Positions 1-64,000 of a stretch of DNA of 64,000 nucleotides are shown here, in pieces. A program made the position numbers and the translations under genes. The DNA lies in the IMG/VR virus record IMGVR_UViG_3300020214_000005, positions 33,936 to 97,935 of that record; one strand, 5' to 3'. The notes under the pieces were generated by a model that ran no database searches, had not been told where the DNA came from, and was given only the letters and a program-made list of their open reading frames with translations. How positions within the stretch are numbered: the stretch's first letter is position 1; the number at the start of each line of letters is the position of its first letter. The stretch comes from a virus.

Positions 1-32
1 ACCGGTCGCGACGCACGCGCGACGAAACCAGC

Positions 33-93
33 GAAGACGGGACCGGGGAGCGCCGCGTCCCCCGAAGACGGGACCGGGGAGCGCCGCGTCCCC
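33..93. repeat. Two tandem copies of a 31-bp unit (GAAGACGGGACCGGGGAGCGCCGCGTCCCC)
   Basis: Direct repeat read at 33-63 and 64-93. Confidence 0.9.
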
Positions 94-281
94 GGGATGT
101 CAGTCGACGTGCGAAAAACGCCCAGGTTACGATCGACTCGGCGCGCGCCGTTCCGGAGTCCAGCGGGAGTGCGCGGAAGAAAGAAACCGTCGGGACCGCG
201 GAACGGGGCGCGCCGCGCGCGCTTGCCTTGGTATCCCGACGGTGGCGGAAGAGCCGGTGGCCGCCGGGGCGGCCCGGGGGG

Positions 282-707
282 TCAGAGGTACTTCGCCACC
301 GAGTTGTAGGTGCTCGCGCTCACCGTCTGATCGTCCGTGAGCCTGAGCACCCGGATCGCCTGCGAAATCTCCTCGACCTCCCGCCTGTACTCGTAATCTT
401 GGTAGGTCTCGGGGGCTTCCGGCTCCTCCGGGAGCGACCCGGCGGGCAGCAACACGACCACGTTGAACCCGATCTTGTTCCCGCGCTCCTTCGACCTGTC
501 GTAGTAGGCCAGCCTCGACGCCTCCCCGACCTCGACCTTGCCCGCCCTGACGAGCTTGACGACCGCGCGGTTGTACGCCTCGATCGCCTTGTCGTACTCG
601 GCCTGTTCCCTTCCTCTGTTCTTGTAGCGGGCGTGCCGCTCGGCAAGACCCTTCTCGAGGTGAGAAATGAGAACGCTCGTTTTCACCTTTACCCTCACTG
701 TGGACAT
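282..707 (-). CDS. Hypothetical phage protein (~141 aa)
   Basis: ATG at 707 preceded by AGGGAGG; promoter just upstream; protein-like composition. Confidence 0.75.
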   Translation of the reverse strand: MSTVRVKVKTSVLISHLEKGLAERHARYKNRGREQAEYDKAIEAYNRAVVKLVRAGKVEVGEASRLAYYDRSKERGNKIGFNVVVLLPAGSLPEEPEAPETYQDYEYRREVEEISQAIRVLRLTDDQTVSASTYNSVAKYL

Positions 708-732
708 TGCTGCCTCCCTTTTCCTGCCAACC

Positions 733-787
733 ACGCTACGGACGAACCTAGCACCTTACAACCCACAAGGGTGTGATCCACGTCACG
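733..787 (-). promoter_or_regulatory. Sigma70-type promoter TTGTAA-N17-TAGCGT with an upstream TGTGA-N6-TCACG box
   Basis: -10 at 733-738 and -35 at 756-761 (minus strand); box at 772-787. Confidence 0.7.
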
Positions 788-933
788 CGGCGGGCCGGGG
801 GCGGCCGGGGCGGGTTGCGCGCGGGGCGCTCAGCTCCGGAGTCCAGCGCGTCGGGGCGCGGCGGCGACCGGGGGCGGGACCGCGGATTTGCCGCGGGACG
901 GCACGGCCGTACGCCGGTGGCCGCCGGGGCGCG

Positions 934-1161
934 CTATTGCTCCGGGTCCCCCAGCGCGAACTGCTCGAGGGCCGCCATCGGGTTGAGGCCCTCGGTGAAG
1001 GCGAGTTGCTCCCAGTCGACCTGCGCGTCCCCGGGCGAGTACCCGCCCCCGCGGATCGAGTCGAGCATCCCCCGGTAATAGTGGATCGCCCGCTCCAACT
1101 CGTGGGCGAGGTCCTCCAGGTCCTCCTGTTGCTTCTCGGAGAGAGGGTTGTCGTTTTCCAT
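934..1161 (-). CDS. Small acidic hypothetical protein, probably leaderless
   Basis: ATG lies 7 nt after TAGCGT of a TTGCAA-N17-TAGCGT promoter (1169-1197). Confidence 0.7.
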   Translation of the reverse strand: MENDNPLSEKQQEDLEDLAHELERAIHYYRGMLDSIRGGGYSPGDAQVDWEQLAFTEGLNPMAALEQFALGDPEQ

Positions 1162-1382
1162 GCCCCGAACGCTATCGCCACTTCTTGCGAGTTGCAACCA
1201 ACAAGATGCGGCCCTCGGGTAGATCCGCGCCGCGCACGCGGCGGCGACCCGCGGCGCGCTCCGGAGTCCAGCGCGTCGCGCGCGTCCCCGCGGAGGGTTG
1301 CGGCGCCCGTCACGGGTCGTCGGGACCGCGGAACGAAACGCGCCGCGGGGGGCTTGCGGGTGCGACGGTGGCGGATGGGCCG

Positions 1383-1880
1383 CTAGCCCATCGAGTGGAC
1401 GATGTCCAGGATCCGCGACTCAATCGCGTCGCGGAGGTCGCCGCGACCGTCGGTCTCGACGAGCGGGTCGCCCGGGTCGTCGGCGAAACGCATCACGGAG
1501 GTCATCCGGTCCAGGCCCTCGATCACGATGCTCAGCCTGACCTTCCGCCTCCCGGGGTGGTCGGCCGGGGCGGTGTCGGGCAGGTCGCCAGGGGCGGCCC
1601 AGCCGTGGGACACCAGGACGAGGGCGCAGCCCGCGCGGACGGCCTGGGCGAAGTCGGGGTGCTCGATCCCCGCGTATGGGTCGGGCGCGCAGCCGTCGTA
1701 CGCGATGCCGCCCTCGAGTGCCCTGTACAAATGGAAGAAGCCGGACTGCCTGTCGGGCTCGACGCCGGCCTCGCGCATCTGGGCGAGGAGTGCCTCCTCG
1801 TGCGCGGGCTCGACCCTGGGCCTGACCACGTCGTGGATGATCGCCTCCACCGCGCGGGCGAAACTCGTGTCGCGCCCCAC
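1383..1880 (-). CDS. Hypothetical protein
   Basis: 165-aa ORF adjacent to the upstream gene; protein-like composition. Confidence 0.65.
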   Translation of the reverse strand: MGRDTSFARAVEAIIHDVVRPRVEPAHEEALLAQMREAGVEPDRQSGFFHLYRALEGGIAYDGCAPDPYAGIEHPDFAQAVRAGCALVLVSHGWAAPGDLPDTAPADHPGRRKVRLSIVIEGLDRMTSVMRFADDPGDPLVETDGRGDLRDAIESRILDIVHSMG

Positions 1881-1881
1881 C

Positions 1882-2289
1882 TCAGGCCCCCACGTGGTGC
1901 AGGCCCGCGAGCTCGTCGAAACGGGCGACGAGGTTGGGGACGTAGAGCCTGACGCGGCCCTGGTCGTGCCCCCACCAGGCGAAAACCTCCACGTTCGGGC
2001 CGTCGTGGCTGTCCCACGCGACCTCGCACCGCGGGCCCCCGCAGGTGCGCAGCACGATCACGGTGGCCCCGTGGTCGTAGCCCCTGACGTCCACCCTCAC
2101 GGAGACGTCCAGGACGGTCTCATTCACCCACAGGGAGAACGGATCCTCGCCGTGGTCGACGAGGTCGTCCATCTCGAGGGACTTCAGCGCGTCGGCCGCC
2201 CCCTCGCCCCCGGACAGGGCCGCGTCCAGGGCGCGGACCTCGTCCGCGATGTGCTGGGCGTACTCCTGGGCCTCGTTCTGTTCGTTCAT
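1882..2289 (-). CDS. Hypothetical phage protein
   Basis: ATG at 2289 with GGAGG SD; downstream of the minus-strand promoter. Confidence 0.7.
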   Translation of the reverse strand: MNEQNEAQEYAQHIADEVRALDAALSGGEGAADALKSLEMDDLVDHGEDPFSLWVNETVLDVSVRVDVRGYDHGATVIVLRTCGGPRCEVAWDSHDGPNVEVFAWWGHDQGRVRLYVPNLVARFDELAGLHHVGA

Positions 2290-2314
2290 AAACCCCTCCA
2301 TTCCTAGGCCAGGA

Positions 2315-2408
2315 ACGCTACCCGGCCGCCTTGTTGGTTGCAACCGTTAAAGGTGTGAAAAACGTCACACACTTAAAGGTTGCAAGGGGCAAGGCGGGCT
2401 CGTAGCGT
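2315..2408. promoter_or_regulatory. Divergent promoter pair (TTGCAA-N17-TAGCGT on each strand) with a central TGTGA-N6-TCACA box
   Basis: Minus strand -10 2315-2320 and -35 2338-2343; box 2354-2369; plus strand -35 2380-2385 and -10 2403-2408. Confidence 0.85.
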
Positions 2409-2414
2409 GGCGGT

Positions 2415-2687
2415 GTGCAAATCTCCACGATCACGGACAGCCTCTCCAGCAGGTACGCGGCGACCGACGAGGTCGCCGTGGCCTGGTGGGACAGGGAATG
2501 GTTCGAGCGGATGCTCGACCAGAAGCTCTCCGACGAGCAGTGGGACGCCGTGCTCCTGGCCGCCGAGAAGGTGCTGGAGTTCTCCAACCTGGGCGACTGG
2601 ATGACGGACGCCGCGGCGGACACCATCTACGAGCTCGAACGGCGGCGGATGACCGACAAGAAACCAAGGAAGAAACGGAGCAAATAG
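2415..2687 (+). CDS. Hypothetical protein, leaderless GTG start
   Basis: Start 6 nt after the -10; first gene of a coupled operon. Confidence 0.7.
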   Translation: MQISTITDSLSSRYAATDEVAVAWWDREWFERMLDQKLSDEQWDAVLLAAEKVLEFSNLGDWMTDAAADTIYELERRRMTDKKPRKKRSK

Positions 2688-2688
2688 A

Positions 2689-2952
2689 ATGACCAGGAAG
2701 CGCAAGACCACCTACTACGTGTACCACGCGGGAACGGACACGCTCATCGACGCCGCCGACGGAACGTTCGTTTTCAGCGACGAGGACTTCAGCGACGAGG
2801 AGCGAGAGGCACTCGACGACAACCCGTACCTCGCCAAGGACGTGGGCGTGCGGCTCACGACGCTCATCCGCGCCTACGAGAAGCTCTGCGCCGAGGAGGC
2901 CGCCCGGGCGAAGAGGACCAGGAAGAAGAACGGGAAGAAGGGGAGGAAATAA
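2689..2952 (+). CDS. Hypothetical protein
   Basis: 87-aa ORF in tandem; TAATG overlap with the next gene. Confidence 0.7.
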   Translation: MTRKRKTTYYVYHAGTDTLIDAADGTFVFSDEDFSDEEREALDDNPYLAKDVGVRLTTLIRAYEKLCAEEAARAKRTRKKNGKKGRK

Positions 2953-3500
2953 TGGGACTCGACCAATACCTCTACGCGAGGAAGCACATCTCCGGGTACG
3001 AGTTCTACGGCGAGAAGGCCAGGGCGGAGTTCGCCGCGGTGAAGGAGGCGGCCGGGATGTCCGCGGTGAAGGCCGACGGCGGGATCGGCGTCGGCCTCAA
3101 CGGCAGCGTCTCGTTGTGCGTGGCGTACTGGCGCAAGGCCAACGCCATCCACGGATGGTTCGTCAGGGAGTTCGCCCGGGACGGCGTGGACGACTGCCGC
3201 GAGATGTGGATCCCCCGCGAGGGGCTCGTCTCGCTGCGCCACGTCTGCGAGGAACTGCTCGCCGACAGGGACCCGCAGAAGGCCGCGCAACTGCTGCCGC
3301 CCACGGACGGGTTCTTCTTCGGGTCGTACGAGATCGACGACTGGTACTGGGGCGACCTCTCGCACACCGTGTCGCAGATGAACTCGGTCCTGAACGACTG
3401 GTTCTCGGCCGGCCGCAAGCCCGCGGGCCTCAGGATCGAGGCCGAGGAGACGACCGCCCCCCTGGGCGACATCGACTTCTACTACCAGGCGAGCTGGTGA
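2952..3500 (+). CDS. Conserved phage hypothetical protein (MGLDxYL / YWRKANAIHGWF / GFFFG / YYQASW family)
   Basis: Motif set recognised as widespread in phages; function unknown. Confidence 0.75.
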   Translation: MGLDQYLYARKHISGYEFYGEKARAEFAAVKEAAGMSAVKADGGIGVGLNGSVSLCVAYWRKANAIHGWFVREFARDGVDDCREMWIPREGLVSLRHVCEELLADRDPQKAAQLLPPTDGFFFGSYEIDDWYWGDLSHTVSQMNSVLNDWFSAGRKPAGLRIEAEETTAPLGDIDFYYQASW

Positions 3501-3504
3501 CGCG

Positions 3505-3771
3505 ATGGGACGCATCTCGACCGAGGGAATGATCGAGGCCGGCGACGAGCTCGGCCTGCCCAGGCGGCAGCAGCTGCTCTGGCACCTGTCGTCCAACCAC
3601 TACCCCCCGGTCCACCCCAGCTTCGCGGGGACCGCGGAGGAGGCGATACGCCTCGCCGATCTCGGCGAGTGGGACGCCGAGGTGACGATGCCCAACGGCC
3701 TCGTGCGCACCGCGGCGTTCATAGTCGAGGGCCTCCACCTGAAGCCCTTCCTGGCCGGGGAGGAGGACTAG
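3505..3771 (+). CDS. Hypothetical protein
   Basis: 88-aa ORF in operon; HLxxNHYPP motif. Confidence 0.7.
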   Translation: MGRISTEGMIEAGDELGLPRRQQLLWHLSSNHYPPVHPSFAGTAEEAIRLADLGEWDAEVTMPNGLVRTAAFIVEGLHLKPFLAGEED

Positions 3772-3787
3772 CCGTGAGCCGGGGGCG

Positions 3788-3964
3788 TCAGAACCCCTTG
3801 GTCCGGTTCCTCCTCGCGTAGACGAAGTTGTGCAGCGAGCAGCACGGGTTGCGGTTGTACGAGTTCAGGACCACGTCGCAACCGGGCTCGGCGCACGTCC
3901 TGGGGCCGTCGCCGTACTTCCTCCTGTGCCTCCAGTCGCGGTGGTACTTCGCATCGTGTCCCAT
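3788..3964 (-). CDS. 58-aa Cys/His putative zinc-binding protein (not in the ORF track)
   Basis: Hand translation MGHDAKY...RTCAEPGCDVVLNSYNRNPCCSLH...KGF*; TAGGAT shortly upstream. Confidence 0.65.
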   Translation of the reverse strand: MGHDAKYHRDWRHRRKYGDGPRTCAEPGCDVVLNSYNRNPCCSLHNFVYARRNRTKGF

Positions 3965-4039
3965 CAGGCACCCATCCTAGCGGGAAGACGCGCCCGCGCG
4001 CCGTTCCGGAGTCCAGCGCGCCGCGGTAGGATGGTGGTC

Positions 4040-4113
4040 GCCGGCGTAGCCCAACCGGGAGAGGCGCGAGACTTAAAATCTCGAGAGTGAGAGTTCGAAC
4101 CTCTCCGCCGGCA
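4040..4113 (+). tRNA. tRNA-Leu(UAA), short variable loop
   Basis: Acceptor GCCGGCG/CGCCGGC; anticodon arm CGAGA-CTTAAAA-TCTCG; T arm GAGAG-TTCGAAC-CTCTC. Confidence 0.92.
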
Positions 4114-4262
4114 CGACGCGCGCCGTTCCCGAGTCCAGCGCGCCGGGCCGCCGACGGCGGCCGGCCGCTCGGGACCGCGGAGCGGGACGACGGGGAACGG
4201 GACCGCGGAGCCCGCCGCGGGAGCCCCGGGGGGCTCCGTATCCGACGGTGGCGGATGACCCG

Positions 4263-4490
4263 TCACCAATGGCGCCAGGTCCTCCCCCATCTCGGGGACG
4301 TCGAGCGCAGGTAGTCGGCCGCCCCGGGCAGCCTGCCGCCGATCACCTCGGGCAGGACCACGTGCACGAGCAGGTCCACCACCCTCACGAACCTGCACGG
4401 GGAACCGAAGCGCGTCCTGCTCACGGGGAGCAGCTCGTGGCCCCGGGCCAGCAGCAGGCGCGTGCTGACGCGGACGAAGATCCCGATCAC
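4263..4490 (-). CDS. Hypothetical protein
   Basis: GTG start overlaps (GTGA) the stop of an 11-codon leaderless ORF starting at 4522. Confidence 0.45.
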   Translation of the reverse strand: MIGIFVRVSTRLLLARGHELLPVSRTRFGSPCRFVRVVDLLVHVVLPEVIGGRLPGAADYLRSTSPRWGRTWRHW

Positions 4491-4529
4491 GCCCCCGCCG
4501 ATCGCATCCGTTGGTTGTCCATCCCCCGA

Positions 4530-4623
4530 ACGCTACCTGGCCGCCTTGTTGGTTGCAACCCACAAGGCTGTGAAGAATGTCACACACTTAAAGGTTGCAA
4601 GAGGCAAGGTGGGATCGTAGCGT
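4530..4623. promoter_or_regulatory. Second copy of the divergent promoter pair with a central TGTGA-N6-TCACA box
   Basis: Near-duplicate of 2315-2408; box at 4569-4584. Confidence 0.85.
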
Positions 4624-4630
4624 GGTGGCC

Positions 4631-4870
4631 ATGGAAACAAAGTACCCAGACATAAACATCCCGATGGTCGGCGAGGACGGCAACGCCTTCTCGATCCTCG
4701 GCCGCATCAGGCGCATCATGCGACGCGCCAACCTGCCCGACTCCGAGTGGGAGGCGTTCCGCGCCGAGGCGACCTCGGGCGACTACGACAACCTGCTCGC
4801 GACCGTCATGCGATGGTTCGAGGTGGATCGCGACCTGGACGACGACCACGAAGACGAGGACTACGAATGA
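4631..4870 (+). CDS. Conserved small phage protein (GxDGNAF...SGDYDxLL), leaderless
   Basis: ATG 7 nt after the -10; motif recognised from phage hypothetical proteins. Confidence 0.75.
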   Translation: METKYPDINIPMVGEDGNAFSILGRIRRIMRRANLPDSEWEAFRAEATSGDYDNLLATVMRWFEVDRDLDDDHEDEDYE

Positions 4871-5265
4871 GCACGAAGCTCCAGGCCGACTACGAGAAGC
4901 ACGACGCCTACGACCTGGACGAGGGCTGGGCGGCGACCCGCGAGCACGCGGAGAACGCGATCCTCATCGCGTTCGACGGCTGCCACAAGATCTACCTCGC
5001 CATGGACGAGGCCCAGGCGAGGTGGTTCCGGGACAACTACAACGGCCGGGGCTGCGACGACCGCACCTTCGCCGGCTCGCCCGACCAGATGTTCGACCAG
5101 CTCACCGAGTGGTACGAGGATTCCTGCTCGCTGCGGTTCATCCAGGCGGTCTGGAAGAACGAGGACGACCCGAACGCGGGCTTCGTTTCGCTCATCGACC
5201 AGGGCGCGGGCGACCCGAGGGACGAGTACGAGGACGACGAGGACGACGAGGACTACGATGGCTGA
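4867..5265 (+). CDS. Hypothetical protein with acidic tail
   Basis: ATGA overlap with the previous gene. Confidence 0.7.
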   Translation: MSTKLQADYEKHDAYDLDEGWAATREHAENAILIAFDGCHKIYLAMDEAQARWFRDNYNGRGCDDRTFAGSPDQMFDQLTEWYEDSCSLRFIQAVWKNEDDPNAGFVSLIDQGAGDPRDEYEDDEDDEDYDG

Positions 5266-5521
5266 CCCGGTGCTGTACCACGGCACGCCCGTGGCGTTCC
5301 CGAGCCGCACGCGCAAGGTTCACCCCACGCCGACGACGCAGGACACGGGCGGCTACCCGCCGGGTTGGCGCATCGCGCACGCGACCAGCGACATGGCCGA
5401 GGCGCGGCGATACGGCGCGGTCGTCTACGAGGTCGCATTCGACGAGCACACGCAAGAGGGGTACGGCGACACCTGCTACTTCAGCGAGCGCGGGTTCCGC
5501 ATCGTCAGGCGGGTGTCCTAG
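5258..5521 (+). CDS. Small protein with ADP-ribosyltransferase-like motifs
   Basis: LYHGT...ATSD..EARRYG..VYEV resembles minimal ART (Arr-like) domains. Confidence 0.45.
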   Translation: MADPVLYHGTPVAFPSRTRKVHPTPTTQDTGGYPPGWRIAHATSDMAEARRYGAVVYEVAFDEHTQEGYGDTCYFSERGFRIVRRVS

Positions 5522-5914
5522 GTGGGCACCCCGACCCGCGAGGAGTTCCGGGCGTTCCGCGCCCAGCGCCCCGACGCCATGGGCGTGCACGACGACATGA
5601 GGACGGAGTACGGCCCGGTGGGCCCGCTCCTCCCGGCCGTCCACGGCGCCGACGGGAGGCCGACCAAGGAGACCATCGAGGCGTACGAGAAGCTGAGGGG
5701 GGTCTGCGCGAGCCGCTCGGCGGTCGGATCGGTCTGGACCGTGTACGAGGAGACCGCGGATTCCGCGGTCACCCGGAGGGACCGCGTCTATGCGCGCAAC
5801 AAGCTCGAGCTGAACAGCCACAGCGACAGGATAAAGGTCCTCGGATGGGTCGTCACCGCCAAGGCATCGGGCCCGGTGTACCAGGTCTACCTCCTCGACA
5901 GGGACGAGCTCTGA
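5522..5914 (+). CDS. Hypothetical protein
   Basis: ORF in tandem within the operon. Confidence 0.6.
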   Translation: MGTPTREEFRAFRAQRPDAMGVHDDMRTEYGPVGPLLPAVHGADGRPTKETIEAYEKLRGVCASRSAVGSVWTVYEETADSAVTRRDRVYARNKLELNSHSDRIKVLGWVVTAKASGPVYQVYLLDRDEL

Positions 5915-5915
5915 C

Positions 5916-6350
5916 ATGACCGACTCCGACATGATCGACGCCGGGAGGGAGAACGAACTCGCGTCCCTGGTGCGGACCGTCCACGGCGAGAACGCCGTGG
6001 AGTACCTCGTCGGCGCCCTCGCGTCGGTGACGACGGGGCCCCAGCTCGACCACCTGCTCCGCCACCTGGCCGGGGCGATGACGCGGCCCCTCGCGCCGGC
6101 CGAGGCCGAGCGCCTGATCAGGGCGATATTCGACGGGGACCTCGTCGCGGACGACGGGGCGGCGACGACCGACTACCGGATCCGCGTCGCGTTCACCGCG
6201 AGCCGCCCGCTCACCAAGCACGAGATCGACTCCCTCAGGGACTCCATCGCCACCCGGGTCGGGGACCCGAGGTCCTGGCGACGACAGGAGCGCGGGACGT
6301 ACGCCGAACCAGGGTTCGGCGTGAGCGACGTCGCCGTGGACGTGCGATGA
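5916..6350 (+). CDS. Hypothetical protein; C-terminal domain paralogous to 6505-6861
   Basis: VAFTASRPLTKHEIDSL..I..RVGDP. Confidence 0.65.
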   Translation: MTDSDMIDAGRENELASLVRTVHGENAVEYLVGALASVTTGPQLDHLLRHLAGAMTRPLAPAEAERLIRAIFDGDLVADDGAATTDYRIRVAFTASRPLTKHEIDSLRDSIATRVGDPRSWRRQERGTYAEPGFGVSDVAVDVR

Positions 6351-6442
6351 GCAGGGTGACCGACGCGCTCGCCCGCCTGTGGGGGATCGTGACGACCGTC
6401 ACCGAGTGGGTGCTGTCGCTGGTCTGGGAGGGGATCTTCTGA
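6347..6442 (+). CDS. 31-aa hydrophobic microprotein
   Basis: ATGA overlap; MSRVTDALARLWGIVTTVTEWVLSLVWEGIF. Confidence 0.5.
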   Translation: MSRVTDALARLWGIVTTVTEWVLSLVWEGIF

Positions 6443-6469
6443 CGACGGTGGCGGATGTGCCCTTAGGGG

Positions 6470-6498
6470 TTGCAACCGGCCAGGTCGGCCGATAGGAT
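6470..6498 (+). promoter_or_regulatory. Promoter TTGCAA-N17-TAGGAT, leaderless ATG at 6505
   Basis: Same consensus and spacing as the other early promoters. Confidence 0.75.
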
Positions 6499-6504
6499 GT
6501 TCCA

Positions 6505-6861
6505 ATGAGAAGAAAAAAGGAGGCCCCAGTGGCCAAGAAAAACGAGAAGAACAAGAAGAGGCAGCTCTCGAGGCGCGTGAGGGACCTGGAGAACGAGTTC
6601 TCCGCCATCATGCGGGCCCTGCAGACGCACACGCAGCCGATCGTCGAGCACAAGACGCCCAACACGTACGTTGCGACCGTCTCGTTCTCGGCCGACCGCA
6701 AGCTGACGGCCGAGGAGATCGACAGGCTCGCGTTCGCCATCAGCGTGCAGGTGGAGGATCCCTCCGGCCTCGACGACGAGAAGCGCGCCGAGTTCTCCAC
6801 CGCCCAGGTGAGGACGATCATCAAGCGCACGCGCAGGCGACGACGCGCCGTCGGGAAGTAG
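6505..6861 (+). CDS. Basic hypothetical protein
   Basis: ORF follows the promoter; VSFSADRKLTAEEIDRL..I..QVEDP. Confidence 0.7.
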   Translation: MRRKKEAPVAKKNEKNKKRQLSRRVRDLENEFSAIMRALQTHTQPIVEHKTPNTYVATVSFSADRKLTAEEIDRLAFAISVQVEDPSGLDDEKRAEFSTAQVRTIIKRTRRRRRAVGK

Positions 6862-6866
6862 CCGGC

Positions 6867-7382
6867 ATGGGGTACCACATCGAGGCGACGGAGATCTCCG
6901 TGCGCATCAAGACCCAGGACGAGGACGCCGCCTTCAGGGCGATCTGCGCGTTCAACGCCGAGTGCCCGCCCACGATGAAGCGTGGCGGCACCGTGGGCGA
7001 GGACGGCAAGGAGGAGAAGTGGTTCTCGTGGATGCGGGCGGACTTCTCCGAGTACGCCGACCTGCGCGAGGTCCTGCGCGAGATGGGGTTCTCGCTCGAC
7101 GCCTGGGACGGATGGATGGTCCTCACCGGGTGGCACGGCGACAAGCGCGGGCAGGAGGACCTCCTCATGGAGTCGATCGCCCGCTGGGTGGAGCCCGGCT
7201 CGTACGTCAACTGGATCGGCGAGGACTGCGCCCGGTGGCGCTGGGAATTCTCCGACGACAGGCTCTGGGTCCGCGCCGCGACGACGGGGTGGGCCACCGA
7301 GAAGTCGACCCCGACCGAGAACCACATGGCCGGCATCATCCGCGCGGAACGCTTCGCGCGGCTGGCGGCCAGGGAGGCCTGA
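6867..7382 (+). CDS. Hypothetical phage protein
   Basis: 171-aa ORF; WIGED..RWRW motif. Confidence 0.7.
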   Translation: MGYHIEATEISVRIKTQDEDAAFRAICAFNAECPPTMKRGGTVGEDGKEEKWFSWMRADFSEYADLREVLREMGFSLDAWDGWMVLTGWHGDKRGQEDLLMESIARWVEPGSYVNWIGEDCARWRWEFSDDRLWVRAATTGWATEKSTPTENHMAGIIRAERFARLAAREA

Positions 7383-7438
7383 TGTGGACGCTGCAATTTT
7401 TCGCGTTCTGCGCGTTCGTCGTCTGGCTGTGGAGCTGA
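7382..7438 (+). CDS. 18-aa hydrophobic microprotein MWTLQFFAFCAFVVWLWS
   Basis: TGATG coupling; paralog at 14343-14399. Confidence 0.65.
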   Translation: MWTLQFFAFCAFVVWLWS

Positions 7439-7460
7439 CGGTGGCGGATGATAGGGTGAA

Positions 7461-7697
7461 ATGATGGAGAAAACGCTGAACAAGGCAAGGACCTTCACGG
7501 CCGCGGACAAGAGGAAGCACCGCTCGGTCGTCGGAAGGGTGGGGTTCGTCGCGGTGGACGACATCTCGGTGGCCGTCAAGGTCGTCGGGGAACGCTTCAG
7601 GTACGGCAGGCTGGACCTCCAGGTCAAGCCGCTGGCCGGCAGGGGCAGCCGATGGGTCGAGTTCCACAACGTGCACCTCTCGAAGAAAGGGGAATGA
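7461..7697 (+). CDS. Small beta-rich hypothetical protein
   Basis: 78-aa ORF; YGRLD..VKP..G.G..WV. Confidence 0.65.
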   Translation: MMEKTLNKARTFTAADKRKHRSVVGRVGFVAVDDISVAVKVVGERFRYGRLDLQVKPLAGRGSRWVEFHNVHLSKKGE

Positions 7698-7816
7698 TGG
7701 AGTTCTGGATCAACGAAATCGCAATCGCCGCGATCGCCGCCCTGGCGGCGGTGGTCGTGGCGGCGAAGGCCTGCGTGCGCATATTCGCGCGCGGAGAAAA
7801 CGAAAACGACGCGTAG
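7694..7816 (+). CDS. 40-aa single-pass membrane protein
   Basis: ATGA overlap; IAIAAIAALAAVVVAA hydrophobic stretch. Confidence 0.55.
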   Translation: MMEFWINEIAIAAIAALAAVVVAAKACVRIFARGENENDA

Positions 7817-7836
7817 ACCCCCTTCGCGGCCATTTC

Positions 7837-7873
7837 GACCCCGGGTACCGAAAGGCGCCCGGGGTTCTTTTTT
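7837..7873 (+). terminator. Intrinsic terminator
   Basis: GC-rich hairpin with GAAA loop followed by a T-run after the plus-strand operon. Confidence 0.7.
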
Positions 7874-8636
7874 CATACCAAAACGCCCGGGCGCGGGTAC
7901 CTGCAGTCGCTGCGCGGCGCGCTCCTGAGTCCAGCGGGCGCCGCGCGGGGTACCGAAACGGCCGGCCGGCGCCACCCGGGTACCGAAACGCGCGCTCCTG
8001 AGTCCAGCCCCGCGATCCCCCGAAGAAACGACCCCTCGGGACCGCGAAACGGCGCGCGGGCCGGGAAACGAGCCGAAAACGGGACCGGAATTCGCCGCGC
8101 GCGAGTCGCCGGTTGTCCAGGTCTTCCGACGGTGGCGGATGAGGGGCCGGGCCGGGGGCCCTCGTCGCCGACGGTGGCGGATGGACGAGCCGCCGCCCGG
8201 GCAGAAAGGAGAAAAGACCCGGGCGGCGACCCTGATAGCTCGGGAAAGGGGGGTGATCACCGAGCGATGACGATTGTAGCCCGGGACGCCCGTCCCGGCC
8301 GCAACCCCCCGGAGGGCGACCAAGGTCCTTGACGAAGGGGGTCTGGGCGCGCTAGAAACGTCTGAAAAAAGTTAGTCGTGATGCCTCCCCGACCCCGTGG
8401 ACGACGGGACGGTCGGGTCGGTGGGCTGTCGTACTGGAACGACGAAGGCGTCGTTCCGATACGACGACGGACTCCCGCGTTGCGAGGGACGTCCGGTAAG
8501 TACAACTTGTGGTACGTACTCTCTACAAGGGGTCCGCGCGAGGCGTTCGCACGATGCGGTCGGGAGTCTGCCCCGGGGGCGGCCGATCGCCCTTGACCGC
8601 GCGGCCGGGGCGGTGTACGATGTCCGCGTGCAGGGG

Positions 8637-9017
8637 GTGCTATTCGTGACCGAACCGGGGCGTGGGAGAGCCGGCAAGTACGCGCGGCGCAGGAAGAAGG
8701 CCGCCGCGGCCGGCGCCGGCGACGTGATGCGCGTGTGGAACGAGTGGGTGCGCGTGCACCGGCCCGGGCAGGAGAACAGGGTCAGGCTGACCGAGGAGCG
8801 CGAGGAGAGGATCTCGTGGGCCGTGGCCACCTACGGCGCCGACGCGTGCGTCGAGGCGATAGAGGGCTGCAGGCTCAGCCCGTTCCACCAGGGCGACAAC
8901 GACCGCCGGCGCAAGTACGACGACGTGGAGCTCATACTGCGCGACGCGGCCAAGATCGAGAGGTTCCGCGAGATCGCGAGGGAGCACCGCGCGCGGCCGA
9001 GGGGCACCGACTTCTGA
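8637..9017 (+). CDS. Putative phage replication initiator / replisome organiser C-terminal-like protein (start uncertain)
   Basis: VW..W....RLT..R...I......YG......AIEG...SPFH.G.N...KY....ILR...IERF pattern; adjacent to a loader-like gene. Confidence 0.5.
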   Translation: MLFVTEPGRGRAGKYARRRKKAAAAGAGDVMRVWNEWVRVHRPGQENRVRLTEEREERISWAVATYGADACVEAIEGCRLSPFHQGDNDRRRKYDDVELILRDAAKIERFREIAREHRARPRGTDF

Positions 9018-9496
9018 TGGACCGCGAGTCGGCGGGCAGGGTCGTCGTGGCCTTCTACAACGCCTGGAACGAGCGCATCCCCAAGGGGACCGACTGGGAC
9101 GAGCTGCTCTCCACCTGGGCCCGCTTCTTGTCCGACGTGAGCGTCGAGGAGGCCCGCCACGCCTACCGCCGCCTCGTGGCCCAGGACTCCAACTGGCTCC
9201 CGAGGCCCGGCACCGCGCGCCGGGTCGCGATCGCGTCGAGGGGCGGGCAGCCGCCGAGGGAGTGGGAGGCGTGGGCGCAGCTCCGCAGGATCGCCGAGGC
9301 CTCGTACGCCGGCGTCGGCTCGGGCGAGAAGCTCCACGCCGTCGTCTCCGCCACGCTCGCCTCGCTCGGCGGCAGGGACGCGCTCGAGCTCCACACGAAC
9401 GGCGACCGCGAGCTCTTCTTCCGCGCGTACCGCGAGAAGCTCGCCGACTGGGAGGCCGCCGAGTACGGGGTCCCCCCGGCGGAGGGGAGGGCGTAG
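9017..9496 (+). CDS. Putative replicative helicase loader/inhibitor (G39P-like)
   Basis: W..FLSD....A..A...L......P.P followed by EAW; TGATG-coupled to the initiator-like gene. Confidence 0.5.
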   Translation: MDRESAGRVVVAFYNAWNERIPKGTDWDELLSTWARFLSDVSVEEARHAYRRLVAQDSNWLPRPGTARRVAIASRGGQPPREWEAWAQLRRIAEASYAGVGSGEKLHAVVSATLASLGGRDALELHTNGDRELFFRAYREKLADWEAAEYGVPPAEGRA

Positions 9497-9508
9497 TAGC
9501 CTCGCCCC

Positions 9509-9694
9509 GTGGCGAACGGGAGAGGCGGCAGGCCGGCCAAGAGGGCCGACGGGGACTGGGCGACGGTGACCGTGCGCGTGCCCGCCTGGTTCAAGAACCA
9601 CCTGATCGAGGTGTCCGAGGGCTACGACATGTCGATCACCGACTACGTGAAGGCCCTGGTGCTCAGGGATGCCCCGCCGCCCGACGCCTCCTAG
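9509..9694 (+). CDS. Ribbon-helix-helix DNA-binding protein
   Basis: TVTVRVP..FK..L...S....MSITDYVKALV. Confidence 0.65.
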   Translation: MANGRGGRPAKRADGDWATVTVRVPAWFKNHLIEVSEGYDMSITDYVKALVLRDAPPPDAS

Positions 9695-10010
9695 GGGCGA
9701 CGACGACCCCCACCAGGTCTGCGTGCGGATCCCGGGCTGGCTGAAGGGCAGGGTGCTGGCGATCTGCGAGCGCGACGGGATCTCCGTCAACGCGTTCGTC
9801 TCCAACGCGATCCGCGAGTCCGAGAGGGCGGGCCGCGGGCTGCCGTCCCCGCCCGAGGGCCGTCCCAACCCGGGGATAGCCGAGGTGCTCGCCGCCTACG
9901 CCACCGGGGGGAGGGTCGTGAGACCCTGCGGGAGGACCAGGTGCGACCAGAGGCTGGTGCGCCTGGACGGGCGCGAGTTCTGCGACGAGTGCGGGATCAG
10001 GGTCGGATAG
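9669..10010 (+). CDS. Ribbon-helix-helix protein with C-terminal Cys4 zinc ribbon
   Basis: VCVRIP..LK......CERDGISVNAFV; PCGRTRC...FCDECG. Confidence 0.65.
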   Translation: MPRRPTPPRGDDDPHQVCVRIPGWLKGRVLAICERDGISVNAFVSNAIRESERAGRGLPSPPEGRPNPGIAEVLAAYATGGRVVRPCGRTRCDQRLVRLDGREFCDECGIRVG

Positions 10011-10029
10011 ATCGGCCCGCGCGCGTAGT

Positions 10030-10200
10030 TCTATTTTTTCTTAGCCTCGCATAAATTAGCCCGCGCACGCGCGGTCGCAATTTTTTTTAGCCGCGATTAT
10101 TCCCGGTCTCGCATAGATTAGCCCGCCCGCGCGCGGCCACGATTTTTTTTCGCCGCATAAATTAGCCCGCACGCGCGCGGCTACGATTTTTTTTCGCCGC
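10030..10200. repeat. Three CGCATA(A/G)ATTAGCCCGC repeats interleaved with T6-T9 tracts (origin- or pac-like)
   Basis: Copies at 10048-10064, 10110-10126 and 10154-10170 in a non-coding convergence zone. Confidence 0.75.
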
Positions 10201-10351
10201 TTCGGGCCGGCCGCTTTCCCTCCCCCGCCGATCCGGGCAGGCACGCCTGGCAAACACAAAATCCCGGCCCGGGGCTCGAACCGGCCCCGCGGCCGTTCGC
10301 GCGGGCGTTCAGGCGGCCATCCTGCGTTCGCGCGGGCGTCCCGCATCCGCG

Positions 10352-10717
10352 TCACTCGCCCCACATCTGGCTGAGCGTCGGCCTCGTCGGCGCGATCCCC
10401 CTGCGCTTCTGCTCGGCGGCCAGCTGCCTCGAGGTCAGGCCGGCCCACACGCCGTGCATGTCGGCGGCCGGGAACTCCAGCGCGTAGTCGAGGCACCTCG
10501 GCCGGACGGTGCAGTGCGCGCACATCTCGCGCGCCTCCTGGATGTAGCTGATGTCCTTGTGCCCCTTGGGGAACATCTTGTCCGTCTCGCCCCGGCACCT
10601 GGCGTTCTTCATCCACCCGTATCTTGGTATATCGGGCGCCCGCGGCCCGTCGGCCCGTTTCCCCCCGCCCCCGCCCGTCGGCCGCTTGCGCTCCCGGGCG
10701 TCCCTCTTCCTCGGCAT
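10352..10717 (-). CDS. whiB: WhiB-family Fe-S transcriptional regulator
   Basis: W...ARC...FP...CAHC.VR..CLDYAL...GVWAG. Confidence 0.92.
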   Translation of the reverse strand: MPRKRDARERKRPTGGGGGKRADGPRAPDIPRYGWMKNARCRGETDKMFPKGHKDISYIQEAREMCAHCTVRPRCLDYALEFPAADMHGVWAGLTSRQLAAEQKRRGIAPTRPTLSQMWGE

Positions 10718-10767
10718 GTCGCCTCCCTGGGGGGCGAGATTACCGGATGGCTACTAACTAATTGGCG

Positions 10768-11421
10768 CTACTGCTTGCGCCTGTTTTTCCGGGGGACGTT
10801 TTTCCTGCGGCTACTTCCCGCGCGCCTCTTCTGGTGCTGGGTGGCGACGTGGAACGGCGCCCCCGTCCCCGGGTCGAACCTGCTCGCGACCGAGAGCGCC
10901 TTGAGCACCGAGTTGCGCGCCGTCAGCACCGACCTCCCCCAGCCCGTGGCCGTCAGCGCCCCCAGGGCGTAGTGCGCCCCGCTCCCGACGGCGTACAGGC
11001 CCGAGGCGTCCGAGATCCAGCTGTAGTCCCCGTCTATCGGGTAGGCCCTGCCGTTCACCGCCACTATCAGCTCGCTGTCGAACTCCGTCTTCCCCGGGTG
11101 GTCCTTGATCACGGGGGCGTACCCCGACTTCTCCAGCACCTCGCGCAGGGACGGGACGAACTCGGCCGAGACGAACCTGTCGAGCCCCTGCCCCGAGAGC
11201 GTGGGCCTGGGCGCCGGCGGGTTGAAGTTGTGCGACAGCACGTTGATCGCCCTGAGGTCGCCCGCCGCCCCGATCAGCCACGGCCCGTTCTGGACGACCT
11301 TCCTCTGGCTCTCGGCGAGGACGTGGATCTCCGCCCTGCCCTCGCCGTCGGTGACCGAGATCCGCGAGTCCCAGCCCACGATGCACCAGCCGTCGCCCTG
11401 GACGGCGACTATGGTCGTCAT
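10768..11421 (-). CDS. Proteasome beta-subunit/HslV-like Ntn-hydrolase protease
   Basis: MTTIVAV start (Thr1 after Met removal), DSR, RKV, AVGSGA.YALGAL, D..TG. Confidence 0.85.
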   Translation of the reverse strand: MTTIVAVQGDGWCIVGWDSRISVTDGEGRAEIHVLAESQRKVVQNGPWLIGAAGDLRAINVLSHNFNPPAPRPTLSGQGLDRFVSAEFVPSLREVLEKSGYAPVIKDHPGKTEFDSELIVAVNGRAYPIDGDYSWISDASGLYAVGSGAHYALGALTATGWGRSVLTARNSVLKALSVASRFDPGTGAPFHVATQHQKRRAGSSRRKNVPRKNRRKQ

Positions 11422-11530
11422 CGGTCGCTCCCGCGCCGGTGCCCCCTTGGCGTCGCTGGGACGGTGCCACAAGGAGGGCTTTGAGGGGTGCGTGTCTGGT
11501 CGGTGGACAAGTGCGTTCCTCGTTCCCGGC

Positions 11531-12766
11531 CTAGGACGCCTTGACGACGGGGGGCTTGGTCTTCCGCGCGTCGTACTCCCTGCCCCTGAACATGGCGTAG
11601 CCGTCGTAGATCGTGACCACCTCGTAGCTGAAGAAGTTCTTCCCCGTCTCCTCGTAGGTGACGAGCCCGACGCCCTGCTGCCAGTCCTCCACGACGGTCT
11701 TGGGGCGCCCCCAGGCGTCCACCCCGCCCTTGGTGGACGGCACCGCGCCGTCTATGCGGGCGAGCGTGCCCGGGCTGGCGGCCATGATCGTGCGGGCCCC
11801 GTCCCAGTCGTGGCGGGTCCTGTAGGCCAGCTCGATCCTGTGGATGTGCCCGTAGATCACCGAGAGCTTCTGCTCGTTGAGGTAGATGTGGGCCGTCGAG
11901 CCGCGGGAGCGGACCCTGGTTCCGTGGATGCAGGCGAGCTGGTTGTTCAGCAGGTAGCGCCCGGCCGGGTAGCCGCTCTCGAACCCCACGCCGTACTCCT
12001 CCATCCTGCAGAGCGACGGGATCGACATGTCGGGCCACGCCTTCGGGGTGTTCCCCTTGGTGATGCCGAAGGCGGCCTTGGCGTTGTCGAGGATGTAGTT
12101 GGTGAGCCTCTCCTCGTGGTTGCCGGCCAGCCACACGATCTTCGCCTTCGGCGCCGCCGACCTGAGCTCGGCGCACAGGGTCGTCGCCCTGTCGATCGAC
12201 GCCTGCGTCGTGAGCGCGAACGCCGGGCTGAGCCTGTACTTGCCGAACTCCGGCAGGTCCAGGTTGTCGCCGAGCAGGACGATCTGGTCGGGACGTATAT
12301 CGTTCACCATCGACATCATTATCGCGATAGCTTTCTCGTCGTGCGTGGGCACGAGTTCGCCGTCGATGTCCCGGAAATATCCGATCTGTATATCGGGCAC
12401 GATGATGGCGGTCTTCTTGTCCGAAGCGTTCCTCGGTTTCACCTCGGACTTTTGTATTTGCACCGGGGGGCCCGGCTTGGGCAGTTCCCACTTCGGGCCC
12501 TCCTCCCACGCGGGGGAGAACTGGATCGCCTGCAGGTCGTGCACCTGGAAGTCGCCCTCCGCGTCCTTCGTGACCTGCTGGTAGATCGAGACCTTCTTGA
12601 TCGACCCGATGTCGGATATGTCGATGCCCTTGGCGCGGATCATCTCCTCGATGGCGTTGAGGATGCGTCTCGATTTGGTGGCGTCGGCGGCCTTGTCCTT
12701 CATCCGCTTCATCCCCTCGGCCAGTCTCGCGTTGTCGGGTCTGACCTTTTTCATATTCCCTCCCAT
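11531..12766 (-). CDS. Calcineurin-like metallophosphoesterase
   Basis: PDIQ, LGDNLD, AGNHE, IHG and GHIHR motifs. Confidence 0.85.
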   Translation of the reverse strand: MGGNMKKVRPDNARLAEGMKRMKDKAADATKSRRILNAIEEMIRAKGIDISDIGSIKKVSIYQQVTKDAEGDFQVHDLQAIQFSPAWEEGPKWELPKPGPPVQIQKSEVKPRNASDKKTAIIVPDIQIGYFRDIDGELVPTHDEKAIAIMMSMVNDIRPDQIVLLGDNLDLPEFGKYRLSPAFALTTQASIDRATTLCAELRSAAPKAKIVWLAGNHEERLTNYILDNAKAAFGITKGNTPKAWPDMSIPSLCRMEEYGVGFESGYPAGRYLLNNQLACIHGTRVRSRGSTAHIYLNEQKLSVIYGHIHRIELAYRTRHDWDGARTIMAASPGTLARIDGAVPSTKGGVDAWGRPKTVVEDWQQGVGLVTYEETGKNFFSYEVVTIYDGYAMFRGREYDARKTKPPVVKAS

Positions 12767-12793
12767 GGTTTCCTGAATGCCCCCGCGTTTTTT

Positions 12794-13123
12794 TTATTGG
12801 CCGAACTTCTCGTCCAGCCCGCACTTGTCCTCGTGGGCGCACGAGCAGACCCTCGCCCGGTAGTCGTAGACCGTCTGGCGGGCGATCCTTATCCCCGACG
12901 CCCGCATCTCGCGGATTATGTCGCTCGTGGTGGTTATCTGGTCGTTGAGCACGTCGTACAGGCACTGGCTGGTCTCGTCGTCGAGCCTCTTCAGGATCTT
13001 CGCCATCGGGCACACGAGGTGCGTGCATTCCTTCTCGGCGTTCGTCCCTATCTTTTTCAGCCTCTGGGAGAGCCTGTCTATTTTCCGGTCTATCTTCAGC
13101 GTCTTCTTCGGGTCTTTGGCCAC
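12794..13123 (-). CDS. Hypothetical protein with possible HTH and Cys cluster
   Basis: TSDIIREM...GIRIARQTVYDYR...CSC. Confidence 0.55.
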   Translation of the reverse strand: MAKDPKKTLKIDRKIDRLSQRLKKIGTNAEKECTHLVCPMAKILKRLDDETSQCLYDVLNDQITTTSDIIREMRASGIRIARQTVYDYRARVCSCAHEDKCGLDEKFGQ

Positions 13124-13183
13124 ATCTCCTCCTCCGCGGCAACCTTATACCACGGAGGGGCGTTCGCACAATAGTATAAGTCG

Positions 13184-13621
13184 GTGACCTCAGGGGAATA
13201 CAGAAAGCACTCGATAGACGACGCCCTCGCGAAGGCGATAAGGGACAGCGTGGGCGACGACGACGAGGCGCGCCGGCTCGCCCAGAAGGTCATGAAGCAG
13301 CTGGACAAGCACGGGTTGATCTACTACTCGGCCCCCGACGAGATCAGCCTGCTCAGCGCCGCCGGCCGGCTCCTCGTGGCCCTGGCCGAGACCCCCAACG
13401 CGACCCAGCGGTCCCTCGCCGTGTTCCTGGGCGTGAGCGAGGGGGCGGTCCGCAAGTCGGTCGACCAGCTCGTGGCGGCGGGCCTGGTGGCAAAGACAAA
13501 AGTCAAGAACAGGAACCTCCTCGTGATCGTCCCCAGGAAGGTCGCCGAGACGAGCGATATCAGGAGGTTCGGGGCGCTGCTCAGGGTCGCGTCGGCGGGC
13601 GGGGACGACGAGCTCTTCTGA
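13184..13621 (+). CDS. Winged-helix (MarR-like) DNA-binding protein
   Basis: PNATQRSLAVFLGVSEGAVRKSVDQLVAAGLV. Confidence 0.75.
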   Translation: MTSGEYRKHSIDDALAKAIRDSVGDDDEARRLAQKVMKQLDKHGLIYYSAPDEISLLSAAGRLLVALAETPNATQRSLAVFLGVSEGAVRKSVDQLVAAGLVAKTKVKNRNLLVIVPRKVAETSDIRRFGALLRVASAGGDDELF

Positions 13622-13632
13622 TATCTTGGGGC

Positions 13633-13806
13633 ATGCAACTGCTCTGGTTCCTCATCGGACTGCTCGTCGGTCTCGTCCTGGATTTCTTCCTCGTCGTCTG
13701 CTTGCTCCGGCCCATCATGGCGCGCGTCGCGGAACTGGAGCGCTCGAATCTCTGTCTCCACGGGCGGATCCGGGGGGAGGTGGCGCCCGAACCGGACCAC
13801 AACTAG
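13633..13806 (+). CDS. 57-aa membrane protein (not in the ORF track)
   Basis: MQLLWFLIGLLVGLVLDFFLVVCLLRP... hydrophobic N-terminus. Confidence 0.55.
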   Translation: MQLLWFLIGLLVGLVLDFFLVVCLLRPIMARVAELERSNLCLHGRIRGEVAPEPDHN

Positions 13807-13892
13807 TGTGACCAAAGTCACACGATTTTTTTGGTAGTTATTTGAAAAAAATCCCCTTACGGGTTGCAATGCCGAACGCCGTGCCCTAGCGT
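13807..13892 (+). promoter_or_regulatory. TGTGA-N6-TCACA box plus promoter TTGCAA-N17-TAGCGT
   Basis: Box 13807-13822; -35 13864-13869; -10 13887-13892. Confidence 0.75.
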
Positions 13893-13929
13893 GTCCCATA
13901 AGTTATCCAACTACATAGGAGAAGAGGAC

Positions 13930-14343
13930 ATGAAAGAGAAGCAGAAGAAACCGGCCAGCGCGATGCAGGCGGCCCGAGCGTTCGCCGACGCCAAGTCGTG
14001 CTACGACGAGGCGGTCAAGACGAAGAAGCTCGCCGAGCAGAACTTCATCGAGGCGTGCGCCAAGGAGGGCGTGGAGTTCTCGGTGATCACCAACGACGCC
14101 GGCGTTTCGTCCAAGGTGTTCGTGCGCCGCACGATCCGCACCAAGGTCATCCTGGACAAGCTGCGCAAGCTCGTCAAGCCGGCCGTGCTCAAGAAGCTCG
14201 TAGTCGAGGAGCTCGACCAGAAGCTGGTCGCCAGCGCCATCAACATGAACATACTCGACCAGGCCACGGTAGACCAGGCCAGCGAGGCCACCACCGTCGT
14301 CTCGGTCATGATCGCCGAGCTCGAGTCCAAGATCGACGCCTGA
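13930..14343 (+). CDS. Hypothetical protein
   Basis: ATG at 13930 with GGAG/GAGG upstream. Confidence 0.7.
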   Translation: MKEKQKKPASAMQAARAFADAKSCYDEAVKTKKLAEQNFIEACAKEGVEFSVITNDAGVSSKVFVRRTIRTKVILDKLRKLVKPAVLKKLVVEELDQKLVASAINMNILDQATVDQASEATTVVSVMIAELESKIDA

Positions 14344-14399
14344 TGCAGCCGATCTTGTTCTTCGCGTTCTGCGGGTTCATCGTCTGGCTGTGGAGCTGA
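14343..14399 (+). CDS. 18-aa hydrophobic microprotein MQPILFFAFCGFIVWLWS
   Basis: TGATG coupling; paralog at 7382-7438. Confidence 0.65.
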   Translation: MQPILFFAFCGFIVWLWS

Positions 14400-14506
14400 C
14401 CGACGACCCGGCCGCTCGCAACGCGACGACGCACCAGTACGCTCGCCATGGGGACGATGTCCCCATGGCGAACGGGAAAACAAAACGATAGGGTCAGGAG
14501 GACCAG

Positions 14507-14731
14507 ATGAAGAGAACGATAAGCACAGTGGAGAAAGAAGTAGCCAAGCGCCTTCGCGCGGCCCGGACGAGGGCCGAGATGTCGCAGGGCAACCTCGCCG
14601 ACGCCGCGGGGATCGAGCGCAAGACCGTGAACCGGATCGAGAACGGACATTTCTCGCCCAACTTGGAAACGCTCACCCGCCTTTGCGCGGCGCTGGGCAC
14701 CAAGCTCTCGGCGTTCCTGAAAGGGATTTAA
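14507..14731 (+). CDS. XRE/Cro-C1 HTH regulator
   Basis: LRAAR...MSQ..LA..AGI.RKTVNRIENG...PNLETL; AGGAGG SD. Confidence 0.9.
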   Translation: MKRTISTVEKEVAKRLRAARTRAEMSQGNLADAAGIERKTVNRIENGHFSPNLETLTRLCAALGTKLSAFLKGI

Positions 14732-14815
14732 CCGAGTAGAAGAGCGGCCCCCGGGGTCTCCCTCCCTTTTCCGACCTCGGGGACCGGCTTCACTATATTA
14801 CGTCAACGTAATTCC

Positions 14816-14889
14816 GTCCTCGTAGCTCAGCCGGATAGAGCGACGGCTTCCTAAGCCGCAGGTCGCAGGTTCGACTCCTGCCGGGGACG
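14816..14889 (+). tRNA. tRNA-Arg(CCU)
   Basis: Acceptor GTCCTCG/CGGGGAC; anticodon loop TTCCTAA; T arm GCAGG-TTCGACT-CCTGC. Confidence 0.92.
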
Positions 14890-14892
14890 CAG

Positions 14893-15210
14893 TCAGTTGA
14901 CGAAGGCCTCGTTGATGGCGGCGACGACCTTGTCCGGCCCCATCGCCCCGACGATGGACGAGACCTTCCGCCCGCCGGCGAACATCAGGAGCGTGGGGAT
15001 GCTCAGCACGTTGAAGCGTCTCGCCAGCTCCGGGTTCTCGTCCACGTTGCACTTGTAGAAGGCGACGGCCCCCTCGTAGATGACCGAGATGTCCTCCAGC
15101 ATCGGGCCCATCACCTGGCACGGCCCGCACCACTCGGCCCACATGTCGACGACGACTGGGTCCCCCTGGTCGAGGATTGCGTCGAGCTCGTTGTCGCCTA
15201 TTTCCCGCAT
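14893..15210 (-). CDS. trxA: Thioredoxin
   Basis: WAEWCGPC active site; SIPTL. Confidence 0.95.
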   Translation of the reverse strand: MREIGDNELDAILDQGDPVVVDMWAEWCGPCQVMGPMLEDISVIYEGAVAFYKCNVDENPELARRFNVLSIPTLLMFAGGRKVSSIVGAMGPDKVVAAINEAFVN

Positions 15211-15281
15211 GAAAGAATTTTATCGCCCGGGTTGCCGCCCGGGGAGGATGGCCGTAGGGTGGACCTTACTACCTACAAGGA

Positions 15282-15524
15282 GTGTTTACCATGATCTACA
15301 TACCAGGAGAATCTTGGCGACGCAAAGCGAAGTGCGCGACCATACCTCAGACCAACGACTTCTTCCCGGTCGGGAGGAAGCACCCGAAGATCGCGCTGCA
15401 GGCGTGCTCCGTCTGCTTGGTCCGCAAGCCCTGCCTCAAGTACGCTCTGGACAACGACATAGAGCACGGCATATGGGGCGGCAAGACCGAGAGCCAGCGA
15501 AGACGCATGAGGAAGTGCAAGTAG
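15282..15524 (+). CDS. whiB: Second WhiB-family regulator
   Basis: WRRKAKC...FFP...CSVC.VRKPCLKYAL...GIWGG. Confidence 0.92.
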   Translation: MFTMIYIPGESWRRKAKCATIPQTNDFFPVGRKHPKIALQACSVCLVRKPCLKYALDNDIEHGIWGGKTESQRRRMRKCK

Positions 15525-15533
15525 GGGGCAAGC

Positions 15534-17477
15534 GTGAACCAACGTTATCTTTGGCTCGGTGACGGGGAGCTCGTGATGGATTTCCCCTACGACGCGGGCG
15601 ACGTCCAGGCGATCAAATGCATACAGGGCGCCCGCTGGGACAAGCTCGGCAAGGTCTGGAGGCTCCCTGCCACGAGCATCCGCGAGGCCAGGCATTTCGC
15701 CTCGTCGCGGGGTTTCAGGATAGACCCGGCGGTTCTGAAGTTCGATGCCCCCGCCCGGCTCCACGACCCAGCAGGGATCACCTGCACGGCCTCCTGGATC
15801 TACGTGGACTTTTCGTGGGACGAGGTGAAGGTCCGCCAGGTCAAGAAGATCCCGGGCGTCACGTGGAACTCGAAGACCAAGGCTTGGAAGGTGCCGAAGA
15901 CGTCGGCCATGGAGGTGATCGGATTCGCAGAGTCCTTCAAGATGGGGGTTCCCGACGACCTCCGCGAGTACGCGGAACGCCGCAAGCTCGAGAGCAAGAC
16001 CATGACGGAGGCGTCCAGGGCGGAGTCCGCAGACATCAAGGTGGACGACATCAACGGCAACCTCCTGCCGTACCAGCTGGCGGGCGTCAGCTACGCCTTC
16101 AATGCCCGTCGCTGCTTCATCGCCGACGACATGGGCCTCGGCAAGACCCTCCAGGCGATAGCGACCCTCGAGTACGCCGAGCAGAACGGGTCGTCCCCGT
16201 TCCCGGTGGTGGTCGTCTGCCCGCCGAACCTGGTCCTCAACTGGAAGGCGGAGTACGCGAAATGGGCTCCGCACCGGTCGGTCGCCGTGGTGACCGACAG
16301 GAAGAACCTCCCCGAGGACGAGCACGACGTGCTCATTGTGGGGTATTCGAACATCGACCACTGGGCCAAATTCCTGAACGACTACAAGAGCCTCGTGTGC
16401 GACGAGTCGCACTACCTCAAGACCAAGGACGCGCAACGGACCAAGGCGGCGACGAGGATCGCCAAGCGGGTCGGCACGGGAATAGTCCTTTGCCTCACTG
16501 GCACCCCTGTCACCAACAGGCCGATGGAGTACGCGAGCCAGCTCGGCATAATCGGGCGGCTCGACGAGTTCGGCGGCGAGTGGGGTTTCTACCGCCGCTA
16601 CTGCGCGGCCTTCAAGGACAAGTTCGGCCACTGGATTCTCAGCGGCGCGTCCAACCTGGAAGAGCTGAACGACAGGCTCCGCTCGTCCTGCTACATCAGG
16701 AGGACCAAGGACCAGGTGCTCGCCGAGCTCCCTGACGTCGTGCACGACATGTACCACGTGGGCATGTCGGAGAAGCACGCCAAGGAGTACGTCAAGGCCG
16801 AGGACGACATCGTGGAGTACCTCGTGGCGCGGGCGAGGAAGATCGCCGAAGATCTCGGCACGTCCCCGGGGTCGGCCGCCGTCATGGCCAGAATGAAGAC
16901 CGAGTCGCACCTGCATCTTGTGAAGATATCCGTGCTCCGCAGGCTGGCGGCCAAGGCGAAGATGGAGGCGATCAAGGAGTGGGTGCAGGCGAACATCGAC
17001 GCCGGGGAGAAGGTCGTGATCGCGGCCCACCACAGGGACATCGTGGACGAGCTGGCCCTGCATTTTGGTGGTCTCAAGATTCAGGGGGGAATGAAGGTGG
17101 AGGAGGTCGAGGATGCCAAGAAGAAATTCCAGACCCTCCCGATTGAGGATGCCCCTGCGATCGTCCTGTCCATCCAGGCGGCGAAGACTGGCCACACCCT
17201 CACGGCGGCGCAGAAGGTCCTCTTCGTGGAGCTTCCGTGGACGCCGGCCGACGTGGATCAGCTCTACTCCCGCTGCCACAGGCTCGGCCAGAAGGGGTCC
17301 GTGATGGTCACCTACTCCATCGCCGACGGAACGGTGGACGAGAAGATCTACGGCCTGATCGAGTCAAAGCGGGATGTCGTCAACGCCGCAGTCGACGGAA
17401 TCTACGAGGACCTCGAGAGGGAAAACGCCGAGCAGCTCATGCTCTCCCTGCTCGACAGGGGTTTGAAAAGTAGGTAA
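15534..17477 (+). CDS. SNF2-family helicase with two N-terminal HARP-like repeats (SMARCAL1-like)
   Basis: DDMGLGKT, DESH, LTGTP, RCHRLGQ; two K.I.G..W....K.W..P repeats. Confidence 0.9.
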   Translation: MNQRYLWLGDGELVMDFPYDAGDVQAIKCIQGARWDKLGKVWRLPATSIREARHFASSRGFRIDPAVLKFDAPARLHDPAGITCTASWIYVDFSWDEVKVRQVKKIPGVTWNSKTKAWKVPKTSAMEVIGFAESFKMGVPDDLREYAERRKLESKTMTEASRAESADIKVDDINGNLLPYQLAGVSYAFNARRCFIADDMGLGKTLQAIATLEYAEQNGSSPFPVVVVCPPNLVLNWKAEYAKWAPHRSVAVVTDRKNLPEDEHDVLIVGYSNIDHWAKFLNDYKSLVCDESHYLKTKDAQRTKAATRIAKRVGTGIVLCLTGTPVTNRPMEYASQLGIIGRLDEFGGEWGFYRRYCAAFKDKFGHWILSGASNLEELNDRLRSSCYIRRTKDQVLAELPDVVHDMYHVGMSEKHAKEYVKAEDDIVEYLVARARKIAEDLGTSPGSAAVMARMKTESHLHLVKISVLRRLAAKAKMEAIKEWVQANIDAGEKVVIAAHHRDIVDELALHFGGLKIQGGMKVEEVEDAKKKFQTLPIEDAPAIVLSIQAAKTGHTLTAAQKVLFVELPWTPADVDQLYSRCHRLGQKGSVMVTYSIADGTVDEKIYGLIESKRDVVNAAVDGIYEDLERENAEQLMLSLLDRGLKSR

Positions 17478-17505
17478 TCGGTGTACACTGGTCCTGCAAT
17501 CCCAA

Positions 17506-17885
17506 GGGGCTGACAGGTTTCGACGATCGGTCTGTCCGGAGAGGATGCGACCCGAGTTGCTCAGACTCGTTAAACAGGGCAAAAAAATAACTGCCAACAA
17601 GCAGTTCGCTCTCGCCGCCTAATCGGGCGACAGGGGAGCAACCGTGAGCCGCAAGGTCGCACGGGGCCGATCCACCGCAGCCCGGCAACAGAAGCGGGGA
17701 TGACGACGGGAAAGGCCGTTGACCTCGGGGAACGAAAGCCCGACGACCTCTCGGAAAGACGAGACGCGGCCTGGGCGACTAGGCGGCCGACCCGTCGGCG
17801 GCGGAGCGACAACGTCACAACGGGGATGGTCGTAGCAGTCTCCTCGGTATCCGCTCGGACGGGGGTTCGATTCCCCCCAGCTCCA
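17506..17885 (+). ncRNA. ssrA: tmRNA; tag peptide ANKQFALAA at 17593-17622
   Basis: 5' GGGGCTGACAGGTTTCGAC; 3' GGGTTCGATTCCCCCCAGCTCCA; tag ORF ends ALAA-stop. Confidence 0.93.
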
Positions 17886-17907
17886 CTCTCGGGACCGCCC
17901 GGTGCCG

Positions 17908-18768
17908 TCAGCCGCCGCTAGGCGGATACCCCGAAACGGCGCCGGCGCCGCCGGTCAAAACTTCGACGCCCGTCCCGGTTACCAGCACCGTGTGCTCGAA
18001 CTGCGCCGTTCGTTTCCCGTCGGCGGTCACGGCCGTCCAGCCGTCGTCCCACATCCTGTGCCGCCAAGTGCCGAGGGTGATCATCGGCTCGATCGTGAAG
18101 GTCATGCCCGGCCGCATCCGCAGGTGGCTGTAAGGGTCGAAGAAATGCGGCACCTGGATGTCGGTGTGGAACTGCTCGCCGATGCCGTGGCCCACGAACG
18201 CGCGCACCACGCCGAGTTTGTGGGCCTTGGCGTGGTCTTCGATCGCCCGACCGATGTCGCTCAGCGGTCGCCCCGGCCTCACCGCCCCGATGCCGCGCCA
18301 GGCGCACTCCTCGGTCACGCGGATCAGATCGCGGCTCTCGGCGTCGATCTCGCCGACGGCGAATGTCGCGTTCGTGTCGCCGTGCACCCCGCCGACGAAG
18401 CACGTCACGTCCAAGTTGACGATGTCGCCCTCGGCCAGCTTGCGCGAGTCGGGTATGCCGTGGCAGATCACCTCGTTCACCGAGGTGCAGACGCTCTTCG
18501 GGTAGCCCATATAGTTCAACGGGCTGGGGTACGCGTTGTGCGCGATGCACAACTCGTGCACGACCTTGTCGATCTCGTCCGTCGTCACGCCGGGTTCCAC
18601 CGCTTGTCCGGCCAGGCGCAAGACTTCCGCCGCCGTCGCGCCTGCGTGTCGCATGCGCTCGATGATCTCTGGCGACTTGACCGCCGGTTCGTTCCATCTC
18701 ACCACTTCGCCCGAGTCGGCGTACGGTGGGCGGGCGATCGTGCTCGGCACGTCGCGCCGCGGGCTCAC
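17908..18768 (-). CDS. map: Type I methionine aminopeptidase
   Basis: CTSVNEVICHGIP, GDIVNLD, HGD, GHGIG, FTIEPM and AQFEHT motifs. Confidence 0.95.
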   Translation of the reverse strand: MSPRRDVPSTIARPPYADSGEVVRWNEPAVKSPEIIERMRHAGATAAEVLRLAGQAVEPGVTTDEIDKVVHELCIAHNAYPSPLNYMGYPKSVCTSVNEVICHGIPDSRKLAEGDIVNLDVTCFVGGVHGDTNATFAVGEIDAESRDLIRVTEECAWRGIGAVRPGRPLSDIGRAIEDHAKAHKLGVVRAFVGHGIGEQFHTDIQVPHFFDPYSHLRMRPGMTFTIEPMITLGTWRHRMWDDGWTAVTADGKRTAQFEHTVLVTGTGVEVLTGGAGAVSGYPPSGG

Positions 18769-19043
18769 GATGAGACGCGGTTACCGTCTCGTGGTGGTAT
18801 CTTGCCGTCCAGTAGGTGGGCGAGGATGAATTTGACGTGGGCGTTTCCGTCCTCGTCGACTGCCGTCACCTCGGCCTGGGTCAGCTCAATCAATCCCCTT
18901 GCGATGTCGCCGCAACGATCGAACCATTCCGATTGGTCCGTGTCCTCGGCCTCGGGGTCAAAGGACATCTCAAATATGGCGTCTTGGAACTGGTCAATTA
19001 CGTACAATCGCGCCTTCTCGGGCGTCATCGGTCCTGTGGTCAT
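18765..19043 (-). CDS. Hypothetical protein
   Basis: Overlaps the map start; acidic protein-like ORF. Confidence 0.6.
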   Translation of the reverse strand: MTTGPMTPEKARLYVIDQFQDAIFEMSFDPEAEDTDQSEWFDRCGDIARGLIELTQAEVTAVDEDGNAHVKFILAHLLDGKIPPRDGNRVSS

Positions 19044-19139
19044 AGCCTTCAGGCTATCACGAAACTACCTCTTGACGACAACCACCCCCCGTGATATGCT
19101 GCAAGTGGCGAATTCAACCGACACGAGGAGGATATTGAC

Positions 19140-19610
19140 ATGTCACTAGCGCCTGTAACAATCACCGGAAATCTCACTGCCGATCCGGAGGTGAGGTACT
19201 TCGATTCGGGAACATCAAAGCTCCAGTTCTCGGTCGCAGTGAACAACTACTGGACCGACGCCAAGGGCGAGAAGCAAGAAAAGACATCGTTCTTCAACGT
19301 CGTCGCTTGGAGAAACCTTGCGGAGGACGCAGCCAACATTCTCGCCAAGGGATTGCGGGTCACCGTCACTGGCCGTCTCGAGCAGGAAAGCTGGGACGAC
19401 AAGGAGACCGGCAAGAAGCGTTCAACCGTCCACATTCTGGCCGACGAGATCGGCGTTTCGGTCCGCTCGATCGAGAAATTCGATCGCAAGCAGCGTCCGC
19501 AGGGCGATGGCAACGGCAAGGAACAAGCACGTCCGAGGCCACAGGCTAAGCAACCCGCCCGGGTTGGCGGCGGGAACCCCGACGCCTTCAACGGCGAAGA
19601 ACCCTTCTGA
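19140..19610 (+). CDS. ssb: Single-stranded DNA-binding protein
   Basis: ITGNLTADPE, VTGRL, C-terminal EEPF. Confidence 0.95.
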   Translation: MSLAPVTITGNLTADPEVRYFDSGTSKLQFSVAVNNYWTDAKGEKQEKTSFFNVVAWRNLAEDAANILAKGLRVTVTGRLEQESWDDKETGKKRSTVHILADEIGVSVRSIEKFDRKQRPQGDGNGKEQARPRPQAKQPARVGGGNPDAFNGEEPF

Positions 19611-21142
19611 CCCTAACTTTCGGCAGTCTTTTCGCCGGCGTCGGTGGCTTCGATCTTGGCTTCGAGGCCGCCGGTTGGCGTTGCCAATGGCAAGCGGAAT
19701 GGGACGAGCAGTGCCAGCGGATTTTACGCAAGCACTGGCCCAACACCCCCAAGTATTATGATGTGAAAGACGTTGACGGAAGGCTCCTGGAGCCGGTGGA
19801 CGCGATCAATTTCGGTTCGCCGTGCCAGGATCTTTCCGTCGCCGGTAAGAGGGCCGGCCTAACTGGTTCTCGTTCTAATTTGTTTCACGAGGCAATGCGG
19901 ATTATCAGGGAGATGCGCGATGCAACAAACGGAACTTTTCCAAGGCTCGCAATATGGGAGAACGTCCCAGGGGCCCTCAACTCCAACAAGGGAGCTGACT
20001 TCGGGGTCGTCCTCGACGAAATGGCTCTCGCAGGGGCTGTGGCTATCGAGTGGGCAGTCCTGGATGCGCAATACTTCGGAATCCCCCAGCGACGGCGCCG
20101 CGTTTTCGTGTGTGCTCTCTTCGATTCTGGCGCCGCAGAACGAAGTTCCTTCCCGATATTATCTGTCTGCGAGGGCGTGCGCAGGAATTCTCAGAAGGGC
20201 AATAAGAAGAAACAAGACCCTGCCTCCGCGCTTGAAGGCGGCGCTGCAGGCGGTGGTGGACAAGGACCCGGACCGGGACAGGGACAACTCGAGTTCGGAG
20301 TGAATGAGGAGCAGGACTCCACGGCGTTCAGGATGCGCGGCTTCGGCGACTACACATCGGACGGGACGGTCTCCGCGATCAAGGCGCGCGATCACAAGGA
20401 CGCTACCGATCTGATCGTGTCCGAACCGGAACCGTTCACTGCTACGAGTTTCGCCAAGTACGTCGAGGGAGTGGGAACTCTCCGGGCTGCCGGTGGGGAC
20501 CTCGGCGGGGGCAGCGAAACGCTTCTTGCCTACGAAGATCCGGACACCATGGTGTTCCACCCGCACCGTCAGGACGGAGTGAGAATGCAGGGCGACACGA
20601 TCAACACGCTCACCGCCTTCATGGGGACCGGGGGCCTCAACACCCCGATGGTCGCCCAGGCGATCGGTTTCTCCCACACCCAGTGCCTCGATGCCCAGCC
20701 CTCGGAGGTGGCTTTCCCCACGCTGAGGACGGGCGGGGCGGGTCACGCCGTCGCCCACGCCGACATGAACGACGGACTGGCCATGACATTGAGATCTGGC
20801 GGGGACGGAGGGGTGCCCTCGTCCCGCGGGGAGAACCTAGTCATTGAGCCGGACCGACCGATCGCCTACGACGAGTACAACGACAGGCTCGTCGACGGCG
20901 ACGTGCATCACTCCCTTCGGGCCGGGACCAAGCAGTCGAGCGGCGTCATCCAGAACATGGTCGTGAGGAGGTTGATGCCGTCGGAGTGCGAGGCCCTAAT
21001 GGGCTGGCCGAAAGACCACACTAGGTACACCGACGACGGCAAGGAACTCAGCGACACCCATCGGTACAAGCAATGCGGTAACGGGGTGGCGGCGCCGGTG
21101 GCCGAATGGATCGCACGAAAATATGCGGTCATTTTTGAATAG
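19607..21142 (+). CDS. C5 DNA cytosine methyltransferase, large polypeptide (start probably CTG at 19607)
   Basis: SLFAGVGG (upstream of the ORF-track start), GSPCQD, ENVPG, PQRRRR, RRLMP.ECE.LMG, GNGV. Confidence 0.88.
   Translation: MTLTFGSLFAGVGGFDLGFEAAGWRCQWQAEWDEQCQRILRKHWPNTPKYYDVKDVDGRLLEPVDAINFGSPCQDLSVAGKRAGLTGSRSNLFHEAMRIIREMRDATNGTFPRLAIWENVPGALNSNKGADFGVVLDEMALAGAVAIEWAVLDAQYFGIPQRRRRVFVCALFDSGAAERSSFPILSVCEGVRRNSQKGNKKKQDPASALEGGAAGGGGQGPGPGQGQLEFGVNEEQDSTAFRMRGFGDYTSDGTVSAIKARDHKDATDLIVSEPEPFTATSFAKYVEGVGTLRAAGGDLGGGSETLLAYEDPDTMVFHPHRQDGVRMQGDTINTLTAFMGTGGLNTPMVAQAIGFSHTQCLDAQPSEVAFPTLRTGGAGHAVAHADMNDGLAMTLRSGGDGGVPSSRGENLVIEPDRPIAYDEYNDRLVDGDVHHSLRAGTKQSSGVIQNMVVRRLMPSECEALMGWPKDHTRYTDDGKELSDTHRYKQCGNGVAAPVAEWIARKYAVIFE
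19920..20303 (+). CDS. Alternative-frame ORF nested in the MTase (M.EcoHK31I beta-polypeptide-like)
   Basis: LSSIL....P.RYYLS..AC.GILRRA..R.K.LP..L..AL. Confidence 0.65.
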   Translation: MQQTELFQGSQYGRTSQGPSTPTRELTSGSSSTKWLSQGLWLSSGQSWMRNTSESPSDGAAFSCVLSSILAPQNEVPSRYYLSARACAGILRRAIRRNKTLPPRLKAALQAVVDKDPDRDRDNSSSE

Positions 21143-21767
21143 GTTCAACCCAGCGCCCCTCAAGACATGGAACGACTCGGCGGCCAACGCCCTGTTGATG
21201 TTTCTCCCCGGCGACCACGGCCAGTACATTTGCGAGCCGTTCCCCCTGCCGCACTACTTCCCGATGTTGAAACACGACTCCGACCTCATGGGCAGACTCG
21301 GCAGGCTGAGGATGTCGGTGGACTATCTCATCGCCCACCAATTCGAGGAAGACGGAAGCATCAAGGCGTCCAGCGTTGCGGCCGACGGCGTCATCCAGTC
21401 CTGGCGGCAGATCGGTTTTTACGGTAGGGAGTTCGGCACCGTGGCGTGTCCGTTCTCCCCCCTGGATTTCAAGAGCGTGGCCAAACACGTCCACCACGTG
21501 CTCGTGCGCAAGCAGACGGACTACGGGCACGAGAACATCAGGAGGTTCGGGAGAATCGGATTGATCGTTCGCATGCACGACAAGGTGGCGAGACTTGAGA
21601 ACTTGGTAGCCCGCGGGGCGATCGACGACCCGCGCAACGAGTCCATCTTCGACAACGTCGTGGATGTGATGGGTTACTCGGCGATAGGCATCATGTGGGA
21701 GTCGGACAGTTTCCTTCTGCCCCTCAGGGAGGACGCTCAGTCTCGGCTGGAGGTCTTGCCGCTGTAG
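21123..21767 (+). CDS. Nucleotide-modification-associated (DUF1599/Nmad1-like) alpha-helical protein
   Basis: RKQTDYG...G..VRMHDK.ARL.NL...NES..D...D..GY. Confidence 0.7.
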   Translation: MRSFLNRFNPAPLKTWNDSAANALLMFLPGDHGQYICEPFPLPHYFPMLKHDSDLMGRLGRLRMSVDYLIAHQFEEDGSIKASSVAADGVIQSWRQIGFYGREFGTVACPFSPLDFKSVAKHVHHVLVRKQTDYGHENIRRFGRIGLIVRMHDKVARLENLVARGAIDDPRNESIFDNVVDVMGYSAIGIMWESDSFLLPLREDAQSRLEVLPL

Positions 21768-21949
21768 ATGTCGTAGACGGTGGCTATCCCGAGGGCGTTT
21801 TGCCAATCAAACTTGGGAAGTTCGCCCAGCGGTTTTTCGTTTTTGTCCCGCGGACGGGCGAGCCGGACCACGAGCGTCTCGAGCTCCGAGATTCTGCGCT
21901 CCATTTCCTCGAACCTCTCGTCGATGTCAATCCTGTCGTTGTCTTTCAT
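21737..21949 (-). CDS. Small coiled-coil hypothetical protein
   Basis: Overlaps the nuclease stop. Confidence 0.55.
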   Translation of the reverse strand: MKDNDRIDIDERFEEMERRISELETLVVRLARPRDKNEKPLGELPKFDWQNALGIATVYDIYSGKTSSRD

Positions 21950-22347
21950 TTGTGTTTGAATTCCACCCAGGTCTTGTCGCCGACGCCATAGTACTCCCGT
22001 GCGTAACCGGACTGGATGATGTCCTTGTTGAGGCATGCCGTCGTCGGATCGTCGATCTCGTCGGACGAGTAGATATTGGCGAGGATTCGCCCGTACTTGT
22101 CGTTCTTGTCCGGGATCGTGTTGACGAAAACCCAGTCATGATTGGTCAGCCAGTCCAAAGTAAACGACTTCGCCTTCAATCCGAGCTCTTTTTCCTTGAG
22201 GTCTTTTGTCCGCGACTCTGGTGCGTTGACACCGAACAAGCGGACGCGGATCTTATGGTGGATATTGAAACCAAGGTCGATCATCAGGTCCAGGGTGTCG
22301 CCATCCACGACGTTGAGCACCTTGGCTCCGTACCAGAACCTTTGCAT
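21946..22347 (-). CDS. Thermonuclease (SNase-like)
   Basis: VVDGDT, RVRLFGVNAPE, DKYGRILA. Confidence 0.9.
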   Translation of the reverse strand: MQRFWYGAKVLNVVDGDTLDLMIDLGFNIHHKIRVRLFGVNAPESRTKDLKEKELGLKAKSFTLDWLTNHDWVFVNTIPDKNDKYGRILANIYSSDEIDDPTTACLNKDIIQSGYAREYYGVGDKTWVEFKHK

Positions 22348-24152
22348 CAGTTACTCCCGAAATTTCTTCCGGGACCCCTTTGGCGACCTCGGTTCGGATT
22401 ATTCGGCGTCCTAGTTATCGGTTGCATACGAGACGGAGGATTCTTTGGCACGTTGCGACCCGGAATTTCGCGAGGATTTACGGTCGCCGGTCTTGGTCGT
22501 GGGTTGTCGTCGGTCGGCATTCTTCTCGGGTAAGTGGGCTCTTGTCGCGGTCTCATTGGTCTCATTGGTCTCCGTGGGGCGGACGGCCCTCGTTCAAACC
22601 CTCGTCCGCCCCTCCCGCCATCCCCCCTGCGGGGCGGGTTCGGGTACCTGTCGGCGGGTCTCGGGTTGCCCGTCGCAGCCGATGGTCCTGGCGGACCGGA
22701 CGGCCCTGGTTCAAACCCTCGTCCGCCCCTCCCGCCATCCCCCCTGCGGGGCGGGTTCGGGTACCTGTCAGCCGGTCTCGGGTTGCGCGTCGCCGGGGAA
22801 GGTCCCTCGGGCGTCTGACCGGGCGGGTACTTTTTCGGCGGGGGGTTGGGGTACCTGTCGGCCGGCTTGGGATTTTTGGTCGCCGCGGATGGGGGTTCTG
22901 GCTTCTGTCCCGGCGGATATTTCTTCTGCGGGTCAGGGTACCTGTCGGCCGGCTTGGGATTGGTGGTCGCCGGAGAACGGACCCTCCCTCTTTCGATTCG
23001 ATTCTCCTCCTCGAGTCCTGCCATGTACGTCATCTTGTCGTACGCAGCGCGAGCCTTCGCGCGGGCGTCCCTCTCCTTCTGCGAGCGGTCCTGCACCTTC
23101 GGGTTGCGCTTGATGCCCTGTCTCCTTAGTTCCGAGCGGACGAACTTCCTGCGATCCATTTCGTACTTGTTGTTGCTCTGCCTCTTGTACGGGGCGCGCT
23201 GCTCCTGCGGGGTCCCCTCGAAAATAATTCCGTCCATGTCGTGGTCGATCGCCTCGTCGGCCGGTCCCATGGAGCCCGAGCCGATCGCGGCGCCGAGAGC
23301 CTTGACCGACGGGCGGACGGCGACGGACTTCGTCTCGGTGATCGGGCCTCCCGTCACCCACGCGCGGCAGGTCCTCTTCGACGCGCACTTGAAGTCGAAC
23401 GCCTCGCAGTAGCCGAGCCCGCCGGCCGCGTCGATCGCGTCCCACTCGTCCTTCCGCGTGGGACCGGTCACGCCCTTCTGTATGCACGATTTCATCTCGG
23501 GCGTGACGATGAACATCGAGCAGTTGCCGCACATCTGCTTGCGGGCCTGGTCTGGGGCGACAGCCCACTCCGTGGCGAGCTTCTTGTAGAAGGCGTCGTT
23601 GGGCTCGTCGGGGTTGAGGGGCCCGTACGTGGCCGTCTTGATGGCCTTCGTCCTGTTCTTCAGGTTGGTGGCGATGTCTCTCGTGGCTTTCGGGCAGTTC
23701 CCGGAATTGGCGGGTTCCTCCTTGATCTTCATCCTGCGCTTCCCGACGTTGGTGGGCATGACGGGCATCTGAGCGGCCGGGTCGTAGACGCCCTTCACCA
23801 CGCCGTCTGGGATCACGGCGAACCTGCACTTGCCGCCGTCCTCGACCTTCTGGGCGATTATCTTGCAGACCCCGTTCCCCGCGTACAGGGCGCAGTTTGC
23901 GCACTTGACGCCGATGTGCGCGACGACGTTGTCCTTGGCCGGCTCGTAGCCCGCCCATATCCCGGTCTCGTCCTCGTTGAACTTGCCGTACTTCTTGGCG
24001 ATGGCGATGAGGGCATCGGCGAGCTCCTGCTCCTCGGCGGCTAGCTTGGGCTTGACCTGCGCCGGCTTTTCTGGCTCGTCCTGAACGACCATTACGATCT
24101 CGCCTGAAACAAGCCTGCCGAGAATGTCGTTGATGTCCAAGAAATCTCCCAA
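22347..24152 (-). CDS. 601-aa protein with two HiPIP-like Cys4 domains, a DxDxDG tag and Pro/Arg-rich repeats
   Basis: CANC..C..C and CGNC..C..C; DHDMDGIIFEGTP; four NP(K/R)PADRYP repeats. Confidence 0.75.
   Translation of the reverse strand: MGDFLDINDILGRLVSGEIVMVVQDEPEKPAQVKPKLAAEEQELADALIAIAKKYGKFNEDETGIWAGYEPAKDNVVAHIGVKCANCALYAGNGVCKIIAQKVEDGGKCRFAVIPDGVVKGVYDPAAQMPVMPTNVGKRRMKIKEEPANSGNCPKATRDIATNLKNRTKAIKTATYGPLNPDEPNDAFYKKLATEWAVAPDQARKQMCGNCSMFIVTPEMKSCIQKGVTGPTRKDEWDAIDAAGGLGYCEAFDFKCASKRTCRAWVTGGPITETKSVAVRPSVKALGAAIGSGSMGPADEAIDHDMDGIIFEGTPQEQRAPYKRQSNNKYEMDRRKFVRSELRRQGIKRNPKVQDRSQKERDARAKARAAYDKMTYMAGLEEENRIERGRVRSPATTNPKPADRYPDPQKKYPPGQKPEPPSAATKNPKPADRYPNPPPKKYPPGQTPEGPSPATRNPRPADRYPNPPRRGDGGRGGRGFEPGPSGPPGPSAATGNPRPADRYPNPPRRGDGGRGGRGFERGPSAPRRPMRPMRPRQEPTYPRRMPTDDNPRPRPATVNPREIPGRNVPKNPPSRMQPITRTPNNPNRGRQRGPGRNFGSN
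22581..22975. repeat. Intragenic tandem repeats (117-bp-period pair plus related units)
   Basis: 22581-22676 nearly identical to 22698-22793; GGGTACCTGTC x4. Confidence 0.85.
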
Positions 24153-24221
24153 AAGATGGTAGTTAGATTATTGCACGTCTACGATGAAATAAACATAACC
24201 CATGTTCGCCGTGAAAGGCAA

Positions 24222-24264
24222 CGCCCCCGTCCCTGCCGAATGTTCCTCGGCCGAGACGGGGGCG
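24222..24264 (-). terminator. Hairpin after the major capsid gene
   Basis: CGCCCCCGTC...GACGGGGGCG inverted repeat; weak U-tract. Confidence 0.55.
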
Positions 24265-24289
24265 ACGCTTATTCCTGCGTTAGTTCGGA

Positions 24290-25624
24290 TCAGGCTGGTG
24301 CGCTGTTGAAGGTAACCTTCACGAAGGCTTCCGGCCTCTTGACCGCCAGCGCCAGGCGCTGCTCGGCCAGGATGACGATCGCGTTGCGGACGAAGAAGTC
24401 CGAGTGCTGTTCGCTGACTCGGATGCTTGCCTGCTCGCGGTCGTATAGCTGGGCGCCGGTTCCGAACGCACCGACGAGGGCGGTGCCCTCGGCGATTGCC
24501 GGTGACTCGACAACCGAGGTCCTCCACAGCCTCGGCTGACCGCCGAGAGCCACGGAAACCGCGACTAGGTACTGACCGTTGTCATCTTTCGAGAGTTCGA
24601 TCTTCTCCCAGTCGCTCGGGTGCATGACCACGCCGGTCGGCTCGTAGTAGGCAAGGAACGACAGGGTCAGGGCGCGACGAATCGCGTCTCCCCTATTGTC
24701 CCCGGTCTGACCAGACGACCAGTTGTAGGTCTGGATTCCCGCCGTCTGAAGGACGCCCCTCAGGTTCTCGCCCGACCCGCTGCCGTTGAGGATTTGCGAG
24801 TCCTCAAGGAGACGCAAACCGTACATGAGCTCGTTGTCGATGATGCTGCGGAGCTGCGGTTCGTCGGCCAGCACGTTGCGGTGCGCGGCTTCCCAGTGGG
24901 CAAGCGTGCGGACCGAAGCGGCTTCGGCGACGAACTGGAGGCTCGACTGCGGCTTGGCAGCGAACACGTCCGGGTTCGGAGTCGTGTCTCGCTGTGCCAC
25001 CGCAGCAGCGGCGTTTGTTGCCGTCGTTCCCGGCGTTGTGTAGCCGAGGTGACGGAAGTACTCGATCACGGCCGCAGTGGTCGTGCGCGACGGGAACAGG
25101 TCCCTGACGCGCTTCGTCCTCGTCGGCTGGGTGACCATCGGGTCGCGCTGCACGGTTCCGAAGTTCGCCGTCGCACCGTTGGCAAGGTTGCCCGTCGGCA
25201 TCGCCGAGAACACGTCCTTGACACCGTACTCGGTGAGCGAACCGGTGTACTGCCATGGTGAGGCCATGTTGGCACCGTTGCGTCCCCCGTTGAGGGCCTT
25301 GAACTCCGGTGAGTCGACGAACTGTTGTCCGATCGACCTCGGGGCTTGCTGAACTGGTGCGATGACCGCTGCTTGGGCGGCTATCGATGCATCGGCCGGG
25401 GATGAACCCCAGTCCTTCACCTGGTTGAGCGACTCGAGACCCTCAATGAGTCCCTTGATCTCGCGGATGTCGGACATGTTCTTGTCGAAGGCCGACTTCT
25501 GCTCGGTCGTAACGACGACCGTTCCGTTGTCAACGCGGAATGAGTCCGCGATCTCTTTGTTTTGCTGCATCTTTTCGCGGAGTGCTGACTGCAACTCGCG
25601 GAGCCTGCTCGTGTCTTCCGACAT
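24290..25624 (-). CDS. Major capsid protein, HK97 fold, with N-terminal delta/scaffold domain
   Basis: Coiled-coil N-terminus; L.D.PQL.S.ID.EL.YGL...ED.QILNG.G.G.NL.G; V.HP.DW; RN...ILAE.RL...V.RP.AF; AGGAGG SD. Confidence 0.93.
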   Translation of the reverse strand: MSEDTSRLRELQSALREKMQQNKEIADSFRVDNGTVVVTTEQKSAFDKNMSDIREIKGLIEGLESLNQVKDWGSSPADASIAAQAAVIAPVQQAPRSIGQQFVDSPEFKALNGGRNGANMASPWQYTGSLTEYGVKDVFSAMPTGNLANGATANFGTVQRDPMVTQPTRTKRVRDLFPSRTTTAAVIEYFRHLGYTTPGTTATNAAAAVAQRDTTPNPDVFAAKPQSSLQFVAEAASVRTLAHWEAAHRNVLADEPQLRSIIDNELMYGLRLLEDSQILNGSGSGENLRGVLQTAGIQTYNWSSGQTGDNRGDAIRRALTLSFLAYYEPTGVVMHPSDWEKIELSKDDNGQYLVAVSVALGGQPRLWRTSVVESPAIAEGTALVGAFGTGAQLYDREQASIRVSEQHSDFFVRNAIVILAEQRLALAVKRPEAFVKVTFNSAPA

Positions 25625-25749
25625 GATTTTGCCTCCTGGGCATTATTGTTGTTGCTGTTCTACTAGACAGCGCTAGGTGAGCACCCGCTGCTTGCGTCTG
25701 GATTCAAAGTTAGCAGAATACTAAACGCCGTAGTGTAAGTAGCGTATTT

Positions 25750-25956
25750 TTATGTGGCTATGTCTATGCCGTAACCGTGGCTACGCATGTCTGCGTAGAT
25801 GTCCTTCAATTTGTCAAGCATTTTGCGATTTTCTGGGGTGTCGGCAAGTCCGTAATGGGACAGGGGTTGGTCCAGACACGCCGCGAGTTGCAGCGCCTCA
25901 AAGGCGTTCAGGCCTGCGCCGGCCCTCGGTCGATCGGAAATCCTGTCGTCGCTCAT
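25750..25956 (-). CDS. 68-aa protein directly after the zeta-like domain (candidate antitoxin/immunity)
   Basis: ATG 2 nt after the giant ORF stop, with GGGAGG SD. Confidence 0.6.
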   Translation of the reverse strand: MSDDRISDRPRAGAGLNAFEALQLAACLDQPLSHYGLADTPENRKMLDKLKDIYADMRSHGYGIDIAT

Positions 25957-25958
25957 CC

Positions 25959-28900
25959 CTACCTCCCAGAGAACGGAATAGTTATCGTTTGCGTCTTGCG
26001 CACCTCAATTTTACTGCCATCGGGGGCTGTCCTGTCCTTGTACAAGTATCTTAACAGGTAGGGGTGCTTTATCTGGAGGATCTGCGGCGCACCCAGCTGC
26101 CCGAGGAGCATCTGTCCGACGAGGAGGGGTTTCGTCGGGTCCTTCTCCGAGTCCCAGATGTACAACTCGTCGAACAATTGCCTCTCAATGATGATGGGAA
26201 GTATCTGCTGGAGGTTCCACTGGATCTGTTCAACTATCCCTTCCGGCACGTGACGCCCGAACTGATCTTCCCTGTTCAGCACCCTTTTTTGGATGACTGG
26301 CAACGGTGCGAAGAAGTAGTGGCCGACGATGTTGTATCCCTTCTTGCGCCAGTCAACCAGGTCCTGGAACCCGTCGTTGAACTGTCCGCTGGTGTCGTAC
26401 ACGAGGTCAAGCCCCTCCTCCGTGGCGGCCCTCGCCATCACGGCTGCCACCTGCCGCGACTCTCGGTGCACCAGGCCGGACGCGCTCTCCAGCCTGCGCG
26501 CGTACCAGAGCCTCGTCTCGGGCATCATTATTTTTGCGTCGTCCGGATCCGCCACGATGGCGCTGTCGTAGTTCGGTATGCCCGCCAAACCCATGTTCCT
26601 CGCCGTGGACTTCCCGGTCCCTGATCCTCCCCCGAGTATGTAGGCGGTCGGTCTCTGCTGGTCGTTGGGAATGTCGCCCCTCCTCGCCCGCTCGAGACTC
26701 AACTCCACGTACGGCCTCCATAACTGCTCCACCCGGTCCTTGTCGCCCCAGGCCGCAAACAGGTCGTCCCCGCCCCTCGAGGTGCCCACCCTGTAGAACC
26801 CTGCGGTGTCGCTGCCCTTTTCGAGGTGACTCGGCGGCATCTTGCTTTGCACCGACAGGAGACCGAGCTCGCGTGGCAGCGAATCATCTATGGGTTTGTC
26901 CGACATGCCCGCCTCGGCGCCCGGTCCGAATCTCCAGGTGGATGCGGCGACCCTGTTGCCCCACGGCATCAACGGGTGGGGCATCTTGTTCGATCCAAGG
27001 AACAGCTTCCTCCCCGTGGCCCTGCGGATGTCGTTTATCTGGGCGATCATCTTCTGGTTCCTCACCCTCGCCGCCCGCGCAAGCATCCCGAGTCTTCTGT
27101 TGATCGACAGACTCAGGTCGCCGTACGGATCCGACGACGGATCGTTCTGCAGGTTTGCGACCGCCCTTCGTATCCACTCGGCATGGCCGAAGGCGAGCCT
27201 GTGCTGGCCCGCGGCTATCTCGGAGAGAGGAACCCAGCGAGCTCCCGACGCATCCGAGGCGGCGACGAGTTGCGTGTCCCAGGGGACGACGAACATTCCG
27301 GCGCCGACCCTCACCCCGTTGACGAACCTCGGGTCCCAGTCTGGGGCTTCCATGGCGCCGAGGTAATCCGCCTGCAGGGCGTTCTCAAGGGAAACCCCCA
27401 CCTCTTCGAAGGTCTCGCGGGTCGCGGTCGTCATGAGGTCCTCGCCATCGTCCTTCAATCCGCCGACGAGCGCCAAGGCATTCCTGTACGGGCCGCTCTT
27501 GCGCGTGATCATCGCTATCTCCGCCGTGCGAAGATCCAAGTCCCTCATCCTTATCATCACGGAGTCGGCCCCCTCGACGTAGATCGCGTCCTTGTTGAAG
27601 GACCAATTGCTGGTGCTCCAGTTGATGTCGTCTTCGGTGTAGTCAAGGTTGTGAAAGATGTTGAACGGCGATCCCATGGATATGTTGTCGGCGACCTTTC
27701 GCAGTTCCGATTCGCTCATATCGACGTCCCCGTAGACCCCCTCGAAGTAACGCCTCTGATCGACTTCTTCGGAGCGAGCGAAGTTCCCGACGATGGGCTC
27801 GATCATGTCGGCGAAGTTCCTCGCCATCCCCGCCTCGGCGTCGTCGGTCTCGTCCGGCATGTGCTCGTCGTTGTCGAAGTACAGGCGCATGCTTGACTTC
27901 AGTTTCGTGAGTCGCGTTTGTTCCGAGTTGTCGGTCACCATCGCGTCCGCCCTGTCCATGGCGTGCCTTATCGCCCCCAGGAGGTCCGCCGGTTCCTGGC
28001 CGTTGTCACCGAAAATGAGACGAGAGTTCGTTGGGCGCACGGCGTCCGCCGAGAACGGGGATTCCCCTCCCCTGAAGTCCACGGGGGAGATTTCATTGCT
28101 CGCCGCCATCAGTGAGTAGATGTCCATTAGGCGCTCGACCTCGTCGACCAGCTCCCCGTCGGTGGCCGTCCCCACGGCGACCGATATGCGTCGGTCCGAG
28201 TTAAACCACATCCCGTTCGCGAGGAGTTTGTTTCGCTTGAGGTCGTCACTTCTGTCCGTAGAGTTTGTTCTGGCGCGACTTGGCGACATTCCCGCCTCCG
28301 GACTCAACGGCATTCCGCTCAAAACCCTTGCCGTAGCAATTGTCGCCTCGATGACGTCCGGGCTTATGTTCTTTGATCGAAGCGCCTGTTTCACGCCGTC
28401 GTCGTTTTCGTTGCCCCTGAGCCTGTCGTTGAGAATCGCCAGGATCAGGTCGCCGAGGTCAATGAATTCGTTGCCTCTTTGCGAGGAGGCCTTGAGTGCG
28501 CCGATCAGCGCCCGGTGTGCGGCCTTCGTCCATTTGGTGGGTTTCGGGGAGGGACCGTCCTTCGGGGTGGTCACGCCTTGGAGGGCGTTGATCATGTTCT
28601 CTACCGAGATGTTCAGTCTTCTCAGGGCCGTCAAGTACGTACCAGTTTCGGGGTGGGTCATCACATATCTCCAGGCCCCCAACAGGAGGTGTCCTGCGTT
28701 TACATCGGGCGACCCCGACTTCGCCGCGTCCTCGTAGGCTTCCACGATTGAGAAAACTGTGTCGTTGGTGAACCGGGCCATCACCATTCTGGTCAGTGCG
28801 GACATGCCCGCCTCCGCGCCGGTTCCTCTGTCGCCTCTGTCGTAGGTCAGCTCGGGGAATCCGTTGGCGTCCAGCCATTCGTTGAAGGTTAAGAGCTTCG

Positions 28901-31900
28901 CGAATCTCTCGTCGTCGCTTAGCAGCGAGTCCTTGATCGGGTCTATCATCTCCCTCTTGTACCTCGGCAGCAAAATCCTCCGTTTGCGCGCCCGCTCGGT
29001 CGCAAGTATGAAGGGCTCCATCTCCCTGACGGCCTCGCCGAGCGTCTTGACCGACCCGTAGATGCCGCTCCGTATGTGCTGCTCGAAAAGGGTGCCCAAA
29101 GTATCCTGGGCCTCGGCGTAGTACCTGTTGTACCGGGTTAGGAATTCGCTCTGCTCGGGGGTGAGCTGACGAACATCGTCGGCGCCGTCGGCACCCGTGT
29201 GCCGTGCGATAATTCCCAAGAAAGTGACCCAACCGTCCTGGTCGTCGTGAATCTTTTCTACGACAGTCTGGCCGAATTCCAAATCACCGAACAGGGAATG
29301 GACGTGCGCGCGGGCGACCTCCTCCGCCAGCTTAAGGTGCGTCTCGTCGTTGATGGATCCGCTCTCTCGCAGGGTGTTCAGGAGTTGCTCTATGACATAC
29401 ATTTGTGTCTGGAAATCGGTCTGTCGCATCCCAATCCCAACCCTCATAGTGTCCAAGCCATTCTTGAACGCGGCGACCTGCCTGTATCCGATTTCCATGT
29501 TGGATCGGTGGGTCTGCAGGATGCCCTTGATCAGCGGTATCATGAAATTGTTTCTAAAATCGTTAGACTCAGGCCCGTCGGGTCTGCTCAGGATTGTGTG
29601 GGCCAAAGTCAGGTGCGGTTTTCCCCCGAACATTGTGATCACTTCGAGCGGTGACGTGATAAACATTTCTTTCATCGCATTGATTGACTCCGAGAAACTC
29701 TTGCCCGTGACGGGGTAGATGTCGTCCATTCGGTCCAGGTCCAGCCACGGGAAGATATTCTTCAGCTGACGAAGGACGGCGTCTTTCGTCACCGTTCCCG
29801 CTGGGATCCCTTTGATGATGGGCCCGATCCACTCGTCGAAGCGGTCCAGTTCGGCGACTGGGTAGCCCATTCCCAGAAGCCGTCCAAAAGCCCTTTTGAG
29901 CAACTGGCTCGGTTTCTCCTCGACGAGCGCGGCATCCTCGAAGGCAATCATCGACGAAACGTAGTCCGCGAACTCCTCGGGGTGCATCTCCAGTATCTGA
30001 TCGTCCCCGAGTTCACCGTAGGCGGATGCGGTCTCCCACCAGTACTTCCCCGGGGTCTCGTCTATCACGCGCTGCAATTCTCGTAACGATTCTCTTTCGG
30101 CGGCGAGTGCTTCGGGGGTGAGCGCTGAGCTCGCCGCGCCCGGCTCCGTGATCGGGTTTGTCTCATCGTTCCAGCCCGGCAGGTAAGGATTGCCATCCGG
30201 CCCGGAGTAGACGATGTTTGGTCCGTACATCGACCAGTACCCGTACGAGTCGACCCTTGGTCTCGCAAACCTGAACCAGTCGGTGTCGTTGTCGCCAAAA
30301 GGGTCAGACGACGTGGTGAGGGGCGTATGGAAGGGCGAGATCTTCCTCTTGTCTCGCGCGGCGATTGATTGGACAGCCTTCCTGTAGATGCTCGTGGCGA
30401 GCACGTCGGCGAGGATCCTCGCCAGAATCTTCGTCGACTCGATCATTTGCGTGGCTTGGCGCGCGGCCTCGCCACCCGACGATGGGTACAAACTGGACCA
30501 GGCCTCGGTCGGCAGTGCCTCCATCAAGAGCAGTCCTGGTTGCTCGGCCACCTCCTGCAAGGCCTTGAACAAGGAGTCGAAGGTGAAGGCGAACACTTGG
30601 TCATCCATCTCCCTCGTCGGGATGTAGAGCGGATCGCCCAGCATTCTCTCGGAGCCCGGCTCCTCGGGGATGTTAGGGGAGGCAGTGATATACGGGTTTT
30701 TCGGCATGATACTTCCGAACGCGTCCACCATCGGTTCAACCGCCGTGTACATGCCGTAGACCCAGTTGGCCATCATGATTTGCCTCGGCGTGAGGTTGTC
30801 GACTATCTTCTTGGCCTCGGCATTTCCCTCCAGCACTGAGCCGAGCAGGAGATTGGAGAACATGGGGACGCCTTGCAACAACGGTAAGTCGGTATTTGAT
30901 CCCGCTTCCCATGCCATCGTCCCCTCCGTCGTCGATGGCGCTATTTGGTCACTCGGCTGGTCAATGGTCCCTGTCGGGGTTGCCCCGAACTTGCTTCGCA
31001 GCAGGTTCCTTTCGTCCGTCGCCGCCATCATCGGGATGAGCAGGCGCATTACTTTCTCGTCGCCCGGTTCGAACATCGGTGGAGCGTCGACCAGGTTCGG
31101 GTTTCGCATGATCTGCTTCATCTGCCATAGCTTGAGGCGCAGTTCATCATTGACGTCCTCGGGAATTTCCGGCGCGGGGAGAATGCCCGATGCTACGCCT
31201 TCAATCAGGGTGTCTGTCCCAACTTCGACTGATTCGGAGGAGATGCGGTCCGAATCAGGGGAAAGTCGCCTGAACCATTTGTCGTAAATCGCCTGGAGCA
31301 TTCCCCTCAGCATCGGCATGATGCCTCTGTAGAGGCCGGTTCCAAGGAATTCTCCTCGTATCACCGATGGAACGGTGTCGAAGCCGAACAGGGGGAACGT
31401 TGAGTTCTCCTGACGCGTGGCTATATCGAAGTTCCTGAATCTCTTGGCCCGCATTTTCCCGGCATCGCCCTGCGCAACATCGCCAAGCATCCCAATGTCC
31501 ACATCTTCGGAAGCCAAGTCGTCGAGGTGATCACGAGTTGAGCCGAAAATTGCGTCGTGGGTGGTCTCGTCGCCCGTCGTGTTATCGAGGTATCCGCCCT
31601 CCAGCGCGAATGACGTCCAGAGGGATATCACCCGACCCAGCATCTGCATTCTTTCCGGGTCCTTCGCTTCGCCATCCACGCCCAAAGACGCAGGCGAGCC
31701 GGGGTTGATGAAGGGATCGGCAACGATGGCTGGTGGCATCTGAAGTTCCGGGTCCACGGAAGTGCCGTCCGCGCGAGTCGGCCTGTCCTCTCTCCAGTTG
31801 GCCGACGGGCCGTCCGACATCGGGGTGTTGTCGGGCAACCTGCGATTTGCCATTCCTGCCTCGGCCCCGCCATACGAGTCGTACGCATCGTCCATCCGCG

Positions 31901-34900
31901 CTGACCCGCGGGCCGATGCGAGTATCGAGTCGAGAGTCTTCGCGCCGATTCCGTATTTCTTCATCAGCGCTCGTTTTGAGACGCCCGACGAAAAATCGGC
32001 CATCACTGCATCCCCGTTTTTCGCTATCCACTTCGGTGACCCGACCACTTCGGGCAGTAGTCCTTGCTTTCTGAGTTCGTGCAGGGAGTTTCGGACGGTG
32101 TTCGGGTTGAACCCGGTGGCGTCGATTATGTCCTGTTCCCTGAACCCCGACGCGGCGAGGATCTCCACGACGCCCTTCCTGCTTCGTGGCGCGATCGACG
32201 AGGCGAAAGCCGCTGCGTCCTCCTGGGTTATTTCCTCCAGCCCGATCTGGTCGTAGAAGCGATCGATCGTTCCGTCGTTGAGCAGCTCGGACACCTTGTC
32301 GGCCACGAACTGGCCGTTGGGCATCTCCGCCGCCGCCGCGAACGGGTCTGATCCTTCGTTGATGGCGGCTACGACCTCTCCGGAACGGTCCCAGGTCGAG
32401 GCGAGCCAATAGAAATTGCCGGCGTCGGCGTCCGACTGTGGGATGTCAGATGGCCACACCTCGGAGGCGGTCCTGCCGAAGGCCCGTGCCAAGCGCTCGG
32501 CTTCCGTCGGGGAAACGGCGGCGCCGTCCCTTCTGAACTCGGCGATCACCTCGAGGGGGGCGCCAAGGAACCGGCTCAACGCCCTGTCGGACATCTGCGA
32601 AATCCCCGGCACGACGGACGCGAGCGCGGATATCTGGTTCTGGCCGTTGCGGACCATGTCGGCCCTCTCGAGGCCCCGGGAAGCGTAAATCGGACTTCTG
32701 CCGTTTGCCGTGATCAGTTGCCCACCGAAGGCACCCGTGGTGGTGTCGTTCCCCGAAATCATCCTGGCCAAGGCAGGGTACGGCCCGTCCATTGATCCGA
32801 AATCCTCTATCTGTTTCTGCAGCTTGGACAATTCGTCGTTGACGCCCATCCTGCCGAGGGAGTTGAATGCCTCCTCCGAACCCAGCCACGTCTGCCTGTC
32901 GCGGAACGTCATGAAGTTCCAGTCGAAGGGCAGGGGGTTGTGCATGTCCGACAGGATCCTCCTCGGGGGCGCCGAGGCGGAGATGAGCTGGGCCACGTCG
33001 TCCGACACGCCGAAGGCCACCGGGATGGAACGCGGATTCAGTCTCATCAAATTGTTGAGCGATATCGCCGAGTTCAGCTTTTGCGTCGCCCGGTCGGATG
33101 ATCCCTTCGGGGTGAAAATCGAATCGAGATACAGCGGACCGAGGTTCCTGAGCTCGGGGAATCGGTTGTCCGTCATTCGGCGAACCGATGCCTCGCTGTA
33201 GGCCCCGGACAAACCCGATGCGTACGATTGGGCCATCCTCAGGATGTTGCTGGTTTTGCTGAGCAGGGTCTCCGTCGCTATGGCGTCCGAGACGTCTTCT
33301 GGCTCCACGCCGAACAGGCGGGCCGTCGCCGACACCGGGTTGAAAATCGCGAAGTATTTGGCGTTGCGGATTGCCTCGGCGTACATCACGAGGGCGGCGT
33401 CTATGTCCGCCTCCTTGACTCCGTTGGCCTGCATGGCGTCGGCGATCCCGTCGACCATGACGTCCTCGATTATTCGCTTGGTCAGGCTGGGCAGGGAGTT
33501 GATGGCCAGCTCCGAGAAGCGCTTGTAACGAGCACCCATGATTTTCCTTGTCGTCGCGTCGGCCTCGGCGTCCGCGATCATCATCAGGACGGCCGTGCTC
33601 TTGGCCTGCTCGATTTCGGCAGGGCTGCCGAAGCGCATCTGCGGAACGACCCTGTCTGGTTTGCCACGGCGAAGGGTCGCCATCGCCGTCCTTATGTCCG
33701 GGATGCGTTCCATCTCGTCGACGTTGACCCTCGAGAGGATTTCGTTTACTTTGGCTATCTCGGCGGCGAGTCTTTTTTCCTTCGTGGAGAGGAGGACCCT
33801 CTTGTCTGGGATTTGGATCCTTTCCGTTCCGACGATCCCGAATCTGGTGCGACCGACCGACATGCCACCAGCGGGTTCGTCCGACAGGCCCGACGGGTCA
33901 TCGGCGAGGTGCGAAAGGGCGTTGTTCACTCCTCTGACCAGTCTCATGCCCGCCTCGGCGTCCCTGCCGGTTAGTTTGGCCGCCGCGCGGATCTCTTCAA
34001 TTCGCTCTTCTATCTCCCCTCGTTCGATTTCGTTGATGGCCCTCGCCCTCGCGGACGCCTCAGTTTCACGGCTAAGATCCGCGATCAGGTTCGTGGCCTG
34101 GTAGATCGCTGGTTGTATCGTGAAATAAAACTTTTGAATTTCATCGACGGCCTGCTGCGGCGTGATCTCGCCACGCGCGGACTGCCTGAAGAGCTGGTCT
34201 CGATGCCGGTTGTACGAGTCGAGTAGCACCCCCCAGGCGGAGTAGGTGGCTTGTATCCTGGCCCTGATTCTGTCCTGGTAGTTGACGCTTAACATTTTCC
34301 AGTGCTGCTCGAGGTGGCGCAAGCGCTGGTCTAGCCTGTGTATTTCGCCCCGGATGCCGCCCGTCGAGTTCAAGGCGATGTCGTTGAGCACGTTGTTGAT
34401 TTTCGTGAGGGCGACGGAATTGAAGCGGGCCTTTGCCGCTGCCTGGGCCGCGGAGTACAGGGATTTGAACTGTGCGTCCGAAATGTTGTTATCCCTCGCC
34501 CACTTCCTCAATCCCGTCAGAATGGCGTCGGGGTGGAAATTGTCCCCGTCCGTGGTCTTCGCGACCGCGGCGATCTCGTATTCGTCCATGAGATTTCCCG
34601 ATGTGAACATGCCCCACCAGGACTGTCTCGCGACATCGCTGGCCTTGGCCGAGGAGTTGGCGATCTTCTTCTGCTTTGCCAACTTGTCTTTCGAGATGCC
34701 GAGATTGGCGATCGTGTTGGGGTCAGGGTAGCTCTCTAGGCTCGGGAACGGGCTTACGATGTCCGGGTCTGGGCCCAGGTCTTCCACGTCCTGCAAGAGT
34801 CGCGGCTGTTGCTTATGGAGGGGGTAGTCCGATCCGATTTTGAGGAACTGATCGGCGACTTCTCGGACCACCTTGTCGAGGTCCATGGAACCCGGGTCAC

Positions 34901-37900
34901 TCATCACCTCTTCTGTGATGAAAAAACCGTACTTGCTCGGATCCTTCTCGTAGTGCTGGCCTCCGAGGATCCGCGAATACCTGTTCGCCTGTGAGAGCCA
35001 ATCATGGAAGCTCGGGAACAGTCTCTTGTGTTGATCGATCGACTTACCGATGGCCTTGACTGCTGGGTGCTCCGACGGGTCCCCGGTAAATTCCCCTGCT
35101 TGGTCCTGCCGGATGGAGTTGTTCGGCTGACCTGGGTCGTAGTTTAGTTTGTAGTTCAGGAGATCGTCCCCGACACTCATTTGGAAGTCGTCCCGGGTTA
35201 TGTTGAACGAGTAACGAACCGGATCACGACCGTGTCTGATGTCCTCGATTGGGAACATGTCCTCGCCCAGCGTCATGTGGAGCAGCAGGTACTCCTTCAG
35301 CGCGGCGAGGAAGAAGTTCGCTCTTGCTTTGTTCTGGTCGTCCCTAACGACGTATGGGCCGTCGGGGAAGTCGAATGGCGCGTTGGGCATCCGCCTGATC
35401 AAATCAAGCGTCGCGTTCTGGAGCGCCTGGAAGATGAGCTGCGAGGCAGAGTATGAGCCGTCCTTCCTCTGACGGATCGCAATTTCGTCAGGGACGTCTC
35501 CCTCCTGCGCGCGGAAGAAGGCGGCCAACGCCTTCATCGCGTAGTCGTTCTCCTCGGGCACCGAGATCCGTGGAACGGTTGTGTCCCCGCTCGTGTAGTC
35601 GCCGCTTCTTATGAGGTCATAATCGTCTTTGCCGAACAGCGCGACAGCGGTTTCTTCGGGCAGGTCCAAATTTTCGTTGTTTCCCTGTTGGTCGCCGAGA
35701 GCCATCCCGGCCTCGGCACCGATACCCATGTACCTGTTAAAGTTCGCCTCGGAATCCGGTAACGCCCCCGATCGGAATTCGCCCCAAGACAAGACCTCCC
35801 CATCGGTTTCCGCCTCGGCGATCCTCCGGGCCCGCGCCGCCGCCCCGTACTCGGCGGGATCGTCGAAGGTTTCCGAGCCACCGGAGAAGAAATAATCGAT
35901 TATCTCGCTGTAATGCTGGCGTTCCTGCGGCGTAAGCAAGGACGGTTCGAGGATCTTCTCGCCGAAAGCCCCAGCTAGGGCCTCGTCCGTCCTCGAGAGA
36001 ACGTCGTCAAAGGTCCTCTTGGAGCCCTCCGTTCCGAAGGTCAGCATCATCATGCGCCTTCCTAAATTGTCGATCTTGGCCCTCGTTTGGGCAATCGGGC
36101 CCTGTTCGAGCCTTGCCTCGTAAGCTTGCCTGTCCATCCTCTGCAGGATTGACGGGATGATGTAGTTGTCTCTCAGTCGCTCGAGTTGTGCGTCTGACAG
36201 CGCTCCGATAATTTTCGCGGCGGAATCGGGAGATCCGTCATAGGTTCGCAGGAGTTCCGCAAGATTCGGCATCGCCGCTTGGCCATCCGCGGGTTCGGTG
36301 ACGACTTGGACCATCTCGTAGCCTCTTCCCTCCTTCGGGAAACGGTCAATGACGTCGCGGGCCATTCGCCGGCCCCCGTCCCGTTGCGACCGAAGAACAC
36401 CGATCGCCTTGGCCCGTAGTGAGGTCAGCCTTTCTGCGTCGGCGATCTTCGGCGGCAACAGGGGGACGATGAAGGTTCCCTGCGAGTTTCTGCCCATTTC
36501 CCACAACACATTTACGAGGGAGGCCACATTCTCCTCATTCGGCTCCATTTTCGCGAGAGCCCGTGAGACGGCACTATCGTCTTTGGCAAGGATCGCCGAG
36601 ACCAGGTCCCTGACAGGCACCGACACAGATTCGTCACCGAGGACACGTCTAACCTGGTCCCCGAAGAACCTATTTTCCGCGGGCTCGCGATCCGCCAACT
36701 GCCTCACGCCGAGCAACTTTCTCGCGACGGTGGCGAACGATATCGCCCGCAACTCGTTCTCGGTCAGTTCTTTTGCCTCGGGCGTCAGGATTTGAGCGGC
36801 CGACAGGGACGTGAGTTGTGCGTCGTTGAGCGAGGCGACGAAGGCAACGAGGGACTCCGAATCAAGCGGGGTTATGGCGTCGGCCATGGCCAGTTGAGCC
36901 ATGTGCACCGGGGTCGGTATGTATTCGCCGCGGACGCCGGACATGCGATCCGATGTCTTGGGTGCAGGAGTCTCCCCGGTGATGAGCTCGATCAACCGGC
37001 CCCTGTCCAAGGCCAGAGCCTGTAGCGCCGCCCTGGCTTTGGCCTTAACCGGGGAAACCGCATCGATGTCCGACGGTGTCACTGTTAATTCGCCCTCGGC
37101 CGGCAGTAGGTCTTCCCACAAATTGACGTTGAGGTTCTGGAGCAGTTCCGCATCGGTGAAATTTTCCGCGGACTCCGCCATAAGCTCGGGTTCGTCCAAC
37201 GCCATTGTCATTTTCGCGGCGTTGTACATGACGGCGTAGGGTGAGTTCAATCCACCTTCGGTCATATCCAATCTCGCCTGCGAGACAAAATCGGCCACAC
37301 TCTTCCACATTTCATTTATTTGTGAATCCGACAGTCTGTCTATGTAGGGCTCCAATCCCCCCATTTGCGACGCCGCCGACCGCATGTAAAAAGGCGAGCG
37401 CTGGTCGGTGACGCCCCGCGTGATGAAATCAAGGAAACCGCCGGGTTCCGCCATCCCCAGCAACCTTCGTCGTCGCACCTCCACCGCACGCATCGCGTAG
37501 TCGCCCTCGTCGCTGAGGGTTGCCACCCTGCTCAGCTCCCTAGCTCGGCGTTCGGCGACGACCCTCCCCCTGATCCCGTCCATCGTGGGACCGACCATGC
37601 CTGCCTCGGCCCCGTCCACCGGCTTGGGCAGGTCGATCATGTCGTAAAAGTCCGGGAATCTCCCGGTGACCTTGTTCCTGATCGCCGAGTCCGTCAGGTA
37701 GGAGTTTCCCATCAGTTGCTCGGAGATGTCGGCGCCGCTTGCCAACCCGTTTTTTGCGCTGAGGGAGCGAACCAGGCTATGGAAATCAGCGCTGTCCCTC
37801 ACGCCCATCAGCCTTTTCAGGTTCGAAACAACTTTTTCGGTTTTGTCCCCCGCACCGACGCCAACCTCGTCCAAAACTATGTCAAGAATGTCGTCGATGG

Positions 37901-40877
37901 ACTCGACGGCATCGGTTGAGACACCAGCAAAGGGGTTCCTGAAGACGGGCGGTTGGCCCCCGGATGCGGCGGGGAAGGTCGTGTCGGCCACGTCCTTGAG
38001 TCCGTCGACGTCGGCAAACGGGATGTTGGCTCCCGCCGCCCTAACCTTCTCCCTCCAGGAGTCCAAATCGTCGGGGTTGTAGGCGGCGTTCGGGTTCTCC
38101 AACGAGCGCACGAGCCGCAAAACCTCGTCGTAGAGCATAACGGTGTCCGCGTCGGACACGCGCTTCCTGGCAGGCGGCGGAGCAACGGACGGTTCTGGTG
38201 CCACCCCCGGTTCCATGGTCGGCTCTATCTGATCGTCCGGCCCGGCGCCCATGCCGGCCTCCGGTTGCCTGTCGCCGGCGATGATCCTGCGGGCCAGTCT
38301 GCCGACGGTTCGCGAGGGGATGTCGCCGGTTCTCAGGAAGAACTGCGTGTTTTCGTCGTCCATGTTGTAGGAAATTTCCTCGAGCGCGTCTGTGAACATG
38401 CTCGCAAGACGCGGACGCTTGCTCTCGTCGGGCAAATCCTCAACTATCTTGTTCATCATCTCGGCGAGGTCTTCGTAGAATGCCGCGATCGTTTCCTGAT
38501 CGAATTTGAATTGTTCGGCGGTGGCCAGGAAGGTCTCCGCTATGTCCACCACCGGACCCTCTGGATCGTTTTCGATCCTGCCCAACAAGTCGTCTGGCAA
38601 GGCGTCGTCCAGGAGCTCGCTCGTCCTCGACATCAGCTTCCTTTGCATGCGCATCCTCGGCGTGCCCCCGATCGCGGGGCGTAAAGAGCCCGGTTCATCC
38701 GCCAAAGATTCCCTGATGTCCTGTCGCACAAGTCTCGCGGCGTCCATTCCCGCCTCGCCGCCGCTGGACACCTCCGGGAATATTCCCCTCTTGTGCGAGG
38801 TCACCGAGCGCGGAACCGAGTATCCAGGAAGGACGGTGAGGCTCCACAGGGCGACCTCGTCCATGATGTTCATGACGCTGTCCTCCTCGGCTGGCGTCGG
38901 GGCAATCTTGGCCGCTGCCGACAGAACCACGCCGATGGATTTCAGGAGCCCCATCTTTTTGCCGGGGTCGAAGATTGACTCGAGGTTCATCGGATCAAAC
39001 TCGTCAAGAGCCAGGTCCATGTCGTCCCTGCTCCTCCAGCCCTCGCTGGCGTAGTCATCCAACCTCAGGGAGCCAAACTCTATTTTTTCCTTGAAAACGT
39101 CAATTAGTTCCGCCGCCTCATCGAGGAGTTCGGGGTAGGCGAAGTCGACAAATCTAGCCAAATTGGCTGAATTTGCCGCCGGCGCACCGTAGCGGATCTT
39201 GTAGCGCTGAATCGAGTCGCGGATTTTGTTCGCTATCGGCGACCAGTCCCCGCTCTTCCTGCGACGCTTCGGGTAGTTCCTGCCGTAACGGAAGGAGAAG
39301 TTGCCCATCGCGGCCATAGCCTCGTCCCCCGAAACCATCGCCTCGGACACTCGGGCCACCGCCTTGCGGGACGCACTCCATGTGGAATCGTTCTCCGTGG
39401 CGTTGGCTATCAGGTCCCTCGCGACCATGAGCAACTTGTTGCCTGATCTGGCTGTGGACACGGATCCGTCGTATGCCGCGGACAATCTGTCCCGGTTCGC
39501 CCCGACCAGCGACGAAAAAATCGCCGCCGTCTCCGAGGCGTTGCTACCGACGAGTTCGTCGACAGCGTTCATCAACTCGGGGGAGTCCGAACCGTTGGCT
39601 ATGGCGGACAGGTGGTAATCCTTCGCCCTCAAAAGATGGACCGCCACCTCGAACGGGTCGTGGTCTATTCTCGTCGCCCAGGAACCGACCGGCCTCAGTT
39701 TTTTCTTGGCCGATCTCGCCGCCGTTATCATGACACGCGGATTCACCGCCAGAAAATCCTCAACCGATTCGGGGGACATCCCGAGGATCGCTCTCGCCAC
39801 CCTGGGCAACCTGCCCTCCTCCACGAGGGCCACCAGTTGGGCAACGTACGGGGAGCCCGTTGGGGCGACAAAATTCCGCAAACTCGATTGGTTGCTTAGT
39901 GCCTGGTGGAGGAGCGATGCGTTGAGCGAACCGAGTCCGTCGGCTCCGCCCGCCGCTATCAGTCTTGCCGCCGCGCCGTCTGAGCTCGTCGGAGCGCTGA
40001 TCCTTGACGCGTCAAACACGTCGAGAATGCCGGTCGGTATGCCGATCAGGTCCAATCGGTTTCGTGTGATCAGGTCTTCGTCCACCAAATCCCGTGGGGT
40101 CTTTTGGGGCTTTCTCGTGTCGGGCTCACCGAAGCCCGTGGCGGCCCTCACCCTCCTGATGACTTCGTCAATGGGTACCGCGCGCGCGGCGTCCGATGGC
40201 GACGGGCCGGCAATCGTTTCCGCGTCGGGAACGTTGATTACCTGGTCCCTCACCCTCCCCGTGCGCCGTCTGATGCTTGGTCGTCTTACCGTTGGGCCAA
40301 TCTCGAGTGAGGACGGTCTGGGCATGCGCTCCATCGTCCGTCTCGGTTTCCCGCCCGGTATTTCGGCAGATGGAAGGTTGGGGCTGTCGGGCACGAGGGA
40401 TTGTATAAGGTTCGACCCCGGGGTCGGGTCGGGGATCCCCCGCCCCATGTTGATCATCGGCAGACCCTCCAGGACCAGGCCGTCGAGGTCGGCGTCGATG
40501 GCGGTGAATGGGTTGAGGTTGACATTCCCGTCGACGAACCCGACGGTCGCCCCAAGCGCCTTTGTCTTGACGTCGTCAGGGAAGGCCGCCTTCACCATCC
40601 TTCTGCGTCGCCTTCTCGACGAAACGTCCTGTCCGGTCACCTTCCTGTAATCCGACTCGTTGCTGCACGGCATCCAGACCGTTCCGCCGGTCGTGGAGCT
40701 GTACTGACGTATCCCTATGCAACCCAGCATCCGGGCTCGGGCGCGGGCCGATTCCTTGTCAACGTATGCGTCAAAATTGTCCGGACGGACCTGCCGCGGA
40801 CCGAAAGAGAAACCCTTGGTCTCCATTTCGTCCTGCGAAATGGGGCAACAATCGCCCTGCTCGGTTGAATCGTCCAT
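25959..40877 (-). CDS. 4972-aa polyvalent protein: DUF3721-like N-terminus, DxDxDG tag, HTHs, Clp-N, NUDIX and zeta-toxin-like P-loop kinase modules
   Basis: ARMLGC.G...WMPC; HLLLG...DLILAIL double repeat; GG..D.GE....A.RE..EE.G Nudix box; GGGSGTGKST, DPD, YDTS; 10 EAGM linkers. Confidence 0.88.
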   Translation of the reverse strand: MDDSTEQGDCCPISQDEMETKGFSFGPRQVRPDNFDAYVDKESARARARMLGCIGIRQYSSTTGGTVWMPCSNESDYRKVTGQDVSSRRRRRRMVKAAFPDDVKTKALGATVGFVDGNVNLNPFTAIDADLDGLVLEGLPMINMGRGIPDPTPGSNLIQSLVPDSPNLPSAEIPGGKPRRTMERMPRPSSLEIGPTVRRPSIRRRTGRVRDQVINVPDAETIAGPSPSDAARAVPIDEVIRRVRAATGFGEPDTRKPQKTPRDLVDEDLITRNRLDLIGIPTGILDVFDASRISAPTSSDGAAARLIAAGGADGLGSLNASLLHQALSNQSSLRNFVAPTGSPYVAQLVALVEEGRLPRVARAILGMSPESVEDFLAVNPRVMITAARSAKKKLRPVGSWATRIDHDPFEVAVHLLRAKDYHLSAIANGSDSPELMNAVDELVGSNASETAAIFSSLVGANRDRLSAAYDGSVSTARSGNKLLMVARDLIANATENDSTWSASRKAVARVSEAMVSGDEAMAAMGNFSFRYGRNYPKRRRKSGDWSPIANKIRDSIQRYKIRYGAPAANSANLARFVDFAYPELLDEAAELIDVFKEKIEFGSLRLDDYASEGWRSRDDMDLALDEFDPMNLESIFDPGKKMGLLKSIGVVLSAAAKIAPTPAEEDSVMNIMDEVALWSLTVLPGYSVPRSVTSHKRGIFPEVSSGGEAGMDAARLVRQDIRESLADEPGSLRPAIGGTPRMRMQRKLMSRTSELLDDALPDDLLGRIENDPEGPVVDIAETFLATAEQFKFDQETIAAFYEDLAEMMNKIVEDLPDESKRPRLASMFTDALEEISYNMDDENTQFFLRTGDIPSRTVGRLARRIIAGDRQPEAGMGAGPDDQIEPTMEPGVAPEPSVAPPPARKRVSDADTVMLYDEVLRLVRSLENPNAAYNPDDLDSWREKVRAAGANIPFADVDGLKDVADTTFPAASGGQPPVFRNPFAGVSTDAVESIDDILDIVLDEVGVGAGDKTEKVVSNLKRLMGVRDSADFHSLVRSLSAKNGLASGADISEQLMGNSYLTDSAIRNKVTGRFPDFYDMIDLPKPVDGAEAGMVGPTMDGIRGRVVAERRARELSRVATLSDEGDYAMRAVEVRRRRLLGMAEPGGFLDFITRGVTDQRSPFYMRSAASQMGGLEPYIDRLSDSQINEMWKSVADFVSQARLDMTEGGLNSPYAVMYNAAKMTMALDEPELMAESAENFTDAELLQNLNVNLWEDLLPAEGELTVTPSDIDAVSPVKAKARAALQALALDRGRLIELITGETPAPKTSDRMSGVRGEYIPTPVHMAQLAMADAITPLDSESLVAFVASLNDAQLTSLSAAQILTPEAKELTENELRAISFATVARKLLGVRQLADREPAENRFFGDQVRRVLGDESVSVPVRDLVSAILAKDDSAVSRALAKMEPNEENVASLVNVLWEMGRNSQGTFIVPLLPPKIADAERLTSLRAKAIGVLRSQRDGGRRMARDVIDRFPKEGRGYEMVQVVTEPADGQAAMPNLAELLRTYDGSPDSAAKIIGALSDAQLERLRDNYIIPSILQRMDRQAYEARLEQGPIAQTRAKIDNLGRRMMMLTFGTEGSKRTFDDVLSRTDEALAGAFGEKILEPSLLTPQERQHYSEIIDYFFSGGSETFDDPAEYGAAARARRIAEAETDGEVLSWGEFRSGALPDSEANFNRYMGIGAEAGMALGDQQGNNENLDLPEETAVALFGKDDYDLIRSGDYTSGDTTVPRISVPEENDYAMKALAAFFRAQEGDVPDEIAIRQRKDGSYSASQLIFQALQNATLDLIRRMPNAPFDFPDGPYVVRDDQNKARANFFLAALKEYLLLHMTLGEDMFPIEDIRHGRDPVRYSFNITRDDFQMSVGDDLLNYKLNYDPGQPNNSIRQDQAGEFTGDPSEHPAVKAIGKSIDQHKRLFPSFHDWLSQANRYSRILGGQHYEKDPSKYGFFITEEVMSDPGSMDLDKVVREVADQFLKIGSDYPLHKQQPRLLQDVEDLGPDPDIVSPFPSLESYPDPNTIANLGISKDKLAKQKKIANSSAKASDVARQSWWGMFTSGNLMDEYEIAAVAKTTDGDNFHPDAILTGLRKWARDNNISDAQFKSLYSAAQAAAKARFNSVALTKINNVLNDIALNSTGGIRGEIHRLDQRLRHLEQHWKMLSVNYQDRIRARIQATYSAWGVLLDSYNRHRDQLFRQSARGEITPQQAVDEIQKFYFTIQPAIYQATNLIADLSRETEASARARAINEIERGEIEERIEEIRAAAKLTGRDAEAGMRLVRGVNNALSHLADDPSGLSDEPAGGMSVGRTRFGIVGTERIQIPDKRVLLSTKEKRLAAEIAKVNEILSRVNVDEMERIPDIRTAMATLRRGKPDRVVPQMRFGSPAEIEQAKSTAVLMMIADAEADATTRKIMGARYKRFSELAINSLPSLTKRIIEDVMVDGIADAMQANGVKEADIDAALVMYAEAIRNAKYFAIFNPVSATARLFGVEPEDVSDAIATETLLSKTSNILRMAQSYASGLSGAYSEASVRRMTDNRFPELRNLGPLYLDSIFTPKGSSDRATQKLNSAISLNNLMRLNPRSIPVAFGVSDDVAQLISASAPPRRILSDMHNPLPFDWNFMTFRDRQTWLGSEEAFNSLGRMGVNDELSKLQKQIEDFGSMDGPYPALARMISGNDTTTGAFGGQLITANGRSPIYASRGLERADMVRNGQNQISALASVVPGISQMSDRALSRFLGAPLEVIAEFRRDGAAVSPTEAERLARAFGRTASEVWPSDIPQSDADAGNFYWLASTWDRSGEVVAAINEGSDPFAAAAEMPNGQFVADKVSELLNDGTIDRFYDQIGLEEITQEDAAAFASSIAPRSRKGVVEILAASGFREQDIIDATGFNPNTVRNSLHELRKQGLLPEVVGSPKWIAKNGDAVMADFSSGVSKRALMKKYGIGAKTLDSILASARGSARMDDAYDSYGGAEAGMANRRLPDNTPMSDGPSANWREDRPTRADGTSVDPELQMPPAIVADPFINPGSPASLGVDGEAKDPERMQMLGRVISLWTSFALEGGYLDNTTGDETTHDAIFGSTRDHLDDLASEDVDIGMLGDVAQGDAGKMRAKRFRNFDIATRQENSTFPLFGFDTVPSVIRGEFLGTGLYRGIMPMLRGMLQAIYDKWFRRLSPDSDRISSESVEVGTDTLIEGVASGILPAPEIPEDVNDELRLKLWQMKQIMRNPNLVDAPPMFEPGDEKVMRLLIPMMAATDERNLLRSKFGATPTGTIDQPSDQIAPSTTEGTMAWEAGSNTDLPLLQGVPMFSNLLLGSVLEGNAEAKKIVDNLTPRQIMMANWVYGMYTAVEPMVDAFGSIMPKNPYITASPNIPEEPGSERMLGDPLYIPTREMDDQVFAFTFDSLFKALQEVAEQPGLLLMEALPTEAWSSLYPSSGGEAARQATQMIESTKILARILADVLATSIYRKAVQSIAARDKRKISPFHTPLTTSSDPFGDNDTDWFRFARPRVDSYGYWSMYGPNIVYSGPDGNPYLPGWNDETNPITEPGAASSALTPEALAAERESLRELQRVIDETPGKYWWETASAYGELGDDQILEMHPEEFADYVSSMIAFEDAALVEEKPSQLLKRAFGRLLGMGYPVAELDRFDEWIGPIIKGIPAGTVTKDAVLRQLKNIFPWLDLDRMDDIYPVTGKSFSESINAMKEMFITSPLEVITMFGGKPHLTLAHTILSRPDGPESNDFRNNFMIPLIKGILQTHRSNMEIGYRQVAAFKNGLDTMRVGIGMRQTDFQTQMYVIEQLLNTLRESGSINDETHLKLAEEVARAHVHSLFGDLEFGQTVVEKIHDDQDGWVTFLGIIARHTGADGADDVRQLTPEQSEFLTRYNRYYAEAQDTLGTLFEQHIRSGIYGSVKTLGEAVREMEPFILATERARKRRILLPRYKREMIDPIKDSLLSDDERFAKLLTFNEWLDANGFPELTYDRGDRGTGAEAGMSALTRMVMARFTNDTVFSIVEAYEDAAKSGSPDVNAGHLLLGAWRYVMTHPETGTYLTALRRLNISVENMINALQGVTTPKDGPSPKPTKWTKAAHRALIGALKASSQRGNEFIDLGDLILAILNDRLRGNENDDGVKQALRSKNISPDVIEATIATARVLSGMPLSPEAGMSPSRARTNSTDRSDDLKRNKLLANGMWFNSDRRISVAVGTATDGELVDEVERLMDIYSLMAASNEISPVDFRGGESPFSADAVRPTNSRLIFGDNGQEPADLLGAIRHAMDRADAMVTDNSEQTRLTKLKSSMRLYFDNDEHMPDETDDAEAGMARNFADMIEPIVGNFARSEEVDQRRYFEGVYGDVDMSESELRKVADNISMGSPFNIFHNLDYTEDDINWSTSNWSFNKDAIYVEGADSVMIRMRDLDLRTAEIAMITRKSGPYRNALALVGGLKDDGEDLMTTATRETFEEVGVSLENALQADYLGAMEAPDWDPRFVNGVRVGAGMFVVPWDTQLVAASDASGARWVPLSEIAAGQHRLAFGHAEWIRRAVANLQNDPSSDPYGDLSLSINRRLGMLARAARVRNQKMIAQINDIRRATGRKLFLGSNKMPHPLMPWGNRVAASTWRFGPGAEAGMSDKPIDDSLPRELGLLSVQSKMPPSHLEKGSDTAGFYRVGTSRGGDDLFAAWGDKDRVEQLWRPYVELSLERARRGDIPNDQQRPTAYILGGGSGTGKSTARNMGLAGIPNYDSAIVADPDDAKIMMPETRLWYARRLESASGLVHRESRQVAAVMARAATEEGLDLVYDTSGQFNDGFQDLVDWRKKGYNIVGHYFFAPLPVIQKRVLNREDQFGRHVPEGIVEQIQWNLQQILPIIIERQLFDELYIWDSEKDPTKPLLVGQMLLGQLGAPQILQIKHPYLLRYLYKDRTAPDGSKIEVRKTQTITIPFSGR

Positions 40878-40950
40878 TTTTCCCGTTCACTCGCGCTCTG
40901 GGCGCGCTTTTAGTACCGATAAGAATACCCCAACAGGAGCATTCGCAGAG

Positions 40951-41901
40951 TTAGTCGGCCAAAAACCGGGATGTTGTCAATACTTGTTTGACTTCGGTCG
41001 CAATTTTTTGGTAGCGCGAGGCTTGGGATTTCGAGGTGAGGCCAAGATTCGGGGTCGAGACGATCTCGGATGGACCCCGTTCGGTCAGTTTTTCCCATCT
41101 TTTGCCCCTCTTGCGGCGCCTGCTCCGCGGTCCCCTGCCATCCATCTCGGAAAATCTTTCCATCACGAGGGTCTTCTTCACGATGATCGGAAAATCTGAT
41201 TTCACGAGATTCTTTCTCGCCTGCGCGGCCGCGTCGGTGTTCGCGACGAACTGGCGACCGCGTTTGCCGCCCTGGACCTTCTTCCTGTTCGTCGCGGCCC
41301 TCTGGGCGGGCGTGAGCCTCGACCAAACCTTGGCTGGCAGGTAGCGTCTGGTTCCTCCCTGGCGGATTGCTGGCTTGCCGTCGGACGTGGTCCATTTCTC
41401 CTCGGCCCACTTTGATAGAGAGCGTTGTCTCTTGTTCTTCTTGCCCCTGTAGCCACCGCCGCGTTTCTTATACTCCCGGGTCACCAGCTGGGCTTTCCGG
41501 GCCGACCATTGCCCCGGTTTGCCCCCTTGCGAGCTGGTCATGATTCGCTTCTTGATGCTCTCCCTCATCGCCGGCTTGGTGTAGTTGTCGGCGGATTTGT
41601 TTTCTCCGAACTCGGGGGGCTTCACGTCGAAGGGTTTCACGCCCCTCTTTTTCCTACCGTTCATGTCGACGTTCACGGCGGGTCCGCCGATCGGGCCGTT
41701 GCCTGAGTGCACGTCTTTCTCGTTCCTATTCAGCCAGTCGTCGTCCTCGGCCGCCGACGATAGACGATTCAAGGTCTCGGCGTCGGCGCATGGGAGCCAG
41801 TTCCCCGAGTCGTCCTGGTGCGCACCCCTGCATCCCATGTATCGAGCTATCTTCAGCGCATCGTCCCTGGACGCCCCCTTCTTCACACCAAACCACCCCA
41901 C
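40951..41901 (-). CDS. DUF3721-like plus DUF5872-like protein
   Basis: ARYMGCRGAH...WLPC; NYTKP.MRE.IK...GGKPGQWSARKAQL...GGGY...RYLP. Confidence 0.7.
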   Translation of the reverse strand: MGWFGVKKGASRDDALKIARYMGCRGAHQDDSGNWLPCADAETLNRLSSAAEDDDWLNRNEKDVHSGNGPIGGPAVNVDMNGRKKRGVKPFDVKPPEFGENKSADNYTKPAMRESIKKRIMTSSQGGKPGQWSARKAQLVTREYKKRGGGYRGKKNKRQRSLSKWAEEKWTTSDGKPAIRQGGTRRYLPAKVWSRLTPAQRAATNRKKVQGGKRGRQFVANTDAAAQARKNLVKSDFPIIVKKTLVMERFSEMDGRGPRSRRRKRGKRWEKLTERGPSEIVSTPNLGLTSKSQASRYQKIATEVKQVLTTSRFLAD

Positions 41902-42308
41902 GGCAACTGCTCATCGGCGAACATCACCCATTCCTTGGCGAACCGGTTGTAATCGCTAGCCGTTTGAGACTTCACGGACTCTTCAGATAGGCCCGCGTCC
42001 CTGTACCCGCGGGCGATGACCTCCCGAGCAGCCTCCTCCGGCGAGTAGCCCAGGGACCTCCAGGCGCGAGCCTCAACGAGTTCTTCGGAGTACGCCTGAA
42101 GGACGGCATCAAAGGAGTCGTAGGGTTTGTTCTTTTTCACGAATTCGTCGAATTCCTTCGAGAGCACCAACACGAAGTCGTTCTCCTTAGCGTTCGTGGG
42201 GATGCTGAAGGGCGGGAATCTTGCGTCTTCGGCGACGGACTTGAAATCGTCCAGCACTTCGTGCATCTCGGCCTCGGTCATGTGGTTTGTTTTGAATCTG
42301 TCGCTCAT
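41883..42308 (-). CDS. 141-aa acidic protein coupled to the 1869-aa ORF
   Basis: ATGA overlap. Confidence 0.65.
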   Translation of the reverse strand: MSDRFKTNHMTEAEMHEVLDDFKSVAEDARFPPFSIPTNAKENDFVLVLSKEFDEFVKKNKPYDSFDAVLQAYSEELVEARAWRSLGYSPEEAAREVIARGYRDAGLSEESVKSQTASDYNRFAKEWVMFADEQLPWGGLV

Positions 42309-45300
42309 GTTTCGTCCTGCGCCGTCGTTCCAAAATCAGGGTCGTCGATCCATCTTTGGTAGTATGGGTTCCAGACCTTGGACGGGTCGTCTGGTTTACG
42401 AATCTGCGGGTTGCGTATGAGAGAATATATCTCCGCCTCGGCGGCCTGTGTGACCGGTTTGTGTAGCATCACCAACGCGGTTCTGTTGAGAACCATAATG
42501 TGGTCACCGATCACGGATGGCCTAAATAAGGCGACCGGGTTCTGGGTCATAGGAAGGTCACCGCCGGATTGATACACATCCACGCCGAACAGCATCCCCA
42601 TAGTCACCTCGTCGTTCCAGAACGATAGGATCTCCTGCGCGCTGACGAGGTTCGCCAGTCTTTCGTTCCATGGCACCTTCCCCTCGGCTTTCAGTTTTGC
42701 CATCTCCATGGATTTCAAAACTTCCAGTTGAACCATCCACCCGAAAATTTGCATTCTCGTGGCCCTCCACCACTGCTTGCCGTACAGTGGATCGGCCTGG
42801 GCGTCCACTCTGGCCCCCCGTTCAGAGTCCCAACTGAACTCGTTGTCGTTTCTCGAGAACAGGTCCTCGGAGATCGTCAGCAGGATCTTGGCCAGGTCGC
42901 GTATGGCCTCGGGATCCGCCGTGTCAACTTGCGGGATGGTGATGCCTTTTGCTCTGGCGTGCGATTCTAGTGTCGCGCCCCCGATTTGGCCTCGGTGGGC
43001 ACCGACGCTCTTTTTGCCGTAGGGCACGAAATAACCGTGGGCCGTGAGGGACCGGTTTGATCTGTAGAACGGGTTGGCCATGTTATCGTGCGACCAGTCG
43101 GGGTCGTTGTCGGCGTCGAGGTCTATCGGCATGGTTTTCTCGATGCCCGAAAAGTGGGTTATTGCGCTGAAGAAGGCCCCGTACATCTCTAAGAGCTGCC
43201 CGTGAATGGCGCTCATCCTGTCTTTATTCTCTATCCGAGTGGTGCGAGGAATCAATGCGAGGACGATGTCCCCGGAAGGGTCTCTCCCCCCGTAGTTCAA
43301 CATGCCCGCTCTTCGCGCAAAGTTGATTCCGGACCCCCCGTGTTCGCCACCCTCACCGACGATGTATAACGGTCCTTTTATGAGTTCCGCGGCCATCTGG
43401 TTCGTCGTCATGGGCGGTTTAGCCATTGCGATCCCCCTGCGCATCTCTACGAAGTTCATCACCCACTGATCGCCGCTGACTGGAGGGACGGTGACTTCTT
43501 TCAGCATTGTTGATCCGGCGAGCAGCTCGAATTCATCTTCGGTAACCAATATTGGCCGCCCCTTGGCCCCCGTCGCCCAATATATGGCGTTGTGGAGGGC
43601 GTTCCTCTGGGGGTTGCCCATATGATGGCGCCCGAGGACCTCCTGAAGCGGCCTTTGTGTCTCTGGGTCTTTCAATTCTTCCACCGCCATGTTTATCAAA
43701 GCGAGGGTGCTGATCGCTTCTTCGCTCAATTCAGCTAGCTCGATCGGGTCGTCCGACGTCAGCGTTCGGGGAATGTGCGGGAGGAAGCCCAGGGTGGTGT
43801 GACGCTCGACCATGCCCAAAATTTCATCTACCCCTCGAGGCGGGAGCGGGGTGCCGTCGAGGTTGACTGGCGGAATTAGTAGGCTCTCCTCCAGGCCTGC
43901 CACGTTTCTCAAACCCGACTGGACCGCGCGCTTTCGCAGGCGCCCCATCTCGTTCACCACCCTTGCTGTCCCGGCGCTTTTTTGTCGCACCGAGTCCTCG
44001 ACCTTGTGCATATTGTTCTCGAATATGTCGGCAAGAATGGTCTCCAGCGATTCCAGCATCTCGCCCGCGAGGATGAACTCCCTGCGCGGTCTCGGGCTCC
44101 TGCTTGCCGCCCCTTTGACGTTCCTCCATTTATTGAGGGCGTCCCGGCGCCTCTCCCTCGCTTGGTCGTAGGCGTTTCGCACCGCTTCAAAGGCCGCGAA
44201 CCAGTCGTTGGGGTGGTCCGTCGACAGGGCCTTGTTGACGGCTAGCGCTATCTCCTGTACTTGGGTGAGGTTGTCGCGGTAAGCCAGATGCTTCATGGAA
44301 AAGTTGTCGGGGTGCCTCCAGAGCACGACCATCTTGCGGACCCGTGGTTTCGCATCAGCTGCCATTCCCGGGATCAACGTTTGGAAATCGTCCGAAGGGT
44401 CTTCCGCCGCGAAGATGCTGCTCAGAATAGCGGAGCGGTAGTAGCGATTAAAATCGTATCCCTTGAGATGCTCGGGGAGCAAGCTAGTATCAGGGATGTT
44501 CATCCCCTCCCGGGCATTGGTTGCGTTGGCCCGTGGCGATCGTGCCTGGGTTGCGCGCGATTGAAATTCGAGGAAATTCGCTGGCCTGCCCGCCGCCACG
44601 TAGCCCACGGCGATGTCCGGCCTTCCTATGTAGTTGAGGTAGCTCTCTATGGGGTCAGAGCCCTCAGGGATGTCGACGACGTCGAGCATTTGAAGCTTTT
44701 GTTTTTCGCCTTGGGGGATCGCGTTGTTCAGTGTCGATGTGTTCAGCAGAAGCAGGGCGGCTTGACGAAAGCTGTTCGTGGACTTGCCTGGCAAGACCCC
44801 GGGGGCGTAGTAAATCTTCGTCCCGAGAAGGTCCTTTGCTAGCTCTTCGTCAATGTTGAATACCCTGGCCAGCACCTCGGTCACTGTTAATTTTTGGGGT
44901 CCTTCGTCGGATAGCCCGTACTTTCTCCCCGTGTCGTCTTTTGACGGCGTTATGGATGGGTAGCTCACGAGGTCTGGCAATTTTTTCGATGACTGCACCG
45001 GTCCCAGCGCGTCGGCGATGGAGATCTGGCTGTTAATCGAGATCGGCACCTGCGAGTAATCCGTCAGGTAGTTGCCCGTAACGGGGTCCCTGTAGAGCCC
45101 GAGGCTGGGTTCAAAGACGTAGAACACGTCGTCTATCAGCAGCGAGTTGGTAAGGTCGTACTGGTTCGGCCTGCCGAACGACGACAGGGGCTTCGTTTCC
45201 TGCGTTCCGTCTTCCAGCGTCGTCGTGACGACTCGGTTGGTGGCGTCCACGACCACGGAGACGGGCGTCTTGGTTGCCTCGCCGAAGTCTCCGAGCCTGC

Positions 45301-47914
45301 TCTGTACCGGCGACAATCCGATGGGGACGTTCCCTTTCGGGGGGGACGGAGACGAAGTGGGTTGTTGGGGCGGCGTCGGGGCGACGGGCGTGGCGGTGAC
45401 CCTGGGCGTCCTTGACTTCCTTGGTTTCGGTTTGCTGGTCTTGGAGACCTGCGGGACCAACCCGACGTTCGCCTCCGACAGGATCTTGTCTCGCGCGGGG
45501 ATGGTGAGGGCCGACCACAAGGGTTCCATCGAAGGGCCGACCTGCCCCCGGGTTCCATAGACCACGGGCGCGGCCGAGGTAACTAGCTCGTCCAGCACGA
45601 TCAGGTTGTGTGCGTACTGCTGGATCTTGGCCGCATCATCCGGGGCGAGGTTCAAGATGCGGGTCGCGAGCACGTCCTCCGTCATGGGCGTGTCCCCCGC
45701 GATGTTGAGTTTGCTCCGCAGATAATCTGCGATGCCATGCCTCAGCCTATGGGCGCTTTCGATGATCGCCTGCTGCTCCAGCGCCGTGTACTCCGTTATC
45801 TTTTTCAAGTCGGCCGGTTTTTCGGGCGTGAACACGAGTCGACGAGGTTGGATCTTGCTGAGCGGCAGCAGGAGGGATGTCATCGATCCCCGCTCGCGCC
45901 ACTTCGGATTGATGACCGTCCGCTCCCCGATGGCGCCCTGGGTCCTCCGGTGACTGGCGTCCCTCATGTCTCTTCTCTGGATCTCCGCCGCCCGCGACAC
46001 GACCGACCTGTTCCTGTCGTCAATCATCCGCCAAGCAGAGGACTGCTTCGCTGGGTCCGTGGACGAGAGGATGTCGTCTATGGCGAGCAGGGCCGTGACG
46101 TCCGGGTACAGGTTGGCACCGCCTTCCGTCAGGAAATAGTGGCCGTCGGCCACCGCGTTGGCCACCGACTCGGGCGTGACGACCCCGTCGACTCGGTAGT
46201 CCGGGTCGCCGGGGAGTTCGGGCGTCATGATTTCGTTTATGCTCGCGACGAGTTGGTCCCGGCGAGACCTGAGTTGCCCGACCAAACTTGACTGCTCGGC
46301 GGGCGTGAAGTCGGACCACTCTATTTCGTCCTCGGCGAATCTGCTGTTGAAGGGCCGGCGCGCGCCATTGGGTTCCGTCGCCCTGAGCGCGTCGATCGCC
46401 GACAGGAGGTTTCGCTTCGACGCATCGTCCATCAGCCACGGGTCGCCGACGACACCACTTGGCGCATCGGCGGGGGTGGGCGGAACGGGGACATCGTCCA
46501 TGTCCGCGGTCTCCGCGGCGTCGGATCGGCCCAAACCTCTTGAGATTCGTGAAAGACGAGCCGAGAGCCTGTCGAGTATGCGCTCCCCGTCCTTGCGGGG
46601 ATTTTTCCCGTGACCGGATCTTTGGCCGCCGCTGGAGCCCCGGGCGATGTCGGCCTCGGTTCTTTGCTCGGCCGCACGGACGATCGGGGATGTCTCCGGT
46701 GACTCGCCCCTCTCGTTTCGCATCGCCGCCATCGGTCCATCGCCGAACGGACGCGAGACGAGGTTGCCTGCCTGTGCGAGGCGGGATTCGCCCTCGAGGA
46801 TCCGCCTGTTTTCCCTCCTAGTCCTTGGCCGGTCCCCGATGAAGGAGGATTGCGTCGCTGGCTTTATGCTGTCGGCCAAGTCGGACAGCCGCCTCCTGAG
46901 CCTGCTGGCTCCCGCGGCGTTTTGCGAGGCATTGGGAATTAGGCGGTTCAAGTCGTTGGTGGCCGCTGCCAGCGCGTTGATCCTCTCGGCTTCGGCGTTC
47001 CGTCTGGTCATCCTCGACACCCTGGACGGTTTGTTGAGTATGTTGGCCATCCCACCGCCGAATGACCTCACCCCGCGGATCATCTCGCCCATCCCCAGCG
47101 GGGTCGGATCAAGGATTCCCCGTCCCATGTTGATCCACGGGATTCCCTCGTAGATCAGCGTGTCGGAGTCGGCGTCCCTCACGATGTGGGGCGGGGGCAG
47201 GTTCACCAGACCGATCGGCGCCGATTTCTCGAAGTAACCGATCCTGTCGAGGAAGACGAAGGCGTTCGTCTTTATCTTCCTGTCGAACCTCTCGAGGACG
47301 TTGGTCAGATCCATCGCCGGCCTGGGCATCGCCCTCCAGCGACCGTCGAACACGGTTGCCTTCGAGCCCTTGACGCACGTGATGAACGATGCGAAATTTT
47401 TGTTCCTGGTGAATTGCCTCGCTTTGAATTCGACGGCGTCCTTTTTGATCTGCACGTCGAACATGCTTATGCCGACGTCCGACATCAGCCAGGTCTGTAT
47501 CGGTTCCGATTCGGGTTCCTGTTCCTCCACGGGTTCCGGGGGGAGCGCCTCGGTGTCTCCGGTCTCCGCCGATTTGGACTCGATGTCCGGGAACTCGATG
47601 CTCACCGGCGCGTTCGGGGCATCGCCTTCTATCAGTGCGATCAGATGTTTCGCGGTCGTGGGACCGAACAGGGAGTATCTCGCCATCAGGTTCTCCCTGC
47701 TGAGGGGGACGAACTCGGTCATCCTGAGGGACGGGTCGAGGGACAGACGTATCTGGTCCAACGATTTGGCGCCCGCGTTCACCCAGCCCGCCCAGTCCTT
47801 GCCCTGCTTGACCGAGCCGTGGGCAGTCATTCTCCCCTCGTCAAGAACGACGACGGCGAAGGTGGTGTTCGTGTCGCAGTCGTTGACCGTGGAGAAGAAA
47901 GTTTCAGACCCCAT
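42305..47914 (-). CDS. 1869-aa protein with the shared tag and a C-terminal ART-like region
   Basis: DADSDTLIYEGIPWINMGRGILDPTP; G..G.P..V...EF, RRG, G.GG..G.G.NFA and VLNRTALV pattern. Confidence 0.8.
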   Translation of the reverse strand: MGSETFFSTVNDCDTNTTFAVVVLDEGRMTAHGSVKQGKDWAGWVNAGAKSLDQIRLSLDPSLRMTEFVPLSRENLMARYSLFGPTTAKHLIALIEGDAPNAPVSIEFPDIESKSAETGDTEALPPEPVEEQEPESEPIQTWLMSDVGISMFDVQIKKDAVEFKARQFTRNKNFASFITCVKGSKATVFDGRWRAMPRPAMDLTNVLERFDRKIKTNAFVFLDRIGYFEKSAPIGLVNLPPPHIVRDADSDTLIYEGIPWINMGRGILDPTPLGMGEMIRGVRSFGGGMANILNKPSRVSRMTRRNAEAERINALAAATNDLNRLIPNASQNAAGASRLRRRLSDLADSIKPATQSSFIGDRPRTRRENRRILEGESRLAQAGNLVSRPFGDGPMAAMRNERGESPETSPIVRAAEQRTEADIARGSSGGQRSGHGKNPRKDGERILDRLSARLSRISRGLGRSDAAETADMDDVPVPPTPADAPSGVVGDPWLMDDASKRNLLSAIDALRATEPNGARRPFNSRFAEDEIEWSDFTPAEQSSLVGQLRSRRDQLVASINEIMTPELPGDPDYRVDGVVTPESVANAVADGHYFLTEGGANLYPDVTALLAIDDILSSTDPAKQSSAWRMIDDRNRSVVSRAAEIQRRDMRDASHRRTQGAIGERTVINPKWRERGSMTSLLLPLSKIQPRRLVFTPEKPADLKKITEYTALEQQAIIESAHRLRHGIADYLRSKLNIAGDTPMTEDVLATRILNLAPDDAAKIQQYAHNLIVLDELVTSAAPVVYGTRGQVGPSMEPLWSALTIPARDKILSEANVGLVPQVSKTSKPKPRKSRTPRVTATPVAPTPPQQPTSSPSPPKGNVPIGLSPVQSRLGDFGEATKTPVSVVVDATNRVVTTTLEDGTQETKPLSSFGRPNQYDLTNSLLIDDVFYVFEPSLGLYRDPVTGNYLTDYSQVPISINSQISIADALGPVQSSKKLPDLVSYPSITPSKDDTGRKYGLSDEGPQKLTVTEVLARVFNIDEELAKDLLGTKIYYAPGVLPGKSTNSFRQAALLLLNTSTLNNAIPQGEKQKLQMLDVVDIPEGSDPIESYLNYIGRPDIAVGYVAAGRPANFLEFQSRATQARSPRANATNAREGMNIPDTSLLPEHLKGYDFNRYYRSAILSSIFAAEDPSDDFQTLIPGMAADAKPRVRKMVVLWRHPDNFSMKHLAYRDNLTQVQEIALAVNKALSTDHPNDWFAAFEAVRNAYDQARERRRDALNKWRNVKGAASRSPRPRREFILAGEMLESLETILADIFENNMHKVEDSVRQKSAGTARVVNEMGRLRKRAVQSGLRNVAGLEESLLIPPVNLDGTPLPPRGVDEILGMVERHTTLGFLPHIPRTLTSDDPIELAELSEEAISTLALINMAVEELKDPETQRPLQEVLGRHHMGNPQRNALHNAIYWATGAKGRPILVTEDEFELLAGSTMLKEVTVPPVSGDQWVMNFVEMRRGIAMAKPPMTTNQMAAELIKGPLYIVGEGGEHGGSGINFARRAGMLNYGGRDPSGDIVLALIPRTTRIENKDRMSAIHGQLLEMYGAFFSAITHFSGIEKTMPIDLDADNDPDWSHDNMANPFYRSNRSLTAHGYFVPYGKKSVGAHRGQIGGATLESHARAKGITIPQVDTADPEAIRDLAKILLTISEDLFSRNDNEFSWDSERGARVDAQADPLYGKQWWRATRMQIFGWMVQLEVLKSMEMAKLKAEGKVPWNERLANLVSAQEILSFWNDEVTMGMLFGVDVYQSGGDLPMTQNPVALFRPSVIGDHIMVLNRTALVMLHKPVTQAAEAEIYSLIRNPQIRKPDDPSKVWNPYYQRWIDDPDFGTTAQDET

Positions 47915-49997
47915 TGATGACGTTCCTGATGAACTTCAGGGATCCGGAGAGTAACCTCACCCTGTTGTCGTAGATTACCGAGACTATTTCCATGTGGCGG
48001 CGCTCTGCCTCCGAGAGTTTCCCGTCTATCGCCATGCGCCTGTAGAATTCTGCCATATCGAACTGCCGTGCTCGCTCAAGTATTTCCTCCAGCAACGCCT
48101 CCGCGCGCCTTCTCTGCTCCTTGCGCAGGCGCATGAAGAACGCTCTGTACATTGAGTTTTCCAGCTCGTTGAGGACGGCGGTTTTGGGCATGTTGATTCT
48201 CTGCTCCAGCTCGTTCCTCGTCAGGCCTGCGCCACCGGATGACGCGACCGGCCCCGCAAAGGTCCTTTTCTGGGACGAGTCTCCGACGGTGAACAGGTTG
48301 GACGGGTTCCTTTCCCTCACGTCCGTGAGCATGTCGGCGATCATCAACCTGACCATGTCCTCGGGGTCGGCCAGGTCCATCCCCGTGCTCCTGGCGAATC
48401 GCCCGAGGGATTCGGAGTCATTGGGGTACGAGACTATATAGGGTCTCCGCGAGCCCGAACCGGTGAACCAGACCTCTGGCGACAATGCCCCCAACTGGGA
48501 CTGCACCTCGGCGGCGACCATGACACCTATGTGCTCGTTGGCGAGAGTGGGCGTCACGGCCGTCAGCAGGTCGTCGCCGAGTCTGTAGCGGGTCATGCGG
48601 TTGTTCAGTCGCCTGCTCTCCGAAAGAGGACTCAGGTCAAGGGCGGGAATCCGCAACTCGGGCGCGATGTTGCCGATCTGGCCCCCTTGGTTCAGCATGT
48701 TCACTGCCATGCGGAGATCGTCGATCATCCCGGCCTCGTCCTCGATCTGGGTGGGCCGAGAGGACATTTGGCGCGGAGCCTTCTCGAGCGCGAACGCGTC
48801 GCGGTACCAGCGACGCATCTGGCGTTGTTTTTTCGTTCTCGGATCCATGACGGTGATCATGTCGTTCGGCCCGCGGAGATCACCGAAAGATTGCTCGTAG
48901 GCGACAGGGCCGTCCATCTCCGCGGCAATGTGCTCTATTCTTGCTCCTGCGTCGGATCCGTTCTGCATGTGCTCGGCCTCGGCCACGAGCCTGCCGAGTT
49001 TTCGTCTCTCCCCGTTGCTCAGGTTGCGGGTCTTCCTCAGGGTGAGCGTGCCGCCGTTCGGCAAAACGTAAACGAGGGCATTTATCCCGCTGTTTGAGAA
49101 CATCCCCAGTTCGTTTCCGCCTATCTGCGCCGGCTTGGCCACGTACAGGACGTACGCGGCCCCGTCCATGTTCCTATTGTCTGGCACGGTCCTGAGAACG
49201 GTCGGCGACACGAGGGGGCTGAGGACGACGCCATCCCGCCTGACCAGCCTCGCCACCGGTCTGGAAAAGTCCGTCATTTCCGACGACACGTTTTTTATCG
49301 CCGATTTGTACAACCCGAAATTTGGGGAACCGACCTTAGGGATCTCGATTTCGGGTTTCCTGATCACGGAGACCTGGCCCATTTCCCCGATCGGCTTTAC
49401 GGGGACGCCCGAAATGTTCAATTCGCGCGGGAGACTCGGGGAGCGCAACTCCAGCGTCTGCGAGGCGCCCGTCAGGATCGAAACGGCGAGGGCGAACAGT
49501 TTTTTGCCGCACGTTGAGTAGTACTTGTCGGTGAATTGTCCGCCGAACTGGAACCCTTCCGGGCAACGGAATCCCCTGTCGGGTTTCGGAAACGACGCCG
49601 CGGCGGCCCTCGCTAGCGGGTTTTGGACGATCGATGACACGGGCGAGCCGCCCCCGGGCGTCAAGGCCGACCACATCGCCGACCTGCCTGGGCTCCTCAC
49701 CGTGGACATGTTGCCGGGCATGGCGACGGCGACCGCCGACTGAAGCGCCCTGCCCACCGGGTTGGACGACCCGACGAGGCCGACCTTGAACTTGATTCTG
49801 TGGTCGTAGATCGCGCCGTCGGGGCCGACCTTGGCCATCTGGTAGCACTTGAAGTCGACCGCATTCTGCTTGCTGGTCGCGACGGACAAGGGCAAGGTGT
49901 AGACGTTGTCCCTCGACACGGCGATGGACGGCAGTATCGTCCTGACCATCGTCCCTTTTCGGGGACAACATTCCGTCGTTTCGGTCACGTCAGACAT
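47904..49997 (-). CDS. ~697-aa protein with an RCP...FTD...C motif and a C-terminal degenerate HipA/PI3K-like kinase domain
   Basis: FRCPEGFQFGGQFTDKYYSTCG; DEAGM linker; LG..SPEV...IADML.DVRERNPSNL. Confidence 0.7.
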   Translation of the reverse strand: MSDVTETTECCPRKGTMVRTILPSIAVSRDNVYTLPLSVATSKQNAVDFKCYQMAKVGPDGAIYDHRIKFKVGLVGSSNPVGRALQSAVAVAMPGNMSTVRSPGRSAMWSALTPGGGSPVSSIVQNPLARAAAASFPKPDRGFRCPEGFQFGGQFTDKYYSTCGKKLFALAVSILTGASQTLELRSPSLPRELNISGVPVKPIGEMGQVSVIRKPEIEIPKVGSPNFGLYKSAIKNVSSEMTDFSRPVARLVRRDGVVLSPLVSPTVLRTVPDNRNMDGAAYVLYVAKPAQIGGNELGMFSNSGINALVYVLPNGGTLTLRKTRNLSNGERRKLGRLVAEAEHMQNGSDAGARIEHIAAEMDGPVAYEQSFGDLRGPNDMITVMDPRTKKQRQMRRWYRDAFALEKAPRQMSSRPTQIEDEAGMIDDLRMAVNMLNQGGQIGNIAPELRIPALDLSPLSESRRLNNRMTRYRLGDDLLTAVTPTLANEHIGVMVAAEVQSQLGALSPEVWFTGSGSRRPYIVSYPNDSESLGRFARSTGMDLADPEDMVRLMIADMLTDVRERNPSNLFTVGDSSQKRTFAGPVASSGGAGLTRNELEQRINMPKTAVLNELENSMYRAFFMRLRKEQRRRAEALLEEILERARQFDMAEFYRRMAIDGKLSEAERRHMEIVSVIYDNRVRLLSGSLKFIRNVINGV

Positions 49998-50565
49998 CCG
50001 CGTCGAACATCTCCCAGTTGCTGTCATCGCAGATGAACGCCACGAACTTGGCTTCCATTTTCACGAAATCATCCATGACCTCCCATGCGTGATCCCAGTC
50101 GTCGTCGGTCACGACCGGAACGAACGGCTCGTACGCAGGGGCGGAGTCGATGCCGCCGCTTGACCGCAGGTCCTTCTTCTTCGCCACCCTGCGGGTCAGC
50201 TTCCTGAGCCGATCGTCGAAATCCGAGTCGCTCCAGATTGACCCGCTCACGACCCCGCGCAGCTTCCTCCTGCAGTTCTTCATCCCGGGGTGATGGCAAC
50301 CCTCGTTGGGCCACAGGCCGGTCGTCTCGTGGTGCAGCCAGGCGCAGATGTTGTTCAGCGGGTAGAGCTCGGGGTGGTCCGCGAGTATCACCCTGCACCT
50401 CCGGAAACCACCGGGCTTTTTCATGATCGGACGCCAGTAACGGAGCAACCTCTCGAGGTTGCCCCTTCTGGGCCCGTAGCCCCTCAAGATATCGCCCGTC
50501 ACCACCTCCTGCGGCAGCAGGCCGCCGAGCGGGTCGAGTTTTATGTCTATTTTGTCATTCGGCAT
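49990..50565 (-). CDS. Head-module hypothetical protein (GN.ERL.RYW...G.FRRC...CAWLHH..TG.WP)
   Basis: Motif recalled from actinophage head-associated proteins; function unknown. Confidence 0.6.
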   Translation of the reverse strand: MPNDKIDIKLDPLGGLLPQEVVTGDILRGYGPRRGNLERLLRYWRPIMKKPGGFRRCRVILADHPELYPLNNICAWLHHETTGLWPNEGCHHPGMKNCRRKLRGVVSGSIWSDSDFDDRLRKLTRRVAKKKDLRSSGGIDSAPAYEPFVPVVTDDDWDHAWEVMDDFVKMEAKFVAFICDDSNWEMFDADV

Positions 50566-50944
50566 CGTTCAACATCCTCCGGATTTTGTGACTGATTTTT
50601 TCGAGCTCAGCGACCTCCCCGTCAGTCGAGACGCGGGCCGCCTCGGCCCTGTCCGCGTGGGTTTTCGCGATTATCGGTATGGCTATTGTCATCAGCAGCT
50701 CCTGCTGTTCGGGGGTGTCTCCGTTTTGTATCGAACGCGCGAGAGTTGATTCAAGGGCCCTTTGGAAGCGTGATTTCGTGTAGGGCGGGAAGAAACGATC
50801 TGCCCTCTTCTCGAGCATCTTCATGACGCTCGCGGTCGCTTCGGCGTTGCTTGGCATCCCTATGAAAGCCCTGAGTTCGGCCCGGCTCATCGATTCGATC
50901 TTCCGTCTCAATTCAATAGCTTTTTTGTCTTCTTCGTAGTCCAT
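50555..50944 (-). CDS. 129-aa helical protein after the 918-aa ORF
   Basis: AGGAGG SD; 5 nt after the upstream stop. Confidence 0.65.
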   Translation of the reverse strand: MDYEEDKKAIELRRKIESMSRAELRAFIGMPSNAEATASVMKMLEKRADRFFPPYTKSRFQRALESTLARSIQNGDTPEQQELLMTIAIPIIAKTHADRAEAARVSTDGEVAELEKISHKIRRMLNDAE

Positions 50945-50949
50945 TGTGT

Positions 50950-53706
50950 TCAGCCTCCTGCGCTGGTTCTGTTCATGACCGACCTGGCCCAGGCGATCAT
51001 CTCGGCGTGCAGTCTTTCCACGGCACGCCTTTCTTTCTCATTCAATTTTCGCATAAATTTCTCCATTTTCATCAGCATAACTGGATGTAATTCCGCATAG
51101 GTTTCCGAATTGCTGGCCAACTGGAACTTTGGCAGGAAGTTATGGTTGTCGTAGTCCGCTGGACCTGCGTAATCCGTGATTTTGGACACCGCCGACTGGA
51201 CGAGCCTGATTTCGTCATCCGTAAGGTTTTTCCAGCCGTTGCTACCCTGGACGGCGTACCACCTGTTCACCACCTGGGCGAGCATTGTTGTGTCGTTGCT
51301 CGTTGCGTCCTTCAGGTACTCGGTCGGGCTGAACGCCCCGTTTTGGTCAAACCAGGGACGGTTGTGATGCCGCCCGTAAACTTCCATGAATTCCTTGACG
51401 ACTGCTGGATTCTCTGAGATCAGGTTTGTCATCAGGATTCTGCCCCCGTCTATGTTGACTTGTTTGATCATCTCCTGGGTGACATTGTTGACGAACCAGT
51501 CGTTTGCGTAATCGAAACCCTTGATTTTGTTTTGCGCATCGGCATAAGCGTTGCGGGAGTTGGAGATGTAGGCGTAGAGCCCGTTGGTGTGCTTGCTGTG
51601 CGCAGCCACAACCGCCGAGACCAACGCCACGGCGCGCTGGGCCGGTTTTGGCAATCTGTCTATTTTTTTGTAGGCGCCCTTGATCATTGGTTCTATACTC
51701 TCCGTGTAGAACCTGTATTGATCCATGTCGCTCAGTTTCGTGATACTGGCGATGCTTTTCTCCCCGATCTGCCTCAACCGATCCATGGCCTCCTGGGCCG
51801 TTCGCAGCAATTTTTCGGGCTGGTAGAGCAGATCGCGCCGGATGATGCCCGAGTTGATTATCTCGCCAGTCGTTTTTTCGAGTCTCTTCGGACTCACCGC
51901 CGGCCCATGTTGGCTGTCGTCGGCGAATCCCTTGTAATACAGGTTGACCAACCTTTGTCTGTCCGAATCTCCGATCCCCGCGGTCAGGATGGAGTCAATC
52001 AGCGGGTCCAACTCGGAAAGCTCGTCCTTTATGTCATTGGCGATAGCTAGAGCAATCGGAAAATCCCCTAATTCGGACTTGGCGCGAATCATTTCCAAGA
52101 CCGTTGATTTGACGAAATCGCGAGACACCATCTCCGAGAGATCGTCCCTGATCGGATGGTCCATTCCCAATCGCAGGGATGCCAGGGTGTACAGATCCCG
52201 ATCCTCCTCGTATTGACTGTTTATCCCGGTCGACGCCTTAGACATCGCCTGTTTGTACCCAGGGGAATTCTTGTAATCACCGATGAAATCGAGCCCGTGC
52301 CCAAACTCATGTGTGGTCACCACGAGCGACGCGGCCTTATTCGTATGGGAGTACACCTCGGCCATTCGTTGCTCGAGGGATCGGATCGATTGAAGGGCGT
52401 TCTCGTTCGGCACCTGCGAGTTGGCGCTCCTCATCTGCGCTATCTTTCCTTCTAGGTCTTCCATTTCCTGGATGCCGCCCACTATTACCGACATTGCCAC
52501 GGAATCCAGAAGCGGTTGGGTCGTCTCGCCGGTCTGATCCAACACGTTCTGCCAGAAATCGAGAAGTTGTTTTTTCATTTCCATCATATCGCCCGGCGGG
52601 TTCGCGATCTTGCCGTACGCCTTGTTGGGGTCCTGTCGCAAAACTTGCAGCGACAGGTTGAGCATCCCGGAGGGGATAAGCCTCATCAGGGCGCCTTTTT
52701 GGCCTTCGCTCTTGTAGATCGGTAGCATTATGGCTATCGGTATTCGCGCGCCGCTGGTGACCCTGCCTCCTAGTATATCCATCGCAAACTGACTCATGTC
52801 CTTGGCGCCCGAGACCGCCTCTTGGGGCATAGATAGACCTGCCAACCGCGTTTGACGCTCGTTTCGGGAGTCCTGCGATATGAGGTAATAGGTAGGCAAC
52901 GCCGCGCTGCGGCCCCCGGCGTGATCACTTTCCGTCGCTTCGTCTGGGGGGTTTGTCGCCGCGACGAGGAGATGGACATCCCTGAAGGCTTCGGGATATT
53001 CGAGAACGTTCGCGGCCACGCCGTAGTAGACGCCGTAGTCGTAGCTGGACATCGGGGTACTGTCCCCCGAGAACCGCGGGCTCACTGCGCTGAGTTCGGG
53101 TTGCATCTGGGAGGCGAAATACGGGATATCTAGTTTGAAGTTGCTGCTTCCGGACTCTCTTGAGTTGACCAAATTCTCCAGTCTCTTCAGGCTGTCGGTC
53201 GCATCCCTCAAAGTTTTCGGTTTCGTCCCCAGTACCGCGTCGACACGGGTTTCGACCTCCTCGACGGAGGCGAAAATTTCGTCCATCAACATAATGTTCT
53301 CGGGCCTGGAAAAGATTCTCGAGCTGTACATGGCCGCCATCGGCCCGTCTGCGTGGCTCATTGTCATCAATGGGCTCGGCCGCATCGCGCTCATTCGTTT
53401 CGGGGTTCCGAGCTCGGCTTGCGCCTCCCGTCTCAGCCTCCTGTTGAGGGGTTGGAAATTCCCCGGAGTTGGGTCGATGATCCCTCGTCCCCTGTTGATC
53501 CACGGGATTCCCTCGTAGACGTAGGGGTCAAGGTCGGCGTTCCTCACGAGGTGGGGCGGGAGGAGGGGTTTAGCGCCGATGGGTCGCAAGATCTTGGTCC
53601 TCACGGTCTCCGTCAGCTGCGTCACGGACGACAGGGCGGCATCGGTCTTGTCGTCGACGAACGAGTCGCGACCCCTGCGCCTGGAACCTATCTTTCTACG
53701 AGTCAT
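50950..53706 (-). CDS. 918-aa protein with the shared tag and a zincin-like HExxH domain
   Basis: NADLDPYVYEGIPWINRGRGIIDPTP; HEFGH (52297-52311); C-terminal ETYAE. Confidence 0.8.
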   Translation of the reverse strand: MTRRKIGSRRRGRDSFVDDKTDAALSSVTQLTETVRTKILRPIGAKPLLPPHLVRNADLDPYVYEGIPWINRGRGIIDPTPGNFQPLNRRLRREAQAELGTPKRMSAMRPSPLMTMSHADGPMAAMYSSRIFSRPENIMLMDEIFASVEEVETRVDAVLGTKPKTLRDATDSLKRLENLVNSRESGSSNFKLDIPYFASQMQPELSAVSPRFSGDSTPMSSYDYGVYYGVAANVLEYPEAFRDVHLLVAATNPPDEATESDHAGGRSAALPTYYLISQDSRNERQTRLAGLSMPQEAVSGAKDMSQFAMDILGGRVTSGARIPIAIMLPIYKSEGQKGALMRLIPSGMLNLSLQVLRQDPNKAYGKIANPPGDMMEMKKQLLDFWQNVLDQTGETTQPLLDSVAMSVIVGGIQEMEDLEGKIAQMRSANSQVPNENALQSIRSLEQRMAEVYSHTNKAASLVVTTHEFGHGLDFIGDYKNSPGYKQAMSKASTGINSQYEEDRDLYTLASLRLGMDHPIRDDLSEMVSRDFVKSTVLEMIRAKSELGDFPIALAIANDIKDELSELDPLIDSILTAGIGDSDRQRLVNLYYKGFADDSQHGPAVSPKRLEKTTGEIINSGIIRRDLLYQPEKLLRTAQEAMDRLRQIGEKSIASITKLSDMDQYRFYTESIEPMIKGAYKKIDRLPKPAQRAVALVSAVVAAHSKHTNGLYAYISNSRNAYADAQNKIKGFDYANDWFVNNVTQEMIKQVNIDGGRILMTNLISENPAVVKEFMEVYGRHHNRPWFDQNGAFSPTEYLKDATSNDTTMLAQVVNRWYAVQGSNGWKNLTDDEIRLVQSAVSKITDYAGPADYDNHNFLPKFQLASNSETYAELHPVMLMKMEKFMRKLNEKERRAVERLHAEMIAWARSVMNRTSAGG

Positions 53707-53912
53707 CGGCTATTCCAGATTTCGCGCCATTCTTCCAGATTGTCGTCGTTTATGATCGTCGGCTTCTGTTCGGGTTCGTTGACCTGCAACCAACCCCACT
53801 CGTACGGCTCGAGGGAGGAGTTCCGCACCACAACCTTGTACCACGTCGTCTGGCCGTCCTCGGACATGATGTAAAAATGGCCTCGGTCTGTAACGAAAAC
53901 GCGCTCACGCAT
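53703..53912 (-). CDS. 69-aa protein after the 2845-aa ORF
   Basis: Short gap after the upstream stop; ATGA overlap with the next gene. Confidence 0.6.
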   Translation of the reverse strand: MRERVFVTDRGHFYIMSEDGQTTWYKVVVRNSSLEPYEWGWLQVNEPEQKPTIINDDNLEEWREIWNSR

Positions 53913-53926
53913 GGTCTTGGGTCCCC

Positions 53927-56900
53927 TTATTGCCGGACGGAATCCCAGTCAAGTTTCAATGCTGGCACTTTGCCCAACATTCTCTCCAGCCTAGCAAAAT
54001 GCTCCTTCGCTTCCGGTGTCAGGTTCCGCACCGCCACGTCAACGGACCCGTCCGGAATTATCCGTTCCAGCATTTCCATCATCTCCTCGACTTGCTGGAG
54101 TTGTTTCACGCTGAGCGCCTCGCGGAAACGCTCGGCGTAGAGGGTCAGAACGCGGGCCTCGGCGACGGCCTCAAAGATGTTCGTCTGCCCGTACTTCGAC
54201 GACCTGCCCAGAACCCGCATGACGTCGTCGGTCGGCACGCCAAGCGTCGAGGCGAACTTGGAGTCGTAACCAAGCACCTGATCCATGATCCGCTTGTGCG
54301 TGGCCAGGAACTCTTCCGGCGTTTGCCCCTCCAGCACCTCCGTCACGATCTTTCTCACGTCCTCGGGCCCGAGGAACTTCGTTTCGTCCGAATTGTCGTC
54401 CAACGCGAGGAAGAAACTCCCCACTTTTTCGGGCATTTTGTTCCTTGCGATTATCGACCGTTTCTGGTCCTCTGTCAGGTTCTCGGGAAACGTGCCCGCA
54501 AACGGATTGGCCGCCGTGTCGTCGTATGTCTGCAGCGCGTCCACCATCCTGCTGAAATTGTCTGCCGATACGTTCTTTCTTGTGGATCCCGCCGTTCCCA
54601 TGGTCTCCATTAGTCGTTCTCGCATGCTTTCGCCAGTAAAACCGCCACCTTCTTTTCGGCGTTGGTCCCGAACTTGATTCAACCTGTAGAGGCGCTCGAC
54701 TATCTCGTTCATGGAGTGGTCGAGGGGCGGAGCGAGGTGGACCCAACTGATGTCGTGGGTTTTCTGCGACTCTTGTACGTCAACCCACTCCTCGGGTGTC
54801 GCTTCGATAACTGAAGCGTGAGTTTCCAAGTTCGCTGGGTCTCGTAAGGGATTCGTCTTGGCGAATGTCTCCCGAACGTCGTCCCAGGTTGCATCCTGCG
54901 GAAAATTGTGTCTCCGGGCGATCTCCGTTCCCATCAGGCTTTTGTCAAGGCGGCCGTCCAGCTGCTCCGACAACGGAGGCGCGTCCCGTCCGACCTGCAA
55001 CCCGAGGCTCGAGTACCACGTTTTGTAGTGCTCCAAGTGCGCGTACTCGTGCACGCCGAGCCCGAAGTGATAATCGTCGGCGCCGGCGAAGCGGATAACT
55101 TCAGACAGACCCTGCCCCTTGGACAACGGGCCTTCGTCGGATCCGAAGAACAAACTCGAGTCGAAGGCCAATATGGTGGGATTCAGCGTTACGACGAGCT
55201 TGACCTTGCCGTCTCGACCGAGTTCCGTTTGCGCATATCCGGCAAACTTTCTCCAATCCGACTTGTCGTTAATGTGCATTCTGATGGTCGTGGCCCGCCT
55301 CAGTGACGGGTCCTTCTCCAGTGCCGGCTCGGCCCCAGCCAAAACATCGAGGAACCCCTGCGCCATCGCCTCCCTGACCTCCCTCCTTCCCTCCTCGGTC
55401 TGGGCCAGCTCGAGGGCCGCCAGTTTGGCCGCCCCCTTCATGTGGTTGAGTTCCCTGTCCTCGAAACTGTCATTCGGGTCGGGAATCTGATCTTCTTTGC
55501 CGTCTTGTTCGGCGGTCCTCAGGAAGTAGTCCATGGCTTGGTCCAGTTGCTCGCTGAACGTCATGGGCGTGCCACCGGGCCACGACCATCCGCTCTCGCG
55601 CGCGACGCCCATGTTGTCCATGAGCTCGTCCGCATAGGACTCAACTGGCTCGCCGTGCCTGCCCGGTGCGTACTTCTCGACGAGGGCCTTTCTCTGCTGG
55701 GCGATCGATGCGGTGAGCGCGTCGGAATCCGCAGTCACTTGCGTCAATGTCTGCGAGTCCCTTGCCGAAAATGGCGGCGGCATCGCCATGACGGTCTTTG
55801 CGTCGGCATCCGTGTCCCTTTTGAGCGCCGGACCGTTACGCCTCTCCATTTCTGCGTTTACTGCGTCCGCGCGGGACATCGCCCTCCCCGCCTCCGCCAT
55901 GCCGGCCTCTGGGCCGAGACCAGGTTTGTCCCTTCGCCCCGGCGGAACCAGGTCCCTCCTGTAGTGCACGACCGCTCCGTCCTCGGCGAACAGCCTGTCC
56001 GCGCTCTCGAAGTTGACGAGATCTTTGGCGGTGGCGCGAGTCTCGAATTTGCCGTCCCCGCCCTTTCTGTAGAGCGAACCGATCCTCTGCCTCTCCTCCG
56101 TGGAGAAGATCTCCGGCCTGTCCCGGAGCGCCCTGTCGATCACGCCGATGAAGTTCTGCTTGGACTTTTCGTCTTGCCACGTGAACCCGTTTCTGGCCCA
56201 GTGGGTTGCCCCCGTCTGGAAGACCATGTCCGGCATCTCCGGGTTGTCGGAGTCAGGCAACGACGACGAGGTGCCCTTCAGCGTGATGCTCCTTGCCCCG
56301 ATCGCCTTGTAAATGTTCTCGTTGCGGGCGTTGAACTCGCTGGCGAGACCCATGCCCCGGTATTTATCATAGACGACGATATCGGCGTGCTCTATCTCGA
56401 TGTCGCCGTGACTGTTTACGTTGACGAAGTTCGTGGCGTGCCCGTAGAGGACTTTGCCGTCAGGCGAAGTGAGTTCCATGGGTATTTCTATCCTCAATCC
56501 ACCGTTGCGGTTGGCGGTCACATGCGACGGGGAATTCCTCACCCTGATGCGCACGTCGCGCACGCCGGCATTTTCCCTGTCCAACCGGAAATTTCCCGAG
56601 AAAAGCTTGTTCATCGCCCAATAGATGGCGGCCCTCTCCTCGTAGATGGCGTTCTTCTCCGCCGGGGTCTGGCCACGCCGATGACGCGCGCCACGGGCAG
56701 CGTTCGCGAGACTGCGTCGCGCTTCGTCTATCTCGTCTCGCTTCGTCGAGACGACGTCCGCGTGTTTGCGCACTAATCTGCCGTAAGTGCTTCCCCCTTC
56801 TCGGCGTGCTCCAGCCATGCCAGCCTCGGCCTGGGAATCTAAATCCCTTTCATTTCTTCGCAACGCCCTATCCAGCAAAAAGCTCGCTCGCTGTTTGCTT

Positions 56901-59900
56901 ATTTTCAATTCGTCAGCAATATCCTGGACTTTTCCACCATTGGCCCGTATTTCCAAGATCCGGTTATCGCGATCATCAAGTTTTCCAATATTTTGAAGTT
57001 TTCGCCGCTCCGGCGTTTTATCGGCCATCAACCATGCGTCTCCAAAAATCTCCATGGGGTTAGCACCAAGGGCCGAAACAACAAGCCTGTCGGCGTCGAA
57101 CGGCTCAATCGACGCGTCTGGTTCGTGCATCTTGTCAATAATTTCCCTGGTAACCCCCAAAACCGATGCCTGTTCATCTCGATTTTTGCGGCGCAATCTG
57201 TCAAAATTCAAAATTTCCTGCGCTTTAAGTGCTCCGCCCTTTTTAATTTTATTTGACGTAAACCAGTTATTTCTGGCCGGCAACTTTTCGTTCGGTACCT
57301 CGCCCTGCGGCAGGCCCATTCCGGCCTCTGCGACGTCGCCGCGCGGTCTCCCTATTCGCCGACCCACCTCGCGCGCCCTCCCCCTAGCCGAATCGACGAT
57401 CCCCTCGCCCATTTCGGCGAGCCTTCTTCTGTTTTCGGGGGTGTTGATTCGCTCGTTGAAAAGATCCGCCGCTTCCGAGAAAGCCCTACCGAGTTGTCTC
57501 CTTGCTCCGTCCGGAAGGCCGTCCGGGGCTATTCTGTCGACGGCCGCCATGGCCCTGCGCGCTTGTTCGGCGTCTATCTTCCCTCGCTTGAGCAATTCGT
57601 CTATCGTGAATTCGGCGAGATCCCTTCCGCCTCTTCTCGCCGCCTCCACCGCGACGTAGGTAGCCGCGCCGGCGGGCCCCCCGGCGCTGAACGCCGTTGC
57701 CAATCCGAGGCCTATTTTAACTTTTTCCTTGGTTTCCTCGTCCGCCCCGGTTCTTTTCAAAATCTTGTCAAGCAACTTGGCCAGGGCGCGGTCCCTCAGC
57801 GTTCCCCTTGTCACCCTTCCGACGGTGCGAGACCTGTCGCCGCTTGCCATCCCCGCCTCCGCGCCGATCCCGGGACGATCCTGACGGCGCCATTCCTCGT
57901 TGAACCGATTGGACTCCCGCCTGATGATTTCTTGGTCCCGGCGAGACAATCTTCCCAACATCCCGGCATCCGCGCTGCCGACCATCCCGCGATCCCTGTA
58001 TCCGTCTCTTCGGGCGTCGTAATAACCGTCTCCGTCGTCCACCGAAATGAGTATCTCGTCACCGCTATCGTTGACCATTCTGTGGAACCTGCCACCGCCC
58101 CGGTTTCTCTTCCTCGGTCCTGTCTGCCGTCCGCTCCCCTGCCCGTCGTCGCCCAATCTGCCGATGGGCCTGCTGATCTGCTGGAATTGCTCTCTCTCCA
58201 GAGCTTCAATGAGATCGTCCGGTCGGTCGTCTTCTCCGGCCTTCCTCGCTCGCTCGTACCAAACGTTCTTGAACGTCACCACCCTCCCGTCCTTGTAGGT
58301 GACCCTGAGATCGCCGTTTTTCGGATCGTAGATAATCACTCGCGCTAGATCAGAATTTTTGGTGTCCACGAGCATCAGATGCGCTGCGGCTGTGCGCGGT
58401 GGATTGTCCGGATCGTCCGGGCGCGCCGCCGTCGGTTTGCGCTTGGATGCGCGGTCGGTGGGGACGAAGCCGTGGAGCTTCAGATCCGCCATGGCCTCGC
58501 GGTTTCTTCGGTTAACGTAGACGGTCTCTCCGGTTTCCTTATTGGTCATCCGAATCTGTCCGTCCGCCGAACTACCGTCGAGGAACTGCATGTTCCTCTC
58601 CTCCATCTCGGTGGACGAACCTTGGTGCGCCCCTTCGGGGCCGAGCGCCGGCGGTTCGTTTTTCGATATGCGCTCCTCCAATTCCCTGGATTCGCGCGAC
58701 AACCGATTGTTTTCCGCGTCCGCCTCGTTCAAATCTTCGTAGGCCACCCTGTACTCCGCCCACGCGGCCGGGTCGCCGTCCCCGCCCCTGTCCGGGTCGG
58801 ATCCGGTCCGTCTCGCTCGCCTGAGGGCGTCGTCGTGGCGAGTTTCGGCTTCCGACACTCGGGCCCGGCTTCGGGGAAGTTCCTGCGTGCGGATTTCAGT
58901 CACGCGTAGCCGGTCCCTTTCCCTACCGGGTGGTATTTCCGAAGATTCGGGGGCTTCAGGGACCGTCGCCACCGGTACGGCGGACTCGTCGTCGTCGAAT
59001 AGTTCGCGCATCCTTCTTCCCTTGTCGGCGTCGGCTCTTCGTCTTTCCGGAGAGACTCGATCGGCGTCGGTTTCGGGTCTGACCGTCGGCTCGACGAGAT
59101 CGTCGTCGGTCTTGGGTCTGACTGGTCTCTTTACTCCCGTGCCGGTGACCCTTGGGGGAGCCTCGGGTTTTGGTCCGTCAACATCCTCAATAACAACTTC
59201 TCGTCCACGCCTGCCAGTGCCCGGGACGTCCGGCCCCACGCCCGAACCCCTCAACCTGCCCGCATCCGGAGCCGGTGGGACGTCGCCCGGGACGTCCGGG
59301 TCGTCGGCCCTCGGGACGGTCGGAATCGTTGGTCCGGTGCCGGGGCCCAGGAGGATCGGAGGCCTGCCGATCGCGGCTCCCCCGCCGCCACCCGGGGCTC
59401 CCCCGCCGCCACCCGGGGCTCCCCCGTCAAACGGCCCAAAACCCTGGTTTGATCCCCGCGGCGCTTTTTTCCCGTAGAGCCGGTACACCTCGTCCTGCCC
59501 GACGTACCTCGCGACCAAGGTCATAAACGTGTTTTCATCAAGGTTGTGCGAGTTCCTTTCCGTGTCGGCGAGGAACTCCCGGATCTCGGCGAGCGCCCCC
59601 TGTTTGTTCAGGTGGCTCCTCAGCTCGGCGGCGAATTCGTAGTCGTTCTCTCCCGCGTACGTCCCGCCGATGAACCCGTGAAGCATATTCGAGACGAGGT
59701 TGTCGAGGCGCGCCTGGCCGAATGGGGTGTCAACATCGCCCGGCACGAGACTCCTCGGATGCACAGGCTGATTCGTAGCACCGGATAAGGGTCCCAGCCT
59801 GCCATCTATTAAGTTGAACGGTGTCGTATCCCGCCTACCGGTGAGCGGGTTGTACGGAAACTCAAAACGTCCCTCGTCCTTGTTCCATCGTCCCAGCGGC

Positions 59901-62464
59901 GTGTCCAGGAAGTCCCTCCAGAAATTGAGTAACGGAATTCCGTGTTCATCCGTGTAGCCCCGTATCGCCAGCTCTTCCCGGATCTGCTCGAGCATTTTTG
60001 CCTGCGCTTCTTTGCTGAGGCGTTGGCCGCCGTGGCGTGGCGCCTCGTTTGCAAGCCATCTGGCGAAGGCCGATTCAACCTGCGAGTCGAACTGGATGTT
60101 GAACATGTAGAACTCCCACAGCGCCTTCTTCTTTTCGTAGGGAGTCTTCAACGCAGCGGGGTCCAATACTTGCTGTAGTTTCTCGATCTGCTGCCCGAGG
60201 TAGGACACGGGGCGATAACCAAAGATCTCTCCGCTCGCGTCCTTTTCCGCGAGCCGGACGTAGTCTCTCCCGAGGTCGATTCGGTCTATCCACGACCCCG
60301 ACGCCGGGTCGAATCTCTGGCGCGACAGCCTCTCCTTCCATTCGGCTTCTCCGTACCCCGCGGAGGAGGAAAAATACCCGAGCTTATTTCCCAGCCTCTG
60401 CGCGAAATCGTCTATGTGGCTCAACTCGTGATCGGCTGTGTGCATTAGGAAGGCTTCCCTTTTGGGGTCCATGCCGAGATGGTCGAAGCTGAATCCTGTG
60501 AGACTGTCCTTCTGGTATTGGCTGTCGGCGAACCACTTCGGGTCGATGGTGATGGTCGCCATGAACGGCACGCTGTCTCCTGAGTTAAGCAACCACAAGG
60601 GAGTCGCTCCGTTAAGGTGGTCTAGAGGCTCCGATCCGGGATTATAGGGAAACGGGGTCATGTCGTCGAGGTGCGGGCGTTCGACGAAGCCTTCGTCGCC
60701 GAAGAAGCCGGTCACGGCCGTGATCACGGACGCATCCTTGAGATTTGAGTCGGGGGCCGCCGACCTGTCGCGCCAATGCTTGATCCGTATAAACGTCGGG
60801 ATCACCTCAGCGAAGCGCTTCTTGTGCTCGGGGTTGTCGGTTCCGTCCGGCAGCTTCGCTGGGCCGCCCGTGTTCAGCATGCCTTCCGCCGTCATGAGCA
60901 TATACTCGGCGAGTCGTTCCGCCGCTTCTTTCCGTAACCTTTCCTTCGCCCTGTCCGACTTCTGGTCGAACATCAAGCCATTATTCTCCGGGGCGTGGAC
61001 TATCTGCTCGACGATCGCCTCGAAGAGGGTCAGGTCATCCCTTATTGCGCCGTTGACGACCGCGGTGTCGGCCCCGCCCATGAAACTTCCGATGGGCCTG
61101 CGGTAAGCGTCCACCAGTGCGTTGCCCTGCGCGTCCTTGAAGGAACCCGTCCATCCATGGTGTCTAACGAACTGGTCAATTTGCTCCCCGGGGTGCGGCG
61201 CCCTTCCCGTTCGCAACTCGAAGTCTGCGGCCCATCGCTTGTGTTCGTCGGACCCAATGAACTCTTCGAACATTCTCCGTATTTTCTTTGCTCTCTCGGT
61301 TGCCCTTTTTTCCCGCTCTCTTTGCTTGTTCCTCGACACCAACGAACGCAGGCCGATAAATCCGAATCGCTCCGAGCGTCTGGCCGCTATCGTGTCGATC
61401 ATGCCCGCGGCCGGGTCGAGGTCGTTGGGTCTGTCGGCCTCGTAGTGCGGTGTGTGCCCGCCCCTCACGCCGGTCAACCTAGCCCTCAGCCTCTCGGCAA
61501 GGCTCGGGCGCGAGCCCGGCACGTCGGGGCCGTCCGCGGCGTCGGCGAGTTTCTCCCTCGCCCCCTCGGCCCTACCGACGATCTCGTCGACCGGACCCGG
61601 CACATCAACCACGCCCCGGACCGCCCCCACGACGTTCCCCAGTATGTTGGCTCCCGGCACGTCGCAACCCGTCCCGAAGATATCGGTGAACCTGTTGGCA
61701 TTGGGGCCCGACCCGCAACGAATCTTGTTCAGCTCGTCCTTCCACAGACCCCTGGCCCTGAGGATGGCGTCCATGACGTTCCTCGCCATGTCCCTAATCT
61801 CCCTGCCGAGGATTCCCTTCTGCTCGAAAGGGGGCATGCTCTTCGTCTCGGGCTCCGGGGCGAAGGCAAGCGCGGGGTTTACCTCGGGCACACCCAACGC
61901 TCTCAGCCCTGCGTCGACCACTTGCTCTACCCCGTACTCATCCTGAGAGTACGAGTCGTCGTTTATGTTTTTCTCGCACAGCGTCACGCTTCCGTAACCC
62001 GGCATCATCGGCGGGAGGGGGTCCCCGACCTCGTACGACGCCGCCCAGTCGAGGAATTTTTTCGGGATGAACGGGAGCATCCGCGCGAACGGCTCGTCTG
62101 GTAAATCCTCCCCGGGTGGTTCGGGCTCGGCGACGGGGGATCTCGATTGCTTGGGTTTCAGCGCCTTGGTCATCGCAAACGACGCCGACCCGCCCTTGGC
62201 GGCGACCGCCGTGAGTCGCGCGTCGGCCCAGGCCGAGTTGTGCCCGGACCCGTACGTGCCCGATCCGACGTCCCTGCTGCCGTCGAGGAACATGCGGTTC
62301 CTGGCGTGATCCACGAACGCGATACGCCCGTCCTTCAGGGCATACACGAACGTCGTTCCGTGTTTTGCGACCATTTTTGCGTTGAGCGGAACGTTGAACG
62401 GGGTTGGCGACATCTGCCCTTGATCCTCTATTCCCGGGGGCGGGATTTGACAATTACAAAACAA
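53927..62464 (-). CDS. 2845-aa polyvalent protein: two zincin HExxH domains, KTSC-like, HTH and GNAT modules (start may be slightly downstream)
   Basis: HELSH...EFAAE; IIYDP.NG.L.VTYKDG; sigma-4-like HTH; YRGMGLAS...GATHWARNGF; HEYAH...EAVAE; six AGM linkers. Confidence 0.85.
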   Translation of the reverse strand: MFCNCQIPPPGIEDQGQMSPTPFNVPLNAKMVAKHGTTFVYALKDGRIAFVDHARNRMFLDGSRDVGSGTYGSGHNSAWADARLTAVAAKGGSASFAMTKALKPKQSRSPVAEPEPPGEDLPDEPFARMLPFIPKKFLDWAASYEVGDPLPPMMPGYGSVTLCEKNINDDSYSQDEYGVEQVVDAGLRALGVPEVNPALAFAPEPETKSMPPFEQKGILGREIRDMARNVMDAILRARGLWKDELNKIRCGSGPNANRFTDIFGTGCDVPGANILGNVVGAVRGVVDVPGPVDEIVGRAEGAREKLADAADGPDVPGSRPSLAERLRARLTGVRGGHTPHYEADRPNDLDPAAGMIDTIAARRSERFGFIGLRSLVSRNKQREREKRATERAKKIRRMFEEFIGSDEHKRWAADFELRTGRAPHPGEQIDQFVRHHGWTGSFKDAQGNALVDAYRRPIGSFMGGADTAVVNGAIRDDLTLFEAIVEQIVHAPENNGLMFDQKSDRAKERLRKEAAERLAEYMLMTAEGMLNTGGPAKLPDGTDNPEHKKRFAEVIPTFIRIKHWRDRSAAPDSNLKDASVITAVTGFFGDEGFVERPHLDDMTPFPYNPGSEPLDHLNGATPLWLLNSGDSVPFMATITIDPKWFADSQYQKDSLTGFSFDHLGMDPKREAFLMHTADHELSHIDDFAQRLGNKLGYFSSSAGYGEAEWKERLSRQRFDPASGSWIDRIDLGRDYVRLAEKDASGEIFGYRPVSYLGQQIEKLQQVLDPAALKTPYEKKKALWEFYMFNIQFDSQVESAFARWLANEAPRHGGQRLSKEAQAKMLEQIREELAIRGYTDEHGIPLLNFWRDFLDTPLGRWNKDEGRFEFPYNPLTGRRDTTPFNLIDGRLGPLSGATNQPVHPRSLVPGDVDTPFGQARLDNLVSNMLHGFIGGTYAGENDYEFAAELRSHLNKQGALAEIREFLADTERNSHNLDENTFMTLVARYVGQDEVYRLYGKKAPRGSNQGFGPFDGGAPGGGGGAPGGGGGAAIGRPPILLGPGTGPTIPTVPRADDPDVPGDVPPAPDAGRLRGSGVGPDVPGTGRRGREVVIEDVDGPKPEAPPRVTGTGVKRPVRPKTDDDLVEPTVRPETDADRVSPERRRADADKGRRMRELFDDDESAVPVATVPEAPESSEIPPGRERDRLRVTEIRTQELPRSRARVSEAETRHDDALRRARRTGSDPDRGGDGDPAAWAEYRVAYEDLNEADAENNRLSRESRELEERISKNEPPALGPEGAHQGSSTEMEERNMQFLDGSSADGQIRMTNKETGETVYVNRRNREAMADLKLHGFVPTDRASKRKPTAARPDDPDNPPRTAAAHLMLVDTKNSDLARVIIYDPKNGDLRVTYKDGRVVTFKNVWYERARKAGEDDRPDDLIEALEREQFQQISRPIGRLGDDGQGSGRQTGPRKRNRGGGRFHRMVNDSGDEILISVDDGDGYYDARRDGYRDRGMVGSADAGMLGRLSRRDQEIIRRESNRFNEEWRRQDRPGIGAEAGMASGDRSRTVGRVTRGTLRDRALAKLLDKILKRTGADEETKEKVKIGLGLATAFSAGGPAGAATYVAVEAARRGGRDLAEFTIDELLKRGKIDAEQARRAMAAVDRIAPDGLPDGARRQLGRAFSEAADLFNERINTPENRRRLAEMGEGIVDSARGRAREVGRRIGRPRGDVAEAGMGLPQGEVPNEKLPARNNWFTSNKIKKGGALKAQEILNFDRLRRKNRDEQASVLGVTREIIDKMHEPDASIEPFDADRLVVSALGANPMEIFGDAWLMADKTPERRKLQNIGKLDDRDNRILEIRANGGKVQDIADELKISKQRASFLLDRALRRNERDLDSQAEAGMAGARREGGSTYGRLVRKHADVVSTKRDEIDEARRSLANAARGARHRRGQTPAEKNAIYEERAAIYWAMNKLFSGNFRLDRENAGVRDVRIRVRNSPSHVTANRNGGLRIEIPMELTSPDGKVLYGHATNFVNVNSHGDIEIEHADIVVYDKYRGMGLASEFNARNENIYKAIGARSITLKGTSSSLPDSDNPEMPDMVFQTGATHWARNGFTWQDEKSKQNFIGVIDRALRDRPEIFSTEERQRIGSLYRKGGDGKFETRATAKDLVNFESADRLFAEDGAVVHYRRDLVPPGRRDKPGLGPEAGMAEAGRAMSRADAVNAEMERRNGPALKRDTDADAKTVMAMPPPFSARDSQTLTQVTADSDALTASIAQQRKALVEKYAPGRHGEPVESYADELMDNMGVARESGWSWPGGTPMTFSEQLDQAMDYFLRTAEQDGKEDQIPDPNDSFEDRELNHMKGAAKLAALELAQTEEGRREVREAMAQGFLDVLAGAEPALEKDPSLRRATTIRMHINDKSDWRKFAGYAQTELGRDGKVKLVVTLNPTILAFDSSLFFGSDEGPLSKGQGLSEVIRFAGADDYHFGLGVHEYAHLEHYKTWYSSLGLQVGRDAPPLSEQLDGRLDKSLMGTEIARRHNFPQDATWDDVRETFAKTNPLRDPANLETHASVIEATPEEWVDVQESQKTHDISWVHLAPPLDHSMNEIVERLYRLNQVRDQRRKEGGGFTGESMRERLMETMGTAGSTRKNVSADNFSRMVDALQTYDDTAANPFAGTFPENLTEDQKRSIIARNKMPEKVGSFFLALDDNSDETKFLGPEDVRKIVTEVLEGQTPEEFLATHKRIMDQVLGYDSKFASTLGVPTDDVMRVLGRSSKYGQTNIFEAVAEARVLTLYAERFREALSVKQLQQVEEMMEMLERIIPDGSVDVAVRNLTPEAKEHFARLERMLGKVPALKLDWDSVRQ

Positions 62465-62481
62465 TTATAGACGTATAGTTG

Positions 62482-62685
62482 TTAGCTATCAGTATCGTCG
62501 TCGCCCCCTGCGGCGTGGTTCCTTGCGCTCCGGATTTCCTCCCACTCCGTCTGGGCCTCGGCGAGGAACCCGTCGTCGTCGGCGGTCGCGAAGGACGCGA
62601 GCGCCGACCCTACGGCCTCCAGGGACGACCCGGGTTCGACCACCACGAGTATGGGCCTGGTGTCGGCGGCGTCGTTGCGTCTCAT
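62482..62685 (-). CDS. 67-aa acidic protein
   Basis: ATGA overlap with the upstream large ORF. Confidence 0.55.
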   Translation of the reverse strand: MRRNDAADTRPILVVVEPGSSLEAVGSALASFATADDDGFLAEAQTEWEEIRSARNHAAGGDDDTDS

Positions 62686-64000
62686 GCGTCCCCCCCGAAG
62701 AGTATCTTGCTTTCCCCGCCGTACGGCCAGTACTCCCTCGGCACGAGGAAATCGTGGACGGTCATCAGTTGCATCACGGGGACGTACTGGGTCAGGGAAA
62801 CGTTGAACCGCCGCGAAGAATTCCTGAACTGGTTCCGTATGAGTTCCTCGATCCTCAGCTCGTCGGCCGTCGACACCCCCACGAATTCGGGGAAGACCTG
62901 GCCCAGCAACCTTGCCCTGGCGTCGGGCGAGGCGAGCATCTCCTGCAACCTGTCATAGATCGCCCTCGCGACCGACTCGAACAGCTCGCTGCTGTAATTG
63001 TCGAGCGTGGACGACTTGTTCTTCGTGTCCGCGCCCAGCCCCTCCAGCAGGATCTTCGACGCGAACATGCCGAGCTGGTAGTCTTGGTTGAACGCCCACT
63101 GCAAGTGCCCGTGGTAGGAGTCGATCAGATCGGCCGGACCCCTGAACGCTACGTACTCCCCGTGCCTGGTGAAACCCTGGCCCAGGTAGTGGTGGAAGAA
63201 CTCGTGCAGGCCGAAATCCTCCTCCTCGCGGAGGCCCTCGGATTCGTCGTCGTACTTGCGCCCCCGGCTTATCGGCGAGTACCTCGAGGAGAACGCCTTC
63301 ACGCCCAGCCTCGCCGCGTGACCCAGCACGCTCCCCGGTTGCACCGTGGCGACTTTGAACCTTGATGCTTTCGTCCAGTGTTCGTTGACAACGAAAGCCA
63401 CCTCTGCGTCCGTCAGGCCAGCCTCCCTCATCAAGTCGTAGGCGGTTTGCGCCCACTTCTTCGTCAGCTCGCCGTGTCGCCTGGCGTGGTCCAACACTAT
63501 TTCCGCCTGCTTCCTGACCATGGGGGCGAACCTTCTGGAGATGTCGTCGTCTTCCCTGATTATGATGCTCTCGAAGTGCGAGGTGTTCCCCCAGGACCTG
63601 TCCTGGTAGATCACGCCAGGTATCTTCTCCTCGGCGGGGGAGAAGGCCAGCCCCGATCTGACCTGCTCCGGCAACGCGTCGATCACGGCCTTGAGGAAGT
63701 TGGAATCGCCCTCGAAGTAGCTGAACGGGTCGAGGTGCAAGGGGATGCCGATCTGCGAGGTGTCCCACAGTTTCTGGGGCAATTTTGGGCCCCCGAGTAT
63801 GACATTATGTGGGGCGAGTGACGCGGATCTGAACAGGATTGCCTCGTTTACCTGGTCCGCGTTGAGGACGGAGTCGGAAAGGTACTCGGCCCTCGCCCTG
63901 ATCAGGGCGTTGACCGCGTAGGCAGTCAGCAACTCGTCGGCCGTCGGGAATGTGCCGGATATTGCGTCGGCGACGGCCTTCGGGCCGATCAGCTCGTCGG
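62682..64000 (-). CDS. C-terminal part of another large protein with HExxH (HEFFH); open to the window edge
   Basis: Frame remains open to 64000; GLHEFFHHYLG.GFTRHGE. Confidence 0.7.
   Translation of the reverse strand, partial: DELIGPKAVADAISGTFPTADELLTAYAVNALIRARAEYLSDSVLNADQVNEAILFRSASLAPHNVILGGPKLPQKLWDTSQIGIPLHLDPFSYFEGDSNFLKAVIDALPEQVRSGLAFSPAEEKIPGVIYQDRSWGNTSHFESIIIREDDDISRRFAPMVRKQAEIVLDHARRHGELTKKWAQTAYDLMREAGLTDAEVAFVVNEHWTKASRFKVATVQPGSVLGHAARLGVKAFSSRYSPISRGRKYDDESEGLREEEDFGLHEFFHHYLGQGFTRHGEYVAFRGPADLIDSYHGHLQWAFNQDYQLGMFASKILLEGLGADTKNKSSTLDNYSSELFESVARAIYDRLQEMLASPDARARLLGQVFPEFVGVSTADELRIEELIRNQFRNSSRRFNVSLTQYVPVMQLMTVHDFLVPREYWPYGGESKILFGGDA

Follow-up and report, generated by a model that had tools for sequence, protein, structure and literature searches.

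A candidate procapsid-docking peptide shared by the prohead protease and giant head-module polyproteins in a group of phages

Three giant, otherwise unrelated proteins encoded in the head module of a viral contig carry a common N-proximal peptide, and in related phages the same tag is found on the polyprotein that contains the prohead protease and on a further two to four giant polyproteins of the multi-effector ('polyvalent') kind. Comparative evidence tips the balance towards a procapsid-interior docking peptide that would be common to the protease and the cargo polyproteins. The best reading of the tag is an HK97-type analogue of the capsid-targeting sequence (CTS) of T4, and not a member of that family. 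The window analysed here is a stretch of 64,000 nucleotides (positions 33,936 to 97,935 of IMG/VR virus record IMGVR_UViG_3300020214_000005), to which all coordinates refer. The genes of its head module are as follows.

22347-24152, minus strand: P0004, 601 aa, just after the capsid gene; Cys-rich N-domain, half-tag and tail
24290-25624, minus strand: major capsid protein of the HK97 fold, 444 aa; its N-terminal 115 aa form a scaffold-like (delta) region
25959-40877, minus strand: P0001, polyvalent polyprotein of 4972 aa, immediately upstream of the capsid gene
42305-47914, minus strand: P0002, 1869-aa tagged protein
47904-50027, minus strand: P0006, 707 aa, one EAGM linker, untagged; alternative motif at 49509-49565
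50950-53706, minus strand: P0003, tagged protein of 918 aa; contains HEFGH, an HExxH motif
53927-62464, minus strand: P0005, 2845-aa polyprotein with EAGM linkers, untagged; alternative motif RC..G..FTD..C at 61664-61717

The capsid protein is the only product of the window with cultured relatives (Cantare and GMA6, 44-46%); in IMG/VR, 367 contigs are related through the capsid. P0001 combines DUF3721, NUDIX and zeta-toxin-like kinase (Zeta_toxin/AAA_33) domains with the tag and ten EAGM linkers. P0002, P0003, P0005 and P0006 could not be assigned to any family in Pfam or PHROG searches; the N-terminal domain of P0002 (aa 7-197) has a homologue in a 2459-aa protein of the complete relative G002, and P0003 and P0005 contain zincin-like HExxH domains.

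To locate the tag, the six-frame translation of the entire 97,935-bp contig was searched with regular expressions. The core EG.P.IN.GRG matches three times, every time on the minus strand, in P0001 (4972 aa), P0002 (1869 aa) and P0003 (918 aa). The full motif EG.P.IN.GRG..DPTP likewise occurs three times, once near the N-terminus of each giant protein. The core spans 40419-40496 in P0001, 47099-47176 in P0002 and 53464-53541 in P0003, within 2 nt of the positions proposed in the initial annotation, while the conserved module proves to be longer than was listed there. It comprises ~45-50 aa from a Lys motif through DPTP(G).

40416-40562, minus strand: tag copy 1, P0001 aa 106-154, found by regex and profile; KALG ... 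DADLDG..LEG.P.IN.GRG.PDPTPG
47093-47227, minus strand: tag copy 2, P0002 aa 230-274, found by regex, BLASTP and profile
53461-53595, minus strand: tag copy 3, P0003 aa 38-82, found by regex, BLASTP and profile

The proposal that one peptide is common to three giant, otherwise unrelated proteins is borne out, as the regex recovers all three and pairwise BLASTP of P0001, P0002 and P0003 detects the tag as the sole significant similarity (E 6e-15, 3e-8 and 1e-7). A profile built from the three copies scores each of them at 95-114 bits within the genome; a 32-copy profile scores the tags at 71-82 bits and all else at 7 bits or less. The family consensus begins with K-[AS]-L-G-P-x-[IV]-G ... R-[ND]-M-N-P-x-T-A-x-[DN]-A-D-x-D-x-x-V-L-E-G and, directly after LEG, continues as [IV]-P-T-[IV]-N-x-G-R-G-[VI]-x-D-P-T-P-[GF]-G. 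The Lys motif that had been described as preceding the tag (K-[AS]-L-G-P in the consensus) is part of the conserved module. AlphaFold2 applied to the 32-sequence tag alignment yields a pLDDT of 55 with neither a fold nor secondary structure; as modelled, the tag acts like a linear peptide that does not fold by itself. A PDB sequence search returned zero matches for the tag profile, P0003 or P0006, and tblastn of two tag versions and P0006 against 50,697 GenBank phage records found nothing.

A shorter copy, which had been noted in the 601-aa protein P0004, is present as a weak and diverged half-tag.

23208-23303, minus strand: half-tag, P0004 aa 284-315; KALGAAIG ... IDHDMDGIIFEGTP

In P0004 the half-tag lies between a conserved Cys-rich N-domain and a basic Pro-rich repeat tail, and it lacks the IN.GRG..DPTP half. 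Its similarity to the tags is weak (pairwise E 0.003; 14-16 bits and E 7e-4 to 5e-3 in genome profile searches). Because it is kept in the P0004 orthologue of the closest relative, as well as in a second basic-repeat protein there, we regard it as a real, diverged copy.

The first half of the tag, D-x-D-x-D-(G)-x-x-x-E, resembles the DxDxDGxxCE spacing of Excalibur. Among the tags, D-x-D-x-D and the position-10 Glu hardly vary, and position 6 is G in only part of the copies and R, P, K or L in the rest. In contrast to Excalibur, the tag has no Cys, R or P often stands in place of the Gly, and none of the 32 tags (0/32) matches any Pfam family at E <= 10, PF05901 included. The resemblance to Excalibur/DxDxDG loops suggested in the initial annotation is therefore confined to the level of the motif and does not extend to the Pfam models. 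To judge by this motif-level resemblance, Ca2+ or Mg2+ might be a ligand of the acidic DxDxD(G)xxxE half. One Excalibur-like protein, P0047, is a marginal match of the tag profile.

The conserved Lys and the invariant D-P-T-P that follows the acidic DxDxD(G)xxxE loop would also suit a Ca2+-dependent self-processing or cross-linking module of the FrpC 'clip-and-link' kind, which would act at the invariant Asp-Pro and anchor the N-terminal fragment to a capsid lysine. The FrpC module is formed by a Ca-binding region of ~170 aa after the Asp-Pro bond, whereas the sequence past DPTP in the present proteins is not conserved between paralogues and contains no ~170-aa counterpart. Together with the zero Pfam or PDB matches and the existence of half-tags without DPTP, this makes the FrpC-like module very improbable.

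To determine the distribution of the tag, we searched protein and DNA databases. A profile search of 1.84e9 representative proteins gave ~35 true matches (clusters), nearly all of them giant (up to 6391 aa), each with a single tag in its N-terminal part (aa 15-575). The corresponding DNA pattern recovered 43 matches in IMG/VR, all of which (43/43) are true copies, and one copy in 596 Gb of prokaryote genomes. The profile scan that had been recommended, together with the DNA pattern, uncovers a real family, with ~35 protein clusters and 43 IMG/VR copies. Related phages have two to five tagged genes, all located between the prohead protease gene and the HK97-type capsid gene, and the largest tagged ORF adjoins the capsid gene in 5/5 relatives examined. 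The genes of G002 run from portal+MuF through the prohead protease and the giant ORFs to the capsid protein. An equal frequency in non-structural proteins had been named as a finding against a head signal; the full tag is confined to the giant ORFs between prohead protease and capsid gene.

The tagged proteins resemble the polyvalent proteins, which, in the part of the study drawn on here, are described as giant multi-effector proteins whose genes lie beside head genes and for which packaging and processing by peptidases are predicted (Iyer, Burroughs, Anand, de Souza, Aravind 2017, PMC5512222). As in that class, several unrelated domains are combined in one polypeptide (NUDIX, Zeta_toxin/AAA_33 and DUF3721 in P0001; DnaJ, NUDIX, Zeta_toxin, Sigma70_r4 and Mor among the giant proteins of relatives), and the genes adjoin the HK97-type capsid gene, lying between the portal/protease and capsid genes in G002. 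Zeta-toxin-like, NUDIX and zincin-like domains are found both here and in the sections of that paper considered (PMC5512222). The two differ in their packaging modules, which in the same sections are of the MuF, portal-fusion and DarA/DarB type, with no mention of the tag (PMC5512222).

The tag is better conserved than its surroundings. In clear orthologues it is 62-85% identical versus 25-56% over the remainder of the protein, and it is kept, with synonymous differences, across genomes of 48-60% GC. These data bear on the notion that the tag is functionless, a common remnant or recombination junction that gene conversion would have distributed over the paralogous giant genes. P0002 and P0003 do have in their tags a shared 31-nt stretch with one mismatch that is identical at synonymous positions, and both contain LPPPH.VR and YEGIPWIN, which are absent from orthologues in other lineages. 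However, conservation at the protein level above that of the flanks over the entire GC range, a single copy per protein at a fixed N-proximal place, and the retention of the place after the protease even when the tag has diverged render a functionless tag highly unlikely.

Evidence for the docking interpretation comes from the prohead protease. The tag follows Peptidase_S78 and DUF6321 domains within the same ORF in the relatives G001, G003 and G004, in the representatives P0020, P0029 and P0031, as well as at 17 of the loci that the DNA pattern found in IMG/VR; ~340 aa (DUF6321 and a middle domain) separate the S78 protease from the tag. Peptidase_S77 was looked for in five related records, including two complete genomes, and was not found; the protease is S78 instead. 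The link between tag and protease rests on these relatives, since the contig of the window is ~65% complete and has no protease gene; no counterpart of the portal, terminase or protease of Cantare was found in it. By analogy with the closest relative, a polyprotein of ~4500 aa headed by the protease and one more tagged protein of ~1870 aa are predicted to lie shortly past position 64000 of the window. The protease of Brevibacterium phage Cantare, the nearest cultured relative, is 41% identical in the catalytic part; its C-terminal region is acidic, and the tag was not found there.

Beyond the close relatives the tag is degenerate. Five complete relatives were picked solely by the similarity of their capsid proteins (67-71% identical), and the tag profile gave no match in 4/5 of them and only 14-bit matches in the fifth. 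More distant complete relatives (G007-G010) have degenerate tags after the protease, of the form KALG ... DxNxNG..GEG ... PDPTP or DGDSDG. In G002 the protease occupies a separate ORF with only a degenerate DGDSDG. This arrangement, like the five relatives in which the profile scores little or nothing, counts against the docking interpretation. We rejected the idea that the tag is universal in the capsid-protein clade, as the five complete genomes selected by capsid protein carry degenerate versions only.

Because the same peptide sits on the capsid-maturation protease in relatives, the tag is most likely an address label. The tag would recruit proteins into the assembling HK97-type procapsid, where the partner is probably the inner face of the capsid protein or its scaffold (delta) domain. 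Since the protease and the cargo polyproteins bear the same tag, we infer that enzyme and substrates are co-encapsidated. Inside the procapsid, the S78 protease would then cut lineage-specific small-small-Met linkers (EAGM here), commonly with the first cut site just behind the tag, and would free cargo modules (NUDIX, zeta-toxin-like kinase, sigma-70 region 4 and DnaJ among them), which would exit together with the DNA. The common capsid-loading signal put forward in the initial annotation is in this sense the explanation best supported by comparative evidence, namely the place in the head module, carriage by the protease, conservation, the linear character of the peptide and the adjoining candidate sites.

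A motif scan of the window identified the following sites.

25265-25279, minus strand: NGANM, capsid protein aa 116-120, expected delta/mature boundary, invariant in relatives
39306-39329, minus strand: GDEAMAAM, P0001 aa 517-524, first small-small-Met site after the tag
46721-46744, minus strand: GDGPMAAM, P0002 aa 391-398, putative boundary/cleavage site after the tag
47048-47062, minus strand: FGGGM, P0002, earlier site than GDGPMAAM
53329-53352, minus strand: ADGPMAAM, P0003 aa 119-126, putative boundary/cleavage site 45 aa past the tag

One site of the form D-x-x-M-A-A-M follows the tag in each of P0001, P0002 and P0003. As had been claimed, the tag precedes the first linker (in P0001, aa 711 is the last residue of the first EAGM), and it also precedes the first small-small-Met sites, which lie at aa 524 in P0001, aa 289 and 398 in P0002 and aa 126 in P0003. 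The linkers are specific to the lineage and always end in Met (EAGM, SDSGAM, GPVGAM, PTASM, PSGSM and ISGRM). NGANM, invariant in six related genomes, is of the small-small-x-Met style and thus resembles the polyprotein linkers. The tag, the Met-ending lineage linkers and the invariant NGANM of the capsid are thereby linked, which makes the specificity of the S78 protease directly testable. We also considered the linkers as ribosome-binding sites (EAGM encoded as GAGG-N5-ATG), a reading that does not generalise, because the ISGRM linkers of G002 use many synonymous codons and contain a Shine-Dalgarno core in 1/16.

The position of these sites raises the question of whether the tag itself is a processing element, either an exosite for the prohead protease or for one of the zincin-like HExxH domains, or the mark of a first, ordered cut. 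A linker-like site ([GAS][GAS]M) occurs within 30 aa past the tag in 14/37 cases versus 3 expected, special D-x-x-MAAM and FA.AAM sites come after tags, lineage linkers are present in every tagged protein, and P0003 and P0005 contain HExxH domains. However, the protease polyprotein is itself tagged, which fits co-localisation better than recognition of a substrate by its enzyme; the first small-small-Met site of P0001 is as far as 371 aa beyond its tag; and P0005 and P0006 have linkers without a tag. We consider a processing element unlikely.

The tag is N-proximal in all proteins, disordered, rich in Pro and Gly and equipped with an acidic DxDxD loop; two to five tagged proteins occur per genome, and there are two N-proximal motifs that may be interchangeable. 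All this would be compatible with an ejection leader or portal-docking peptide, which would tether the N-terminal end of each giant protein to the portal or tail channel and let the unfolded chain emerge first or in sequence at infection, possibly upon a divalent-cation trigger. Against such a leader, the prohead protease is tagged though it has no need of ejection, and cutting at the adjoining site would part the tag from its cargo before ejection; we judge this quite improbable.

P0005 and P0006 carry EAGM linkers without the tag, so the tag is not needed by every linker-bearing protein. In its place they share the motif RC..G..FTD..C, and the tag is thus not the sole route into the head. 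A speculative extension, to which we give a low probability, is a two-address system, in which the DPTP tag and RC..G..FTD..C would be interchangeable N-proximal peptides that direct the protease and the giant cargo polyproteins to two procapsid sites (e.g. shell/scaffold versus portal), setting copy number and possibly the order of ejection. The DxDxD half could work as a switch, operated by divalent cations, through which cargo is set free at maturation. On this view, HK97-type capsids could be loaded with arbitrary proteins by means of either peptide. The C-terminal 480 aa of P0006 have a protein-kinase-like fold in the predicted model. We ruled out P0006 as the portal on the basis of this model and of the separate portal+MuF in G002. 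In the ESM Atlas, P0006 gives a weak PI3/PI4-kinase lead, nothing more.

We return to the docking peptide and compare it with known head-targeting systems. Encapsulin cargo-loading peptides are C-terminal motifs of ~10 aa. The likeness would be that a short disordered peptide docks diverse cargo inside an HK97-fold shell, a functional analogy only; the encapsulin peptides have no sequence relation to the tag and undergo no protease processing. Duda, Oh and Hendrix reportedly found in 2013 that the C-terminal part of the HK97 protease gp4 is its capsid-targeting signal. The tag can be likened to it by position, as it is C-terminal to the S78 catalytic domain in most relatives. In contrast to gp4, ~340 aa intervene here, further giant proteins carry duplicates of the peptide, and the tag is followed by a cargo polyprotein.

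In T4, the CTS is borne by the internal proteins IPI-III and Alt and removed by the prohead protease gp21 (PMC7411985). The tag would be similar in that a short peptide sits on otherwise unrelated head-internal or ejected proteins, N-terminal of a protease site, with cargo that goes out with the DNA (PMC7411985). However, the T4 sequence is ~10-20 aa at the extreme N-terminus and is cut at L/I-x-E by an S77 protease, whereas the tag is 45-50 aa, lies 15-575 aa inward and is associated with an S78 protease (HK97 type) and candidate sites that end in Met; the two have no sequence similarity. The analogy with T4 drawn in the initial annotation hence survives as the idea of a shared signal and breaks down over length, position, protease type and site type. 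The SPN3US propeptides (PMC7411985) and the N-terminal signal of P1 DarB (PMC9024508) provide precedents for head targeting, in which very large anti-defence or ejection proteins are brought into the head by an N-terminal segment (PMC9024508, PMC7411985). The N-terminal signals of those phages belong to other lineages, are not similar to the tag and, in contrast to it, are not conserved motifs shared with the protease.

Across an entire clade of phages, the prohead protease and several giant multi-effector proteins are marked by a peptide that is strongly conserved and easy to recognise. To our knowledge, capsid-targeting signals come from a few model phages (T4, P1, HK97 and the phiKZ group) and have no recognisable common sequence. 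If the tag is an address label, it accounts for the entry of proteins of 900 to 6400 residues into an HK97-type head, supplies a sequence rule to predict virion-delivered effectors in metagenomes, and offers a portable tag to load proteins into HK97-like capsids. The phages of the clade with the tag are uncultured, mostly from freshwater and possibly phages of Actinomycetota.

Across all six translated frames of the contig, the peptide EG.P.IN.GRG has exactly three matches, which lie at the positions reported in the initial annotation, near the N-termini of the giant proteins P0001, P0002 and P0003. The three copies are genuine, and the conserved module around them extends further than was listed there, over approximately 45–50 aa from the Lys motif to DPTP-G. 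This tag is the sole significant similarity among all three proteins. The genome scan that had been proposed as a check bears out the count: the three copies score 71–114 bits against the profile, with noise of at most 7 bits elsewhere. A half-copy in P0004 (KALGA.IG ... ID.D.DG.IF.G.P), reaches 14–16 bits in within-genome profile searches. The closest relative retains it in its P0004 orthologue and has it in a second protein as well, one with a basic repeat tail.

The window covers the right-hand 64 kb of an IMG/VR virus contig of 97,935 bp, which is approximately 65% complete according to CheckV. The minus strand carries, from 5´ to 3´, P0005 (2845 aa), P0003 (918 aa), two small ORFs, P0006 (707 aa), P0002 (1869 aa), two small ORFs, P0001 (4972 aa), the major capsid protein (444 aa) and P0004 (601 aa). 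The capsid protein has the HK97 fold (Pfam Phage_capsid, E 2e-42) and shares 44–46% identity with those of Brevibacterium phage Cantare and Gordonia phage GMA6. The features are as follows.

22347–24152, minus strand: P0004, with a Cys-rich domain (aa 34–121) and a C-terminal half made of a very basic Pro-rich repeat, NP.PADRYPNPP
25265–25279, minus strand: NGANM, aa 116–120 of the capsid protein
25959–40877, minus strand: P0001, with DUF3721, NUDIX and zeta-toxin-like kinase domains and ten EAGM linkers
39306–39329, 46721–46744 and 53329–53352, minus strand: D-x-x-M-A-A-M sites of P0001, P0002 and P0003
47904–50027, minus strand: P0006
49509–49565 and 61664–61717, minus strand: RC..G..FTD..C motifs of P0006 and P0005
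62682–63998, minus strand: ORF open at the contig end

Between clear orthologues the tag is 62–85% identical, compared with 25–56% for the remaining protein, and it is kept across genomes of 48–60% GC in copies that differ synonymously. The tags of P0002 and P0003 (window 47084–47191 and 53449–53556) share a 31-nt stretch with one mismatch and identical synonymous positions, together with derived, lineage-specific residues (LPPPH.VR, YEGIPWIN) that are not found in the orthologues of other lineages, which points to a degree of gene conversion or concerted evolution between paralogous tags. AlphaFold2 predicts no autonomous fold for the tag (pLDDT 55), which fits a linear docking peptide. The Excalibur likeness noticed earlier amounts to a similar DxDxD(G)xxxE spacing in the first half of the tag, but there is no match to any Pfam model.

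A profile of the three window copies was searched against 1.84 billion representative proteins (E ≤ 1e-3). Of the 40 matches, five have several matching stretches and are false positives of the repeat or Excalibur-like type. The remaining 35 contain one copy each, and P0008 among them is possibly the 918-aa protein of the window itself. Nearly all the tagged database proteins are giant, the largest of them 6391 aa long, and the tag lies at residues 15–575 without exception. A degenerate DNA pattern encoding E-G-x4-N-x-G-R-G-[VI]-x-D-P-T-P finds 43 sites in IMG/VR, all of which (43/43) also have the upstream conserved residues that the pattern does not demand. In prokaryote genomes (596 Gb) the same pattern has a single match, a true tag in an Actinomycetota MAG (13-kb contig). 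None of the GenBank phages searched carries a tag. The tag sequences come from metagenomes only, and the family is confined to viral contigs.

In three related genomes a Peptidase_S78 domain (Pfam) precedes the tag in the same open frame (G001, 3190 aa; G003, 4580 aa; G004, 3750 aa). The database representative P0020 contains Peptidase_S78 (aa 28–171), DUF6321 (aa 194–265) and the tag (aa 532–574), followed by Sigma70_r4 and more modules. The 300-aa protease–DUF6321 module, 78–90% identical, is N-terminal to the tag in P0020, in two further representatives (P0029 and P0031) and at 17 IMG/VR pattern loci. Five complete genomes were selected on capsid-protein similarity only (67–71%). The tag is absent at profile level from all five; each encodes the S78 protease, which in three of them heads an ORF of 3400–4000 aa. 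Recognisably degenerate tags occupy the equivalent place after the protease, such as KALG...DANLNSMVGDGTP...QPDPTPSG, DRNRNGIVGEG...QPDPTPEG, FDPDNDGWVDEG and DGDSDG, so the region downstream of the protease looks like the widest-spread home of the motif and is probably its ancestral one. The sharp 50-aa tag, copied onto other giant proteins, is the mark of a subclade.

Five larger related records, including two complete genomes that have terminal repeats, contain two to five tags apiece and encode capsid proteins 72–82% identical to that of the window. Each record has a P0006 homologue and, just 3´ of the capsid gene, a small gene homologous to the P0004 N-domain; in each, the tagged ORF that is largest terminates immediately ahead of the capsid gene. 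The complete 138-kb genome G002 encodes, in order, a portal and MuF-like head-morphogenesis fusion, the head maturation protease, large ORFs (two of them tagged) and the capsid protein, which places the tagged genes in the protease–capsid slot of a canonical HK97-type head module. The window contig stops 1.5 kb beyond P0005, and the protease is not present on it. Synteny with G003 predicts that the ORF open at the contig end encodes the C-terminal portion of one more tagged protein (approximately 1870 aa) and that a protease-headed polyprotein of approximately 4580 aa follows past the contig end. Tagged polyproteins of the relatives (P0017 and P0020) contain Sigma-70 region 4, Mor- and LuxR-type HTH, DnaJ, NUDIX and zeta-toxin-like kinase modules, a cargo that suggests delivered modifiers of transcription and stress response.

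Every lineage has its own over-represented linker ending in Met: EAGM in the window, ISGRM in G002, and SDSGAM, SDTGAM, GPVGAM, PTASM, PSGSM or DTGRM in others. The 16 ISG[RQY]M linkers of G002 (loci L045/L046) use varied synonymous codons and only one contains a Shine-Dalgarno core, so the linker is a peptide signal rather than a ribosome-binding site; by the same codon usage, GAGG in the window's EAGM codons is probably a coding by-product. In 14 of 37 proteins (3 expected), [GAS][GAS]M falls within 30 aa behind the tag, and evident lineage variants, for example DPTPGGPVGQM and DPTPFGADSGLM, directly follow the tag at further loci. P0001, P0002 and P0003 each contain exactly one D-x-x-M-A-A-M behind the tag, where it is one of the first two small-small-Met sites. 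Only one other MAAM is encoded in any of the contig's six frames. Relatives have FA[LVMI]AAM or [EG]PMAAM there, as does the protease polyprotein of G003 behind its tag. In the capsid protein, NGANM, invariant in six related genomes, resembles these linkers and lies at the expected HK97-type scaffold-domain boundary, a candidate maturation cleavage site. The pattern fits one S78 protease cutting both capsid protein and polyproteins at small-small-Met sites.

A prohead protease has to be inside the procapsid. In this clade the conserved tag is common to the protease and to giant multi-effector proteins of the same head module, is unstructured and is often followed by a cleavage-type site. The simplest explanation, given slightly better than even confidence, would be a common docking signal for the procapsid interior. 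Less likely alternatives are a protease exosite or start of processing, an ejection leader acting at the portal, self-processing at Asp-Pro, and a remnant without function. As a docking signal, the tag would be a functional analogue of the C-terminal targeting segment of HK97 gp4. The T4 capsid targeting sequence (CTS; PMC7411985) and the P1 DarB signal (PMC9024508) would be two further analogues. By length, position, protease family and site rule, all of which differ, the tag falls outside the T4 CTS family. The tagged proteins fit the polyvalent protein class (PMC5512222).

The tag would not be the sole route into the head: P0005 and P0006 have EAGM linkers without it. These two large linker-bearing proteins share another motif close to the N-terminus, RC-x(1-2)-G-x(5-7)-FTD-x5-C, with one copy each and no further match in the six translated frames of the contig; it is invariant throughout the P0006 family. 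In G002, a variant (RCPPETPNGGQFTN...GC) occurs in a protein with a P0002-homologous N-terminal domain, at the place of the P0002 tag, so the two motifs look interchangeable. P0006 is part of a large, uncharacterised family in which at least 198 of 8000 candidates scored, all metagenomic, reach E ≤ 1e-5. Its first 230 aa are predicted to be disordered, and aa 230–707 are modelled confidently by AlphaFold2, with atypical protein kinases as the best Foldseek matches (H. pylori CtkA, E 6e-5, then PI4K, PI3K and CotH). On this model, P0006 is probably a packaged kinase-like effector and not the portal.

The Cys-rich domain of P0004, a small gene behind the capsid gene in all relatives, is 60–67% identical to a domain between the protease and the degenerate tag in the protease polyproteins of G008 and G010 (loci L136 and L137). 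P0004 is possibly a DNA-associated internal protein. Left of the head module, the plus strand encodes an SNF2-family helicase and a C-5 cytosine DNA methyltransferase (window 15534–17477 and 19763–21142).

Follow-up and report, generated by a model that had tools for sequence, protein, structure and literature searches.

Results and Discussion

A Recurrent Tetrapeptide in Giant ORFs Next to a Capsid Gene

Beside the major capsid gene of an uncultured, actinobacteria-type phage lie giant ORFs in which one tetrapeptide, Glu-Ala-Gly-Met (EAGM), keeps recurring, and the question raised by this locus is what such a repeated element does in proteins of up to 4972 aa. The contig is 97,935 bp long (IMG/VR record IMGVR_UViG_3300020214_000005, CheckV completeness 65%); the window analyzed here is the 64,000-nt stretch covering its positions 33,936 to 97,935, and all coordinates in Table 1 are counted from its first letter. 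A sequence-only reading of this window had located 15 EAGM copies in three minus-strand ORFs (A4972, E2845, and C707), together with six variant sites, and had proposed that the motif divides virion-loaded polyproteins into effector modules. Every EAGM position was confirmed, the variant sites lie exactly as claimed, and the three ORFs have the limits given in Table 1. The motif is enriched well above background: 15 copies compare with 0.19 expected from composition in 11,311 aa, 2000 shuffles gave 3 copies at most, no other 4-mer is as frequent in these proteins, and a six-frame scan of the whole contig returned a single copy besides the 15. As read in the source genome, the junction peptide is (A/P)-E-A-G-M-(A/S/G); across the family its core is small residue - Ala/Gly - x - Met - small residue.

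Table 1. Features of the window discussed in the text. A, B, D, and E stand for A4972, B1869, D918, and E2845; G001, G002, and G003 are collinear relatives; "relatives' alignment" means that the site is also seen in the alignment with relatives.
Feature	Coordinates	Strand	Remarks
Major capsid protein, HK97 fold	24290..25624	-	Pfam PF05065, E 2e-42
Putative polyprotein A (A4972)	25959..40877	-	4972 aa, ~12-13 modules, 10 EAGM sites; capsid gene directly downstream
Zeta-toxin-like P-loop kinase module	25962..26906	-	Pfam
EAGM joint, A aa 4655, before zeta-toxin-like kinase module	26904..26915	-	ATG 26906
NUDIX module	26907..27827	-	Pfam
EAGM joint, A aa 4348, before NUDIX module	27825..27836	-	ATG 27827
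EAGM joint, A aa 4194	28287..28298	-	ATG 28289; pLDDT minimum 26
Clp-N (ClpC2-like) module	28290..28805	-	Profile match
EAGM joint, A aa 4022, before Clp-N module	28803..28814	-	ATG 28805
EAGM joint, A aa 3006	31851..31862	-	ATG 31853; MAGM, DAGM, TASM in relatives
Degenerate AGGM (EPAGGM)	33861..33872	-	Ancestral position of neighbouring joint; DAGM, NAGM, TASM in relatives
EAGM joint, A aa 2308	33945..33956	-	ATG 33947; source genome only
EAGM joint, A aa 1722	35703..35714	-	ATG 35705; DAGM, NAGM, TASM in same column of three relatives
EAGM joint, A aa 1091	37596..37607	-	ATG 37598; sequence and relatives' alignment
EAGM joint, A aa 873	38250..38261	-	ATG 38252; sequence and relatives' alignment
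EAGM joint, A aa 708	38745..38756	-	ATG 38747; aligned with EAGM in G002, DAGM in G001
MAAM joint ending tagged first module of A	39306..39317	-	Sequence and relatives' alignment
Tag in A	40395..40559	-	Shared ~45 aa
Putative polyprotein B (B1869)	42305..47914	-	1869 aa; tag in first module, then GPMAAM joint and a large body up to the C-terminus
MAAM joint ending tagged first module of B	46721..46732	-	Sequence and relatives' alignment
Tag in B	47075..47239	-	Shared ~45 aa
C707	47904..50027	-	707 aa; N-terminal CC motif, domain 221-404, kinase-like C-terminal domain
CotH/CtkA/HipA-like kinase fold in C707	47907..48668	-	Fold comparison
EAGM in C707, aa 431, between two folded domains	48726..48737	-	ATG 48728; status as site doubtful
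Putative polyprotein D (D918)	50950..53706	-	918 aa; tag in first module, then GPMAAM joint and a body containing HExxH (aa 466)
MAAM joint ending tagged first module of D	53329..53340	-	Sequence and relatives' alignment
Tag in D	53440..53604	-	Shared ~45 aa
Putative polyprotein E (E2845)	53927..62464	-	2845 aa, 7 modules; orthologues 2815 and 3781 aa
EAGM joint, E aa 2186, before C-terminal module unique to source genome	55898..55909	-	ATG 55900
EAGM joint, E aa 1880	56816..56827	-	ATG 56818; SAGM in G002 and G001
EAGM joint, E aa 1713	57317..57328	-	ATG 57319; NAGM in G001
Cassette E 1539-1715	57320..57850	-	86% identical to G001 module; absent from G002
EAGM joint, E aa 1536	57848..57859	-	ATG 57850; SAGM in G001
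DAGM variant, E aa 1499	57959..57970	-	Sequence
AAGM variant joint ending first module of E	61400..61411	-	AAGM in G002, MAGM in G001
C-terminal 438 aa of a further putative polyprotein, cut by contig end	62682..63998	-	Conserved HEFFH

The Motif Changes in Concert between Lineages

Relatives of this phage offer a view of how the motif is conserved. The collinear orthologue of A4972 measures 5251 aa in G002, 5348 aa in G001, and 5254 aa in G003, and the chain truncated by the contig end matches a 1870-aa protein of G002 (69% identity) and a 1807-aa protein of G001 (53% identity). At 12 of the 14 sites in the polyproteins, one or more of the collinear relatives have a motif in the aligned position. 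The wording at these same joints differs from one genome to the next, with [EDS]AGM in G002, [DNSE]AGM in G001, and P-TASM or [TV]ASM in G003; more distant lineages and independent database proteins have I-SGRM, I-TGAM, TGSM, P-IGKM, ISGNM, and R-LSSG, as well as PSGSM (P-SGSM; 10 copies) and TGRM (8 copies). In seven relatives (L004, L005, L006, L020, L040-type, L014, and L059), the local dialect stands in front of the zeta module. At A aa 2308, the relatives are without the motif and have their site about 29 alignment columns (31 residues) downstream. These comparisons support the proposal that the motif marks module borders that are kept in position across relatives, and that it changes in concert within each lineage.

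The sequence-only reading had likened EAGM to the S/A/G-X-E signal of phiKZ-like phages, which is cut after Glu. This analogy is not favoured, as relatives replace Glu by D, N, S, T, or I; a phiKZ-like G-x-E site cut after Glu was accordingly set aside, the core that persists being small residue-x-Met.

The copy in C707 had been counted among the sites, and part of that claim stands: EAGM is present, and the domain that follows it, labelled a HipA-like kinase, indeed adopts a CotH/CtkA/HipA-like fold (Z 13.6 and 13.3; Foldseek E 4e-5). The motif of C707, however, does not co-vary with the lineage dialect (EAGL in the TASM lineage), and for this reason the copy is doubtful and may be no junction site. 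C707 is a core protein conserved in the family (~40 relatives) and is not a cargo chain.

Selection on the Peptide or an Internal Ribosome-Binding Site

The codons of the motif had been taken as a sign of protein-level selection, correctly as far as the source genome goes: Ala is encoded by GCG, GCC, GCA, and GCT, and Gly by GGC, GGG, and GGA. Relatives extend the observation, with Ser switching between AGC and TCN, Arg switching between CGN and AGR, Glu mostly encoded by GAA in G002, and 9-24 distinct codings of the motif per genome. Because synonymous and six-fold codons are switched at the motif, selection on the junction peptide, not on the DNA, is supported.

The Glu codon of the source genome behaves differently, since it is GAG in all 15 EAGM copies, whereas elsewhere, in an identical codon context, GAG accounts for 67% (P about 0.003). 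This bias hints at some nucleotide-level effect; it also brings in another reading, in which EAGM would arise at the protein level from the translation of an internal ribosome-binding site (GAGG-N5-ATG) and the modules would also, or instead, be nested internal-initiation products. All 15 copies read GAGGCNGGNATG, and each module begins with Met and a small residue, as such starts would have it. We nevertheless regard this reading as very improbable: at the same joints, where the peptide motif is kept, a Shine-Dalgarno-like core accompanies 7 of the 27 sites of G002, 3 of the 29 of G001, and none of those of G003 (0/12) and G005 (0/14); the spacer is fixed as Ala-Gly with its wobble positions free to vary; the base 5' of GAGG has no G bias (5/15, matching Ala codon usage); and GAGG is absent from the MAAM, AAGM, and AGGM variant joints of the source genome itself. 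Conserved internal Shine-Dalgarno starts were rejected on these grounds, the element being present at all 15 EAGM sites of the source genome but at few or none of the same joints in its relatives.

Modules, Cassettes, and Domain Borders

Modules delimited at the motif match the modules of relatives from first to last residue. An example is the cassette E 1539-1715, whose flanks are ~46% identical to G001, compared with 86% for the cassette itself, by module-by-module BLAST; the latter was used instead of a gap-boundary analysis on the MAFFT alignment of E, in which gaps were fragmented. Two modules are unique to the source genome, one of them lying behind a site found only in that genome. Taken together, these observations support the gain and loss of cassettes at EAGM joints. 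Conservation and gap statistics in 20-residue windows beside the sites gave no clear separation from background.

Pfam and PHROGs searches of the five giant proteins and their orthologues annotated only a few modules. Three labels of the sequence-only reading were borne out, namely Zeta_toxin (Pfam, A aa 4738-4910), NUDIX (Pfam, A aa 4454-4571), and Clp-N (profile match to the ClpC2/ClpC N-domains, 9p2p, E 6e-5); all three belong to one ORF adjoining an HK97 capsid gene. The zincin and GNAT labels proved weak: an HExxH is found at E2845 aa 2472, and the rest consists of language-model neighbours at 0.82-0.88 only. Four modules of the window contain HExxH (E aa 679, E aa 2472, D aa 466, and the truncated chain), which is conserved in orthologues for E aa 679 and the truncated chain; none of these modules has a Pfam match. 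The language-model neighbours of the C-terminal module of E are metallopeptidase clusters (0.82-0.86), and a PDB profile search with E returned nothing significant.

The claim that motifs fall at domain borders is in agreement with structure predictions as far as linkers go. The AlphaFold model of A aa 3990-4972 (five sequences) has a mean pLDDT of 50 and was used for linker positions only; in it, sites 4022, 4194, and 4655 coincide with pLDDT minima between better-folded blocks. In the model of C707, the motif ends a linker with pLDDT <50, which brings the sites in low-confidence linkers to four of the four tested.

An N-Terminal Tag and a Prohead Protease in the Relatives

The first modules of A4972, B1869, and D918 share a tag of ~45 residues with the core DADLDxxVLEGxPxINxGRGxPDPTP. 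It occurs once per chain, in the first module, and this includes the protease chain of relatives (see below). A profile search with the tag, run against 1.84 billion representatives, retrieved 38 clusters; all but two of these are 850-6391 aa long, and the tag is near the N-terminus in every one. The tag-bearing first module is followed by an AAM-type joint, and in G005 the motif comes directly after the tag. Conserved in this manner, the tag fits a putative role in capsid targeting.

No Peptidase_S78 gene is found in the source contig, which is 65% complete and cut before that gene. It is present in the eight relatives checked (G001, G002, and G005-G010), upstream of the part retained in the source contig, and its catalytic His and Ser columns are kept in all eight. 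The S78 domain usually heads a sister polyprotein (S78 and DUF6321 start a chain of 4580 aa in G002 and of 4384 aa in G001), and the lineage's own motif lies downstream of the domain in seven of the eight relatives. The protease domain shares ~40% identity with proteins annotated as capsid maturation proteases in Brevibacterium phage Cantare and in Gordonia phages GMA6 and Gray, which are also the cultured phages with the closest capsid protein (43-46% identical).

The junction peptide is most likely a cutting signal, because relatives have their own version of it at the same joints and just after the head-maturation protease. The giant ORFs probably, though far from certainly, encode head-module cargo polyproteins whose candidate junctions would be cut by the phage's S78 after assembly. 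From the sequences we infer cleavage, the bond cut, the acting protease, packaging, and delivery along the following lines. The tag would dock the chain inside the assembling procapsid (E2845 being without a tag); unrelated modules would follow in a string (ClpC-N-like, NUDIX, zeta-toxin-like kinase, HExxH modules, and many unknown folds), joined by the short junction peptide; the HK97-type prohead serine protease, in relatives the first domain of a sister polyprotein that has this tag and these junctions too, would cut the junctions post-assembly; and the modules freed within the capsid would be delivered with the DNA.

Which Enzyme Would Cut, If Any

Protease sequences form two groups, which track the Met-type and LSSG-type dialects. 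Since the S78 domains hardly differ between lineages whose Met-type dialects do, the protease domain alone does not obviously explain the uniformity seen within each genome at the variable motif positions. On one quite unlikely reading, the junction peptide would be a fast-evolving private cleavage dialect, with 20-30 junctions re-coded in concert in each lineage, and would double as an internal ribosome-binding site in the source genome. Privacy might serve to evade host immune sensors with protease-bait loops, reportedly demonstrated of late for CBASS and T4 gp21, or to block the cross-processing of cargo by co-infecting relatives, and with such dual use (GAG in all 15) one ORF would give both a packaged polyprotein and free modules.

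The major capsid protein, which has 367 relatives in IMG/VR and, by alignment, a very conserved N-terminal delta-like region, contains no EAGM, nor do the relatives' capsid proteins contain a copy of their dialect; capsid and cargo sites are therefore not linked in the usual way. A capsid cleavage site with the dialect was sought and none was found: QLSS (in LSSG-type lineages) and GANM (in all) are only suggestive, and GANM, the only dialect-like string, is invariant across all lineages. MuF, like the zincin-like MPTase a hub domain of polyvalent proteins, is fused to the portal in G005 only.

This absence from the capsid protein would suit an enzyme other than the prohead protease, either an embedded HExxH (zincin-like) module or a host protease, acting in the cytoplasm or after injection. 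The four HExxH modules of the window, two of which were checked and are conserved in orthologues, and the metallopeptidase-like neighbours of the C-terminal module of E point in the same direction, and the same role was proposed for the zincin MPTase domains of polyvalent proteins by Iyer et al. 2017 (PMC5512222). We hold it rather unlikely, given that the HExxH modules match no Pfam family, that one of them is unique to the source genome, whereas the junction code is family-wide, and that every relative checked has S78, with the dialect coming after the protease domain too; a host protease would, moreover, leave unexplained why dialects differ between relatives as close as 76-91% identity of their capsid proteins.

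The motif could also be left uncut and serve as a conserved linker, a hinge, or a docking peptide for a chaperone or packaging factor, the chains acting as intact giants. Within a genome, the motif is more uniform than a loosely specific protease would need it to be, and the N4 virion RNA polymerase is an example of a polyvalent protein that is packaged without being cut (PMC5512222). For a hinge, however, there would be no need of a set sequence of four or five residues, nor of its changing in concert from lineage to lineage; the position of the motif after the protease domain in seven lineages and directly after the tag in G005, as well as the new sites that accompany new cassettes, also argue against an uncut motif, and we give the uncut reading a small chance of being right.

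Comparison with Known Systems

T4 gp21 cuts at I/LxE and SPN3US gp245 at AXE, the substrates being head and ejection proteins and the proteases themselves (PMC12991175, PMC10052503). The likeness with T4 gp21 (IPI-III/Alt, with their capsid targeting sequence), phiKZ gp175, and SPN3US gp245 lies in a head protease of the same fold class (in our relatives) and in a short motif recurring in many internal proteins; in those phages, the protease self-cleaves, N-terminal targeting pieces are removed, and the cargo rides with the DNA (PMC10052503, PMC12991175), features that the present system may share. Their substrates, in contrast, are separate genes with one N-terminal propeptide each, whereas up to ~13 modules share one ORF of up to 4972 aa here (up to 6391 aa in relatives). 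In addition, the protease itself heads a chain in our relatives, the capsid protein is without the motif, and the core is not x-x-Glu but small residue-x-Met, drifting between close relatives.

Eukaryotic viruses cut their polyproteins at comparable sites, namely Gly-Gly-X in ASFV pp220/pp62, Ala-Gly-X in poxvirus core proteins, and the 3C sites of picornaviruses. The resemblance would consist in many products per ORF and a small-residue cleavage consensus at module borders; there, the products end up in the particle core. Their proteases are clan CE cysteine or 3C enzymes, as opposed to a candidate HK97-type serine protease here, and the present case concerns a tailed phage with effector-like, not structural, modules.

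Polyvalent proteins, which comprise 2-15 domains, have been predicted to be split into units that reach the host at infection, with a zincin MPTase as the likely enzyme (Iyer, Burroughs, Anand, de Souza, and Aravind 2017; PMC5512222). The chains described here likewise combine several unrelated effector-type domains in one phage polypeptide, and the two share conflict-type domains, a location adjoining head genes, and, here as candidates, zincin-like HExxH modules (PMC5512222). Unlike in polyvalent proteins, most modules here match no known family, and searching the text of PMC5512222 for cleavage and linker terms brought up no recurrent junction peptide, lineage dialects, or shared N-terminal tag.

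Cantare, GMA6, and Gray have cargo-like genes between portal and capsid (an RNA ligase, a VIP2-like ADP-ribosyltransferase, and ~1000-aa proteins). They differ in that the cargo genes are separate and the protease is a stand-alone gene (417-455 aa) adjoining the capsid gene; no recurrent junction motif was found in Cantare and Gray. Among cultured phages, we found no near-identical DNA, no C707 homologue, no protein that matches the protease-tag region over more than 31% of its length, and none with this architecture. Searches of the literature on phage polyproteins, prohead-protease motifs, DUF6321, and actinophage capsid targeting brought no description of the system.

If the junctions are cut, this would be a true polyprotein strategy in phages, otherwise known from eukaryotic viruses. 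It would also represent a large and so far unexplored source of injected enzymes that act against the host and its defences, and the tag, junction, and protease would provide natural parts for packing proteins of choice into capsids. The lineage dialects may offer a rare natural experiment, that of a protease co-evolving with all its substrates, and the junction code lets unknown domains be delimited from sequence. In the best-sampled relative, tagged chains and their head-module neighbours amount to ~18,000 codons, roughly 45% of a 117-kb contig, and the chains contain some 30 junctions and dozens of modules, mostly without a known family.

Genomic Context of the Giant ORFs

The window is the final 64 kb of one 97,935-bp viral contig, with a completeness of 65% according to CheckV. 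From the contig end to an HK97-type major capsid gene, the minus strand carries five large ORFs: E (2845 aa), D (918 aa), C707 (707 aa), B (1869 aa), and A (4972 aa). In IMG/VR, 367 relatives of the capsid protein are found, many of them also with giant ORFs located upstream of that gene; among cultured phages, Brevibacterium phage Cantare and Gordonia phages GMA6 and Gray come closest by this protein (43-46% identity).

Coordinates of the features discussed (window positions, except for the two cultured phages)
Feature	Position	Strand	Remark
Major capsid gene, HK97-type	24290-25624	minus	Pfam PF05065, E 2e-42
SNF2 helicase gene	15534-17477	plus	After head module
C5 DNA methylase gene	19763-21142	plus	After head module
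316-aa gene	40951-41901	minus	DUF3721
191-aa Cys/His-rich protein	49990-50565	minus	Without known family
Tag in A	40395-40559	minus	
Tag in B	47075-47239	minus	
Tag in D	53440-53604	minus	
Module E 1539-1715	57320-57850	minus	177 residues
Truncated ORF	62682-63998	minus	HExxH module
Cys-Cys(-Pro) motif, A	40800-40877	minus	
Cys-Cys(-Pro) motif, C707 family	49940-49997	minus	
Cargo-like protein, Gray	13041-17044		Common N-terminal string
Cargo-like protein, Cantare	7662-10784		Common N-terminal string

A Junction Peptide Rather than a DNA Signal

A sequence-only reading had proposed that the peptide EAGM divides virion-loaded polyproteins into effectors at domain borders. All 15 copies (10 in A, 4 in E, and 1 in C707) and six variant sites were found where that reading had placed them, against an expectation of 0.19 EAGM by composition and a maximum of three in any of 2000 shuffles. 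EAGM is the top 4-mer of the large ORFs and AEAGM the top 5-mer; only one further EAGM exists in the six frames of the whole contig.

Every copy in the window reads GAGGCNGGNATG, that is, a Shine-Dalgarno-like GAGG five bases ahead of ATG, so that the conserved object could be the DNA or the peptide. At the same joints of relatives, the Shine-Dalgarno-like core is found in 7/27 cases in the closest relative, G002, in 3/29 in G001, 0/12 in G003, and 0/14 in G005; Glu at the G002 joints is mostly GAA, and in relatives Ser codons switch between AGC and TCN and Arg codons between CGN and AGR. As the core is mostly absent and the codons switch, the conserved object is the peptide. The use of all four Ala and three Gly codons, on which the sequence-only reading had based the same view, is correct. 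One observation may point to an additional nucleotide-level effect in this genome: Glu is GAG in 15/15 EAGM copies, compared with 67% at the other Glu-Ala pairs of these ORFs (P about 0.003).

Each Lineage Has Its Own Dialect

Few giant ORFs of relatives carry EAGM; each lineage has instead its own over-represented short peptide, or dialect. In the collinear orthologues of A, this peptide occupies the same joints as in the window: (A/P)EAGM in the window, [EDS]AGM in G002, [DNSE]AGM in G001, and P-[TV]ASM in G003. For 12 of the 14 sites in the window polyproteins, the alignment shows a motif in one or more relatives; of the two others, the site at aa 2308 is new, 31 residues upstream of a degenerate ancestral site (EPAGGM), and that at E aa 2186 lies in front of a module that occurs in this genome alone. 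The dialects of more distant lineages are I-SGRM, I-[ST]G[KR]M, I/L-TGAM, TGSM, P-IGKM, G[VM]RS, or R-LSSG. We found no paper describing this junction-code system in the literature.

Modules Behave as Cassettes

We cut the chains at their own dialect and compared the pieces between the window and four relatives. Window modules match those of relatives from the first residue to the last. Module E 1539-1715 is 86% identical to its G001 counterpart, with flanks at about 46%, and is absent from G002, which suggests a recent cassette exchange at junctions; none of the four relatives has a counterpart of E 1716-1882 or E 2189-2845. Most modules gave no match in domain and profile searches. The NUDIX, Zeta_toxin, and ClpC2-like Clp-N (profile against PDB, 9p2p, E 6e-5) modules bear out labels assigned from sequence, the accompanying "GNAT" and "zincin" labels having weak leads. 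HExxH modules are present at E aa 679, E aa 2472, and D aa 466, and in the truncated ORF. When A aa 3990-4972 was modelled, at low confidence, sites 4022, 4194, and 4655 fell in pLDDT minima between better-folded blocks.

C707 does not belong to the cargo chains; it is a conserved core protein with about 40 relatives. In its model, a domain (221-404) and a CotH/CtkA/HipA-like kinase fold (Z 13.6 and 13.3, with 215-232 residues aligned; Foldseek E 4e-5) are connected by a linker whose pLDDT is below 50. Its EAGM ends this linker, before the kinase fold, so the proposed border holds. The position reads EAGL in the TASM lineage and is unrelated in other lineages, so the C707 copy may not be a functional joint.

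An N-Terminal Tag and a Protease

The first module of A, B, and D contains one copy of a ~45-residue tag (core DADLDxxVLEGxPxINxGRGxPDPTP), followed by an AAM-type joint; in relatives, the chain headed by the protease carries it likewise, as does the 1870-aa chain. Among 1.84 billion representatives, the tag profile retrieved 38 clusters (threshold E 1e-10), of which two fall outside a length of 850-6391 aa, with the tag always near the N-terminus. Independent tag-bearing proteins have private motifs (EAGM, TASM, SGRM, ISGNM, PSGSM, SGAM, TGRM).

We retrieved the remaining head modules of four relatives. The order in G002 is a 740-aa ORF (portal position), a 4580-aa chain, ORFs of 548 and 626 aa, a 1870-aa chain (C-terminally, it matches the ORF that is truncated in the window), then E-like, D-like, a small conserved gene, C707-like, B-like, a small gene, A-like, and the capsid gene. 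The 4580-aa chain begins with Peptidase_S78 (aa 26-183), an HK97-type prohead protease, and DUF6321. S78 is present in 8/8 relatives examined, in ORFs that range from 789 to 4580 aa, with the His and Ser columns kept and about 40% identity to the maturation proteases annotated in Cantare, GMA6, and Gray. In 7/8 lineages, the lineage's own motif follows downstream, for example AAM then EAGM (G002), SGRM (G005), TGAM (G006), LSSG (G007, G009). Protease sequences form two groups matching Met-type versus LSSG-type dialects; within the former they are nearly identical despite differing dialects, a weak point of the cutting model.

A Putative Cargo-Polyprotein System

The giant chains are best read, from sequence, as a cargo-polyprotein system. 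The tag would recruit chains to the procapsid, among them the one headed by the S78 protease, which would cut at the junction peptide and release modules inside the capsid. This recalls the capsid-targeting sequences and gp21 protease of T4, the ejection-protein processing of phiKZ and SPN3US (PMC10052503, PMC12991175), and the processing predicted for polyvalent proteins (PMC5512222). Unlike in these systems, many modules are strung in a single ORF, the protease (in relatives) forms the start of a chain, and the consensus has a Met core and shifts rapidly, in concert, between lineages. The near-identical Met-type proteases, the GAG bias, and the capsid protein, from which the lineage dialect is absent, are weak points of this reading.

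Other Features of the Head Module

Capsid aa 1-70, an N-terminal delta-like region, is almost invariant across lineages with widely differing cargo chains, and makes a candidate docking surface for the tag, which is just as conserved. Separate cargo-like proteins of Gray and Cantare share an N-terminal string, W/M-G/Y-x-P-Y/I-G-T-P/V-I-T, which may be their own targeting tag.

DUF3721 is present in the 316-aa gene and also N-terminally in A (aa 40-74). In most relatives, homologues of both pieces are small separate genes, or a single gene of 417 aa, immediately upstream of the capsid gene; chain A thus looks as if a conserved small head gene had been extended. A Cys-Cys(-Pro) motif, possibly for metal binding or lipidation, lies within the first ~25 residues of A and the C707 family, including relatives in the alignment, and the G002 protease chain has CCPGC. 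The 191-aa Cys/His-rich protein is kept in 38 relatives (57-63% identical), always directly upstream of a C707-like gene. G+C falls near 12 kb of the window, from about 0.68-0.70 (1-12000) to about 0.60 (12000-64000).
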